Of a stretch of DNA of 64,000 nucleotides, positions 1-64,000 are shown in pieces (the first letter of the stretch is position 1; each line of letters opens with the position of its first letter). Source of the DNA: Octopus sinensis (taxonomy: Eukaryota); contig NW_021832413.1 of the NCBI RefSeq assembly GCF_006345805.1, positions 1 through 64,000 on the forward strand, read 5' to 3'. The translations under genes and the position numbers were made by a program. The notes beneath the pieces were generated by a model. The model had not been told where the DNA came from. It made no database searches and saw only the letters and a list, made by a program, of their open reading frames with translations.

Positions 1-281
1 TTTTTAATTTTTTTGGAGGGAAGGTTTAAAGTACCTTATCATGTGAGTAGAGGACATTTTTGTTCAATTTAAGCAATATTTTTGTCGATTTCTTGGCGGG
101 AAAGTTTTAAGGACCTCATCGTTGAAGATATTCTTGAGAATATTTTTGGAGAACCTCGTCATTTTTGGCTTGTTCCCCATTATTGGAAATTATAAGGGGA
201 AAGGATTTTGATAATTTATCTGTAGTTTGCTAATTTGATGTTGCACAGACAGACACACACCATACCATTTTTTAATTAAGA
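1..281 (-). mobile_element. Decayed 5' end of the satellite-bearing Helitron family (also at 25330-25677)
   Basis: Minus strand begins TCTTAATTAAAAAATGGTATGGTGTGTGTCTGTCTGTG, matching the 5' ends at 58864 and 48321. It is followed by about 2 degenerate ~96-bp units (GGAAGGTTT..AAG.ACCT.ATCATGT). Confidence 0.75.
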
Positions 282-416
282 AAATGGGCAAGATGAAAGA
301 ATTTTATAGACGTACTTTTACGGGGTTTGAGAAATCCACATAACTCAACCATTAAACTTTTTTCCATTATCGGAATGAATTGAGATTTTGATAGTTGCAT
401 CTTTAACCATTGCATA

Positions 417-967
417 CACTCCATGTAATAAAAAACCGGATTTTCAAGTTTGCATGTTTTTACTAGTATTTTTTTTTAATGTATATCAATTTTAATATTA
501 CTTTTCAGCAATCGTTTGTTGTATCTTTTTACCATTTTTAAAATTATAATTTATATTTGAATAATTGATCTTGATAAAATCTTAGCGTGTATTAACAAAC
601 CGGATTTTTTTTGATTAGTCTGTTGCTAAGCCAATTTTTAGGTATTTGAAAAAAATGCTTGATAAAATCACTAAAGGAAAGATTATAGCCCTCATTCAAT
701 TAAATTGAACACAAAAGAAGATTGTTGAGGAGCTGAATATTCCAACTTCGACTCTCAATGATTTTCTGAATAAGTTTTTTTAATCCAATTTTTTTTTACA
801 CAGAAAAAATTTAATATAGTCAGTTTAGCTGTACAAAAAGATTATTGAAAAATTATAAAAGAAAAGTTACGAAGATTATCATTATAAATTAAAAAAAGTC
901 TAAAATTAAAAACAGAATATCAAAAAAATTAAGCATTCGAAAATCCGGTTTTTTATTACATGGAGTG
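417..967 (+). mobile_element. Internally deleted Tc1/mariner derivative (MITE-like), 551 bp
   Basis: Perfect 29-bp TIRs CACTCCATGTAATAAAAAACCGGATTTTC (417-445 and 939-967) with flanking TA. It retains a transposase N-terminal remnant MLDKITKGKIIALIQLN*TQKKIVEELNIPTSTL, similar to the Tc1 at 21241. Confidence 0.92.
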
Positions 968-1149
968 TATTTCAAAATTTAATCGATAACAATTAGAATC
1001 TAAAATTTAATACTTAAAATAAATACTTAAGAATATCTCGATATTATTGACGTAATTGGTGTCTTAGTTTCCAGCATCATTTCGATTGTCAGAAAGTGTT
1101 AATTTTAAAATTAATTGTCGTAGCTGATAATTTGAAAGTCAGGATTCGC

Positions 1150-1290
1150 CAGTGGCCGCACCGCGGATTGCAAGCGAGTTACCTCACAAGATTGCTGTCG
1201 ATATCCTCTGGTACAGCCAGCAACCAGCTTTCAACAGAAGTCAGAAGGTGACTCTTGACATAAATCTCTGGTTCTCTCTAAACGCAGAAA
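1150..1290 (-). mobile_element. Degenerate CRE-like retroelement C-terminal remnant (copy at ~26546-26686)
   Basis: Minus-strand translation WLYQRISTAIL*GNSLAI resembles the C-terminal QRxSLAIVRGN motif of the element at 37570-40164. A second remnant (LDEIVRRTLNSAG) lies near 2440-2540. Confidence 0.45.
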
Positions 1291-3329
1291 ACACGCTTTG
1301 ATCGGAATTTCTGGCGGACACATTTTGCAATAACAAATTTGTAGAAAATGTCAGCTTCATCAGCTTTATAAAAATTTTCTACTTTGTACTTGTTAATTTT
1401 AGAGTTCAATAAATTTGATCAAAATTAGAAGTTTGGTGTCAATATAGAAAATTATTGATTTGGAAGAATCTGTGATTTTAGTTTCGCCGACTTTTTATAA
1501 AATTTATTTAAACAAAAAATTGATGAAAATAAAATAATTTGATCTAATTTTAGTATCAGGCTATTTTCATTTGATTTTAATAAGTTATTTAAAGGAGGAT
1601 TATCCAAGCCGTGACAATTATTTTTTACGGATTACAATGCTGAGCCAGAATATTTTGTGCCTCTGCTTGAGTCTACTTATTTAATGCTCAGATGAATTCC
1701 TAGGAACGGTTGAGAAATCATTTTTGCCTGGCCAGTTGAGTTAGTAGAAGGGACTATTAAGGAACTAGAGAAATCAAATTTTAAAATACAATTGAGAAAA
1801 AAATTATAAATAGGGAGAGTGACTCGCTAAATTGAGTAATTTTTTGGAGAAACTTTTACGGCAACTTCTTTTGGCCTAGAATTGTCTTTAAATGGCAAAA
1901 CAAGAAAGCGGCAAAAAGAGATCAAGAAAAATATCCCTTAGAGTGAAAAATATCAATTATTGAAAATAAAATGGCAATATACAAAATGAGAATCAGATTT
2001 GGAATCCAATTTCACAGTGAAGTGTTTAAAAACTAAAGGTATTCAAACATTTAATGTTTTTTTAACTTAATTTTTTAAATTAATAGAAAAAGAGCAAGGA
2101 TGCCAAGGAGCAACAAATTGTATTAAGATTTGCTCTTATAATTGCCAAAAAATATCCTGAAACAACCAGCTGGTCTCTTTGTTGTTGCACGTACTTTTTG
2201 AAGAAAATAATGCCGTTGGTCTTTGCCACAACGCGTGTCAATCAAACGTATTCATTAATTGCTGATCTTTCGCACTTTTCGACTTCTCTCGGCACTTTTA
2301 AGCGGTGCCAAAGAAACATACAGAGTTAACTGGATTAGATTTTTTGAAATAGTTCACATAAGTGACATCACAGACGAGATATCTATCCGTTCTAAAGAAA
2401 AGAGCCTAAACCTGTTTCCCGTCTGCGCGATCGAGACTCACAAGACTCACAAGGTATAGAACCCAAGCCTGCTGAGTTTAGAGTTCTCCTGACAATTTCG
2501 TCCAGCCCACTGAAAAATCTACCCGCAATCAGCCTGTACGAGAGAATGAAGTTTTTTTAGAATCAACAAGCATGAGGCAGGCACATTTTAACACCCAGAA
2601 AGATAAAATTTCCGATCTAGGTGGATTCGTGAAGGCCAACGAAATAGCACTAAGCCGAATGTGCCTGGCAAACAGTTTTCAAGGCTGCAAAATCAATTGG
2701 TCCTAACGAGAGCACAGAGTTTTTAAAACAGATTTACAATAAATTTCATCTCATTCTATTAAGTTCAGGAAAAAATAATTTTTAAGAAAAAGCGACACAA
2801 ATGATCCAGCAGGAGTTGCTTTTAGCAAAGGCTTTAAACAGTTTAAATTGATTTTTATCTAAAATCATACCTTTAAAAATTAGTTTTTGTAGATAATTTA
2901 ATTCTTGTGATACGTGCATGTTTATTTCGATTGAGCTCTGTGAAACTCTACCTAATGGCCTACCTACGAATCAATTAAAAAGAAAAGCTAATGAGAACGT
3001 AGATGAAGTGGCTCGAGGATTTCACACATGCAATGGGGTACAAAAATAGTACACTCCACCCGATAAAGATTTGGAAGAATATCTCTTGACTGTGCATAAT
3101 ATAACACAGGCTTTCAATGAAAGGTTTCAAACTACAAAGTAAATACTGAACGTGAAGACACTAGTCAGGAGTAGAGTGAAGGAGGACTCATTTCTGCCTG
3201 GTCATAAACCAGAAAATATGTCTCCCAAAACGGAAATCCCCCTTTTTATAATTGCTCAATTGAGTTTAATTCCCAAATTGTACAAGTGAAATTAATGTTG
3301 CGTGAATTGTGGACTCCGACTTTAAAGGC

Positions 3330-3725
3330 AATCAATTGAGGGACTACATTGAAGCATACAATTTGATCTTCGACAATCAAATGGGAATGAAAAGAATGTG
3401 CCCAGGAGTCAAACAGCAGGGATTGTTCAATCAATGTATCCATTAACAAAATGCGAATAACCTTTCTTCTGCGTGGATTGATGTAAAAGGGTTTTGACCC
3501 TGTTGGCCACGAATGAAAAGGGGGATTTTGCAGGGTGATTCTTTATCTCCAAAAATCTTTATGTTTGTTTTGGACTCCCTGAGTAGGATATTGAATACGA
3601 AATTTCCAAATGTGCTAGTGGACAATTTAGTCAATAGCGTTCAGGTATACTTGACAAACCACTTGTTATTCATGGACGACTTAAAAGTGTTTGTTCGGAA
3701 ATGCGTTTCTAAAATGAGGTGGTAA
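3330..3725 (+). mobile_element. R2/NeSL-like non-LTR reverse transcriptase remnant (copy at ~28730-29123)
   Basis: Frameshifted RT motifs NQMGMKRMCPGVKQQ, SAWIDVK, RGILQGDSLSP and NHLLFMDDLK, of the same type as the element at 50051-53300. Internally deleted. Confidence 0.85.
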
Positions 3726-4916
3726 GGTGCATTCACTTGCACATCTGCCGACAATATGGGAAAAATAGTCTAGGAAGTTGAAGGCCCACTCCGTTCAGTC
3801 GCCTGACTCTTAGTGCCATTCGAGGACAGAGCCCGATACGACTTCGGTTGATAAATTCTTGACTTGTCTGTATACGGGAAATTGTAGTTGAAAGTGATAA
3901 GTCAAGTGGAGGGGTATCTTTCCCTCCAAAGGGCAATGGAAGTGTCCTTCGATTCCCTCATCTCATGAAATATATTGTAGACGAGGTTACATGTCTAATC
4001 CAAGAACATGAGTGTCTAATCGAGGAGTGTCCCTTCCCTCTTCACCCACTACATGGTGTCGTGGTCCCTCAACATGGATTGCCAACTCTAATAATCGCCT
4101 GAACATGTCCGTCGCCGTCGAGAGGCTCATTAGTGGACTCGACAAGAAGATAGTCTTCGAGAGTGGCTGTTTGTGCCTGTCGAGTGTGTGGTAGTGGATG
4201 AGCTAATAGACAGTATGCAGGTACTGTTCGAGTTGTGCACTGACAAATGGTGTGGATTGACTGAATAGTGTCACGGACATCATTTTTGTCATCATCGAGG
4301 ACGACTGGCAGACTACATCAAGCTATGTGACCCCAATCCTTTCCTTGAGAGACTCGGAGAGCACATGTTGTTGGCCTATGTTGAGGCATTGTACCTCAAG
4401 AGTGACATATTTGAGTTGGAAGAACAGGACTGTGAGGGCAGAGGCAGTGGGGATGGTCCAGTCTGATGTGGAAAAGTTCGAGAGGTTGTTTGCGAGGCTG
4501 GACGGGGGGAAAGGACTGCCTCTTCTTTCCAGTTTTTGAATGACTTGGTGAGACTGTTAAAGCAGGATGACAGGTCGTTCATAGAGATCACAGTTATGTC
4601 GTGTGTTATGTGTTTATTAAGTTCTGTGAAATTTATTAAATGCTGATTAAAGCTAGAAAAAATAATAGAAGATTCATATTCTTCAATTTTTCATGAATTA
4701 ACTTACTTATTAACATTTTGTTTAGCTATTCTATTTTTATATTCAATATATACATCAACGATTCTGTGATCAGTACAATCATTTAAAAAAATCAAAGGTC
4801 AACAAATACCCTTTCCTAATAAAACAGTGCAGTCCAATTTTGATTTGGAACGGTCTTTAGGCTGAGATATCTCAGTTTTAGAAACACTTTGTAGGATCTC
4901 TGCCTAGAATCAATAA

Positions 4917-5200
4917 TTGCTTTTGAATGAAAACTTCGATTTACAACAAAATTTACCTGTGGAAACATTATTCCAAAAGTTTCAGTCTGAAACAACAACT
5001 TACGATATTTTTAAAACATTTGATAGTAAAGTTTTCGACATTTTTTTAACAATTACAGCTCAAAAATATTCAGGAGTTGATTTTGATATTTTGAGTCATA
5101 CTTCAGACCATTTTGGCACCCTTGATGGGGCTAGTTTCATTGGTGCGAGCCCAAATTAACATGAAACATTTAAATGGCTGTATGAGAGACTTCTTATCGT
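4917..5200 (+). pseudogene. Possible glycosyltransferase (GT32/DxD-like) fragment; second copy at ~20640-20920
   Basis: Weak motif resemblance only: KYSGVDFDI and FIGASPN*HETFKWL. Contains an in-frame stop. Confidence 0.25.
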
Positions 5201-5269
5201 TTCAAGAATGATCCCATGTACGTACAGGACTTGAATACAAGTATAATCATATTCCTCCATTTTAGAGTA

Positions 5270-5762
5270 CACTAGGTGCAAAAAAAACCGTTTTTTAAAT
5301 ACGGCATATTTTGCAAAGATAACCGTGATTTTTCTTTGTCGATATCGAAAGGGATCATTAAATTAACCCTAAATCAATTTTGTTATATTTTGTTTGTATT
5401 GTGTTATATGTCTAAATTAAACATTTTAATTACACGAGCGCAATAAAAAACTTTATTCTGGTGAGTGTGATATTTTTTTACTTTTTTTAGAATTTTAACC
5501 CTTGATAAAATTACGAATGCTTGATGTAATAACAAAAGGAAAGATTCTAAGTTTGAATGCGTTAAATTGGACCACTAAAAAAATATCTGACGAGCTTAAT
5601 ATTTCGCGATCAACTATCGCTGACTTCATCTGAAAATTCATTAAATATGGTACGACTGAAAGAATGAAAAATTCGGGGAGACCAAAAATTCTTAATAAGG
5701 ACGATATCCTTATTTTACTCAACCTGGTTAAAGAGGACCTCCAAAAAAAAGCTGATTGCTTA
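5270..5762 (+). mobile_element. 5' part of a Tc1-like transposon, truncated
   Basis: TA followed by CACTAGGTGCAAAAAAAACCG terminus, identical to 20993. Transposase start MLDVITKGKILSLNALNWTTKKISDELNISRSTI. Sequence breaks at 5762. Confidence 0.88.
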
Positions 5763-6200
5763 TGGAAACTAGGATCTTTATGTTTGATTTTGTTCAGAAA
5801 TGAGATCATATTATTCGTTAATATGTTAACATGCAAAGCTCCACCAATCTTCTCTTTTATCAAAACCAAATTAATAAATCCAATATTGATTATGGCATGA
5901 TAGTTCATGATAGTTCCTTTACCGAATTTTACTGTTTTTGTAAGATTGTTTGTTAAATATTTTTCCTTGCGATTTCTCGATACTAAAGTTCTTACATCAC
6001 TATTTTACATATTAAATTTACTTTCATCACTTAAAATAACTCGCTCCCAAAATATTTCGAGAGCATATTGCATGTTTGGCATAGCTTTAATCATTGAAGT
6101 TTAGGGTTTTTAGTAAAAAGTGGTCTTTTCGTGGGTGGATATGCATTCAGACCAATTTTTTCGTGGTATTTCTTATTGTTTGAGCTGTTACTGATTTCCC
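5763..6200 (-). mobile_element. Degenerate Tc1-like transposase of another family, joined tail-to-tail to the element at 5270-5762
   Basis: Minus strand gives EIFWERVILSDESKFN (first catalytic-D motif), TVKFGKGTIM and GGALHVNILTNNM. Confidence 0.75.
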
Positions 6201-6548
6201 TTTTTTTGTAAATGTTTTGGTAAATTTAAAACAGTTGAAATTGGCATCCACTTTTCAAGCTTCTTTAATTTTATTTTTGTTCACTGTAGCATGTCCAGTT
6301 TTTATTTTTGTTCACTGTAGCTTGTTCATGGTTATAGGTTTTTGTTTGTTTTCCTACTATTTATTAATTATCCAACAAATCCGAATTGAACAATTTTTAA
6401 TTATATTTTTTCTAAAATACACAACTAGTATCTTCTTTTTATCTAAACGAGGTGCAACATTACATTTTCTACAAACTTCAACAAAAAATTTAAAAATTGT
6501 CTCAGAGTTATACAAACAATAAATCATTTTTTTATTTAAAAAAACAAG

Positions 6549-6959
6549 TTATGTTTTTTCACCTCGAATTCTTCTCGATAAATGCATATCGTTTGGCATT
6601 ATAGTTACTCTTTTTCCGTGAATTGCGCACAAATTACTGTCTTCAAAAATTCCAACTAGGTAACTCTCTGCCGCTTCTTGGAGAGCGACAATCGCTGACG
6701 ATTGAAAACGCAAATCAGTTTTGATAAACTGAGCGGTTTCTCTCACGAGTCTCTGGAATGGAAGTTTTCGTAGTAACAAATCAGTGCTCTTTTGATATCG
6801 TCTAATTTCTCGCATTGCAACAACTCCAGGTCGAAATCGATGAGGTTTCTTTACTCCTCCAAATTGTGAAACAGACTTGCGAGCAGATTTTGCAGACAAC
6901 TGTTTCCTTGGTACTTTTGCACCAGTAGATTTTCGAGCCGTTTGTTTTGTTCTAGCCAT
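6549..6959 (-). CDS. H3: Histone H3, highly divergent intronless variant (136 aa)
   Basis: Full-length [16 protein letters not shown]...KKPHRFRPG...[19 protein letters not shown]...[14 protein letters not shown]...RRIRGE, collinear with canonical H3 with about 30 substitutions. Confidence 0.97.
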
Positions 6960-7274
6960 ATTTTATTATTTCAGAAAACAATGACAATGCCAGTATAGTA
7001 AAAAAAGACATCATTCCGAAATTTTTTCGAGTGATGCAAAAAAGTATTATTCCGAAAATTTTTTGGTTAAATTACTCATCATTATTTTTTTATCTTCAAT
7101 CAATTATTAATGTTAAAAAATTTGGAATATAGTTATACAGTGTAAGAAAAACTGATGGCAATCCTGTTTCCCCTCACTATTGCAACATTATATAATAAAA
7201 AAGTATTATTCCAAAATTTTTTTAAAAAGTAGCATTCCGAATTTTTTGAGAGGAATAATTTGTAATAGTAGATA

Positions 7275-9209
7275 CAGTAAAACCTCTGGTGCTCGCCACC
7301 TCTGTTACTCGCCACCTCTATTGCTCGCCACATATTTTTCAAAAAATTAAAAATTTCTAGTAAATTTTGATAAATATTCTATTGCTCGCCATTTTCTAAA
7401 TCTCGCCATTAATTTTTAAAAATATTTTTTTTGGTTAAACTATTTTTTATATAAAATATTTCAACCACGCTAAATTTAACATGCGTAAGTGCACAAGATT
7501 GTCTTTTAATGAAAAACGTCGCATTATTGCGTACATGGAGGAGAACAAAAGTCTCACGATGGACCGTATAGCTTACATTTTTTCTTCTGTTTTGAAGAAA
7601 AAAATATCTCGAAGGGCTGTGAACGATTTAAGACTTGGAAAAGAGAAAATAATGTCCACTGATCCTATTTTCTCCAATAAGAAGAGATTATCTAACTTAA
7701 CTTATTCTGTTATTGACACCGAACTATTAACTTGGATGGAATACATTGAGCTTAGAGGGGGGTTTCTGGACGATAATTCAATTTTGTTGAAAGCAAAGAA
7801 CATTGCTAATATTTATGGAATTAAAGAGTTTAAAGCCAGCAATGGATGGCTAAGCAAGTTCAAGATACGGAACAACTTAAAATTGAGGACTTTACATGGA
7901 GAATCAGGATCTATTGCAGTTGATCAGAAACAAGAAATTGATGCATTTACTTCTTTGATCTCTGCAAAGATTCAACAATATAATGCTGAAAACATTTATA
8001 ACGCTGATGAAACTGGGATTTTTTACAAATCTATCCCTTCAAAAAGTGTTTGTCAGAAGGTTCGACATGGACATAAAATCCTTAAAGAACGGTTTAATTT
8101 TTATTTATTTTTTAGATTTTCTTTGTTGCTATGCTCAAATATGACCGGGACAGACAAAAAAATTCCACTTATGATTGGAAAGTTCCAGAAACCTCGCTGC
8201 TTTAAAAATTTTAAAGTCGAAAATTTTGTCGATTACTGTCATTCACCAAAAGCATGGATGACAAGTAAAATTTTTAACGAATGGCTTCTAACATGGGATA
8301 GGCATCTAAAAAAACGAAAAATTCTTTTAGTTGTGGATCGATGCCCATCCCATAAACTTTACGCTGATTTACAGTCAATTGAAGTTCTTTACCTACCTTC
8401 GAAGACTACAACAATTCTACAGCCAATGGATCAAGGAATCATTAGATCCTTCAAAGGACATTTTAATAAACTTAAATTTGAGTTAATGTTAGAAAAAATT
8501 GAAAATGGAGAAAATCCACTGGAAGCTCATAAAAAAATAACTTTAAAAGACAGTCTTCTTTTCACATATTTTGCCTGGAAAAAAGTAACGACCAAAACAA
8601 TTGCAAATTGTTTCGGACATTCAAAATGGATCGAATGTGAAAATCAATTCGAAAGACCAACTGTTGAAATTGATAATTATGATCAAATGGTAAATATCTT
8701 GAAAATATTGGACCCGGTGGATAAAGATGATTTTATTAATCATGAATTTACCGAAATAGATGAAATTGAAGATTACCTTAATATTGCTGGAGATTCTTTT
8801 CCACACAAATATGACGATGAAGATACTCATAATGACGAATCTCATGTGACTTCAGAAGAGGCTTTGAAAATGTTGAAAAAAATAAAGTCATTCTTTTATC
8901 AAAATGAAAATTTTGATATAAATTCGTTGGAACTAATCGAAACCGTTATTAAAAATATGGCTGAATTAAAAAAAACTATTAAAGATTTTTTTAGTTAATT
9001 TTTTCCTTTTAATTTCTTTCGATTCTCTTTGTTTCTTTGCTCAAATATGACTTGGAAGGCTCACTTATGATCGGAAAGTATCGAAAACGGAGATGTTTTC
9101 AAAATTTCAATGTCAACAAATTTATTGATTATTTCTATTGCTCGCCAAATTCTATTGCTCGCCATTTTTTCTTCGGTCCCGAAAATGGCGAGCACCAGAG
9201 GTTTTACTG
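7275..9209 (+). mobile_element. Full-length pogo/Tigger-like DNA transposon (1935 bp)
   Basis: Perfect TIRs CAGTAAAACCTCTGGTGCTCGCCA (7275-7298 and 9186-9209), TA TSD at 7273-7274 and 9210-9211, and repeated subterminal TCGCCA motifs. A paralogous empty site lies at 16063. Confidence 0.97.
7481..8998 (+). CDS. Tigger/pogo transposase (CENP-B-type HTH plus DDE_1) with a probable 24-nt intron at 8092-8115
   Basis: Motifs FKASNGWLSKFK, YNADETG, LLVVDRCPSH and LQPMDQGII. Removing GTTTAATTTTTATTTATTTTTTAG restores the family-like KERFSLLLCSN. Confidence 0.93.
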   Translation: MRKCTRLSFNEKRRIIAYMEENKSLTMDRIAYIFSSVLKKKISRRAVNDLRLGKEKIMSTDPIFSNKKRLSNLTYSVIDTELLTWMEYIELRGGFLDDNSILLKAKNIANIYGIKEFKASNGWLSKFKIRNNLKLRTLHGESGSIAVDQKQEIDAFTSLISAKIQQYNAENIYNADETGIFYKSIPSKSVCQKVRHGHKILKERFNFYLFFRFSLLLCSNMTGTDKKIPLMIGKFQKPRCFKNFKVENFVDYCHSPKAWMTSKIFNEWLLTWDRHLKKRKILLVVDRCPSHKLYADLQSIEVLYLPSKTTTILQPMDQGIIRSFKGHFNKLKFELMLEKIENGENPLEAHKKITLKDSLLFTYFAWKKVTTKTIANCFGHSKWIECENQFERPTVEIDNYDQMVNILKILDPVDKDDFINHEFTEIDEIEDYLNIAGDSFPHKYDDEDTHNDESHVTSEEALKMLKKIKSFFYQNENFDINSLELIETVIKNMAELKKTIKDFFS

Positions 9210-9299
9210 TAATTAAAATATTTCTTAATAAAATAAAACAATAAAGTAAAACGAGAAAGTTATAAATTAGTTAATGTCATGAGGAAATTATTATTATAA

Positions 9300-9640
9300 T
9301 ACATTCCGTAGGAACATTAACAAAGTTATAATCCGACACGTGTCACAAGCAAAACAATCTTCTGTTCCTTGCTCGTCCATGCCCCTCTGTTGCGGGCGAA
9401 ATCCCGCAAAGATTTTAGGTCGTCCCAGTTTTTGAAACTTTTGCCATGAAGTTTGAGATCCCTTTCAAGAACTGCCGGAAGAGTGGATCTAGATCTTCCA
9501 CGATATTTGTCTCCATGTTCGGAAAAATAATCATCCATTGCCCGATTGGTCGGAGCTCTGGGGTCCATTCGCAAAATATTAATAAATAATTTCCACCGGC
9601 CTCTAACGATTTCACCGACCTTCCGCGAGCTTGGTTCGAA
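9300..9640 (-). mobile_element. RTE-like non-LTR element, 3' end remnant
   Basis: GRWKLFINILRMDPRAP...RGRSRSTLPAVLERDL...ARNRGAW is the typical C-terminal tail of RTE ORFs. Confidence 0.7.
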
Positions 9641-10130
9641 ATGCCCACATTGAAAATCTTATCATAAGACAGTCACCCATTTGGCAACTCGATGCAATAG
9701 AATGCTTAATTCCGAGTAAACAAGGCGACATAACGAAATTTTAAATGCATACACATGCACCTATGCAGAAAATTTGGATTCAAAAATCAAAAAGGTTAAA
9801 GACTCACTCTATCCAAAGAGTTGACACTACTATCCTTAGTTAATTTACTAAATAATTAAGATTAATTTATTCAAGTTTAATGCAACTTGGGTCACTCGTC
9901 TTCTGAAAAAGTTAAATTTGTTGACTTAAATAGCAATATCAAAAAAATGACAATTTGGGAAATTAATTATTTTAAAAATAAAATGAATAACAACGTCATT
10001 AAGAAATGCCAAATCGCATAAAAAAAGCTCATTCGAAACGTAAAGAAAAAAAGTAAATTTACAAAAAATAACACTTATAGATGAATTAAAACACAACACT
10101 GATCACCAACCCGTAATAGCGACCACTCCA

Positions 10131-10817
10131 ATGCAGTTAAGCATTATTGAACTCCAAAAACAAGCCCGTAAACAGATGACCGTACAGGAGAAACTTCTGG
10201 AAGTAGTGGACAGTTTTGACGTTCTGTCCCAATCAGAGGCCAACTACTTAGTCCTAGACCAGAAATTACTTGACAGAGCTAAAATAATCGAAAATCCACC
10301 AACATATGCCCCTTCAGAACACAGCCTTAGTCTTGAATCTATCGAAGCTCCAATTCAAAGAAAGCCTTACAAACCTTATGTTAAACCACATTCAACAAGC
10401 GCGTTTATACTTTCCTCAATTATATTTAGTATAATTTGTATGTTTATATTTTAGCTGTAATCGCACTTTTGGTTCACCATAACGCATTCAGACCACAAAT
10501 GAACGACATTAAGCCTATTGAACAGCTTTGTGAAAAAATGTCTCTACATATATTGATCACAAATAACCAAGTGAATGTCACATATATGAAGGCTCTGAAT
10601 GCTGGATAATTGGAATATGAGACTTCAGATGTCAACGAACTTAGTTATTTTATTTAATATAAAAAATGTCGGAATATTTGGACCTGGATATTTTCTTGTT
10701 AATAGAAATGATAAAGAGGGAACAAACTACATAATGCATAGATTTATTGGAAAATATGAATATCCGATGGAATTTGTGGAAATAGTTTGCAACAAATATT
10801 TGTTGCCTTTTAAGTAA
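10131..10817 (+). pseudogene. Unidentified, frameshifted putative membrane-protein coding region
   Basis: ORF 10131-10454 ends in a hydrophobic stretch (AFILSSIIFSIICMFIF) that continues after a frameshift (LAVIALLVHH). A further ORF lies at 10599-10817. No recognised family. Confidence 0.3.
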
Positions 10818-11245
10818 ATTACTTTTTGATGTAAAAATAAATTTATCTGAAAAATTATCTTTTATAAATACAGATAAGCTGTTTTTAATCCAAATATTTT
10901 TTTTGACTTTAAATCAGTTCGACTCCCTCGAGCAACCATCTTGTTGTATAGGCGTCAAAAATAATTCAGTACCAGTCTCTTGTTTTTTACAATAAAAAAT
11001 TCTGTTCTGTTAATTGTCATTTTATAATATTTATCTTTACAGAGGGTAGATAAAGACCGCCCAGTCCCTGCATTTTACTAAAAAAGTAAATTTACTACTA
11101 AAATTAAATTTGTTAAATTTTACTAAGAAGGAAGGAAATTATAAAAAGAACACACGTAGAAAGAAGGAAATTATAAACAACGTGGAAGGAAGTAAATTAT
11201 AGAAAAACTGTATAAATAAATAAAACTGCGATAAAATATGCACAA

Positions 11246-11519
11246 ATGGTTTTCTCCTCAAAGAAATTCCTGGAAAAATATGGCTGGAAAGAAGGTTTGT
11301 GTTATAAATTATAAAGGTTCGGGTCTAGGAAAAAACAGTCAAGGGCGAACCGAACTGGTCACCATTAAAAGGAATAGGGGAGGAATGGGGGTATGATTAC
11401 AATTTATAACAATTTAGGTCGGTTATCAAGAAGTACTTGATAAATTGGTAGCCGCACAGTTTATAAGGACCTACCAAAATAAAGAAAACGAAGCCGGAAA
11501 AAGGGCTAAGGCAGAATAA
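11246..11519 (+). CDS. Minimal G-patch domain protein, 74 aa, 3 exons (GPATCH4/PINX1-like N-terminus)
   Basis: Exons 11246-11294, 11317-11390 and 11418-11519 with GT-AG introns of 22 and 27 nt. Spliced product MVFSSKKFLEKYGWKEGSGLGKNSQGRTELVTIKRNRGGMGVGYQEVLDKLVAAQFIRTYQNKENEAGKRAKAE*. Splicing creates the G-patch consensus GWxxGxGLGKxxQG. Confidence 0.85.
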
Positions 11520-12064
11520 TATTTTTTTATAATAAATTTTTTGTTTTCTGAACTTTAAAATGTTGAAAAAATAATATAAAAATAAGGGTTTTTTCTAAGC
11601 TACTTTCAGAAAAAGATTACAGTTTAAATTATTTTTGATAGTAGTCCAATTGAAATAGAGTTCAAATATTTTTTTAAATTTTTTTCCAAGTCCGAAAGTA
11701 GAAGCACCTAGGCTCGGTACACCCAAGGCCTGTGACATAATAATTTATAAAAATAATATAACAATAATAAAATTCGTGTTCAGTTTAAAAACAGTCTAGA
11801 TAAAAAATATAACAATAATGATTAAAATTTAAAGAAATTGATCATTTTAGATTTTAGGGCGCTAAAATACAAGATCGCCAAATCCGGGAACAAATAAATA
11901 AAATTTTGCCATAAGAATATAAAGAATAGAACTTTCTATCAAAAAATAAAGTAAAATTCAATTAATAAAGATAAATGAGAAGATTTGAAATATGCGAAAT
12001 AAACAAATTGAAAGAATAAACTCGCAAATATAACAAAATGATGAAATTTCAGATAATTTATTAA

Positions 12065-12226
12065 TTAAAAGAAACTACATCGCAAAATATTCCTTCTAAT
12101 CCAAATAAATAAAAAAATAAAGATTGACCAAATAATGGCAAATTGTGAAACAGAATTGCGAGCAGATTGTTTCCTTGGAAATTTTGCTCCAGTAGATTTT
12201 TGAGCAGTTTGTTGTGTTCTAGCCAT
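12065..12226 (-). pseudogene. Truncated histone H3 paralogue: N-tail fused in frame to unrelated hydrophobic sequence (53-aa ORF)
   Basis: MARTQQTAQKSTGAKFPRKQSARNSVSQF-AIIWSIFIFLFIWIRRNILRCSFF*. Upstream DNA 12227-12385 aligns with the H3 upstream region 6960-7085. Confidence 0.85.
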
Positions 12227-12517
12227 ATTTTTGTTATTTCAGACAGAACCGATTCAGACAAGTTATTTTTGTTTTATATTATTCCGAATTTTTAAACAAC
12301 GTTATTCCGAAATTTTTTCGAGTAATGCAAAAAAGTATCATTCCGAAATTTTTTTGGTTAATTCACTCATCATTTTTAAAAATAAAAAATTAAATATTTT
12401 TAAAATAATATTTTATTAGCACCATCAAATAATTGTAACTATTGCTTAAATTGATGAATTATTAACAAAATTTGTATGTTCCGGGGGGAAAAATTTATTA
12501 GTTAAGGGAGGCAGTTA

Positions 12518-15500
12518 AAAACTAACTAAGTAGACCTTCGGCATCGCTGCCTTTTCAGTCTCCATCACACACACGCCTCCCTACACACAACCACAAGTTA
12601 AGACTTACCGCCTTACCTGCCATCCAGAAATAATCTTCTCTAGGACCTCAGAGAGGCCTTTGAGGGATGATTCCTGGGCGTCGGAGAGCTCAGTCCGGAA
12701 TCCTAAGCCATAGGCTAGCCTTATGGCTCGTCTTCTTACTTTTTTAAGCACGTCAACATGCTTATCCCTGTCCTCATAGAGGTACCAAGCGGGACGCCAT
12801 AGGTCAAGACGGGTAACACCATGGCGTTAAACACGCGGAACCAGGCACCTCTGCTCAAGCGGAAAGCACGCAACGCACCTAATCGCTGCATTGCACGCAT
12901 TTTCGTACGTGCAATGTGATCATCAAACTTACCGGACGGCTTAAAGAGCACGCCCAAATAAGTCATCCGATCAACTGCAGCGATTGCTGACCCGCTCAGC
13001 AATAACCTAGGAACAAAATTAGTGTAACCCCTCGTCCTTTTACAGACTTTAAGGACACTGCACTTGTCCGCGCACATTCTCAGACCCCTACTCCCACACC
13101 AGTTTGCAAGTCCATCCACAGCAACCTGAAGCCTACGACACGCACACTCCGGTTTCATTGAGTGATCCCAGAGGATAATGTCGTCTGCATAGATTACCAT
13201 TTCAGTACGAGCATTGACTGGCATAGGCGCAGTGGCCATAAACACATTGAATAGTGTCGGACTGAGCACAGAGCCCTGAGGGACTCCGCGAAGGACTGTT
13301 GCGACTTTAGAAAAGACGCCCTGATGCCGCACGACCTGTCTGCGAGATTCAAGAAACCCCGACAGCCAGCGCCTTAGACACGGAGAAACCCCACACGTGG
13401 CAAGGGAACTCCGGAGGCCGTCGTGCCACACCGAGTCGAAGGCCTTTTCAATGTCGAGACTAACTAAAATACCGCATTCCCTTTTCTGGAGGGCGCTCTT
13501 CATACTAGACGACACCTTGTGAAGGCAGTCCCCGCATGAGCGGCCCTCCCTGAAGCCCCATTGGAACTCTCCGCTTCAGTAATTTCGCCTGCATCGTTCC
13601 TTGATATGCCCAGCTGGCAGCGCTTGTCCCACGACAATATCTGCTGGACAGTATCAAAGGACGATGTCTCTACGAACTGACTTCCGTCAGTTCCCGAGAT
13701 GTCATTGAGATGGGCTGAAAGTATTTCAACCACCTCAACCGGGTCCGAAGCGAGGGTTCCATCAGAGCGTTTAAGGCGCACTGACTTAGCCCCCCTTCTC
13801 CCCGACAGGCTCTTCAACTGCTTCCAGAAGTCCGGAAAGCGAGGGTCCACCCTTCGGCAGGCCCTCTCCCACCGCGAACTTTCGAGTTCGCGGATTTCTC
13901 TTCGGATCTCCCTCTGAAGCCGGCTAATCCAGCCACGAAACCAAACACGGTTCTCCTCGTAAATGCATTTGTCCCGTAGTCTGGATAGCCGGCGCTTGAA
14001 CCTAATTTTATTTAAGATCCGGTGAGGGAGCGTGGAATGTGACTGACCCTGCACTGAGTTCTGTTTGAAATTATCTCGCATGTAATCAGTCAGGGCAGCA
14101 TTGATTCCATTATCAAGCGCCTCCAACTCACGTATGTTGGCGCAGGTATTCCCCACCAGAAGTGAGGGCAACCTGCTGGCCATGAAACTCTCCAGGTTAG
14201 CCCAGGAACCCACCCGGAGGTCAAAGTATCCTGGGACCCTTTGAGGAACTGGCTCACGGAGTTCGTGCAATAGAGGCAGATGGTCGCTCCCAATATCGGG
14301 CAATAAAATAGTTTTACTAACCCAATTTAGAAGACCGGGACTGACCAGAGCAAGCCCTAGCCAGTCACGTCCTCCCCTCGTGTCGACGTGGTTTGGCTCG
14401 CTCGAGGTCCGGATTTCCAGCCCGAGTTCTTCAATCAGCGTCTTCAGAGCCAAACCATGCGAGTTGGTTACCCTGAAGCCAAGATCTTGATGCTTGGCAT
14501 TCAGGTCCCCAACAACCATGGCCTTCGGATGCTTTTCAAAGAACTCCCGTACGTGCCAGGAGCACGCCGTAAAGTTCTTCGAGTACATCCCTCCTAGGTA
14601 AAATGTAAGCTCACCTATGCGAATTCTCACTTGGAGGAATTCACATAGGCTACATAAACATAAACCTGAACTTTGTAGGGGAAGGTACGGCTTGTAGAAG
14701 AGGCTAGTTCCCGTGCCACATAATGACCCGTCTTTCCAGGGTATGTGACGACAGTTGTAGCCATCAACTACGTACGGACCCCCCTTATCTTCGTTTCGTT
14801 GACCACCAGAATGTCCGCACTCGTGGTGGCCAACATCCTCTGAACGGCGTCCCTTTTCCCTTCCAGGGAACGCGCGTTCACCGATATGATGTTGAGCATC
14901 ATATCGGTTCTTCGCCAAGGATCTTCTTGGCCTCGGATCTTCTTGGCCTCAAGAGGGCGATTACCCTGCTTGAAGCGTGCAATGGCAGAGGCACTGGGGT
15001 ACTCCTGCTGCAGGTGATCTAGGAGGTCATTATCCTCGAAGTCCCGAGGAACCCCGAGGAGGAGGACACTTACCTTTCTTACCTTACGTTCGATCCTGAC
15101 TAGGCGATGCATGCCAGGACCGAACGGATTTGACTTCTCCAACTCCCCTTTGAAGTTGGAGAAGTCATCCTCCTTCTCCCAACCAAGCAGGAATTGGGTG
15201 GGCTCCCTCTTCAGGACTCTATACAGCTTTGAAGGCTGGATAGAGTCCAAGGTACCTAGGATCTTTACGACCGAGGCCTTCCCACTTGTAGGGAGGACCT
15301 CAAGTCGTGCCACAGCACCAAAGGTAATTCTACCCCCGGCGCCAGTGGTCTTCTTTGGGTGTGCATCCACCTGAGCGGACGCACACCCAGTACCTAAAAC
15401 ATTAGGGGTTGGACGGCCAGCAACACGTTTCGGCTTCCCCACCGTGTGCCAACCGTCCTCGGGGGGAACCTTATTTCCTGCCGGACCCACCGGAGCGGGC

Positions 15501-15997
15501 CCAGGAGACGACACCCTGTTAGCATTAAATGACTTAAGTTGGCTGGGTTTGGCACCACTAGACAAACCGCAAACACGTGGCGAACCAGCATGCTGTGCGG
15601 TTGTCGTGGCTACCAAACAATTAGTACCTGTTGCAGCTGCTGCTCCCCCGACACCAGCCAAAGGGGGAGCAGAGGGAGAAGAGTCTCCAGTGAGTGCTGA
15701 ACCCATCTGGGAGGGTCCAGGCTTCGACCTCCTGCTTTGACCTAAAGAATTAAAAACACCACTAGAATAGCCGGAAGCACGTGGCGGTGAACCACGGCTC
15801 CGGCAGTTCATCGTAGTGGCACACTGAACCGTCTTGTCCTCCGGGGAGTGCGAAGCGGGAACGCCTCCACTTCGACATAGCCTTCTTAGTGCAGACAGTT
15901 GTCTCTTTGTAGCGACGGAAACATTTTTTGTTTTAATGGGAGCTCTTTTTTGTCCTTTTGTGCTAACTTTAGGTGCCATTATCCACAAAATTTGCAA
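12518..15997 (-). mobile_element. Jockey/I-group LINE, internally deleted (ORF1, APE endonuclease, partial RT)
   Basis: ORF1-like low-complexity region plus VLLLGVP; APE motifs ISVNARSL, VVNETK, VGDLNAKH and SDHLP; RT motifs LDIEKAFDSVWHDGL, GVPQGSVLSP and YADD. The C-terminus of ORF1 and the N-terminus of RT are missing. The 3' end is approximate. Confidence 0.92.
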
Positions 15998-16004
15998 GTT
16001 TTGA

Positions 16005-16099
16005 AATTTTTTTAAAAAGTATCATTCCGAATTTTTTGAGAGGAATAATTTGTAATAGTAGATAATTAAAATATTTCTTAATAAAATAAAACAATAAAG
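16005..16099 (+). repeat. Paralogous copy of H3 upstream DNA containing the empty site of the Tigger insertion
   Basis: TGTAATAGTAGA-TA-ATTAAAATATTTCTTAATAAAATAAAACAATAAAG equals the left flank (to 7274) joined to the right flank (from 9212) with a single TA at 16063-16064. Confidence 0.95.
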
Positions 16100-16109
16100 A
16101 ACTTTTGAA

Positions 16110-17130
16110 GAACACTCCAAAATTAACATCGGAATCGGAAGTTAATCCCTTTACATAAACCCGGGAAGGAAAAAGGAAAGCTAAACAGCTTAAGACCAAT
16201 CATACTACTCAACTCACTTGGTAAAATTATATCATTAATTGCTTTGGAAAGAATTAAAGGCCCACTACGTGAATTTATCGGACCCAGCCAAAGTGGGTTT
16301 GTCACTGGAAGATCAACTTCCAATGCTGTTTGGAGCCACAAATGTGTGCTTCGTGTCAAAAATATAAAGAAGAGTACCACATAATGGGAATCGACCTATC
16401 TAAAGCATTTGACTCAATCAGTAGAATTAAGATGATACAAATATTAACGCCACTACTCGACGAAGATTGCATCAGAATAATTCGTTATCTACTCTCCTCC
16501 ACTCAACTATTTATTCAGCTCGGAAACCAGAAATCCAGAGTATTTGAAACAAACAAGGGCACTCCCCAAGGAGACGCCTTATCCCCGGTCTTATTCATCG
16601 TATATCTGGAAGCGACCCTACGAAATGTCAGGAATAACATCCCCAGACATATTACAGACGTCATCTTCGCAGATGACATAGATTTCACGGCAACAGACCG
16701 CCAACTAGAAGGTACTATGGACAAATTGGCCAACACTTTTGAAAAATAATTCCTAAAAATTAACACTGAGAAAACAGAATACACTATAGTCAGGCGATGT
16801 GATCAACGACACGAGAAAAAATGGAGGCATACAAAGAAACTTGGCATTCTCTTAGGAGATACAGAAGACATGATACGAAGAAAATCACTAGCAACTTTCG
16901 CGCTTAAAAGATTAAACAACATATGGTTGAGAGGCAAACAAATTTCTGCGTCTTTAAAAATCAAACTATACAATATGTTCGTAAAACCAGTCTTATTATA
17001 CAACTCCTCCTCTTGGGCACTCACAGTGCAGGAAATGGAAAATCTGAATTCCTTACACAGAATGCAGCTGAAATACATCCTAGGAATCTTTTGGCCAAAA
17101 CGCATATTAAAAAAAACATCTCTACTCCAA
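16110..17130 (+). mobile_element. RTE-like non-LTR reverse transcriptase fragment (stops and frameshifts)
   Basis: LIPLHKPG, LRPIILLN, GIDLSKAFDS, GTPQGDALSP, FADDIDF, KINTEKTE and KPVLLYNSSSW. Confidence 0.9.
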
Positions 17131-17169
17131 TTTGGAACAAAATTTATTATTATTATTTATTTCTAGTCA

Positions 17170-18398
17170 TTAATGCAAATTGAACATTACAAGCTTTAAA
17201 GCATCGAATGGTTGGTTAATGAATTTTAAAAAAAGACATGAACTCAAATTCAAAATCCTTAGCGGCGAAAAAAACTCATGTAATCGTGATGGAATTCAAT
17301 CATTTTTAAAAGTTTTCCATGAAAAAATTGATCAATTTGGAGAAAATAATATCTTTAACATTGATGAAACTTGTCTTTTTATAAAAAAGACCCCAAAAAA
17401 ATCATTCGTACAAAAAAATAAAAAAGCGTCAGGGTCTAAAATAAATAAGGAAAAAATTTCTTTGCTCTTTTGCTGCAGTTATTCAGGCCAAAAATTTGAT
17501 CCTTTAATAATCGGGAAATTTAAAAATCCCAGATGTTTCAGAAATTTTAACTCTGAGGATTATGGTGCTATGTACTCATCTTCCAAAAATGCCTGGATGA
17601 CAAGAGATATTTTTATTTAATGGTTATTCTTAGTGAATGAACGAATGAAAATGGAAAAGAGAAAAATTTTAATAATTCTTGATAACGCTTCGTGTCATGA
17701 AAATAAATCGCTCTCAAATATCGAATTGCTGTTTTTACCCAAAAAAAATACACTCAATTCTTCAACCATTGGATAATTGGATAATCAAAGCTTTTAAAGA
17801 TAATTATTCGAAGGCGTTAATTGAATTTATTTGTTGTATAGATAAAGAAGATTTTTACTGCGACTTACTTAAAAAAATTAATTTACGCCAATCATTGATA
17901 ATAGTATCGAAATCGTGGCAAAATGTATCCTCCGAAATAATTACAAATTGTTGGGATAATACTTTCGGCAATGAAATATTTGTTGTTTCTGATAATCTGA
18001 CGGATGATGTTATATAACAAGTTGTAAACGAAGTGTTGGAAAATACGGAAAGCAGCGATAATGAAGAAAATTTTTACAGTGGTATGCAAAATAAACAGAC
18101 TACGGTCAAAGAAGTAGTAACAAAAGTGAATGAATTGGAAGAATCAGTTCTAGACATAACTCCAATTTTGTTAAATGATTTTTACTGTTTCAGACAAAAT
18201 TTGTTCAGTAGTTTGAAGAAAAATTATAGTTATGGAAAAAGGATCGATGACTATTTTTCAATAAATAATAATATTTAAGACTTTTTTGCATTAATTAAAT
18301 TATTAAATTTACATTGATATTAATTTTTTGACAAAACCTCAGTTTTGGAAAAATCTCAGTTTTTGGAACACTTAGTGTTCCAATTCAAGGTCGGACTG
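17170..18398 (+). mobile_element. 5'-truncated pogo/Tigger-like element (second family), degenerate
   Basis: FKASNGWLMNFKKRH, FNIDET, LDNASCH and LQPLDNWII across frameshifts. Right terminus ...AGGTCGGACTG followed by TA at 18399-18400. Confidence 0.87.
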
Positions 18399-18685
18399 TA
18401 TTACTATTTACCTATATTTTTATTTTGACTTCACAGCTACATTTTGAATTGAATATTCGTCATATTTAATTACAAAATTATTAATTAATCTATTTTATCA
18501 AATTATTATGTAATACTTATTTCAAAATCTTCATCAGGAGAGTGTATCAGTACACTCGACTAAATTATATTCTACTGAGAATTGTAGTTTTCAAAATCAT
18601 TTACAACAGAAAAATTTTAATAAATTTGTAATAATAAATTTTTTTTAATTTCTTAATAAAATTTATTTATTATTTAAGTGCTGAG

Positions 18686-19880
18686 ATGGAAGAAAGTAAT
18701 CATCAAAATAACGGCATTGAAAACATCTTTAACAATGTAAAAATAAATGTATAAACCATAACCAGGATGAAAGCTCTATCGGACATCGGACTCGTTCAAA
18801 AGTCCAAATTAACGAAGGCATGGACGAAATTCTCGATTTACTGAACTATCCGCAAGAACAAGTTTCCAAGTCAAAAACATGGCGCGATCTATTGATTACT
18901 GTCAAAACCACAAAAAGTTTTTCTTAAGTAAAAGTTGTTTAGATTTATCCCTCGAAAGCGAAATTGATCCCTGTTCGGTGGAAGAAGTGAATCGAGTAGA
19001 CTACAACATTGGACGTTTTTCCAGTTGATTTTTAGTTGTTATTATTTTATATTTAATTTTAAATTCAAGTCTAACAATATATATTTTTAGAAGAAGAACT
19101 CAAAATAAACGAGCACCGAAATTCACGTGTTGAAAGAAAAGATCAAATTCAACACTCAGAGCAAAGCCAAATTGTTGAAAATGAGCAATCGTATCTTCTT
19201 AAGGTGCAAATGACAATGGTATGTATCCCTACCAATTAAACTCTCCAGTTTGTTCAATTAGTAGTCCAATTATTCATGGTTAGCACAAACACTCCCGATT
19301 ACAACACAGACATAATGGCTTCTGAATGCCGTTATATTCTGGTTTGCTAAACCTTGACATGCCAGGACACTCTCTCAAAACATTATCCTGTCAATTGTCC
19401 CCAAAGACCACCAAATCTTGATGAAGCCATTAAAATGTTGGATGAAAAGAACATTATCAAACTATTTCCTTCAAAATATGATGAACTATTGTCTGAGGAG
19501 GTACTCGGGAGTCTAAAATGTCCCTCAAAAGGATTTAAAAGTTTCTTTCTGCCAATTTGTATTTCCGAGATTCTAAAACTCGGTTAATGTTCAATCACAT
19601 GGATTTGCTGGCGTCGAGAATGGACGTTTTTCCATTTCCGAGATTATTTATGAGCAAATATCCTGAAATGAACAATCGACGTCGAGTTTTAAGATATGAC
19701 GAATTAAAGTATAGGAAATGTATTTATAACGTTAGCCTGTTTGCATATGGTCTTGTCAGACAGGTGGGTGGAAGTATTTGGATGTGAATCGGAATTATCT
19801 CACATATTTGAGTCCTGCTTATCTCAAATCATATAATCACAGAATTGGTAAAAAAAATTCAAGAAGTATTCATTTTAATG
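18686..19880 (+). other. Possible multi-exon host gene or pseudogene of unknown identity
   Basis: ATG at 18686, coding-like segments separated by short GT..AG stretches (MEESNHQNNGIENIFNN / DESSIGHRTRSKVQINEGMDEILDLL), and ORFs 19354-19587 and 19557-19787. The RTRSK motif faintly recalls GON4L-like proteins. Gene model not resolved. Confidence 0.3.
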
Positions 19881-20338
19881 CAGTCAAGGTTGGTTTAGTA
19901 CAGAGTTTTTAGTTTTTAAAAACATATAAAATTCTGCCTCCGAATATCACGGATTGTCAGCTTCCTAATATTCGTATTCCCGAAGTTGACTGTATTTGGA
20001 GACTAGACTACATTGAAAAACCGAATTGGTTGTTTGTTAGATTTTTGTCTCAATTGTATCCCAATAGGCATATACTGTCATTTCGTTGTTTATTTTTGAA
20101 CATAAACTGAAAACTACTCATCCTAGCAATTTCTCTAGTCATGGAATTTCTAAGTTGTCTAATTTTAAAGAATTTAAACATTACAGGTTTTTGGTAATTT
20201 GTAATAAGAAATGATTGTATAGAGGAAACCCAATACTTGCTTGAATGATCTGATTAGACGAGTAGTCGAAAATATTAATTCCAGTGAAATTCGATATGAG
20301 TGGTGTGTTTGATTTCTTTTTATATCTTTTTTGTGTAA

Positions 20339-21486
20339 TTAAGTTCTGTGAAATTTATTAAATGCTGATTAAAGCTAGAAAAAATAATAGAAGATTCATA
20401 TTCTTCCATTTTTCATGAATTAATACTTACTTATTTAACATTTTGTTTAGCTATTCTATTTTTATATTCAATATATACATCAACGATTCTGTGATCAGTA
20501 CAATCATTTAAAAAAATCAAAGGTCAACAAATACCCTTTCCTAATAAAACAGTGCAGTCCAATTTTGATTTGGAACGGTCTTTAGGCTGAGATATCTCAG
20601 TTTTAGAACACTTTGTAGGATCTCTGCCTAGAATCAATAATTGCTTTTGAATGAAAACTTCGATTTACAACAAAATTTACCTGTGGAAACATATTCCAAA
20701 AGTTTCAGTCTGAAACAACAACTTACGATATTTTTAAAACATTTGATAGTAAAGTTTTCGACATTTTTTTAACAATTACAGCTCAAAAATATTCAGGAGT
20801 TGATTTTGATATTTTGAGTCATACTTCAGACCATTTTGGCACCCTTGATGGGGCTAGTTTCATTGGTGCGAGCCCAAATTAACATGAAACATTTAAATGG
20901 CTGTATGAGAGACTTCTTATCGTTTCAAGAATGATCCCATGTACGTACAGGACTTGAATACAAGTATAATCATATTCCTCCATTTTAGAGTACACTAGGT
21001 GCAAAAAAAACCGTTTTTTAAATACGGCATATTTTGCAAAGATAACCGTGATTTTTCTTTGTCGATATCGAAAGGGATCATTAAATTAACCCTAAATCAA
21101 TTTTGTTATATTTTTTTTGTATTGTGTTATATGTCTAAATTAAACATTTTAATTACACGAGCGCAATAAAAAACCGTTTATTCTGGTGAGTGTGATATTT
21201 TTTACTTTTTTTAGAATTTTAACCCTTGATAAAATTACGAATGCTTGATGTAATAACAAAAGGAAAGATTCTAAGCTTGAATGCGTTAAATTGGACCACT
21301 AAAAAAATATCTGACGAGCTTAATATCCCGCGATCAACTATCGCTGACTTCATCTGAAAATTCATTAAATATGGTACGACTGAAAGAATGAAAAATTCGG
21401 GGAGACCAAAAATTCTTAATAAGGACGATATCCTTATTTTACTCAACCTGGTTAAAGAGGACCTCCAAAAAAAAGCTGATTGCTTA
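20339..21486 (+). repeat. Segmental duplication B, copy 2
   Basis: Near-identical to 4617-5762. Confidence 0.96.
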
Positions 21487-22283
21487 AGGAATGATCTCCG
21501 TAAAATAACCGGAAGAACAGTCGGTAAAAGATCCATCGCAAATTATTTAAGAAGGGAGCAAATATATGCTCGTGTATGTAGAAAAAAACCATTATTGAAC
21601 AAAATAAATAGTGAAAAACGCTATAACATGGCAAAGCATTTCATTACTGTGCCAAACACTGAATGGATGAGGACAATTTTCAGTGACGAATGCAGTTTCG
21701 AAGTTTTTAATATTAAAAAACGGCAATATTGTTTTTGGAAAAACAATACAGGCCTTCAAAAAAGCAACCTTTCGCCTACTGTAAAATTTGGTGGGGAGAA
21801 AGTTATGGTTTGGGGCTGTTTTTCCTATTACGGAATGTGCTCGCTTGCTTTTATACACGGGAATATGAATTCCGCACTTTATATCAACACACTATGTAAC
21901 CATTTATGGGAATCTGCAAAAAAATGGAGCTTAGTGACTTTATTTTCCAACAAGACATGGCACCATGTCATACTTCCAAGATGACTATGCGATTTTTTCA
22001 AGAAAAGAAAGTAAACCTTTTACCATGGGCACGTCAATCACCGGATTTAAATCCGATCGAACATATATGGGCTCATATGAAGAGGGAATTAAACACCTTT
22101 CATCCAAAGAATGTTTCGGAATTGAAAGAAAAATCGAAAATATTTGGAACGAAATACCGATTAGTTTTATAAAAAAAATTAATCGAAAGCATGCTGAATA
22201 GAGCACAAAACCTTTTTAAGGAAAAGGGGGCCATATTGAATACTAACTTTAAATAATCAAAAATAAAACGGTTTTTTATTGCG
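20993..22283 (+). mobile_element. Tc1-like transposon (IR/DR-type ends); transposase 21241-22206 disrupted; outer right end not found
   Basis: TIFSDECSF, VMVWGCF, FQQDMAPCH and WARQSPDLNPIEHIW (DD34E-type motifs). The inner repeat CGCAATAAAAAACCGTTT at 21162-21179 is inverted at ~22265-22283. Premature TGA near 21355 and a frameshift near 21910. Confidence 0.92.
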
Positions 22284-22389
22284 TTTGATTTTTTGTTAGT
22301 TATAATTTGTTAAGTAAAAATGATTACAAGTTCAAATATAAAAATAAAACTAGTGTTAAAAAATGATGAATTATTCAATTCTTTAATAA

Positions 22390-22597
22390 GGTAGCCGAAT
22401 GGTTGAGTGCTCGTAACTAAATCTCTTGGTCACGGGTTCGATTCCCAGAGGCTGCCTGTGCCGGAAGCTCCGATCGGGTTTGACGAGTGACGCCGTCATA
22501 GACATCTCACCATACACGGACTCCGCATGGAACGGATCTCCGGATGGGATGTTGAGCTTCCTAGTCTTCTTCAGCCACACGCCAACATAAAAAAAAA
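22390..22597 (+). mobile_element. Probable tRNA-derived SINE (or tRNA pseudogene with 3' extension)
   Basis: Pol III A box TAGCCGAATGG (22392-22402), B box GGTTCGATTCC (22435-22445), ~140-bp GC-richer body and an A9 tail at 22589-22597. No clean cloverleaf and no TSD found. Confidence 0.55.
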
Positions 22598-23047
22598 CAG
22601 TTAAAAAAGACAAGTATGATTCCAATCATGATTTGAAATTAATCAAACTAACACTAAAGTAATATCAAAAAGGAATTGAATACGTCACATATAATACAAA
22701 AGCTTTTAGTACTGAATTATCCTATGCCAGTAGTTAACAACCAGTCGATCACCTTCGATATGTAAATTGCTAATTAGATTTTTTATTTGATCAAATCTCA
22801 ATACAGGACCCGTTTAACGGATAACCATCTTGCCGATTGCATGAGAATTAGCACTAAGCTCATATGAGCCAGAGAATTACAATTCCAAGAATCCCATCAA
22901 CTTTTAATTATAAGATAAAAATTTTGTTATTAAAATAAACAAGTCGATCGACCAAAAATCACCACTGGCCTATGCGATCATAATAATTGGTTAATACTCA
23001 GTTGGTAATTAACACGTTACTAAAGTAAGGACAACGTTGGTTGACTG

Positions 23048-23745
23048 TCACTGCTTACCGAAACCAGAAAATCCCATGATTTTGGCGACATCTGGTTCCT
23101 CAATTTCATCGGGGGCATTGACCGTGCGTTTACCAAAGGAGGAGAAGCCGAGAACAGAAGCAATATACGCTCCATCTGCATCAACTTCCACTGCTCTCTT
23201 CTTATTGTCCTTCATTTCCTTCCTCCTCTCCTTCCTATTCTCCTTCCTCTTCTCTTTCTCCTCTAACAACACTGCCAGTCGTTCATGGATGTCGTACTCG
23301 GGGACATGCCTCGACATCCGATTGGCCTCGATTCGCTCACGCACTTGGGAGACGGTCGACTTTTCCACCTTCATCGACATTCCCAGGTTCTTCTGGTCTG
23401 CAGAGGTCACATTTGAGGAATACGCTTTTTTCCGTTGATGTGGTCGAGGTAGTTGGTCGAGTCCTTTATCAGGCAGTCACAAACCTCGCAAAAATATCTG
23501 CGTGTTTCACTTTTAGTACCCTGGTTGGAAAGAGGTGGGTGCCGAGGCTGTCACCATACGGATTTGCCCTAATTTGGAGTCCAAATCAGGCTGTTAGGGT
23601 CAAACATGTTCATTACCTTCAAATCTCTTTGCTTTAGGGGTTCCGCTGTTGTTTTCTCTGGCCTTTTTGTGTTTTTTTTGCTTAAATATTTTGCGTATTC
23701 AGATAGACTTTTTGTGTGTTTTAAAGTATAGTTTTTATCAGCCAT
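23048..23745 (-). CDS. ZMAT2: Zinc finger matrin-type protein 2 / Snu23 (U4/U6.U5 tri-snRNP/B-complex factor), 207 aa, 4 exons
   Basis: Introns 23591-23616 (26 nt), 23498-23519 (22 nt) and 23398-23423 (26 nt), all GT-AG. The spliced ORF is open and gives [54 protein letters not shown], matching ZMAT2 motifs. Confidence 0.93.
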
Positions 23746-24899
23746 CGAACACAATAAACCAGAAGCGAATTTGAAAAACAATAAATTATTTTGTTTATAT
23801 TTTAAATTTAATTGTTAATTTATATATTTCAAACTAGAAAATATTCAAACATCATCAGCAATTGACATGGAAGATTTGTTTGTTTGTATTTCCTCAACAC
23901 TTTTCTTTTTAATGACCCCCAAGTTGTTATCATAGGTGAAACTCAGGAACAAATAACAGTCATAACTAGCGATTCGAAGGCAGAAACAGTGGGTGGGGTC
24001 GTGTGCTGATCAACATAGACTTCAAAATCTTCATTATATACACTTTGCTTGGAACTTGAATTTTTCTATTTAATCAGATTTAATCTTAAATTACCTAAGC
24101 AATTATTTTTATGTAACCGTTAATTATACCTTTGAAGTAATTAATTGATTTGTTTAAATAAGCACAACCTTCTCCTCATAGAAGGATCAAAAGAATCCAA
24201 ATTGTTTTTAGTCACCTATTTGCGATGCAAATTTAGAAGTACTTCGCGGCTGAGCTTTGATGTCACGCTTTTCATCCTAGATACGTATAAATCCATTTTT
24301 TCTTCATTTTCATGTTCTCTACAATATTCTTTAAATTACGGCCATCTGGATATATTCTCTGGTTTCTTTTTTATGCCAAGAAAGTTTACATAGTAGAATA
24401 TATCGCAAACACGACAGGGATTATTTTCACTTTTGTTACATGAATAATTAAAATTAACTTTCTATCATTTATGTAACAAAATATTAATGGTAAAAAATAA
24501 AGGCATATTTTAGAATAAAAAATTTCATAGATTCTTATAATAAGTAATTGACACTCACTGCTGTTTTTTGCAAAAAAGAAATTGGTTTCCTTTACAACTT
24601 GATAGTTATAGTTATCGATTTCAGATTTTCACTGTTCAACTTTTATACTTTTTTTGATTGTTATCAACTGTATGTATGTTTTGGATAAAATTTGGCATTG
24701 CATTTGATCTCTCTACGTGCATTAATTTATCGAGTCAGTCTTGAGGAAAAGAAGCAATGGAGCTCAGACGTTGCCAAAACTGCAAAATTAATATTTGAGA
24801 GGATTCTCCATGGAGGCTAGACTCTGATTACTCATGCTTTTAAATCAAAATTTAAACACAAAAATCTGTGATAAATATCAAAAGCATGCTTGCATCTAT

Positions 24900-25210
24900 C
24901 CAAAGTTAAACTGACAAACTGAAGAAGGAAATGGTCTCGATGTTCAAGAGATGCTGCGAGGAAGTTTTCTCTTAGATGAAAAGAATCAAGAAAAATGGGA
25001 GGAATTACTGAATCCCAACTAGGAAAATACTAAAGAAAACTCTTAAAATGAATATTCTGGCTGGGTTCGACACATCCATAAGAGAATATATTAATTCCAC
25101 CCCAGGCTTGAACATCAATGAAATTACCGATATTGTATACATCGGACACTGTGCGTATGAGAGGCTTATTAAGTCGACAAAACCTAAAAGCAACTGAAAG
25201 ACCTTTTTAA
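24900..25210 (+). mobile_element. Degenerate N-terminal remnant of an R2/NeSL-like retroelement
   Basis: NINEITDIVYIGHCAYERLIKSTKPKSN resembles TMDEISLYLYSAQTTYDEITQRPAPKSRW in ORF 50148-51419. Confidence 0.4.
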
Positions 25211-25396
25211 AGTGAACATTAAGGTAATCTGTTATCTTAGCATAGTTGTGCAATGTTAGGAGTTATTGTTGACAAATGTATCTTGCAGGATTGCAAGCGA
25301 GTTACCTTGCAGGATTGCAATCGATACTTTATGGACCTTATTATGTGAGTCTGGGACATCGTAGTTGTTTATTTTAACCAAAATGTTTAAAATACT

Positions 25397-28300
25397 TTTT
25401 TAATTTTTTTGGAGGGAAGGTTTAAAGTACCTTATCATGTGAGTAGAGGACATTTTTGTTCAATTTAAGCAATATTTTTGTCGATTTCTTGGCGGGAAAG
25501 TTTTAAGGACCTCATCGTTGAAGATATTCTTGAGAATATTTTTGGAGAACCTCGTCATTTTTGGCTTGTTCCCCATTATTGGAAATTATAAGGGGAAAGG
25601 ATTTTGATAATTTATCTGTAGTTTGCTAATTTGATGTTGCACAGACAGACACACACCATACCATTTTTTAATTAAGAAAATGGGCAAGATGAAAGAATTT
25701 TATAGACGTACTTTTACGGGGTTTGAGAAATCCACATAACTCAACCATTAAACTTTTTTCCATTATCGGAATGAATTGAGATTTTGATAGTTGCATCTTT
25801 AACCATTGCATACACTCCATGTAATAAAAAACCGGATTTTCAAGTTTGCATGTTTTTACTAGTATTTTTTTTTAATGTATATCAATTTTAATATTACTTT
25901 TCAGCAATCGTTTGTTGTATCTTTTTACCATTTTTAAAATTATAATTTATATTTGAATAATTGATCTTGATAAAATCTTAGCGTGTATTAACAAACCGGA
26001 TTTTTTTTGATTAGTCTGTTGCTAAGCCAATTTTTAGGTATTTGAAAAAAATGCTTGATAAAATCACTAAAGGAAAGATTATAGCCCTCATTCAATTAAA
26101 TTGAACACAAAAGAAGATTGTTGAGGAGCTGAATATTCCAACTTCGACTCTCAATGATTTTCTGAATAAGTTTTTTTAATCCAATTTTTTTTTACACAGA
26201 AAAAATTTAATATAGTCAGTTTAGCTGTACAAAAAGATTATTGAAAAATTATAAAAAGAAAAGTTACGAAGATTATCATTATAAATTAAAAAAAGTCTAA
26301 AATTAAAAACAGAATATCAAAAAAATTAAGCATTCGAAAATCCGGTTTTTTATTACATGGAGTGTATTTCAAAATTTAATCGATAACAATTAGAATCTAA
26401 AATTTAATACTTAAAATAAATACTTAAGAATATCTCGATATTATTGACGTAATTGGTGTCTTAGTTTCCAGCATCATTTCGATTGTCAGAAAGTGTTAAT
26501 TTTAAAATTAATTGTCGTAGCTGATAATTTGAAAGTCAGGATTCGCCAGTGGCCGCACCGCGGATTGCAAGCGAGTTACCTCACAAGATTGCTGTCGATA
26601 TCCTCTGGTACAGCCAGCAACCAGCTTTCAACAGAAGTCAGAAGGTGACTCTTGACATAAATCTCTGGTTCTCTCTAAACGCAGAAAACACGCTTTGATC
26701 GGAATTTCTGGCGGACACATTTTGCAATAACAAATTTGTAGAAAATGTCAGCTTCATCAGCTTTATAAAAATTTTCTACTTTGTACTTGTTAATTTTAGA
26801 GTTCAATAAATTTGATCAAAATTAGAAGTTTGGTGTCAATATAGAAAATTATTGATTTGGAAGAATCTGTGATTTTAGTTTCGCCGACTTTTTATAAAAT
26901 TTATTTAACAAAAAATTGATGAAAATAAAATAATTTGATCTAATTTTAGTATCAGGCTATTTTCATTTGATTTTAATAAGTTATTTAAAGGAGGATTATC
27001 CAAGCCGTGACAATTATTTTTTACGGATTACAATGCTGAGCCAGAATATTTTGTGCCTCTGCTTGAGTCTACTTATTTAATGCTCAGATGAATTCCTAGG
27101 AACGGTTGAGAAATCATTTTTGCCTGGCCAGTTGAGTTAGTAGAAGGGACTATTAAGGAACTAGAGAAATCAAATTTTAAAATACAATTGAGAAAAAAAT
27201 TATAAATAGGGAGAGTGACTCGCTAAATTGAGTAATTTTTTGGAGAAACTTTTACGGCAACTTCTTTTGGCCTAGAATTGTCTTTAAATGGCAAAACAAG
27301 AAAGCGGCAAAAAGAGATCAAGAAAAATATCCCTTAGAGTGAAAAATATCAATTATTGAAAATAAAATGGCAATATACAAAATGAGAATCAGATTTGGAA
27401 TCCAATTTCACAGTGAAGTGTTTAAAAACTAAAGGTATTCAAACATTTAATGTTTTTTTAACTTAATTTTTTAAATTAATAGAAAAAGAGCAAGGATGCC
27501 AAGGAGCAACAAATTGTATTAAGATTTGCTCTTATAATTGCCAAAAAATATCCTGAAACAACCAGCTGGTCTCTTTGTTGTTGCACGTACTTTTTGAAGA
27601 AAATAATGCCGTTGGTCTTTGCCACAACGCGTGTCAATCAAACGTATTCATTAATTGCTGATCTTTCGCACTTTTCGACTTCTCTCGGCACTTTTAAGCG
27701 GTGCCAAAGAAACATACAGAGTTAACTGGATTAGATTTTTTGAAATAGTTCACATAAGTGACATCACAGACGAGATATCTATCCGTTCTAAAGAAAAGAG
27801 CCTAAACCTGTTTCCCGTCTGCGCGATCGAGACTCACAAGACTCACAAGGTATAGAACCCAAGCCTGCTGAGTTTAGAGTTCTCCTGACAATTTCGTCCA
27901 GCCCACTGAAAAATCTACCCGCAATCAGCCTGTACGAGAGAATGAAGTTTTTTTAGAATCAACAAGCATGAGGCAGGCACATTTTAACACCCAGAAAGAT
28001 AAAAATTCCGATCTAGGTGGATTCGTGAAGGCCAACGAAATAGCACTAAGCCGAATGTGCCTGGCAAACAGTTTTCAAGGCTGCAAAATCAATTGGTCCT
28101 AACGAGAGCACAGAGTTTTTAAAACAGATTTACAATAAATTTCATCTCATTCTATTAAGTTCAGGAAAAAATAATTTTTAAGAAAAAGCGACACAAATGA
28201 TCCAGCAGGAGTTGCTTTTAGCAAAGGCTTTAAACAGTTTAAATTGATTTTTATCTAAAATCATACCTTTAAAAATTAGTTTTTGTAGATAATTTAATTC

Positions 28301-30017
28301 TTGTGATACGTGCATGTTTATTTCGATTGAGCTCTGTGAAACTCTACCTAATGGCCTACCTACGAATCAATTAAAAAGAAAAGCTAATGAGAACGTAGAT
28401 GAAGTGGCTCGAGGATTTCACACATGCAATGGGGTACAAAAATAGTACACTCCACCCGATAAAGATTTGGAAGAATATCTCTTGACTGTGCATAATATAA
28501 CACAGGCTTTCAATGAAAGGTTTCAAACTACAAAGTAAATACTGAACGTGAAGACACTAGTCAGGAGTAGAGTGAAGGAGGACTCATTTCTGCCTGGTCA
28601 TAAACCAGAAAATATGTCTCCCAAAACGGAAATCCCCCTTTTTATAAATTGCTCAATTGAGTTTAATTCCCAAATTGTACAAGTGAAATTAATGTTGCGT
28701 GAATTGTGGACTCCGACTTTAAAGGCAATCAATTGAGGGACTACATTGAAGCATACAATTTGATCTTCGACAATCAAATGGGAATGAAAAGAATGTGCCC
28801 AGGAGTCAAACAGCAGGGATTGTTCAATCAATGTATCCATTAACAAAATGCGAATAACCTTTCTTCTGCGTGGATTGATGTAAAAAGGGTTTTGACCCTG
28901 TTGGCCACGAATGAAAAGGGGGATTTTGCAGGGTGATTCTTTATCTCCAAAAATCTCTATGCTTGTTTTGGACTCCCTGAGTAGAGTATTGAATACGAAA
29001 TTTCCAAATATGCTAGTGGACAATTCAGGCAATAGCGTTCAGGTATACTTAACAAACCACTTGTTATTCATGGACGACTTAAAAGTGTTTGCTCGGAAAT
29101 GCGTTTCCAAAATGAGGTGGTAAGGTGCATTCACTTGCACATCTGCCGACAATATGGGATAAAATAGTCTAGGAAGTTGAAGGCCCACTCCGTTCAGTCG
29201 CCTGACTCTTAGTGTCATTCGAGGACAGAACCCGATACGACTTCGGTTGATAAATTCTGGACTTGTCTGTATACGGGAAATTGTAGTTGAAAGTGATAAG
29301 TCAAGTGGAGGGGTATCTTTCCCTCCAAAGGGCAATGGAAGTGTCCTTCGATTCCCTCATTTCATGAAATATATTGTAGACGAGGTTACATGTCTAATCC
29401 AAGAACATGAGTGTCTAATCGAGGAGTGTCCCTTCCCTCTTCACCCACTACATGGTGTGGTGGTCCCTCAACATGGATTGCCAACTCTAATAATCGCCTG
29501 AACATGTCCGTCGCCGTCGGGAGGCTCATTAGTGGACTCGACAAGAAGATAGTCTTCGAGAGTGGCTGTTTGTGCCTGTCGAGTGTGTGGTAGTGGATGA
29601 GCTAATAGACAGTATGCAGGTACTGTTCGAGTTGTGCACTGACAAATGGTGTGGATTGACTGAATAGTGTCACGGACATCATTTTTGTCATCATCGAGGA
29701 CGACTGGCAGACTACTTCAAGCTATGTGACCCCAATCCTTTCCTTGAGAGACTCGGAGAGCACATGTTGTTGGCCTATGTCGAGGCATTGTACCTCAAGA
29801 GTGACATATTTGAGTTGGAAGAACAGGACTGTGAGGGCAGAGGCAGTGGGGATGGTCCAGTCTGATGTGGAAAAGTTCGAGAGGTTGTTTGCGAGGCTGG
29901 ACGGGGGGAAAGGACTGCCTCTTCTTTCCAGTTTTTGAATGACTTGGTGAGACTGTTAAAGCAGGAGGACAGGTCGTTCATAGAGATCACAGTTATGTCG
30001 TGTGTTATGTGTTTATT
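25397..30017 (+). repeat. Segmental duplication A, copy 2
   Basis: Near-identical to 1-4618. It continues without a break into 30018-30330. Confidence 0.97.
25813..26364 (+). mobile_element. Tc1-derived MITE-like element, duplicate of 417-967
   Basis: Same 29-bp TIRs and TA flanks. Confidence 0.92.
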
Positions 30018-30129
30018 GACAAGTGTCGCGAGGACTTTAATAAGTCTGCTGTCAGGGATACTAGGGTCCGTAATAATAAACCCTACATGTTTTTCTACGA
30101 CAAGGTTCGGAACATCATTACGCACACAT

Positions 30130-30330
30130 CCAAGTTTGGATTACTTCTCAACAATCTTTGAAGCTGTGAAAGTTAAGAAATAAGATAAATACGATCTCTT
30201 GGCAGGCGAATTGAAATTAATCCACAATGCAAAAATGGACGTAGTACCATTGATTTTCACATGAGACGGAATAGTGGAACCTGTCGAGCACAAGGACCCT
30301 GTATTCCGGCCCATTAGTCTGGCAAAAAGA
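30130..30330 (+). mobile_element. C-terminal remnant of an R2/NeSL-like element
   Basis: VKVKK*DKYDLLAGELKLI..VVPLIFT*DGIV resembles EKRRKYDLLANEL..VIPCVMTWDGLV at 53140-53245. Confidence 0.6.
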
Positions 30331-30949
30331 GGCAAATCATAAGTAAAGAGAAGGAAGCTGGAATCAATATTATCTGGATAATATATTATTAATAAGTTAT
30401 TTAACGTTAAAAACAGGCCGAATCGACGAGACCCAACAAAGGGCTCACAGATTAACCAAACGTTGGTCGCACGGTAACAAACGCCTCTGGAGGACCTGAT
30501 TAAACAGAACTCCAGTTTTTTTGCCAATGCCGAAGCGAAAGTGCCTAGCCACCTGGTGTGTTCTTGTTTGGGCCCGTAGAAAGATCAACGAGCGAGAATG
30601 AGGTTCATGGTTGAGTGCATCGGGATCACTTGACTTGCGTTCAGATTTTAGCGTGGTCTTGGTGTTTTAATTGCTGTGAACTGAGATGGTTAACAGCGGC
30701 CATCCTGGCATTATTGTCGTCAACGAGTCAAAGCTCAGGGAAAACCAGTCGTATACCGGTCACTGGACCTAAAATGGGGCAGAAATAATGTCAAAAATTT
30801 GTCTCCTCTCACTCAAGAGTGTCTCGGCCTGTCCAGGAGGCATGTGGACTATAGAATGGAGACTCAAACTCGTCGACGGATCCACCAAACCCAACAACTC
30901 CTCGACAAAATTTAAAATCTCAAATAATCCCACACCAATACCAAAGACT

Positions 30950-32822
30950 CAGAATGCTCAAATCTGTCGTTTATTGTCGGATCATCTTTTGGACGAGACG
31001 TCTCAATGGGAATAAATTCCTCCTTCTTAACAGAAATAGCATTCATTATCATCTCATTGCTAGTCAGTGCCTCCCGTGTTTGAAGTTCTGCCACTTTTCT
31101 CTTGAGAAAAACATTTTCCTGTCTAAGACCCGAATCGGGCGAGGCGAAGTCGTTTAGCTCGTTCAAAAGTACGGAGCATCCGAAGAGTCTCAAACTCCCT
31201 CAGTCGGTTCCTTAACTCCGCCAAAGTTTCCCCTTGTCGCTCGATTGTAGCCAAATGTCGTTCTCCCTTGCAGAGCGACCCAATGGCCATTAAATCATTT
31301 GCCTTTGGATATCGCTCTAACTGTGCTAATGCACGGTTCTTCTCATCTCGGGAATCTGCCAGTTCTTGCCTAAGTTGGACAAGTCTGTCCTTCGCTTCTT
31401 TGTGGGATTCATTCAACTTGGAATATGTCTGCTTATGCACTCTAAGATATGAGAATAAGGGTCACTTGAGTTGTGCTGCCATTTTCTTGATTTCTTGCTT
31501 GTATTTGGCTACTTCATCGGCACATTAATTACGCTTCAAGATAACTATTTCCTCGTCTTTTTTTCTGAGTAGATCCGAAAGTCTGTCAACTCGCGACTCA
31601 TTTCGTTGTTCGAGTCTGACACTCTCGCCCTCAAAACATGCATTTCCTGCTCCAACGAAGAGATTAAAGATTCCCTATCTTCACATTTTGTCTCCAATCT
31701 GCCAATTTCGATTCTAAAATAACAAAATATATTTCCATACTTTAATCGATTAACTGTCGTTTTAAACTCGGTAGAATTAACTTGGTCACCCGACTGAGAC
31801 TTGCGGTTTTCCATTTCTGTTGTTGATGACAGACAAACCAGAGTTTTTGAGTCGGATTGACTCGATTTTTGCTGCTTTTTTCTTTTGAGTGAGTTTTAAA
31901 AGCCGCTCTTCCTGTATGCAAATTGTCAACGAATGCTGCTTGATCTGCTCACGGAAATTCTGTGACTCGGTCTCGTAGTACTCTCGTTGGTCCGAAATCG
32001 CCCTCAACCTCAACTTATTCTCATTTTCCAAGGCGACCTTCAACGATTCGATTTCTCCCAGCAACTTGACCTAAAAAATTTAAAAAAAACCAAAGAAACT
32101 TTATCTTGCTTATAAGATTCCGCCGATTTGTCTAAATCTTGATATTTATGTCTTAGAGCCTCCAAATCTGATTCTCGCGACTCAAGTGTCTTGAGATAAA
32201 ACCAAATTAATAACCGAATTCAGTCTTTCCAAGGCGACTTGCATTAACTCTGCCTTTTCGGTCTCCTCCTTTGAAAGAAGGCTCATCCTCTCCTCTGCCA
32301 ATTCTCGGATCTTGGCCATTTCCCGACACGATTTTTCATTTTCTGAAATATAATTTTTAGTTGGAACCTTCGGCAACAGTTCTCTCCACTGCAAGTTTAA
32401 TCTGCCTCCTCAACTCACGGTCTGCATTCTGATCGGCCTCTTTAATGTCCTGAGCGTATTTTTGGCATATTTTTTCCATTTCTTGTACAGACTCGTCGTG
32501 GAGTGCTCTCGTCAATGCAAGTCGTTTAGTCAACACGGCGATATTCTCAGTGATAGCTGGGATATACTTCATGGAAATACAGTCAGACGGCTTATAGACC
32601 TCGTTGCCATCCTCCAAGTAATCTTCAATTTCGTGCAGTTTTTTTGGTTTGGATTCGTGAAACACTTGACAACGTCTTGCTTTGAAAAGACAAGACGTTG
32701 TCAAGTGTTTCACGAATCCAAACCAAAGAGTCGTCAAGTCCCTCCTTAGACTCCAATCTGCTCACCAGACAGTCCAAATGTGAAGACATAGCACTTCCAC
32801 CCTCCAAATATTCTCCCTGCAC
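30950..32822 (-). CDS. Multi-exon coiled-coil protein of unknown identity (needs 2-3 single-base corrections; gene or recent pseudogene)
   Basis: E/K/R/L-rich heptad ORFs join in frame on removing GT-AG introns 32343-32367 (25 nt), 32190-32214 (25), 32071-32099 (29), 31817-31838 (22), 31714-31740 (27) and 31442-31465 (24). Residual shifts fall in T7 runs (32639-32645 and 31558-31564) and near 31190. The ends are approximate. Confidence 0.7.
32643..32727. repeat. Perfect 37-bp inverted repeat with an 11-nt loop
   Basis: TTTGGTTTGGATTCGTGAAACACTTGACAACGTCTTG (32643-32679) is the exact reverse complement of 32691-32727. Confidence 0.97.
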
Positions 32823-33041
32823 TCACAAAATAGAAAAACCAATTCCCTGTCAATTGAAACACGCATGTCTCTCATTTTTAATTTCATATCATTAAAGTTT
32901 TATTTTTATGGCATTGTTTTGAGTAAGGAATAATCTATTTTTCATACATTTGCGAAGAGTTAAAATTTTAGAATATAAATAGTCAAACCCCGTTTACTTG
33001 CCAAATTTTTGACCAAGCCAAAAGATGGCGATTAACTGAAT

Positions 33042-33250
33042 TTAACAAGTAACTGAATAATTCGCGGAGTCAACTATATTGGTCTTTGAGAAGGTGTCTG
33101 TGCACGTGGAGTCCCACGCGAGGCATTTCCCATTACTCCACGGGAAAATGGTGACTCCATTTGGGCGTTTACCGTCTCCGCGGTCAAGCCCAACGGGTTC
33201 CAGTTCTGTCAGGAATCCAGCTGCTTGTAACGCAGCCGAAATAGTCTCGC
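33042..33250 (-). mobile_element. CRE-like element fragment (REL endonuclease region)
   Basis: ISAALQAAGFLTELEPVGLDRGDGKRPNGVTIFPWSNGKCLAWDSTCTD aligns with LEPVGLGRGDGKRPDGMT..CLIWDATCSD in 37570-40164. Confidence 0.88.
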
Positions 33251-34568
33251 ACCAGCAATGTTGGGTAGAAAACAAGGATTTGTTGCACGCCTAACTGAAT
33301 ATGTCTCAGAAGAGTATAACAATAAATCAGTTATTGGTGTACATTGTATTATTCACCAACAAGCACTTTGTTCACAAATGAAAAAATTTGAAAATACACT
33401 TAATGAAGTAAAACAAATTATTATATATATCCGAAACAATGCATTGAGACATAGACAGTTTCGTACAATTCTTTCCGGTAGTGAAATATCTGCTGAAGAC
33501 ATTTTATACCATGCACAAGTTCGCTGGCTATCACAAAGTGAAACAGCATGTCGTGTGCTTGATTTACGAAAAGAAATATCAAACTTTTACTCATCAAAGC
33601 AAAAAGAGTGTCCTTTGGATAAAAAAATTTCTTAATTGACTTAGCATTTCTGGTTGATGTACTCACATATATCAATAATTTGAATATATCTCTGCAAGGT
33701 AAAGACCAAACAATTTGTCGAATGTATAAAAAAATTAACGATTTTATGGATACATGCCGCCTACTGAAGATTTACATAGAAACAAATGAATTATTTCATT
33801 TTCAAAAAGTCAAAAATTTCATTGATGACAAAATAATTAATTATGACGATCTTACACCAAATACATTTAATACTATATTCGATTATATTTTGAAACAATT
33901 TGAAGAGCGATTTAACGAATTTAAAAAAATTGAACTCAAACTTCAATTAACTGCAGCACCACATACTGTTTCGATTGAGAATGCGCCATTGGAATTTCAA
34001 TTGAATTATTGAAATTAAAAAATGATTTAATTTTGATAAATAAATTTAATGAAAGCGAAGATTTGTTGAATGTATGGAAATCAGCGACAGATTATCCAAA
34101 TTTACGTGAAATGGCAAGAAATATTTTCGTTTTATTCGGAAGCACATGTATTTATGTGAGTCTACATTTCCAAAATGAAAAAAATTAGATGTAATTATAA
34201 TTTGCTAATGTTGCAATTTATATTATCGAAAATAAAAATAATTCACATTATAATTTGCTAATGTTGTAAATAATTTACTATTTACAGCAAGCATGGTTCA
34301 AATTATAAAACATCATTTTTTCAAAAATTTAAAGTTCGTTCATTAACTCAGAACGTTTTCTTTATATTAATTGGCCTTTTGATCGGTATTAGTTAATCGA
34401 CGTTTTTTTAACGGCTCGTATTCAACCGTATCTCATTATGAACCGGTCACAATAATTAAAAAAATTATTATATTAATATCGAAAAAATAATGCAGAAAAT
34501 GTGCGGCCGTGGAAGAGAAGGAAAAAAATGCTATGCGGCCGCAAACCCAAAAAGCTTGGGCACCCCTG
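33250..34568 (+). mobile_element. hAT transposon, 3' half (GTF2IRD2/Buster-like transposase, degenerate)
   Basis: APAMLGRKQG, HCIIHQQALC, VRWLS, NISLQGK and FGSTC-like dimerisation region. Right terminus AAAGCTTGGGCACCCCTG, i.e. TIR CAGGGGTGCCCAAG. Confidence 0.88.
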
Positions 34569-34611
34569 CTCTAAAAGAACAACGAAATTTAAACATAGAA
34601 GTAGTTAATGT

Positions 34612-34740
34612 ACGCCAGCGCATCGGCCTGGCCATTGTTCGGGGCAACGCACACTGCGTCCTCGCCGCTGGAACTTAACGATTTTCGGTGTTAGTTGTTT
34701 TTGTAAATAAAAAAACAATCATCTTTAAAAAAAAAAGTTA
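34612..34740 (+). mobile_element. Extremely 5'-truncated CRE-like retrocopy
   Basis: RQRIGLAIVRGNAHCVLAAGT* followed by an A-rich tail. Confidence 0.7.
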
Positions 34741-34748
34741 ATGTACTA

Positions 34749-36931
34749 TGTCACATGGGTGATCAGGCCCCTATGGGCAACCTGGTCTTTACGTGTTTCC
34801 ATGGCAACTACATAGCAAATATTTACTAAAAGGCCAACTAATATAAAGGCAAACGATACGAACTAATGATTGAACTTTAAATTTTTGAAAAAATGATGTT
34901 TTATATTTGAACCATGCTTGCTTTAAAATAGTAAAATTATTTACAACATTAGCAAATTAGAATGTGAATTATTTTTATTTTTGATAATATAAATTGCAAC
35001 ATTAGCAAATTATAATTTACATCAAATTTTTTGCCATGTTTGTAACAACTTTAACTCTAATTTTAACCCAAACCCTAAATTGGGAAGTGACAACATAAAT
35101 ATATTCAAAATCTAACCCTAACCTTAACCCAAGCCCTAACGTTGGCAAGTGACAACAAAATATATTCGAAATTTAATTTCCAAACCTCAAGCTGTCTCGT
35201 TAAATTGTAGTTTTCCACGTTTAGTTTGTCGTATAACGGCATAGCAACTACTTAGCAAATTATTACTAATAACTTTAAAAATTAATTAATAGATTTTTTT
35301 GAACAACTAACAATATTTAATAGTTATTTTTTTAACCGAGACATCAACACTGTTTGTTTCTCTCCATTTGAAAATTCGACCTAATCATAATTAAGGTTCG
35401 ACCTATACCTCTACGCGTGAATTGGATAAAATTGCACGTATTTCACAAGTATCGAATACTTGGATTCGAATTTATTCAACATCAATGCAGGATTTGTTCC
35501 GTAATCCTTTGCAATTCGAACCTTAATTAGATTAAAAATTAATTACAACTGTGTCCCCTATGGCATAATTGTATTTACTACAATGAACGCCCATCCTCCT
35601 ATTCATCCTCTTGTAGTATTCATCATCACCACCGATCGGTTGTATTTCGAGATTAAATGATGTTTCTGTTGACGATTCTTTAGGTTACTTAAAATGTCCC
35701 ACCTTCTACAGAGTCAATTATCGGTAACAGATTTGTCCCTAGAATCCCTCGGTAACGTTTAATGGGGTCTCATTCGAAAACGAATGCATCGTTGTATTGT
35801 AGCAATACACCGAATATTCGAGAATGGACACCCATTTATTTTCATCAGGGCACTTCAATTTCGCTATTGATCTCGTAATTGTCTGGTTAAAACGTTCCAC
35901 TATACCCTACAAAATAATGTATTCCATAAGATAACTTGTGATCTAGGGTTATTAGGTCTGCCGTGGATATGTTGAATTTTAAACCTCTCGCAAAGTACTC
36001 GAATCTCATTATTTTTGAATTCTGTCCCATTGTCGGATTGTAGAATCTGACAGGGACCATTTAGATAAAATAGGGACTCGAGATTTTTTGAAACCTCGAG
36101 TCCTGACTTGTTAATTAATGGCCTAGCAAAGCCAAATCTATGATAATTATAATCATAAAACCGGCTATAGACGTCAATAACGGATAGAATCCATTTGTAT
36201 CCTCCGTTGACGTTTTCAAACCTTTTCAGATCGATCAGATCTATTTGAAACCGCTCATTCGGAGCAGAGGCGAAAACATGGTTAGTTTCATCCGCGGTCT
36301 AAACGATTACTAAAACAGACTTAACTTTAAGTGGAAGAGAAAACTTGCAGATATCACACTCGGATATGACCTTTCTTACAACATCACTTTTCACGATGAA
36401 GTAATGACGGCGACAAAGAAATTCAATCTTGTTGACGCCTCCGTGAGACATCAAATGTAGAGAACGAGCATGGGTCTCCATCTCTGCTCGACAGTCCAAA
36501 GGAATAACTAATTTCTCAAATTTCCCTTTCAAATAAAGTCTTTAGATTAAAAAAGATTAATACTTATCATTTTTTTGAAAAAAATTGGAAGCTTTTTTGG
36601 CCAATCGGCGTTTGCTTCGAGCATTCATATCCTCCGGAAATATCCCGATTAACGCTTCCTTAATTTGATTGTATTCGTTAATATTTCTAACGTAACCCTT
36701 ATACACAGACATCACAAAGTGTGAGTAACCACGCTGTTAAAATTAATATACTTTTGGGTAAGCCATTTTTAAAAGATAATTCAAATGTAATTTTAAATTA
36801 GAGTAATTGATTATCTACACTCTTCCATATATATAAATTGCTATATTCAATATTTAATACCTTTTCTGTGATTTCCATAGAAACACGTAAAAGGACTGGC
36901 TGCCCATAGCGACCTAGTCACCCATGTGACA
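34749..36931 (-). mobile_element. Ginger2/TDD-like DNA transposon (integrase-type transposase), 2183 bp
   Basis: Imperfect 34-bp TIRs starting TGTCACATGGGTGA, TG..CA ends, 5-bp TSD TACTA (34744-34748 and 36932-36936). No LTR, gag or RT. Confidence 0.92.
35540..36766 (-). CDS. Ginger-type integrase/transposase (HHCC zinc finger plus rve DDE core) split by tiny introns; 3' end unresolved
   Basis: Introns 36540-36563 (24 nt), 36299-36325 (27), 36138-36161 (24), 35907-35935 (29) and possibly 36734-36751 (18). Splicing gives H..SHGG..C..C, ERFQIDLID, VIDVYSRFGFARPL, ILQSDNGTEF and PRSQGIVERFNQTI. A -1 shift occurs near 35760. Confidence 0.88.
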
Positions 36932-37519
36932 TACTATTTTTTTAATTCTGTAGATAGAGATGGAGTCGATAAAATCGAAGTTTTTCGAAAAATATTATAG
37001 CAGGATTATCGGGAAATGTCAGACTTAGTACACGGATTTGCGAGGAATTAAGGTATCATCGATATAAAATAGCTTTAGAACTATGCGCTCACCCAGTACC
37101 ACTGATATCCGGAATACATTTAAAAAATGTAAAAAATCAATTGCGTTTGTGTATTTAATTTGTTGTTATATTTTAGAAAATCCTTTTTGTGGAGACAGTG
37201 TAGGGAGTTGTCATCCGTGTTGACATATTCCTGCCATAATTCAGTCAAAGATGATGTTTTTTCTATCGGATCTGTCAAAAAAATATGTTTACCAGTACAA
37301 ATCATTGTATATATTTTTAATAATCAATATTTTAAATTTTGCAAGAATAAAAATCGCTCTTTCAGGAATGCGCTATCTCTGCCACACAATTGTCTGGAGT
37401 TCGCCTCTTGGAAGAGCACAAGTACTGGAGGGAATTCAAATAGTAAGAAAGTATTTTTTAACTATTTAGTCTGGTCTATAACGAAAAAGGGCTGTGTCTT
37501 TAAAGGTTAGAATTAAGAG

Positions 37520-40500
37520 AGTCGACAGAATTAAGAGACTATTCAAAATTATTTAGAAAAATATGATAACTAGACAAAGCAGTTATTTTGAACTGCGCAT
37601 AAGATGACCTGGCAGTTCCCTCGGACGATCGCCAACGAGACTCTTTGGAAAAGATGACGAGTCTCGTTGGGATCCTTGTTTTGTCTGGCAATCTTCGACC
37701 CCAGCCGACGAAGGAAAGAAAGCGATTCTGGGCCGATGACCCCGGATGTCTCCACGGCTACTGGCGCAAAAATGTGGTTTCTGGCCAGGTACGAGTATTT
37801 TCTTGTTTTTGTGACCTCCGCATGTCTTGCCGCTGAGCCGGGCTCAGCAACTGATGAAATCAGGTTTTGCGGGGAGAATGTGTCGGAGCATGTCGCGTCC
37901 CAGATGAGGCATTTCCCGTGATCGAAGGGAAATGTTGTCATGCCATCTGGGCGCTTTCCATCTCCGCGACCCAACCCGACTGGTTCCAGCACATTAGGGA
38001 ATCCCGCAGATGCCAGGGCGCGGCTCACCACATCATTAAGCCCAGAGTGTTGAGGGAAACGTCCAGCGCTACGCCGGCAGGATAGCGGGTGCAGTCCTAG
38101 GGTGTCAATCATCTGGCCGCAGCGGCATTGATGTTCACGGCAGATGTTTAATCCCAAGCGCAGAGAGACTGCGATGCGGAGGCATTCGTTATCCAGTAAT
38201 GTCCCGACTGATACCATTGGGATAGCTGTCAGCCAGGCTCCTGAATACTTTTGGGACCCAGCAAGCAGGCAGCCCAGGCGGTGTTGATCAAGTTTACACT
38301 TGAGGAGGAAAAACTTGTGGTCCGAATAAATTCCGTCCCACTGCCGCTGTTTGGTCGAATCATCAGGAACTTTGAGACCATTAGCGGACCAGCATCTGAC
38401 AGCCGAAGAGAACTCAGTGTCCACGGGGGATTCAATAGCGGATTGGAGAATCTCGTAGACCAGAAAGCTGGTGGCGTGAGCAGAGGAAAGAAATGCTGGC
38501 AGGGAAAGATCGGCGGCAGAGCGCACACCGATGCCACCGTGGCTAACCGGGAGGATTGCCTGCTCCCAGCCGAGGTCATCAAACGGGGCATTAAAAATTG
38601 CTTCGAGGCATGCATTGAGGGCACGGTCGAAGCTGAAGAGGCCCACGTGATTTGTAAAACAGGGGGCACTTCTGAGGGTGAACATTAGCTTGGGGATTGC
38701 GAAGCAATTCTTCAATAGAAATAAAGCCGCATGGGAATCAATTGTCGTGAGCTTACTGGACATAGATATGAGATTCGAGGTTTTTTCGGACAGAGTTTGA
38801 TCCACTCCAGTGTTGAATATGGGGGAGCCCAAAATCTTGAGATTCGATGGCGTGGTAACTTGAATGTTCGATAAAAGCGAGTTGAAGGAACGAAGAATAT
38901 CGGAAAAATGGTGCGGGTCGTAACTGATGTTTATGATTTCAGATTTATTGGAATTAACTTCGAGACCAATGGCGTGCAATGAAGGGATTATGATTCTCAG
39001 GTCGTCAAGAACGGATTCAGATGTACCACCTATGGTGGCGTCGTCCAAGGACCAAACGTTGAATTTGGATGATACATTCCTGGCAACGTTATCCACAGCC
39101 AGAGCGAAAAGGAGAGGGCCCAAAGGGTCACCTTGCTGTACTCCATTACTGAACGGGATTGTCTGATTACCAGCGACAAGGAGGCTGGGCTGGCCGTAGG
39201 CCAACGCGACGAGACGGGAGATTGCTGGACAGCGACGGGTAGCGGATTCGAAAAAAGTGTCACGACGCACACAGTTGAAAGCATTAGCCAAGTCTATCTT
39301 GATAAGAAGACAAGGCTTGTCTTGCCGAACTTGGGAGGCAATCACAAACTTCCTCGTGGCGTGGACTGCTGCTTCGCAGCCACCCCGAACTCCTACGCCG
39401 AGTTGTATTGGGCGTAATTCGGACCCCAGCAATTTGATGGCTTGTCTGCAAGCTACCTTCGACGCCAGTCGGCGGAAGAGGCAACCCACGGCGATGGGAC
39501 GGACACCGCCTTCCTTTTTCCTCAGGGCAGTGAGATTAGCGGCAAAAAATAGGTCGCGGGCATACTCGGAGATTTCTCCGTTCAAAATTCGGTTCGTAAG
39601 AGCCGTTAGGGTCGATAGGAGGCGCTGACCGGCTTCACAGGTTTGGGGAGAGAGCATGTCTTTGACGTGTCCGGGCCGGAGGCCGTCTATGCCGCCACAG
39701 CTACCAGTTGAAAGAGAATTAATGGCATCGAGGACTTCCTCATCTGAGGCATGTGAGATTGGAAGGTCAGAATGGGTGATAAGGGGCCGTTGGTCGTCTG
39801 GAGGATTGGGGTGCTTCGCTTTTAGTTCTGTAAGGATTTGGGGAGTTATTTCGAGGGCCTTGGAATCAGATGCCAGTACTCGCACAGCGCCGGCAACGTT
39901 TCCTTCCAGTAGTTGGGCGTTTACACGTTCACGTAGACGTATGGCGTCACGGTTAATAGCCTCGTCGTTTTGTAGGACGCGGGGCTGGTGCGTCTGGTTC
40001 TTCCGTTGGGCCTTCCCTGTGGCACCTAGCCAACTAGAGAAATCCGAGGGACAAGGCATGTAGGCCAATATGTTAGCCTTAAATCGCGACGAAATAGAAA
40101 TGGGATGGATGTTATGGCCTCTGGACTGTTTATGGGTGCCTTCTTTAGGGAGACCGAAAGCCATTATGCCAAAACAGAAAAGATGGTTCCAGCTGGATGG
40201 GTCGTTAAAAGAAAGCGCTTTGTTGTAACGGATGATAAAGACTCGGCCGAGAGAATGCGCGCAGCCTTAGGTATTTTGACTGGGATAGTACGGACCCTTT
40301 TGGCTCGGGAAACCGACAAGAGGAAATCTTTCACTGATAGGATGGGTGTAATTGGTTGAGAATTATTGGAATCGGAAAGAATTTTGGAAGATACCGGCCG
40401 CGAACCGCGGGCAAGAGGGTGGCATGAGGGGCAGGTCCATTTGGACAAGGTTGAAGCAGCCAATTTAGAGATTCCAGCACAGGAAAGATGAAAGAAGCTT

Positions 40501-40600
40501 TTGCAGGAGGAACACAGGCAGCCGTTCTTCCTCAGGTTGCTTAAGTTGCACGAAGAGCATAGGAGAGACTTTTTAGAGAAAGGTAGTACCATGTGGATAT
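37520..40600 (-). mobile_element. Near full-length CRE-like non-LTR retrotransposon (PHD finger, RT, REL endonuclease)
   Basis: ORF 40164-40592 carries a C4HC3 PHD finger (CSSC..CSSCKSFFHLSC..WTCPSC). ORF 37570-40164 (864 aa) has VRPIAVG, IDLANAFN, GVQQGDPLGP, WSLDD, CRCG..H..SC, KRPDG, WDATC, K..KY and FQRVSLAIVRGN. One frameshift separates the two ORFs. Element ends are approximate. Confidence 0.93.
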
Positions 40601-41149
40601 GCTAAATTGAGGCAATGTAAAAAAGATGGATATAGTAAATAGAGACAATGAAAGAAAAAGACAATGAGAGAAGGATATAAGAGATAGATGTAATTGATTG
40701 GGACAATGTAATAAAATGGATATAAGAGAGAATTAGTAAATTGAGACTATAATGAGATGGATTGAGACAATGAAAAACAACAGTAAAAAAAAACAACAAC
40801 AACAAGGTGGTCATTTGACCAGAACTAAATGACCATCGACCTTCCAGATTTCAAAAAAGTGTTTTTGGAGAAGGCAACATCTCCCTTCTTCGTTTTTCAG
40901 TCAATTTGCATGCCGTTGTGATGTCTGGATGAGTATTGGGCATTCCCCCTCATCTCCCTCGTTACCCTCGAGGCCATCAATTCTGTGCAATAACTTGGCT
41001 ACATGAAAGAAATAAGGCAATTGGGGAATTGTAGAAAAACAGTAAAAGTATTTCGATTCGGAAAGTGATCCTCAATATCCTCGACTCTTTCTTGAGGGAT
41101 GTGGTCTTTATTAGTTATTCCACCCTTCTAATCGGCAAACACTCAACTG

Positions 41150-42560
41150 GCCGCCATTCCTTGTGATCTTCCCCTCCTCCACTGCTCCTGTGTCACCAGC
41201 GAGGCTTTACTGAAGGGGGAATCTTCCAGTCATGAAAGTATTTCCAAACTCTCATTTTAAGGAACCAATTGACTTTTCAGTGGATGAGTTTGATGTTAAT
41301 AGTCACTGGAAACTGCATTTGGTTTATTCAGGTCTAATCGACACCATCACTGAAGGGGTCACTTCCTTTGGGTTGTACAAGCGCTGTCTCTGTGTTGTGG
41401 CCCGTATTAAATTCTCCACATTTCAAAGACGTCTTTTCAAGATAATTCTCCAAAACGCCCAGAACAGTCATCTTCATCGCTCCGACTCATTCTATCTTAT
41501 TCTCCTCCTTCTCTGCTTCGGTATCGCTGCTGCCATCCATGTGTGGGTCTCTGGTTGTGTTTTGAGGAATATTCCAGTCGCAGAGGAGTATGGCAACAAG
41601 CAGTACAAACTGCTTTTGAAATGCATGTTCATTCTAGCATCAATTCTGCCTTCTGAACTTCCCCTCGAACTGACAGTCAATGCCAGGCTCAGGTCTCTTT
41701 CCAAACTGGGTATTCTTCTGAGTTGAGACAAAGGAATATTTTGCACTGATTCACACAAAATTCCCTTTGCGGGGAGAACTGGAATTTGTAGTTTTAACAA
41801 GACGGGGACACTTACGAGCGAACAACTCATTCTGGCAGGAGTCAACGGCCTCAAGTTCTCTCCATTGAAGTGAGGTCTAGTAATTCGGCAACTCTCCTGT
41901 GCTCTTCTGACTTTCCTGACAATCTCCTGGTAGGCATTGCTTCCTGCAAGTCTTTCTACATTCACAACAACACGGTCGTCGTAGAGTTCACTGACTAAAT
42001 TACCTACAAAAGTGTGATTTTGTTTGTAATGTTAGATAAACTGTCCCTCCAACGTGGAAGGGGAAGAACGATTCCTCCACAACTCGAGATTGTTCGGAGA
42101 TTTCATTTTAGTTCGACTTTACGTAGAATGACAGTTATTGGTCATTTTATTCCACGAAATTCCAACGTGACGAAATATTTCGTGGCAGTCAAAGGTGCCC
42201 CTGAAGCACTCAAGGATTGTGTATCCGTCCTGTCTAACCATAGTTTGCCTCCATTCCCCCCGATTATAACAAGATTGTCAAACAGAGCATGTCCCTCGGT
42301 TACCGACTGTTGGCCATTGGGTACCGTCTCTGTGATAAATATCCCCAAAACGACCTTTCAGTCCAGTTGGAGTTTTGTGGATTCGCCGATAAAGTCTGAT
42401 TCATTCAGCACTGTTGGCCAGTTACAGCAGTCGTCCCGTCATGTGCGTATTGTGGACTATTCCTTAGGTTATGATGATCTCTAAAGACAGTTTTCATACT
42501 GTCTGCTACGTCGTTTCACGACTTGGATAACACAGAGTGGTCCCAAAGTCCTCGTCAAAG
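41150..42560 (+). pseudogene. ATP13A1: P5A-type ATPase (ATP13A1/Spf1-like), damaged; phosphorylation site reads NKTGT
   Basis: YKLLLKCMFILASILPSELPLEL, GIFCTDSHKIPFAG, CSFNKTGTLTS, RFHFSSTLRRM and VAVKGAPE match P5A motifs. Stops, deletions and frameshifts are present. Confidence 0.8.
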
Positions 42561-43321
42561 GTCCACTTGTTGTGATATAGTAGATGATGGAGAGAAATTA
42601 GTATTCGGGTTATCTGTCCTGGAAGCAGAGTATTCTGAGACGAATTTGGAATGCTTTGAGTAGTCGTGGAGGGAGTAGTCGGTTTGTATGACAGGAAACA
42701 TACAATTCACATTGTTTCCGTCTGATGTCCGTAGGCCTCGATATGCTTGCAATGTCCAATCCGGAGTTATTCAGATTGGTATTGCCTCACGTTTGTGTTT
42801 ACAAAGACTGACCCACAACAAAAAGTGACCTCTTTAACCGGGCCACACTCAAGGAGATGATCTCTGAAATCAGTGGAAAATAGATATCGGTACAAAGCTG
42901 GACGCCGCCAGGAAATGGGAGAAGGCTTGTAAAACTTTAACCACAAAACCCAAACTTCTGGGACTGTTCTGAGAAGAAAATGTTACGTGGTCGAAAAGAG
43001 TTCTAAGCCCCCAAATTCGTCCCAATCACCAAGAAATGTACAAATATCACATAAAAGCACTACAGTACTGCAGTAGTGATCAATTACGTAAATAATCATC
43101 ATCTGCACTGCCAATTTAAGTTAAATGTCGTTCGAGGTACTACAGTGCCTGGGAATAAAGTCCACATTCATACGCTGCCTTCCCCAACTTGTAGAGACAA
43201 CAATACTCGATTGTAACACTCCCTAGCTGTTTTTGTCCAGTGTTTTGGAAAACAGTCCATATTGTGTTTTAGAATCCGATGATCACTTGATGGAGTGATT
43301 TGTCGCACTGGGAGTTGAGTA

Positions 43322-44271
43322 CAGTATAACCTCCATTTGGGGCATCAATTTTGAAAAATTGCCCCAAAAATAGAGGTTTCCCCAAAAATGGAGGTCTGAA
43401 ATTTTCTTTATTTTTATAAAAATTTTAATAGTTTTAGCATATTTTTCATTAAATAAATAAAGTATTTTTAAGAACATTTAAACATGTTTTCCACTAATTT
43501 TATTGATAATTAGAGTATTTTTCAAGTAGAAAAAAATTTTTATTCTATTACACGAAAATAATCTGTTATTTTGTTTCCTGTTGCAGATTTCTTCATATGT
43601 ATGCCCAATATTTTTCTGAAATTGTAATAGTCTTTTAACGCATCGGGAAACAAACGGTGAATATTCTCTTCAAGGTTATTCATTGCTGTTATCGTGTCCA
43701 AGTGTGAACAGTTGCATTCAGTTTGGTCATATATTGACTCATCATTATTTTCTTCTTCATTTTCAGCAATTACGTCTGCAATTATCGTGTCCAAATTTTC
43801 TTTCTCACTGTTAACTAAAAAATTTGAACTAGGAATCTGTTGCCGACAGTTATTAATTGTTTCCCAACAATTCGTTATTGTTTCAGGATTTAAATTTTGC
43901 CATGTTTTTCCAACAACTTACATTAATAAAAAACCTTTACTAATTTTGTACTTATCTACAATATCTCGTTCAGTAAAATGTTTATTTTCACTTAATTCCT
44001 TGGCAATTTTGATCTTTAACTCAAGACTAAGCTTACGAGCCATAACAACAAGAATACAAAAATTACACGAGGCTTCCAAATGAAATTTTATATAATTAAT
44101 TTTAATTTTAATAGCAAATATGTATATAAATTAAAAATCCTGTGCCCCACTTAGAGGTTCCGATAATTTCTAAATTTGGAAATTACCGCATAAAAATTAT
44201 ATCCTTTTCAAACTACCCCAAAAATAGAGGTTCCCCAAGCCAGAGGTCTGCCCCAAATGGAGGTTATACTG
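43322..44271 (-). mobile_element. Internally deleted pogo/Tigger-like element (950 bp)
   Basis: Perfect 23-bp TIRs CAGTATAACCTCCATTTGGGGCA with TA flanks. DDE_1 C-terminal remnant on the minus strand (43540-44090). Confidence 0.93.
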
Positions 44272-44530
44272 TACTTCGCTAACTGTCAATTGTCATTTAT
44301 AGCCAGCCGACTCTTTGAGAGTAGTCGTAAAATCAAGAATGGCGACAATGTTCAAATAATACTGAAAAAAATGATCAGGTCGGTAGAGTTGTAAGGGATT
44401 AGCATTAGTATGTCCACTAGAGACCGATTTGAAGGGTTTATGTGTTTTGGGCCGAAAAACAAGTCCATTTCCTCACCCAATCCGTCGCAGAACATTATCA
44501 GTACTTTTTTTACACGTTTTATTATTGATA

Positions 44531-44660
44531 CAGTAAAACCTCTCGAATCCGCCGTCTCTCGAATCCGCCACCTCTCGAATTCGCCAAATTTTTTCAAGAA
44601 TACGAAATTTCCTATGATAAATTCCCGAATCCGCCAATTTCTCGAATCCGCCGCATTTTT
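44531..44660 (+). mobile_element. Terminus of another Tigger-like element, interrupted by the Helitron 3' end
   Basis: TA followed by CAGTAAAACCTCTCGAATCCGCC with five CGAAT(C/T)CGCC subterminal repeats; same architecture as the end at 7275. Confidence 0.75.
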
Positions 44661-44781
44661 ATAAATATACTAGCTCGGCAGCTCGCTTCGCTCACCGCGA
44701 CCTAGTTCCTGCGGAGGGCCTGTTTCATCAAACAACTATAAGTTTATGTAGATGTATAAAACTACCTGGTTTAATGTAACC

Positions 44782-45213
44782 CTATTCTATCGCCTGTTGA
44801 TAAACGATGTTTGTCGTCCGTCCTTCCTTGGCATATATGAATAAATTTTCTCTTCTGCCTACCCTCGAGCATCCCACATACAGCTGTCCATGTGAAAAGC
44901 ACTCACTCTCTAAAAATAACCCAACAACCTTTAATGACTGTCCCTGGGCCTTGTTTATTGTCATTACAAAACTCATCCTCAAAGGAAATTGCAGCCTTTT
45001 AAATCTAAATGGTAATTCATCAGAAATTATCGGAATTCGTGGAATATAAACATCCTCACCTCTATACTTACCTGTTAATATCGTCGCCTCTATTACGTTA
45101 GCCATCAAATTTTTGAGAACTAACCCCGTTCCGTTGCATAATTTAGGTGGCGCAAGATTTCGTAATAAAACCACTGGAACGCCTATCTTTAACTTTAAAA
45201 GATGATTCGGCAT
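44782..45213 (-). pseudogene. Helitron RepHel PIF1-helicase C-terminal fragment (copy at 57083-57513)
   Basis: [64 protein letters not shown] (SF1B helicase motifs V-VI). Confidence 0.95.
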
Positions 45214-46079
45214 TCCAGAGGGATCTAAGGAGTTTAAAAATTCAATCCGGTTGAATTTTTAGAAAATAACAAAAAAATAAAGAAAAACAAATAAAAATGA
45301 ATAATTTAAAAACAAAAAAATAAAAAAAACAAAAAAAAAACTTTAAAAATTTGTAAAATAGTATAAACAAAAAAAATCTCTGCCGCCACGGCAACAACCT
45401 GTCTAATTTTTTAACAGCCAATTAAAATAATGCTTAAGAGCCTTTATAGTCCGGAGATTTAGCTAAGTGACCTTGATTAGACAAACCACTGGCGGAAATG
45501 GGGCAGCCGGAGATGCGGCAGCAGAGTAGCAGCAGCCAAAAAAGCGACACACAAAAAAGATTTAATTAATTACCTTAAGCTGACCGTTTTTTCTTCAGCT
45601 CCGTTTTTCCTCTTTCGGTTATCTATTTAAAAAATTATTTGTGAATAATAAAAAAGTTTAGGAAAAAAGGAATACCGAATATAAATTCTATTTTTACGAA
45701 AAACTTAACTAAATAGTTAATATTTTTACGCAAATTATTCTGATTGCGCTGTCAATTGGTGGTAAATTGTGTTAATGATTGTGCTAATGTGGTTTTAACT
45801 ATCAAAGTGTTTTTCAAAATCTGTTAATTGCACACTCTATTCAAGGTCGTGCAATCTGTAATTGCACATTCTGTCAAAGTCAAATATGATAATAGCTTTA
45901 TTTTGATTCATGGTCGATAATGATATATGCATTTAATTTTAAAGAGAAAATCATAGGATGAATTGAATTTCTTTATCGCGAATAATTGGGAGTTCATCAT
46001 TGTTAATATTCTCGCTGTCGTTTTCATCAAGGATATTCTTAATACGTGAGATTTTTGCCTCGAAGGTTTTAATGGACCT

Positions 46080-47620
46080 CATCATGAATGTCGAGGACAT
46101 TAACGTTGTTCATTTTAATCAAATGCAGAAAATAATTTTTTGATTTTTTGGCGGGAAGGTTTTAAGGACCTCATCATGTAAGTCGAGGACATCGTAGTTG
46201 TTCATTTTAACCAAAATGCAGAAAATTTTTTTTTAATTTTTTTTGGGGGGGAAGGTTTTAGGGACCTCATCATGTAAGTCGAGGACATCGTAGTTGTTCA
46301 TTTTAACCAAAATGCAGAAAATTTTTTTTTAATTTTTTTTGGGGGGGAAGGTTTTAGGGACCTCATCATGTAAGTCGAGGACATCGTAGTTGTTCATTTT
46401 AACCAAAATGCAGAAAACTTTTTTTTTAATTTTTTTTTGGGGGGAAGGTTTTAAGGACTTTATCATGTAAGTCGAGGACATCGTAGTTGTTCATTTTAAC
46501 CAAAATGCAGAAATTTTTTTTTAATTTTTTTTGGGGGGGAAGGTTTTAAGGACTTCATCATGTAAGTCGAGGACATTGTAGTTGTTCATTTTAACCAAAA
46601 TGCAGAAATTTTTTTTTAATTTTTTTTTGGGGGGAAGGTTTTAAGGACTTCATCATGTAAGTCGAGGACATCGTAGTTGTTCATTTTAACCAAAATGCAG
46701 AAAATTTTTTTTTAATTTTTTTTGGGGGGGAAGGTTTTAAGGACTTCATCATGTAAGTCGAGGACATTGTAGTTGTTCATTTTAACCAAAATGCAGAAAA
46801 TTTTTTTTAATTTTTTTGGGGGGAAGGTTTTAAGGACTTCATCATGTAAGTCGAGGACATTGTAGTTATTCATTTTAACCAAAATGCAGAAAATTTTTTT
46901 TTAATTTTTTTGGGGGGGAAGGTTTTAAGGACTTCATCATGTAAGTCGAGGACATTGTAGTTGTTCATTTTAACCAAAATGCAGAAAATTTTTTTTTAAT
47001 TTTTTTTGGGGGGAAGGTTTTAAGGACTTCATCATGTAAGTCGAGGACATTGTAGTTGTTCATTTTAACCAAAATGCAGAAAATTTTTTTTTAATTTTTT
47101 TTTGGGGGGAAGGTTTTAAGGACCTCATCATGAATGTCGAGGACATTGTAGTTGTTCATTTTAACCAAAATGCAGAAAATTTTTTTTTAATTTTTTTTGG
47201 GGGGAAGGTTTTAAGGACTTCATCATGAATGTCGAGGACATTGTAGTTGTTCATTTAACCAATGCAGAAAATTTTTTTTTAATTTTTTTTGGGGGGAAGG
47301 TTTTAAGGACTTCATCATGTAAGTCGAGGACATTGTAGTTGTTCATTCTAACCAAAATGCAGAAAATTTTTTTTTAATTTTTTTGGGGGGAAGTTTTAAG
47401 GACTTCATCATGTAAGTCGAGGACATTGTAGTTGTTCATTTTAACCAAAATGCAGAAAATTTTTTTTTAATTTTTTGGGGGGAAGTTTTAAGGACTTCAT
47501 CATGTAAGTCGAGGACATTGTAGTTGTTCATTCTAACCAAAATGCAGAAAATTTTTTTTTAATTTTTTTTGGGGGGAAGGTTTTAAGGACTTCATCATGT
47601 AAGTCGAGGACATTGTATTG
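46080..47620. repeat. Tandem array of a ~95-97-bp unit (~16 copies) inside Helitron copy 1
   Basis: Unit GGAAGGTTTTAAGGAC(C/T)TCATCATGTAAGTCGAGGACAT(C/T)GTAGTTGTTCATTTTAACCAAAATGCAGAAAATn-AATn-Gn. CATCATG recurs at 46172, 46268 and 46364. Confidence 0.97.
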
Positions 47621-47965
47621 TTCAGGTATTGGTTGGGTTAGGGTTTGAAAAAATTTAATGTAGAATTTTCGAATGGAAAAAACTGATTAAAATTAAAGAT
47701 TTACTCAGGGGTTATAGCCAATTTTCGAATGGATATACAAAGATTGTTCACATGAAAAGAATCAAAAAAGGACAAAATAATTAATTTTATTTCACAAAGC
47801 ATTTCACACAATTTACATCATTTAAAATATGTTTTAATGTGCTTATCAGTCAAAATGGTTTGTTGTAATAAAAATATTATTTTAATTTATTTATTTTAAA
47901 GCATCTTTTAGTATATCATTAAATTGTACTTTAATTAACCTAATATATTGGTTGAATTTTATGAC

Positions 47966-48225
47966 TTTTTTTTTTTTTTTTTTTTTTTTATATGTAATTA
48001 ACAAATAGTTATTAACTAACTAATTCCCGGCATCGTAAATGGAAACACAGTTCCACTACTATGGCCAAGGAAATCCTTTCGAAAAGCCACTTGGACTCGC
48101 GTGGGTCTCCCCGTTTGGGAGATCATGCGGCCAAGCTTTTTAGAAAGGAAAGAGACTTTTCGCCGATGACGCCGGAAGTCTCGACGGCGATGGGAGTGAA
48201 CAGATTTATGACTTTATGATTGAAT
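47966..48225 (-). mobile_element. 5'-truncated CRE-like retrocopy with poly(A) tail
   Basis: AVETSGVIGEKSLSFLKSLAA..GDPRESKWLFERISLAIV on the minus strand. T24 run at 47966-47989 is the A tail. Confidence 0.85.
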
Positions 48226-48320
48226 ATTAATTTTCTAAAAATTGAAAAATCATTAATCAATTATTTCTCAGAGGTAACTCGGAGGTAACGAGTGGGGCAT
48301 AGTAATCCCTGAGGCATGTG

Positions 48321-50050
48321 ACATAATAAAATGGTATGGTGTTTGTCTGTCTGTCTGTGTGTGCACACCAACTTAAATTGGCAATACGATGTCTTCGACT
48401 TACATGATGAAGTCCTTAAAACCTTCCCCCCAAAAAAAATTAAAAAAATTTTCTGCATTTTGGTTAAAATGATAACTACAATGTCTCGACTTACATGATG
48501 AAGTCCTAAAAACCTTCCCCCCAAAAAAAATTAAAAAAAAATTTTCTGCATTTTGGTTAAAATGAACAACTACAATGTCCTCGACTTACATGATGAAGTC
48601 CTTAAAACCTTCCCCCCAAAAAAAATTAAAAAAATTTTCTGCATTTTGGTTAAAATGAACAACTACGATGTCCTCGACTTACATGATGAAGTCCTTAAAA
48701 CCTTCCCCCCAAAAAAAATTAAAAAAAAATTTCTGCATTTTGGTTAAAATGAACAACTACAATGTCCTCGACTTACATGATGAAGTCCTTAAAACCTTCC
48801 CCCCAAAAAAAATTAAAAAAAAATTTCTGCATTTTGTTAAAATGAACAACTACGATGTCCTCGACTTACATGATAAAGTCCTTAAAACCTTCCCCCCAAA
48901 AAAAAATTAAAAAAAAGTTTTCTTGCATTTTGGTTAAAATGAACAACTACGATGTCCTCGACTTACATGATGAGGTCCCTAAAACCTTCCCCCCCAAAAA
49001 AAATAAAAAAAATTTCTGCATTTTGGTTAAAATGAACAACTACGATGTCCTCGACTTACATGATGAGGTCCCCAAAACCTTCCCCCCAAAAAAAATTAAA
49101 AAAATTTTCTGCATTTTGGTTAAAATGAACAACTACGATGTCCTCGACTTACATGATGAGGTCCTTAAAACCTTCCCGCCAAAAATCAAAAAATATTTTC
49201 TGCATTTGATTAAAATGAACAACGTTAATGTCCTCGACATTCATGATGAGGTCCATTAAAACCTTCGAGGCAAAAATCTCACGTATTAAGATATCCTTGA
49301 TGAAAACGACAGCGAGAATATTAACAATGATGAACTCCCAATTATTCGCGATAAAGAAATTCAATTCATCCTATGATTTTCTCTTTAAAATTAAATGCAT
49401 ATATCATTATCGACCATGAATCAAAATTAAAGCTATTATCATATTTGACTTTGACAGAATGTGCAATTACAGATTGCACGACCTTGAATAAGAGGTGCAA
49501 TTAACAGATTTTGAAAAAACACTTTGATAATTAAAACAACATTAGCACAATCATTAACACAATTACCACCAATTGACAGCGCAATCAGAAGAATTTGCGT
49601 AAAAATATTAACTATTTAGTTAAGTTTTTCGTAAAATAGATTTATTTTCGGTATGCCTCTTTTCCTAAACTTTTTTATTATTCAAAAATAATTTTTTAAA
49701 TAGATAACCGAAGGAGGAAAAACGAAGCTGAAGAAAAAACGGTCAGCTTAAGGTAATTAATTAAATCTTTTTTGTGTGTCGCTTTTTTTTGCTGCTGCTA
49801 CTCTGCCTGCCGCATCTCCGCCTGCCCCATTTCCGCCAGTGGTTTGTCTAATCAAGGTCACTAAGCTAATCTCCGGACTATAAAGGCTCTTAAGCATTAT
49901 CTTAATTGGCTTGTTAAAAAAATTAGACAGGTTGTTGCCGTGGCGGCAGAGATTTTTTTGTTTATACTATTTTACAAATTTTTAAATTGTTTTTTTGTTG
50001 TTTTTTATTTTTTTGTTTTTAAATATTTGTTTTTTTTATTTTTTTTTTTG
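48321..50050 (+). mobile_element. Non-autonomous Helitron copy 2 (5' portion, ~9 satellite units at ~48385-49260), inverted relative to copy 1
   Basis: Starts ..TAATAAAATGGTATGGTGTTTGTCTGTCTGTCTGTG. Reverse complement of 45270-47620. Truncated where the R2/NeSL-like element begins. Confidence 0.92.
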
Positions 50051-53000
50051 TAGAGTCTGTTATGCAACGTGCTACTATCTCGATGTGTGCTCTACCTGGA
50101 CAACAAGAAACTAACAATATTATTAATAATAATATACCTAGAGCAGGATGGACACCCGCATCGGAGAGACAGACGTCCGATGGCAAGAACATCGTCTTTG
50201 CCATTGCAGAAGGGATCGAGTGCACGACCCGGGGGACTGGGTTAAATCCGCCCTTTCCCAAGTGTTTGGAAGAGCTTCCAGGATGCCCAGAAATGGGTGG
50301 CCTACCCTCCTTAAGTGTTTCAATCGACGCTTTAGCTCGAACCTATCGTTAGATGCACTGAAGAAGCTGGCCAAGACCCCTCCTCCTGGCTCGCGGGGGA
50401 GGACTGCCGCTGCGGTTACGCCGTCAGGATGCCCCCCGTGTTCTGAACAACACGAGCACCAGAGTAGTGAGTTATCGCTACTCTTGCAGGTTAAGGAGAT
50501 ATTTAGTAGGCATATCTCTGCGAATCGTGTTGTCCCCCTTGCGGACCGCAGAGTGACCCGAAAGATACCTCGGTGGCAACTCAGAAGTGACGTGATGGGT
50601 TGCATCAATCGTGCCATAGCTTACGCGATCGTGCGTGAGCCTCCGGAGACAATGGACGAGATTTCTCTCTATTTGTACTCGGCACAGACAACCTATGATG
50701 AAATCACTCAGAGGCCTGCCCCAAAGAGTAGATGGAGAGAAAACATTGCCGCAAAAGTAGCCGCAAGGAAAGCCGAGCTGGAAGCGCTGACTGGGCACAT
50801 TTTGAATGTGAGCAATGGGGTCAAGGGCAAGACTCCCCCCTTGGTGCGTACTTTACTTCGTCGGGAACGAGCTGCCAAATGGGACCTCAACGAGTTGAGG
50901 CGTGTCCGGGCAGAGAGGGAGGAGCTGATTCTCGTTTATCAGAAGAAGCTCTCAACTCATGAGTCTCGGTGTCAGCGCAGGCGGGAGAACAACCTGTTTG
51001 AATTTAATCGCAGGTCGTTCTATCGTCGGTTGCACGGAGAGACGAAGGAGGGTACCCAGCAAAAGGCCGAAATGCTTGACACATGGGGGAGTATGTGGAA
51101 AGCACGTCCTCGCAAGGGTGTGTCGTTTCCGTTTTGTGGACCCGATGCTCCCTTGATGACCGAATCTTGTGGTGTCTCTGACATCCGCAAGAAGTTCGAT
51201 GAAGCAGTAACCCGTCTCTCTGACTGGAAGACACCTGGGGTCGATAAAGTGTATAATTTCTTTATTAAAAATTGCAAACCTATCCATGATTGCATGTGTC
51301 GAGCAATCGAACAGTTTACACTAGACCCTGGCTCGATTCCAGAGTGGTTATGTACTGGGGTCACTTATTTGATCCCTAAAGTAGATAACCCTCCGCTCCG
51401 ACAGATTATCGTCCGATAACCTGTATGCCCAACCTGTACAAGTTGATGACTAAGGTGGTGGCTACTGAGGTCAGAAATTTCGTGGAGGTGAATGGGATTC
51501 TGTCCGAGAACCAGTTAGGTACTCGGCGGGATTGCCAGGGAGCTAAGGAGCAGGCACTGATCAACAAATGCCTCGCGAGAGCCCACGGAAACTCACTAGT
51601 GTCAATGTGGGTGGATGTGAAGAAGGCATATGACTCGGTTGATCATGCCTACCTCGTTGAGTGTCTGCGAAGGCTTAAGTTGCCAATGTGGTTTATCAAA
51701 TTTGTTGCAACTGTGATGGACAAGTGGAACGTCCATCTAAATTACAACAATGCGATATAGGCGAGGTGAAACTAGAGAGGGGCATATTAGAGGGCGACAG
51801 CATGTCTCCGCTGCTGTTCGTCCTCTGCCTAGAACCGTTGAGTAGAGTCCTCACTGCCCAATCGAACAAATGTCGATCGAACATGAAGGAGGGTGTTTTA
51901 GCACCAACCATCTCATGTTCATAGACGACATTAAGCTGTTCGCTCGGTCTTCAGAGATCCTCACTCAATGGGTAAAGTCCTGAAAGGTTTCATGAAGGCC
52001 GTGGGGTTGGAGCTCAACTACAACAAGTCGGCGACTAACACCCCTGTGTGCGGTGACCTAGTCAAAGTCTTGGAGGAACACCAAGGATATAAGTATCTTG
52101 GTGTGGTTGAGAGTCCAGCCTCATTAATCACACCCGAAACGAGAAAGTGTGTAGTGGAGGGTGTGCGTAGTAGGGCGGCAATGTTATGTAAGACTCGGCT
52201 CAATGCACGGAACTTATTTCATGCCTTGAACGAGTATGCCATCTCATTGCTAAACTACTACGTTGGCCTGATCGAATTCGAGCCGAGTGAGTACGATGAA
52301 ATGGACCTTATTGTCCGAAGAGTACTCCGAGAGAATCATGTCCACGTGTTGGCAAGCAATAAGGAGAGATTGTACTTGTCTCGCGGGCAGCTAGGACGTG
52401 GACTGAGTAACATCGTACACTTAAGTGAGCGAATTCTTACTAAGATGCACGACACCTTGTGGAGTGGGTCGAGTGTATCCCAAAGGAAGGCTGCCATCCT
52501 TGCTGCTGAAAAAGCGCGTGGTACACACCTAGGGACCATAAAAGGCTATGTGTCGGCTAAGTATGGTCTAGGTGCTACCCAAGTTAATGTGAAGGAGTTG
52601 ATCAAACTTCAAAAGGAGTCTTTAATTAAAAAGATCAACTTAAAAGTCCTTCACAAGACTCTCTTTAGCAGCTGGACAACCCGCACATTGACGTATCGTC
52701 GTCATCTACGTGGCTGAAATATGGAATAACTCTCCCCGATCAGAAGGGTTGTTCTCATATTTGCAGGATAGGAACTTTTTTAATGGTCAACGGAAACAGT
52801 GTAACCACTGTAAGAGTAAGGCAATGACCGTTGACTATTTAGCCACGAAGTGCGGGAGTGCTTTACCATGATTACACATGGAGGCATAACGAGGTGGTGA
52901 GGTCCCTCCATCTTTTGCTCTGCAATAAGTACGGCTTGAGGCGGTCCAGAAAGTTGCGAACCCATCGAGTTCAATCGGTGTGTGAGAACTCGCGGGTGTG

Positions 53001-53300
53001 CATTAAGGTGGATACCCCCATACGCACCTCGATTGTTGTCCAGCACAACAGACCCGACATTGTGGTCCACGATAGGTCACCGGGGAGATTGTTATCGTGG
53101 AGGTGGGCATTACGTGCCTAGACCGTTTGCAAATAGTGGAGTGGAGAAAAGGAGGAAGTATGACCTCCTTGCAAACGAGCTAGGAGTGATGCACCAGTGC
53201 AAAGTCCATGTCATCCCGTGTGTGATGACATGGGATGGACTGGTCACCAAATACCACAAGCGGTACTTAAGACAGTTGGATGTAGATAAGTCTCTACACT
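50051..53300 (+). mobile_element. R2/NeSL-like non-LTR retrotransposon (single RT-REL ORF with about 8-9 single-base frameshifts); 3' end interrupted by hAT
   Basis: DWKTPGVD, YRPITCMPNLYK, ENQLG, WVDVKKAYDSV, RGILEGDSMSP, MFIDDIKL, YKYLG, CxxC..H, RHNEVV, HNRPDI, EVG, KRRKYDLLANEL and TWDG, recovered across frames. Confidence 0.93.
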
Positions 53301-53301
53301 G

Positions 53302-54232
53302 TAGAGGTTTTCAAACACTGCGCCGCGGCACATTTTTGTGCCGCGGGACGATATAAAATGTGCCGCGTGAAGATCTATATTTACTTATTTTTTGTTTAAT
53401 TTTTAACTTAAAAATTATTTATAATGAAACAATTATAATAAATTATAATCACGTTGCTATTTGTTATGTCTGTGCATTGGAGTATTCGTCATTACAAATC
53501 ATCTTTTTTATCTATGGGTTTTGACTGTTGTGGCACTGGAAATAGTTTACCACAGTGCCTGATTTGCATGGAGGTGTTGTCGAATGAATCAATGGTTCCA
53601 TCTAAACTTCGTAGACATTTTTTATCTAAGCACCCGGAATATAAAGATTATTCAATTGATTATTTTAAAGAATTAAGCAAAAAACATAGGTAGTGTTAAT
53701 AATTATATATATACATATTTAGAGTAAGTAAAAAATCATTTTCAAAATCATTTGGAAAATCAGAAGATGCAGTAAAGTGCTCTTATCTAGTATCGGAATT
53801 GATTGCCAAGAAAATGAAACCTCATACAATTGCCGAAAATCTTATCCTTCCAGCATGCAAATTAATAGTCCGAACAATGTTTGGCGTGGAATTTGAAAAA
53901 AAATTATTCAAAATTCCCTTTTCGGACAATACTATTTGTCGAAGAATTAGTACAATGTCGTTTGATATTGAAGAAAAAGTGGTATCTATAATGAAAAACA
54001 ATTTATATTCATTGCAAATTGACGAATCAACTGACATAACAGGAATTGCACAGTTGCTTATTTATATTCGTACTGAAAAGTCAGAAAGTATTATTGAACA
54101 ATTTCTTTTCTGCAAGACATTAGTTACTACTACTCGTGCAATTGATATGTACAATTTGATGTTTGATTATTTTAATCAACATAATATTTCCTTTAAAAAT
54201 TGTGTTGGTGTATGCACAGATGGGGCACCATC
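53302..54232 (+). mobile_element. hAT transposon, 5' half (ZBED8/SCAND3/Buster-like) with a 33-nt intron at 53690-53722
   Basis: Left terminus TAGAGGTTTTCAAAC; BED finger PQCLICMEVLSNESMVPSKLRRHFLSKH; KPHTIAENLILPA, LQIDESTD and CTDGAP. Intron removal joins ORFs 53454-53693 and 53799-54284 in frame. Confidence 0.9.
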
Positions 54233-54276
54233 CGGAAAACTCCCTTCAAAGAATGAGAGACAGCCATGTTTGACAG

Positions 54277-54363
54277 GTCATTGAGGAGTGGGAAGGGAAT
54301 ATACGAGGACATCCTCGACACGGAAATCAGGGCATACCGTACTCTCATGGAGACAGAGGAGAC
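54277..54363 (+). pseudogene. Intermediate filament/lamin rod-end fragment
   Basis: YEDILDTEIRAYRTLMETEETR matches the IF helix-termination consensus LDxEIxxYRxLLExEExR. Preceded by a TTTGACAG acceptor-like site. Confidence 0.7.
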
Positions 54364-55599
54364 GAGATTCCTTTTGTTCTCTGGGATGTCCACATTCCAC
54401 ATCAGTCTGCCCACACTGTCACACTCCACAACACTGCCGACACTGTAATCAGACTGTCGATGTGTCCGCCTTTCTCTTCCCCATCACACTTCACTCCCTC
54501 CCCACGCATATTGCAATATATACAGTCCACTCATGACCCACAACACCCTCCTTTGCCCTCCAACACCCCTGGCTGGCCGAACATCCTTCCACTATTCGCT
54601 TGTTTGATGCCAATAACGTACAAGTCCCCAAACGTTACTTCATGTAGTAGTCTTACTTTATTCTTTTTCTATTATTTGTTTATATGTTCTTATTATTAAA
54701 TATTTGTAATAAATATAGTCACGTTAAGTATTGTTGTGACGGATGCCCCTGCTGCATTAGGACAGGTGATGACTAAGTAATATAGAAGGTGACCAAAGTA
54801 CTGGAAGAGTAGGCTCGCAGGGTCAGTGCACTCAAGTGCGAGTCATCCTGATGAACACTTCCCACCGCAGTATAATCAGGAATGTCAAGGGCCTTGTGCG
54901 TTTGGGAGATGTGATTGCTCTCATGGAGTGCGAGAGAGAAACCAAGAGGCTCTATTAACTGTTCTTATTTCTTGTGTGTGAATAATTTATTTTCTGTGAA
55001 TATCTTTGATAAACTCAACATTCATATTCTCGAGAATTGTATACTTCGAGGGAAAAACCTGCAATTATAGCCAAGTGCAGTATTTTCTATCACTTGCAGG
55101 ATTTCCGACCTCCATAAGCATACTGCTGACTGTCTTTTAAAACTTTTCAAGGACTAAAAGAGTATCAGTTCACTCCTGAAAGAAACCGATGCAAGTCCAT
55201 TTCAAAAAGACTTCTTTTTTAAATATTTGAGTTAGAAAAAGTACAAAAAGTCAGAATTTTTCATGAAAAAGTACATTTATCACGATTTGTGAGTAATGAT
55301 AAGATTTACATATGCAACGATAGAATTGCACAAAGGGCGACTAGCAGACACAAGCTGCCATAATTTGATGTTTTAAAGACATTCCACATAAATATTCAAT
55401 TAGCAAAGTAAATTTTTAGTCGTTCAACACAATCTAGTGGTGACTACAACAAAATAAGTATTATTTAATGCAACTTTACATGAAGGTTCTAAAACTCTAT
55501 AAATGATATCTGAGTTCAACTACAAATGTGATATTTTGATTTCAAAAACAACGTCTGAATTTTTTATTTTAATTTTATTAATAAAAGGACAAGAGAAAA

Positions 55600-55830
55600 C
55601 TGGTCATTGGCAGATAGCTAGAGTATTCCCTCCCTCTGGCTATTTGCTCGGTTAAATACCGGTCCTCACACGGGTCGCCGGTAAACCTTTCGATTAGTGA
55701 GCCAATTCGCAGGAATAGGCTCCGAGTAGAAGGCCCCTGTATTCCTGACGTCTCAACAGCCAGGGGGACAAAAATTCTGCCATTCCCAGTTCCAGCGTAT
55801 TTCTCAACCTTTCTCTTCTCAACCCGTTCA
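55600..55830 (-). mobile_element. CRE-like 3' fragment
   Basis: EKRKVEKY..FVPLAVETSGIQGPSTRSLFLRIG..GDP matches the C-terminus of 37570-40164. Confidence 0.82.
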
Positions 55831-56304
55831 GACGGTCTAAATTTACAAAAACATTGGTATTTAAACTTTTCTGGCAAATCTATATTTACAAAGAATTTTA
55901 TAAATTTCAAAAGCTCCATTTGTATATAATTGAAAAACCGCATATCCCATCAAAAGCCCGTCACCTTTACGCCCGCCAGACCCACCGTTTGCTTTTCACA
56001 TAATCAAATCTCAAATCACCCAAAATGTCTAGCTGTTACTTATGTGGGTAAAAAATAAGAAAAACAGTCGTGGTTACATTGATAAAAAAGTGAATCACCA
56101 ATGTCAAAAGAAAATTGTTCAAACCTACCAAAATCCAAACAAAAAAGAATTCTCTAATATCTCACTATTATCGCCTCAAAAGCGCACTAAAAATGAGAAT
56201 TGTCAAAAAAGTAGTTTCATCACGAATTGCGTGTAAACCCAGCAAGTTTTTCTCTGATGGAGTTGACATATTCGAGCTGAGCATCCACGTCCTCGTCAGT
56301 CACA

Positions 56305-56781
56305 TTATAGTTCTATGACCTCACTCAACCCACAAACAGCAATCAAAGGCTGATCAGGATCGACGTAGAGATCTCCGCCATTATTCCATTGACCAACCAA
56401 ATGGTGGCGTTCCTCGTGAAGGCAGTGCACCACACTCTGGAGAGCTCCACTCACTGCCAATGTCATGACTGAGGGACCTGAGTCTGTGCAAATAAACGCA
56501 TCGGGAAGACAGGATTTGATTTTTTGACCAAATTGCTCATCGGACGGAAAGTAGTTTTGTGATCTTTTTTGCCAAAACATCTGTTTAAAGGTGGTTGTGG
56601 TTACCTGACGTGGTATGTCTTGACGACCAAATTTGAGATCATTCTTTACTTTGCTGGTAAAATGCTTTGTTATTATTTTTGGTTGTTTTTTGTTGCGGCG
56701 TCGTGTCATCCGAATTGGTGGACCGATTTCCTGTTGAGGCCCAGCTAGAAAATTATGATTAAATGAGGTTACAATTTGCAA
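56305..56781 (-). other. Unidentified coding-like region (158-aa ORF), possibly part of a multi-exon gene
   Basis: ORF length and protein-like composition only; no recognised motif. Confidence 0.25.
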
Positions 56782-57072
56782 AGTTAATTATATCTGGTAA
56801 ATCTTCCATGTTAGATATTTTTAAAATCTAACTAGTTTTAAAACAATAGATCGAGATTTAAATTTGATTAATAAATTAAATAAAAGTATAATATTATAAT
56901 CAACTATTCAAAAATTCGGTCTTACTGACAATGTCCTACTGAGACACGATATTTATGAAAATCCTAATAATCGAAAATATCCATATCTATGATCAAATAG
57001 ATTTAACGAAATAACAAATATCCAAAGTTGATAAAAATACTTGCGACTTAAAGATATGAACAGGCGATAGAA

Positions 57073-58864
57073 TAATGTAACCCTATTCTATCGCCTGTTG
57101 ATAAACGATGTTTGTCGTCCGTCCTTCCTTGGCATATATGAATAAATTTTCTCTTCTGCCTACCCTCGAGCATCCCACATACAGCTGTCCATGTGAAAAG
57201 CACTCACTCTCTAAAAATAACCCAACACCTTTAATGACTGTCCCTGGGCCTTGTTTATTGTCATTGCAAAACTCATCCTCAAAGGAAATTGCAGCCTTTT
57301 AAATCTAAATGGTAATTCATCAGAAATTATCGGAATTCGTGGAATATAAACATCCTCACCTCTATACTTACCTGTTAATATCGTCGCCTCTACTACGTTA
57401 GCCATCAAAATTTTGATAACTAACCTCGTTCCGTCGCATAATTTAGGTGGAGCAAGATTTCGTAGTAAAACCACTGGAACGCCTATCTTTAACTTTAAAA
57501 GATGATTCGGCATTCCAGAGGGATCTAAGGAGTTTAAAAATTCAATCCAATTGAATTTTTAGAAAATAACAAAAAAAATAAAAAAAACAAATAAAAATAA
57601 ATAATTTAAAAACAAAAGAAATTAAAAAACAAAAAAAAACTTTAAAAATTTGTAAAAAAGTATAAACAAAAAAAATCTCTGCCGCCACGGCAACAACCTG
57701 TCTAATTTTTTTAACAGCCAATTAACATAATGCTTAAGAGCCTTTATAGTCCGGAGATTTAGCTTAGTGACCTTGATTAGACAAACCACTGGCGGAAATG
57801 GGGCAGGCGGAGATGGGGCAGCCGGAGATGCGGCAGGCAGAGTAGCAGCAGCCAAAAAAGCGACACACAAAAAAGATTTAATTAATTACCTTAAGCTGAC
57901 CGTTTTTTCTTCAGCTTCGTTTTTCCTCCTTCGGTTATCTATTTAAAAAATTATTTTTGAATAATAAAAAATATTAGGAAAAAAGAGGCATACAGAAAAT
58001 AAATTCTATCTTTACGAAAAACTTCTTTTCTTAAGGTCGTCTTCCCTCCTTTGGTTATCTATTGAAAAAATTATTTTTGAATAATAAAAAAGTTTAGGAA
58101 AAGAGGCATACCGAAAATAAATTTAATCTTTACGAAAAACTTAAATAAATAGTTAATATTTTAACGCAAATTCTTCTGATTGCGCTGTCAATTGGTGGTA
58201 AATTGTGTTAATGATTGTGCTAATGTGGTTTCAACTATAAAAGTTTTTTTCAAAATCTGTTAATTGCACACTCTATTCAAGGTGCAATCTGTAATTGCAC
58301 ATTCTGTCAAAGTCAAATATGATAATAGCTTTAATTTTGATTCATGGTCGATAATAATATATGCATTTAATTTTAAAGAGAAAATCATAGATGAATTGAA
58401 TTTCTTTATCGCGAATAATTGGGAGTTCATCATTGTTAATATTCTCGCTGTCGTTTTCATCAAGGATATTCTTAATACGTGAGATTTTTAATGGACCTCA
58501 TCATGAATGTCGAGGACATTAACGTTGTTCATTTTAATCAAATGCAGAAAATAATTTTTTGATTTTTTGGCGGAAAGGTTTTAAGGACCTCATCATGTAA
58601 GTCGAGTACATAGTAGTTGTTCATTTTAACCAAAATGCAGAAAATTTTTTTTTAATTTTTTTTTGGGGGAAGGTTTTATGGACCTCATCATGTAAGTTGA
58701 GGACATCGTAGTCGTTCATTTTAACCAAAATGCAGAAAATTTTTTTTTAATTTTTTTTGGGGGAAGGTTTTAAGGACCTCATCATGTAAGTCGAGGACAT
58801 CGTATTGCCAATTTGAAGTTGGTGTGCACACACAGACAGACACACACCATACCACTTATTAAGA
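57073..58864 (-). mobile_element. Non-autonomous Helitron copy 3 (intact 5' TC end, ~3 satellite units, PIF1 remnant; 3' hairpin lost)
   Basis: Minus-strand start A|TCTTAATAAGTGGTATGGTGTGTGTCTGTCTGT at 58864. Direct copy of 44772-46350. Has an internal ~100-bp partial duplication near 58030-58140. Confidence 0.92.
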
Positions 58865-59131
58865 TTAATAAATTTCATTGCGGTAATTTATTAAGATCTA
58901 TTTGTATGTGTTTGTTTCACGGACGCAAAATTGCAAGTGTAAATAATATCTTCATAGTTATGTCTTATTCTCTCGACCCTAAACACCGAAGAGTTTCTCA
59001 ACAATTCACAATAATTCAAATTACTTATGAGGCCGTATAGTCTCGCCCAATATTTCATCGAGTGAGTCCAAATTGAATAAAATTAACCGACTCCTAATTA
59101 TACTTTGCTTCAAATTGAAACGCATTCGACT

Positions 59132-60085
59132 TTACGCGTTTGGCACAAAATGATGGGACGTTGATCTCCACATTATCTTGACAAAAGAGGCAAGATACTC
59201 CTCTTCAAGGGGACCTCCGGTAGATCCTGCCATCATTAAGAAGATGTGCTGTCTTTCTGTAAGATGGTCCATTAGTTTTTTGACGTTGAGTGTATTTCTC
59301 AATTCCAAAGTCGGCTTCATTTTATCACGTTTCAGTAAAATCCGTAAGCACTGGTTCTGTACGACTTCCAGTTTGTTTTGTGCGGATATTGACAGTGGCG
59401 TGATCCACGACGCACATGCGTGTTCAATTGTAGGCAGTATATATTGTTTGTATAATAACTCAAAATGAGGAATAGAAGATATTGGAGATCTGGCAAAAGC
59501 TTTGAGAATTCCGATCTTCTTTTGGATTCGTGAAACCATTGACTCCACTTAAACGTCATTAATGGGTCAAATGTAACTCCAAGGATTGAAGGGTTCCTTT
59601 TAACTGGGATTAGTTGTCCATCCCAAGTTATTTTTATGTCCAGTTCTGTATGTTTCCTGTATGAAGAGATAATCGTAGTGCTTGATTTCCCAGGTGATAT
59701 CTTCATTCGGTTTTTGAGAAACCATGGCTTCATACGGTTAATCGTCTCCTGATCTTTCCACGTGGCTTCTTTGTAATCTTGATGTTTTACTGTAATAATT
59801 AGATTGTCAGCGTATGATAAAAGGATTGTATCTTCGTCGTTTGGATTTGGGAGATCTCTTGTTATAAGGAGAATCCTTGTGGGACCCCGTTTGGGAGGTA
59901 TCGTTGTTTTGATTTTCGGTTATTCATTATAACATGTCCACTTCTGCTATTAAAGAAGTTCGCCAGCCATATCTTGATCTTCGGATGGATCCCAGTGGAG
60001 AAAATTTTTGATGAAGTTTTCCTCGGTACTGAATCGAATGCTTTTTCGATATCCAGAGCGACTAACACCGTGCAAGCACTGTTAA
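59132..60085 (-). mobile_element. Jockey/I-group LINE RT fragment, degenerate
   Basis: ALDIEKAFDSV, NGVPQG, LSYADNL, ILGVTFD, LYKQYILPTIEHACASW and KLEVVQNQCLR. Confidence 0.88.
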
Positions 60086-61754
60086 ATGCTTTAAAAGTAA
60101 TAAAATAATGTCATGTTTTTTAAACTATTTAAATTTGTTAATAAGATCCGGTTATGTCGGATGTAGATGATGATACACAAACGAACAATCAACTTAGTTT
60201 TCACATTAAACAAAAACAGGATCTCATAAATATTTTAAATTCTGAATATAAAATGTAATAATATTTTAATATTAATTTTGACATGCCGACGACCATTTGA
60301 GGTTTGAGTCACTCTACAACTTCCTCAATGAATCATCCTTCGAAAGCAAAATAGAAATTGCTAAGAAAGAGTTGGCCGATCAGGAAGAACTATATTCCAC
60401 GTTGATACTGTCGATAGTATCCCTTCTTTTCAACCGATAGACCAATTTAATAAATGAGAAAGGCACTGAGCACGAGGGAACAATGTCGTGTTCTGACACA
60501 ATCCAAGTATTTATTTATGTCGTGTTCTGACACAAACCGATTTCATAAATAAAAATAATATTTTAAAATTTATAATTGATATTTTAGAAAAATGAGAAAA
60601 AATCTAAATGCTTCATAATTTATTAAAATGTCAAAACAAGAATCTTCTGAAGGAGCAAGCCTGTCTGCACAGTTCATTTGTGATTAGAAGACCTAATTTT
60701 AGAGATTGAAACGAGAAATAGCAATGAGATCTGTCAAATTATTACCCCCCTCACAACCTAAACCAAATTAGCGTTCAGTATTCATTGATTTTACTTTTTA
60801 TATTAAGGTCTACTTATAAATTATTTTATGGGATTCAATGGAAAACTTAAGTTATTTCAATTTTAAATCATGTTAAAATTTTAAATAATTTAATAAATAT
60901 ATTTGTTGATGACAGGCTTGTTAGGCGTCAAAGTCGCTCTCAGCGCTCGATCGCTCGCAGCGCTCGCGACATATTCAGAGGCCGACATGACTGTTGAAAA
61001 TCCCATCATAATGATTCCATGGGAATCTTTTCCGTGTTGACGGATACTTTGGATTTTATTGATTATATCTTAACTGTGAATGATTAAATATTTTATCTTT
61101 CAGTTCATAGTTGTGGCAATTTCACCTTTATAAATTAATTCTATAAACTGACTTACATATAGGGTGATTCGAAAATAATGAATTTATACGACTTTCTGGA
61201 ATATAAGAAACTTTGTTATGTGCAGTATAGAGAGGCTCTCCTGAATCATGTCCGCAACAAACTGAAACAAGTGCGGGAGTACGACTCGGCGTACAGAGTA
61301 ATGGACAGATTTGATTGAGGAGAACCTTGGAATTTAACGGAAAACAAAAATTGTTTAAAATAATGAGTAATTTTTTAATTTTAAATTGCGTATAAATTTT
61401 TTTTTAAATCATAAAAATCTTTCAGAAAATCCAGCAACATATTTAAAACGTTTTTCTCAACTTTGTTCATGTATATTAATGGCTGTTCTTATAGTTACTT
61501 GTTTTCATTTGAAAAAAAATCATTTGATTGATTGATTGTTCATGGTCAAGAAAAATCAAAATCTCTCATCAGTTGAAGCTTGCTCCAAAGTTCAAAAACG
61601 AACAGCGATAAAGCCACAGCCTTTTTGCGAACCCGTCAAAGCTGAAGATCCCACAGAACCTCCGAAGTCTACTGTGCCTCAAAACACAGTGAGATCCAAT
61701 CCCATCAGACGAAAACTGAGCCTAACACCTCAAGCCTCACATATACTCTGAGTA

Positions 61755-63000
61755 TTGAAAATTCGGCACTTGGAAAGATCAAGAGGATCAAGACCTCCTA
61801 TCCAAGTCGCCAACTGCTCCCAAAGCCCGGATAACTTTACAGAAGTCCGGCACGTTCATCCTAAAATTCCGATCCTCCGAGGATGCTGCTTCTTTCAAAG
61901 CAGAGCTCTTTCAATCGAATATGTTTGGCGAAGGAGGCCATAAACTTGCCTCAGTAGCTGAGAAGGCCTCTGTCTTGATCTTCAGAGGAATCCCTCATTG
62001 GATCTCGACAGAGGACCTTAACCTCCACCTGAGAGAAAGTCTAGAATCGGACTTCAAGTTCGAAAGATTCTCTCGCAATGGAACCGACATGCCTGTCGGC
62101 AGACTCACGCTGGATTCCAGAGCCGAGGCCAACACCCTTATCCGTTTTGGAATAATTGCGGGCTTCAGCCATATCCGCTGCGAATGGCACAAGCCCCCAG
62201 CAACGAGATGCTTCCGTTGCAGTCAGTATGGACATAGGTCCTACAGATGCTCGGAAAAACTTCGTTGTCTCCTCTAAAGAACACAGGCACCAAAACTGCC
62301 CGAGTTCGAAGCCGATACCGAGCGTGCCAGCTGCAAAAACTTGCATTAACTGCAAGAACACTGGGCACTTGGCATTCTACGGTGGATGTCCATCTGCCAA
62401 AGCAGCAACAGCAGCCTCAAGGGTTGCGAAGAACCCACAAGCCAAAAGCCCAGTGGGTAAAAGCCAATCCCACAGAATCAGTCAGGACAAAAGGGTCTCC
62501 CTCAAGTCCGTCCAAAGTCGATGTCTATATTCAGACGTCGCCGGTCTCCAGCACACTCACAAGCTCGAGGTCGAACACTAATGAGTTCCAAAACACACAA
62601 GTCTTCCGCTCGGCTGTCCCCCATAAGAAGGCAGAAACCCACCGTGACAATGCTTTGCCACAACGAGGTTTCCACTCGGATCAGGACCGACACAACAGAG
62701 ATGCCCTCCTGGAATTCTTCCGCCGTTGTGTAGGAGCCCTGACCAAACTTGGAGTGGATATGAATATTCTACAAGAGCTCCTGCTAGAAAAGAGCAATTC
62801 AGCAACATACCCACTATCAATATAATCGCGGTGAATGTGCCCGATCTACAGTGGGGCAAATAAGTCATGGCACACCTATCATTTTTTTTAATTCAATGCG
62901 CTGGGAGGACTTTTTGATGATTAACCCACACTATGCTAAATTATTGATGTCACTCAAAAACGTGATTGACCGAAAGGAGTGCATTTCTGGAGGCAACATT
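61755..63000 (+). mobile_element. LINE 5' part: ORF1 (gag-like, CCHC knuckles) and decayed start of ORF2
   Basis: LIFRGIP, RCFRCSQYGHRSYRC, C..C..H...C and CINCKNTGHLAFYGGCP across frameshifts, followed by IIAVN (APE start). Confidence 0.82.
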
Positions 63001-63088
63001 AACTTGCCCGAGCATGTGAAAATGGCACATGAGAACGAGAATGGCACATGAAATATAACAGTCAGGCCCCTTTGTCGAGTTGGTCATG

Positions 63089-64000
63089 ACCTCACAATAC
63101 GGAGTTTCCAAAATTACATAATATATTACGCAATTTATTACATAATATCAAGTACCACCATAACCTCACAATACGGAGTTTTCAAAATTGCATAATATAT
63201 TACGCAATTTATTACATAATCTCAAGTACCACCATAATCTCACAATACAAAGTTTCCAAAATTGCATAATATATTACGCAATTTATTACATAATCTCAAG
63301 TACCCTTATATCCTCACAATACCGAGTTTCCAAATATATGACGCAATTTATTACATAATCTCAAGTACCACTATAACTTCACAATACGGAGTTTCCAAAA
63401 TTACATAATATATTACGCAATTTATTACATAATCTCAAGTACCCCCATATCCTCTCAATATGGAGTTTCCAAAATTACATAATATATTACGCAATTTATT
63501 ACATAATCTCAAGTACCACCATAACCTCACAATACGGAGTTTCCAAAATTGCATAATATATTACGCAATTTATTACATAATCTCAAGTACCCATATCCTC
63601 TCAATATGGAGTTTCCAAAATTACATAATATATTACGCAATTTATTACATAATCTCAAGTACCCCCATATCCTCTCAATATGGAGTTTCCAAAATTACAT
63701 AATATATTACGCAATTTATTACATAATCTCAAGTAGCCCGATATCCTCTCACTATGGAGTTTCCAGAATTACATAATATATTACGCAATTTATCACATAT
63801 TCTAATGTACTCCCATTCTTATGTTCTACGGAGCTTCTAAAATTGCATAATAAATTACACAATTTATTACATAATCTCAAGTACCACCATAACTCCACAA
63901 TACGGAGTTTCCAAAATTACATAATATATTACGCAATTTATTACATAATCTCAAGTACCACCATAACCTCACAATACGGAGTTTCCAAAATTACATAATA
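63089..64000. repeat. 74-bp tandem satellite (~12 units, runs off the window end)
   Basis: Unit CCTCACAATACGGAGTTTCCAAAATTACATAATATATTACGCAATTTATTACATAATCTCAAGTACCACCATAA. Period 74 (63101, 63175, 63249). Confidence 0.97.

Follow-up and report, generated by a model that had tools for sequence, protein, structure and literature searches.

The locus considered here raises the question of whether DNA transposons can carry introns as short as those of the genes around them, and of how they came by them. The window, that is, the whole 64-kb stretch of DNA that we analysed, comprises positions 1-64000 of the unplaced contig VCDQ01006206.1 in the Octopus sinensis assembly GCA_006345805.1. All 17 GT-AG segments of 22-33 nt that an earlier note had claimed in this window were located at the lengths given, and our data imply that three cut-and-paste transposons bear tiny introns that are missing in their closest relatives. 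This is new: a search of the literature for introns in dicyemid transposons found no paper. As a whole, we hold it probable that the window is dicyemid DNA in which DNA transposons gained tiny introns of the host type, the splicing itself being read from the DNA.

The ZMAT2/SNU23 gene of four exons (23048-23745, minus strand) gives a spliced ORF from ATG to TGA, and its introns at 23591-23616 (26 nt), 23498-23519 (22 nt) and 23398-23423 (26 nt) are supported by homologues: the spliced protein aligns with human ZMAT2 (PDB 5o9z_N) without gaps over the three junctions (E 7.5e-42). The gene for a small G-patch protein of 74 aa (11246-11519, plus strand) has introns at 11295-11316 (22 nt) and 11391-11417 (27 nt); a Pfam G-patch match of 47.4 bits over residues 6-44 bridges the first junction, and the second intron was recognised only from its GTATGA...TTTAG form and the resulting ORF extension. 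A coiled-coil gene, which may be a pseudogene (30915-32789, minus strand), contains five putative introns drawn from ORF continuity, at 32343-32367 (25 nt), 32190-32214 (25 nt), 32071-32099 (29 nt), 31817-31838 (22 nt) and 31714-31740 (27 nt), as well as two 24-nt candidates at 31509-31532 and 31442-31465; GC is lower in four of its seven segments. Homologue and family searches with this gene found nothing related, and two frameshifts, one at an A7 run near 31560 and the other near 31150, are unexplained by introns. A perfect palindrome (32643-32727, arms of 37 nt) also lies in this gene.

The window is most likely DNA of a dicyemid mesozoan (Dicyema japonicum or a relative) that was co-assembled with the octopus. 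The support is circumstantial: ultra-short introns in conserved metazoan genes, a GC content of about 37%, richness in repeats and association with an octopus host all match dicyemid traits, and the window itself contains no rRNA or mitochondrial marker gene. The GC content of the window is 37.0%, and the D. japonicum genome has 36.7% GC and 49% repeats, its material having itself come from O. sinensis (PMC6736024). Dicyemid ultra-short introns have been in print since 2010 (Ogino et al. 2010, as related in PMC6543705), with a median of 27 bp and two thirds below 30 bp (Zverkov et al. 2019, PMC6543705), and only GTa and AG remain of their splice signals (PMC13644364, 2026). The segments described here resemble the introns of these studies (Lu et al. 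2019, PMC6736024; PMC6543705; PMC13644364) in being GT...AG segments of 22-33 nt with reduced signals, and the genomes are alike in high intron density, repeat-richness and about 37% GC. Unlike the published cases, which concern host genes, the present one includes transposons and lies in a sequence filed under the assembly of the octopus host.

It could be argued that the contig is what its label says, true octopus DNA, or that it belongs to another organism with tiny introns (a myxozoan, a ciliate or a microsporidian), and the best named matches of the Tigger and Ginger transposases do come from the microsporidian Dictyocoela. We consider this unlikely. In a set of 51 animal genomes, those of myxobolids and D. 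japonicum were the only ones reported to have such introns, below 30 bp (PMC13644364). A ciliate with reassigned TAA/TAG is disfavoured by the standard genetic code of the ORFs and by the TAA stop of the Tigger ORF; against a microsporidian stand the three introns in a gene of 205 aa and the identity of 40-50% between the ZMAT2 of the window and bilaterian ZMAT2. Compared with bilaterians in general, this ZMAT2 reaches only about 50% identity, and no octopus protein was among the 120 matches listed in the homologue search. The pairing of O. sinensis as host and D. japonicum as parasite is documented, and sequences related to the window lie on small contigs only: a divergent, intronless histone H3 gene (6549-6959, minus strand) served as a tracer for the source of the window, 8 contigs of GCA_006345805.1 encode exactly this protein, and this variant and the LINE family are confined to contigs of at most 1.3 Mb. 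RefSeq gene calls on the contig number one in 20.7 kb, and locus L003 matches window positions 4549-8959 at 100% identity and identical coordinates. Dicyemids live as parasites in the kidney of Octopus sinensis, and since the genes of the window fit such an animal, the contig is very probably contamination. The place of the window in an Octopus sinensis contig and the probable dicyemid origin of the "host" had been overlooked in the earlier note.

Returning to the transposons of this presumed dicyemid, a complete pogo/Tigger element (7275-9209, plus strand) was recognised by its TIRs, TSD and transposase domains (Pfam DDE_1, 130.6 bits; HTH_Tnp_Tc5, 35.5 bits). With the inverted-repeat finder its ends (7273-7298 and 9186-9211) matched perfectly over 26 nt, composed of the TA of the TSD and a 24-nt TIR beginning CAGTAAAACC, with CAGT as its start; subterminal repeats are also present. 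The transposase ORF (7481-8998, plus strand) contains an in-frame, stop-free GT-AG intron of 24 nt at 8092-8115. If homologous proteins possessed the supposedly intronic residues, the intron would be in doubt, and we found the eight residues missing in 60 of 60 of them. The 24-nt segment is likewise missing in locus L005 (a related copy from a different contig of the assembly), in locus L006 and in a decayed second pogo-like copy of the window (17174-18275, plus strand), an intron-free comparator that reads KINKEKISLLFCC without the 8-residue insert. In the excision scan described below, the GT-AG option came 2nd of 1178 and was the sole GT-AG candidate. The element is like other pogo/Tigger elements in its HTH_Tnp_Tc5 and DDE_1 domains, TIRs starting CAGT and TA TSD, and unlike them in its 24-nt intron, which interrupts a site that is continuous in 60 homologues and two related DNA copies. 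Drosophila pogo has one short intron. Taken singly, the Tigger intron and intron 3 of the Ginger element, both in frame and without stops, could be tolerated 24-bp insertions.

The Ginger2/Tdd-like transposon is also complete (34749-36931, minus strand; 2.18 kb): its TIRs start TGTCACATGGGTGA, match each other at 81% over at least 47 nt and have TGTCA termini, and a TACTA direct repeat on either side forms the TSD. Ginger2/Tdd elements have TGTNR termini, TIRs and, in TDD-4/5, an AT-rich 5-bp TSD (PMC2836005); the CCGG/CCGT TSD of Ginger1 was not found at this element. Its sole gene encodes the transposase (about 35324-36712, minus strand) and contains introns 1-4 at 36540-36563 (24 nt), 36299-36325 (27 nt), 36138-36161 (24 nt, in frame and without a stop) and 35907-35935 (29 nt). 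Alignment of the C-terminus added a fifth intron, overlooked earlier, at 35522-35549 (28 nt, or 25 nt with an alternative donor), and a GC-AG intron at 35381-35416 (36 nt) is tentative. The protein aligns with homologues without gaps over four junctions, and the Pfam rve match reaches 54.9 bits when spliced versus 44.3 bits when the in-frame 24-nt segment is kept, a gain of 10.6 bits; the zf-H2C2 match (23.3 bits) is slightly below the cut-off. With its rve DDE transposase, H2C2 finger, lack of reverse transcriptase and RNase H, TGTCA termini, TIRs and AT-rich 5-bp TSD, the element is a counterpart of Ginger2/Tdd, from which it differs by at least five introns of 24-29 nt, the nearest relatives (41-49% identity) being contiguous intronless ORFs. 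Some Ginger1 genes have 1-4 ordinary introns (Bao, Kapitonov and Jurka 2010, PMC2836005). The copy may be defective or dead, since no single GT-AG intron clears the four in-frame stops that lie within about 69 nt (roughly 35686-35754).

The third transposon is represented by the 5' half of a probable Buster/FAM200-ZBED5-type hAT (53302-54233, plus strand), which begins at a terminus at 53302 with the motif TAGAGGTTTTCAAAC and is truncated at about 54233. This terminus has no inverted partner within the 64-kb window, and paired TIRs with an 8-bp TSD were not found there; the half-element was truncated by another insertion. The coding sequence starts at 53466 and is interrupted by a 33-nt intron at 53690-53722, which has in-frame stops inside. 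In a tblastn alignment with the nearest homologue, P0138 (45% identity), an 11-codon gap falls exactly over the 33 nt, the spacing after excision is that of the closest homologues, and the GT-AG option came 4th of 1178 in the excision scan. Homologues number 229 at E <= 1e-30, the nearest having FAM200-ZBED5 RNase-like domains, and the Pfam DUF4371 match (18.4 bits) lies under the cut-off. The nearest hAT relatives are contiguous, on contigs that could represent assembled transcripts. A more divergent hAT copy is present as its 3' half (33231-34185, plus strand) and has no intron: a 35-nt GT-AG candidate was rejected as its excision would remove the conserved LAFLVD motif, and the break in frame is a frameshift at an A7 run near 33620.

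All 19 segments examined begin with GT and end with AG. All are AT-rich; the donors start with GTA (8-9 of 19, depending on the fifth Ginger donor used), mostly otherwise with GTT, and once with GTG. Mean intron GC is 0.18 in the transposons (flanks 0.37) and 0.30 in the host genes (flanks 0.43). The proposal that the transposon introns lie in the size window of the host was borne out, as they match the host introns in form and in size (24-33 nt versus 22-29 nt).

Could such segments be artefacts, that is, decayed pseudogenes patched with convenient GT...AG pairs, which are frequent in AT-rich DNA? Across the whole window, 126 ORF pairs become joinable through GT..AG excision of 20-35 nt, which equals the mean across all 256 dinucleotide pairs. 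Frame restoration by itself is therefore uninformative, because any dinucleotide pair joins ORFs equally often. One chance case is known, the rejected 35-nt GT-AG candidate in the 3' half of the divergent hAT, and genuine frameshifts occur in a Tc1-like copy, in that hAT half and in the coiled-coil gene. We nevertheless regard patched decay as highly improbable in the light of the excision scan, in which ten junctions (three of ZMAT2, one of Tigger, five of Ginger and one of hAT) were each scored against homologues for about 1,150-1,180 alternative excisions of 12-48 nt, with any ends and an offset of at most 15 nt. Although the scan is blind to GT-AG, the top-scoring length equalled the annotated length at 10 of 10 junctions, so that the excised length is set by homology alone, with the GT-AG pair among the few equal-scoring offsets. 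The GT-AG option ranked 1-8 (5, 2 and 1 for ZMAT2), with only 1-9 GT-AG-ended candidates per junction, and by our own estimate the joint chance of this outcome is about 1e-19 to 1e-20. Random decay, moreover, is expected to appear as indels of 1-2 nt and scattered stops, not as discrete AT-rich insertions of 24-33 nt that spare each conserved motif. After excision the proteins are colinear with homologues at the ten junctions, as scan and alignments show, and also at the first G-patch intron, judged by the Pfam match; the six coiled-coil introns and the second G-patch intron were drawn from reading-frame continuity and AT-richness only. The exact spliced products had no match in the protein collection searched. 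On the evidence of sequence the introns of 22-33 nt are real, and their removal from RNA is predicted from the DNA.

Genuine introns would say nothing about transposons if the Tigger-, Ginger- and hAT-like genes were domesticated host genes. Animals commonly possess domesticated pogo (CENP-B, TIGD), GIN1/GIN2 and ZBED/FAM200 genes, introns are conserved in the GIN genes (PMC2836005), and the AT-rich composition of the three genes resembles the host background. Domestication is very unlikely here: the Tigger element is bounded by perfect TIRs and a TA TSD and contains subterminal repeats, the Ginger element is bounded by TIRs with TGTCA termini and a TACTA TSD, in a copy that seems partly broken, and the hAT keeps a hAT-like terminus and was cut off by another insertion. 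Tigger and Ginger are complete transposons with TIRs and TSDs, not domesticated genes.

The earlier note had also suggested that the transposons either acquired their introns or shrank older ones, and had proposed an alignment of their proteins to homologues as a check. The segments are absent from the nearest relatives, which fits acquisition, and shrinkage gained no support, as no relative with a longer intron at a matching site was found. The intronless comparison loci are L005 (same assembly) and L008 (Dictyocoela muelleri), both genomic, together with L006, L007, L009 and L010; four comparison loci come from Logan assemblies of unstated library type, which could be cDNA already devoid of introns, and one copy was seen per intron-bearing transposon family. 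Since the nearest relatives are intronless at these sites, lineage-specific gain is favoured over shrinkage: most likely, the introns were gained after the transposon families had settled in this lineage, and they do not look like shrunken older introns.

The picture that we propose is that the dicyemid spliceosome handles introns of about 20-35 nt defined by little beyond GT(a)...AG, with ZMAT2, the G-patch gene and the coiled-coil gene as host examples at the level of sequence. At the same level, three resident cut-and-paste transposons (complete pogo/Tigger, complete Ginger2-like and truncated Buster-type hAT) carry introns of this type, probably gained within the lineage after the arrival of families whose relatives are without the segments, and full-length transposase would now depend on a spliceosome able to excise ultra-short introns. 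Among the Tc1/mariner elements of Paramecium, Sardine, Thon and Anchois have ORFs for which introns were predicted (Arnaiz et al. 2012, PMC3464196), a precedent for transposons that adopt host-type introns in a tiny-intron genome. Paramecium, however, is a ciliate and not an animal, and its introns were predicted only and not set against intronless relatives (PMC3464196).

In unspliced mRNA, the hAT intron and all but one of the five well-supported Ginger introns would introduce a stop or a frameshift, and the Tigger intron and Ginger intron 3, multiples of three without stops, would each add eight residues to the catalytic core if retained. The case recalls IVS3 of the P element, another DNA transposon that relies on host splicing for its transposase and in which, as predicted here, retention would truncate the protein; the present introns are 10-20 times shorter, and we know of no splicing-repressor sites in them. 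It could be speculated that a similar switch operates, with putative stage- or cell-specific retention yielding truncated DNA-binding proteins or a crippled transposase that repress transposition. Retention of the hAT intron is predicted to leave a 75-aa product with the zinc finger only, that of Ginger intron 1 or 2 to give a stop after 51 or 129 aa, ahead of the catalytic core, and that of the Tigger and Ginger-3 introns to burden the core with the eight extra residues; lengths are multiples of three in 5 of 7 transposon introns versus 4 of 12 host introns (binomial p about 0.045, tiny sample). Such formal properties are common to every intron-bearing gene, however, and passive gain by the process that shaped the host genes is simpler and accounts for all observations; we regard the switch as an unlikely speculation.

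DNA transposons are copied as DNA and carry their introns along; retroelements pass through RNA and would shed them. The retroelement ORFs of the window, claimed earlier to be free of introns, are indeed contiguous, among them a GC-rich LINE ORF of 864 aa (37570-40164, minus strand) recognised from the ORF list and composition, and similar GC-rich LINE fragments lie at 12736-15997 (minus strand) and 50148-53356 (plus strand). The LINEs are intronless because their passage through RNA loses introns. The LINE ORF at 51968-52717 falls into a 90%-identity cluster of 18 proteins, the named members of which are all labelled Octopus sinensis.

All 17 GT-AG segments of 22-33 nt that the earlier note had picked out by frame and motif are present at the lengths it gave, yet the restored frames alone do not make them introns. 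When the whole window was searched for excisions of 20-35 nt that unite two open stretches, each 40 codons or longer, 466 ORF pairs proved joinable, and the GT-AG share of 126 pairs is equal to the mean of all 256 dinucleotide pairs. Since GT-AG joins no more ORF pairs than this mean, frame restoration alone is worthless, window-wide ORF joining was dropped as evidence and the case rests on homology. As a point of method, a short GT-AG segment that restores a frame in AT-rich DNA has no statistical weight; only an excision defined by homology counts. We scanned ten junctions in this manner: excisions of 12-48 nt with any end bases, starting at most 15 nt from the annotated donor, were scored against four to five homologues, which gave about 1,150-1,180 candidates per junction. 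The top-scoring length was the annotated length at ten of ten junctions (26, 22, 26, 24, 24, 27, 24, 29, 28 and 33 nt), and a GT-AG option ranked first to eighth, although GT-AG ends occurred in just 1-9 candidates per junction. Our product of the per-junction chances from these ranks is about 1e-19 to 1e-20. Therefore, the segments are discrete insertions with spliceosomal boundaries and not repaired decay.

Among the host genes, ZMAT2 (reverse strand) gives a spliced ORF from 23745 down to 23048 (about 205 aa), which aligns to human ZMAT2 (PDB 5o9z_N, E 7.5e-42) and is gap-free at its three junctions, RDLK/PDLDSKLG, FQPG/YFCEVCDC and NGKKH/QKNLGMSM. The spliced protein of the G-patch gene (74 aa) has a Pfam G-patch match of 47.4 bits that spans junction 1; the second intron of this gene is only a candidate. 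The exact spliced products of ZMAT2, the G-patch gene and the Tigger transposon were absent from the protein collection searched. In the coiled-coil gene (reverse strand), five excisions (25/25/29/22/27) together with two 24-nt candidates lead to long E/K/L-rich frames, for which Pfam, PDB and NCBIfam yielded neither a homologue nor a family. This gene also requires two frameshifts, one near 31560 within an A7 run and one near 31150, and its frame is broken in the 5' coding part at a perfect palindrome (32643-32727, 37-nt arms, 11-nt loop), which may be a true foldback duplication or an artefact of long-read assembly. Either the gene is a pseudogene, or indel errors of long-read sequencing have damaged it; its introns, plausible as they appear, are therefore only putative.

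The composition and gene content of the window indicate that the contig is very probably dicyemid DNA co-assembled with its host. Animal introns below 30 bp are reported only in myxobolid myxozoans and in D. japonicum (PMC13644364), the median dicyemid intron is 27 bp long (PMC6543705), and D. japonicum, which was collected from O. sinensis, has a genome of 36.7% GC with 49% repeats, including many LINE copies (PMC6736024). The GC content of the window is 37.0% overall, an AT-rich background of about 30% GC being broken up by LINE fragments of 45-52% GC. Over most of its length, the ZMAT2 of the window shares about 40-55% identity with insect, mollusc and hemichordate ZMAT2 alike, with no octopus protein among the 120 matches listed. 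An intact histone H3-like ORF (6549-6959, reverse strand) encodes a protein found identically on eight contigs of GCA_006345805.1, and both this H3 variant and the LINE family were found on no contig longer than 1.3 Mb. One of the H3 loci, VCDQ01006206.1:4549-8959, matches window 4549-8959 at 100% identity, which places the window at positions 1-64000 of this 86.8-kb contig. The RefSeq annotation has one gene in 20.7 kb of contig VCDQ01006206.1 and almost nothing besides, and the genetic code in the ORFs of the window is standard. The RefSeq/GenBank Octopus sinensis assembly appears to hold dicyemid contigs, and our literature search found no paper on such contamination. Mislabelled contigs affect cephalopod studies of gene content, transposons and horizontal transfer. 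The label 'Octopus sinensis' stands in NCBI/UniRef on proteins of such contigs (an 18-member LINE cluster and the Tigger-like protein P0003), and the fetched loci L001-L005 were counted with the contig of the window among presumed dicyemid sequence in the octopus assembly.

The pogo/Tigger transposon (7275-9209, forward strand) has perfect TIRs (TA followed by CAGTAAAACC...), a TA target-site duplication and an intact ORF of 505 codons with HTH_Tnp_Tc5 and DDE_1 domains (Pfam). Its 24-nt segment (8092-8115) is 8% GC, in frame and free of stops. The eight residues of this segment are missing from all 60 aligned homologues and from the decayed second pogo-like copy of the window (17174-18275, forward strand), and the segment is also missing from the DNA of two related loci, L005 on another contig of the same assembly (48% identity) and L006 (53% identity). 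The Pfam DDE_1 score was discarded as a test of splicing in favour of this alignment: the spliced form scored only 2.4 bits better, because the intron lies at the edge of the profile. A decayed partial duplicate of the transposase gene (9014-9131 versus 8108-8235, 74-84% identity) is located between the ORF stop and the 3' TIR, and its start falls within a few bases of the boundary between the intron and exon 2.

The Ginger transposon (34749-36931, reverse strand) has TIRs that start with TGTCACATGGGTGA, a TACTA direct repeat on both flanks and an integrase-like gene as its sole gene. It fits the description of Ginger2/Tdd elements in termini, target-site duplication and gene content, these elements having TGTNR termini, an AT-rich target and, in TDD elements, a 5-bp TSD (PMC2836005). 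With the four segments proposed earlier removed, the protein is gap-free against 11 homologues at each junction (for example VIDVYSRF/GFARPL and NNPRSQ/GIVERFNQT), and the Pfam rve match improves from 44.3 to 54.9 bits once the 24-nt in-frame segment is taken out. The alignment of the C-terminal part reveals a fifth intron, absent from the earlier note, at 35522-35549 (28 nt, or 25 nt with an alternative donor). A 36-nt GC-AG segment at 35381-35416 is a tentative further candidate. Four in-frame stops lie within about 69 nt (roughly 35686-35754) that no single GT-AG intron or simple pair could remove, and the copy may therefore be defective. An 18-nt GT-AG segment upstream of the gene (36734-36751) is unneeded, as the homologues begin at the internal ATG at 36712. 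The closest relatives are contiguous intronless ORFs, namely P0121 from Dictyocoela muelleri (genomic, 49% identity) and P0125 (41% identity). One would argue that the introns arose by intron duplication or reverse splicing, as introns 1 and 5 are similar; however, the score of this similarity is within the range of shuffled controls, and the idea was rejected. A perfect 14-nt inverted repeat (TAATTAAGGTTCGA, 35388-35401 and 35516-35529) flanks the penultimate exon; one arm overlaps intron 5 at its 3' end, and the second arm is within the tentative GC-AG intron. The best named relatives of the Tigger and Ginger transposases (window 7481-8998 and 35324-36712; 41-49% identity) belong to the microsporidians Dictyocoela muelleri and D. 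roeselum (P0002, P0006, P0008, P0121-P0123 and P0128), where the Ginger relatives carry the wrong name 'Gag-Pol polyprotein'. These relatives may reflect horizontal spread of both families among aquatic parasites and their hosts.

The third carrier is the 5' half of a probable Buster-type hAT element (forward strand), with a hAT-like terminus at 53302 (TAGAGGTTTTCAAAC) and a truncation at about 54233. The tblastn alignment to the nearest homologue has an 11-codon gap exactly over 53690-53722, a segment with in-frame stops, and the distance between the conserved blocks is that found in the closest homologues. The two closest homologues are contiguous ORFs on Logan contigs of unstated library type, which could be transcripts. 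A 35-nt GT-AG segment in the divergent hAT 3' half (33231-34185, forward strand) was rejected as an intron, as its removal would delete the conserved LAFLVD motif; the frame break there is a frameshift at an A7 run. This frameshift (about 33620) and that of the coiled-coil gene (about 31560) both lie in A7 homopolymers within otherwise good coding sequence, which suggests uncorrected long-read indel errors on presumably low-coverage contigs. Both hAT fragments (53466-54233 and 33231-34185) are broken at the same transposase residue, between CTDGAPS and APAMLGRK, the 3' half lying upstream of the 5' half; against the same homologue they show 45% and 26-28% identity, respectively.

Introns of the host type thus exist in these transposons at the DNA level, and two of these three carriers have the structure of complete transposons. 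Eighteen of the 19 segments have A or T as their third base, and the splice signals of D. japonicum are cut down to GTa and AG (PMC13644364). Mean GC is 0.30 in host introns against 0.43 in their flanks, and 0.18 in transposon introns against 0.37. Lengths that are multiples of three occur in five of seven transposon introns versus four of 12 host introns (binomial p about 0.045 by our own calculation), an in-frame excess that we regard as a weak signal. If retained, the hAT intron would leave a 75-aa product with the zinc finger only, Ginger introns 1, 2 and 4 would bring a stop at about 51, 129 and 245 aa, and either the Tigger intron or Ginger intron 3 would lengthen the catalytic core of its transposase by eight residues. 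Regulated splicing as in the P element is a pure hypothesis here.

The earlier note had proposed aligning the transposon proteins with homologues, and in this comparison their nearest relatives are without these introns. We infer that the transposons gained these introns within the dicyemid lineage. As DNA transposons move as DNA, they would retain such introns, which LINEs could not do. Full-length transposase would by now depend on a spliceosome able to remove ultra-short introns. It could even be, though we consider it rather unlikely, that dicyemids create introns at a high and ongoing rate and that the DNA transposons are the record of it. At least seven introns would then have arisen in three transposon families after their entry, at sites that are empty in the nearest relatives. 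As the signals would amount to GT(a)...AG and a length window, short AT-rich insertions may readily turn into introns, and the in-frame excess and the two stop-free introns could be early stages. As a side effect, full-length transposase would be made only in cells that splice ultra-short introns; the transposons would therefore be locked to the parasite, and productive transfer to the octopus host would be blocked.

Among DNA transposons, the P element, Ac and pogo are known to carry introns. Introns are also known in Ginger1 transposons (PMC2836005), tiny introns are predicted in Paramecium Tc1/mariner elements (PMC3464196), and knowledge of ultra-short introns in dicyemids goes back to 2010, going by a citation in PMC6543705. 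Our finding is a new example that unites these known kinds; the literature search turned up no paper on dicyemid transposons. What the finding adds is clean evidence of lineage-specific intron gain in transposons, together with the contamination exposed. Transposons are datable newcomers to a genome; an intron that they carry and their relatives lack is an unusually clean case of gain, and a genome-wide dicyemid survey could show how fast and by what mechanism introns are created under minimal splice signals.

Several other features of the window were observed. The LINE fragments (12736-15997, 37570-40592 and 50148-53356) are 45-52% GC and the DNA transposons about 27-42%, like the AT-rich background, a marked split in composition between transposon classes of one genome. 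A fragment similar to P5-type (ATP13A-like) cation ATPases (41214-42481, forward strand, about 43% GC) is contiguous across the phosphorylation motif; it has NKTGT in place of DKTGT and in-frame stops, and is therefore a pseudogene. A 93-95-bp satellite forms three arrays (46062-47624, 48385-49266 and 58486-58804), the second inverted relative to the first. Arrays 1 and 3 each have a Helitron-like helicase fragment about 0.8-1 kb upstream (44782-45213 and 57211-57513, respectively); the two fragments are nearly identical, which suggests a segmental duplication. A separate, unrelated 74-bp satellite (63085-64000) continues past the window end.
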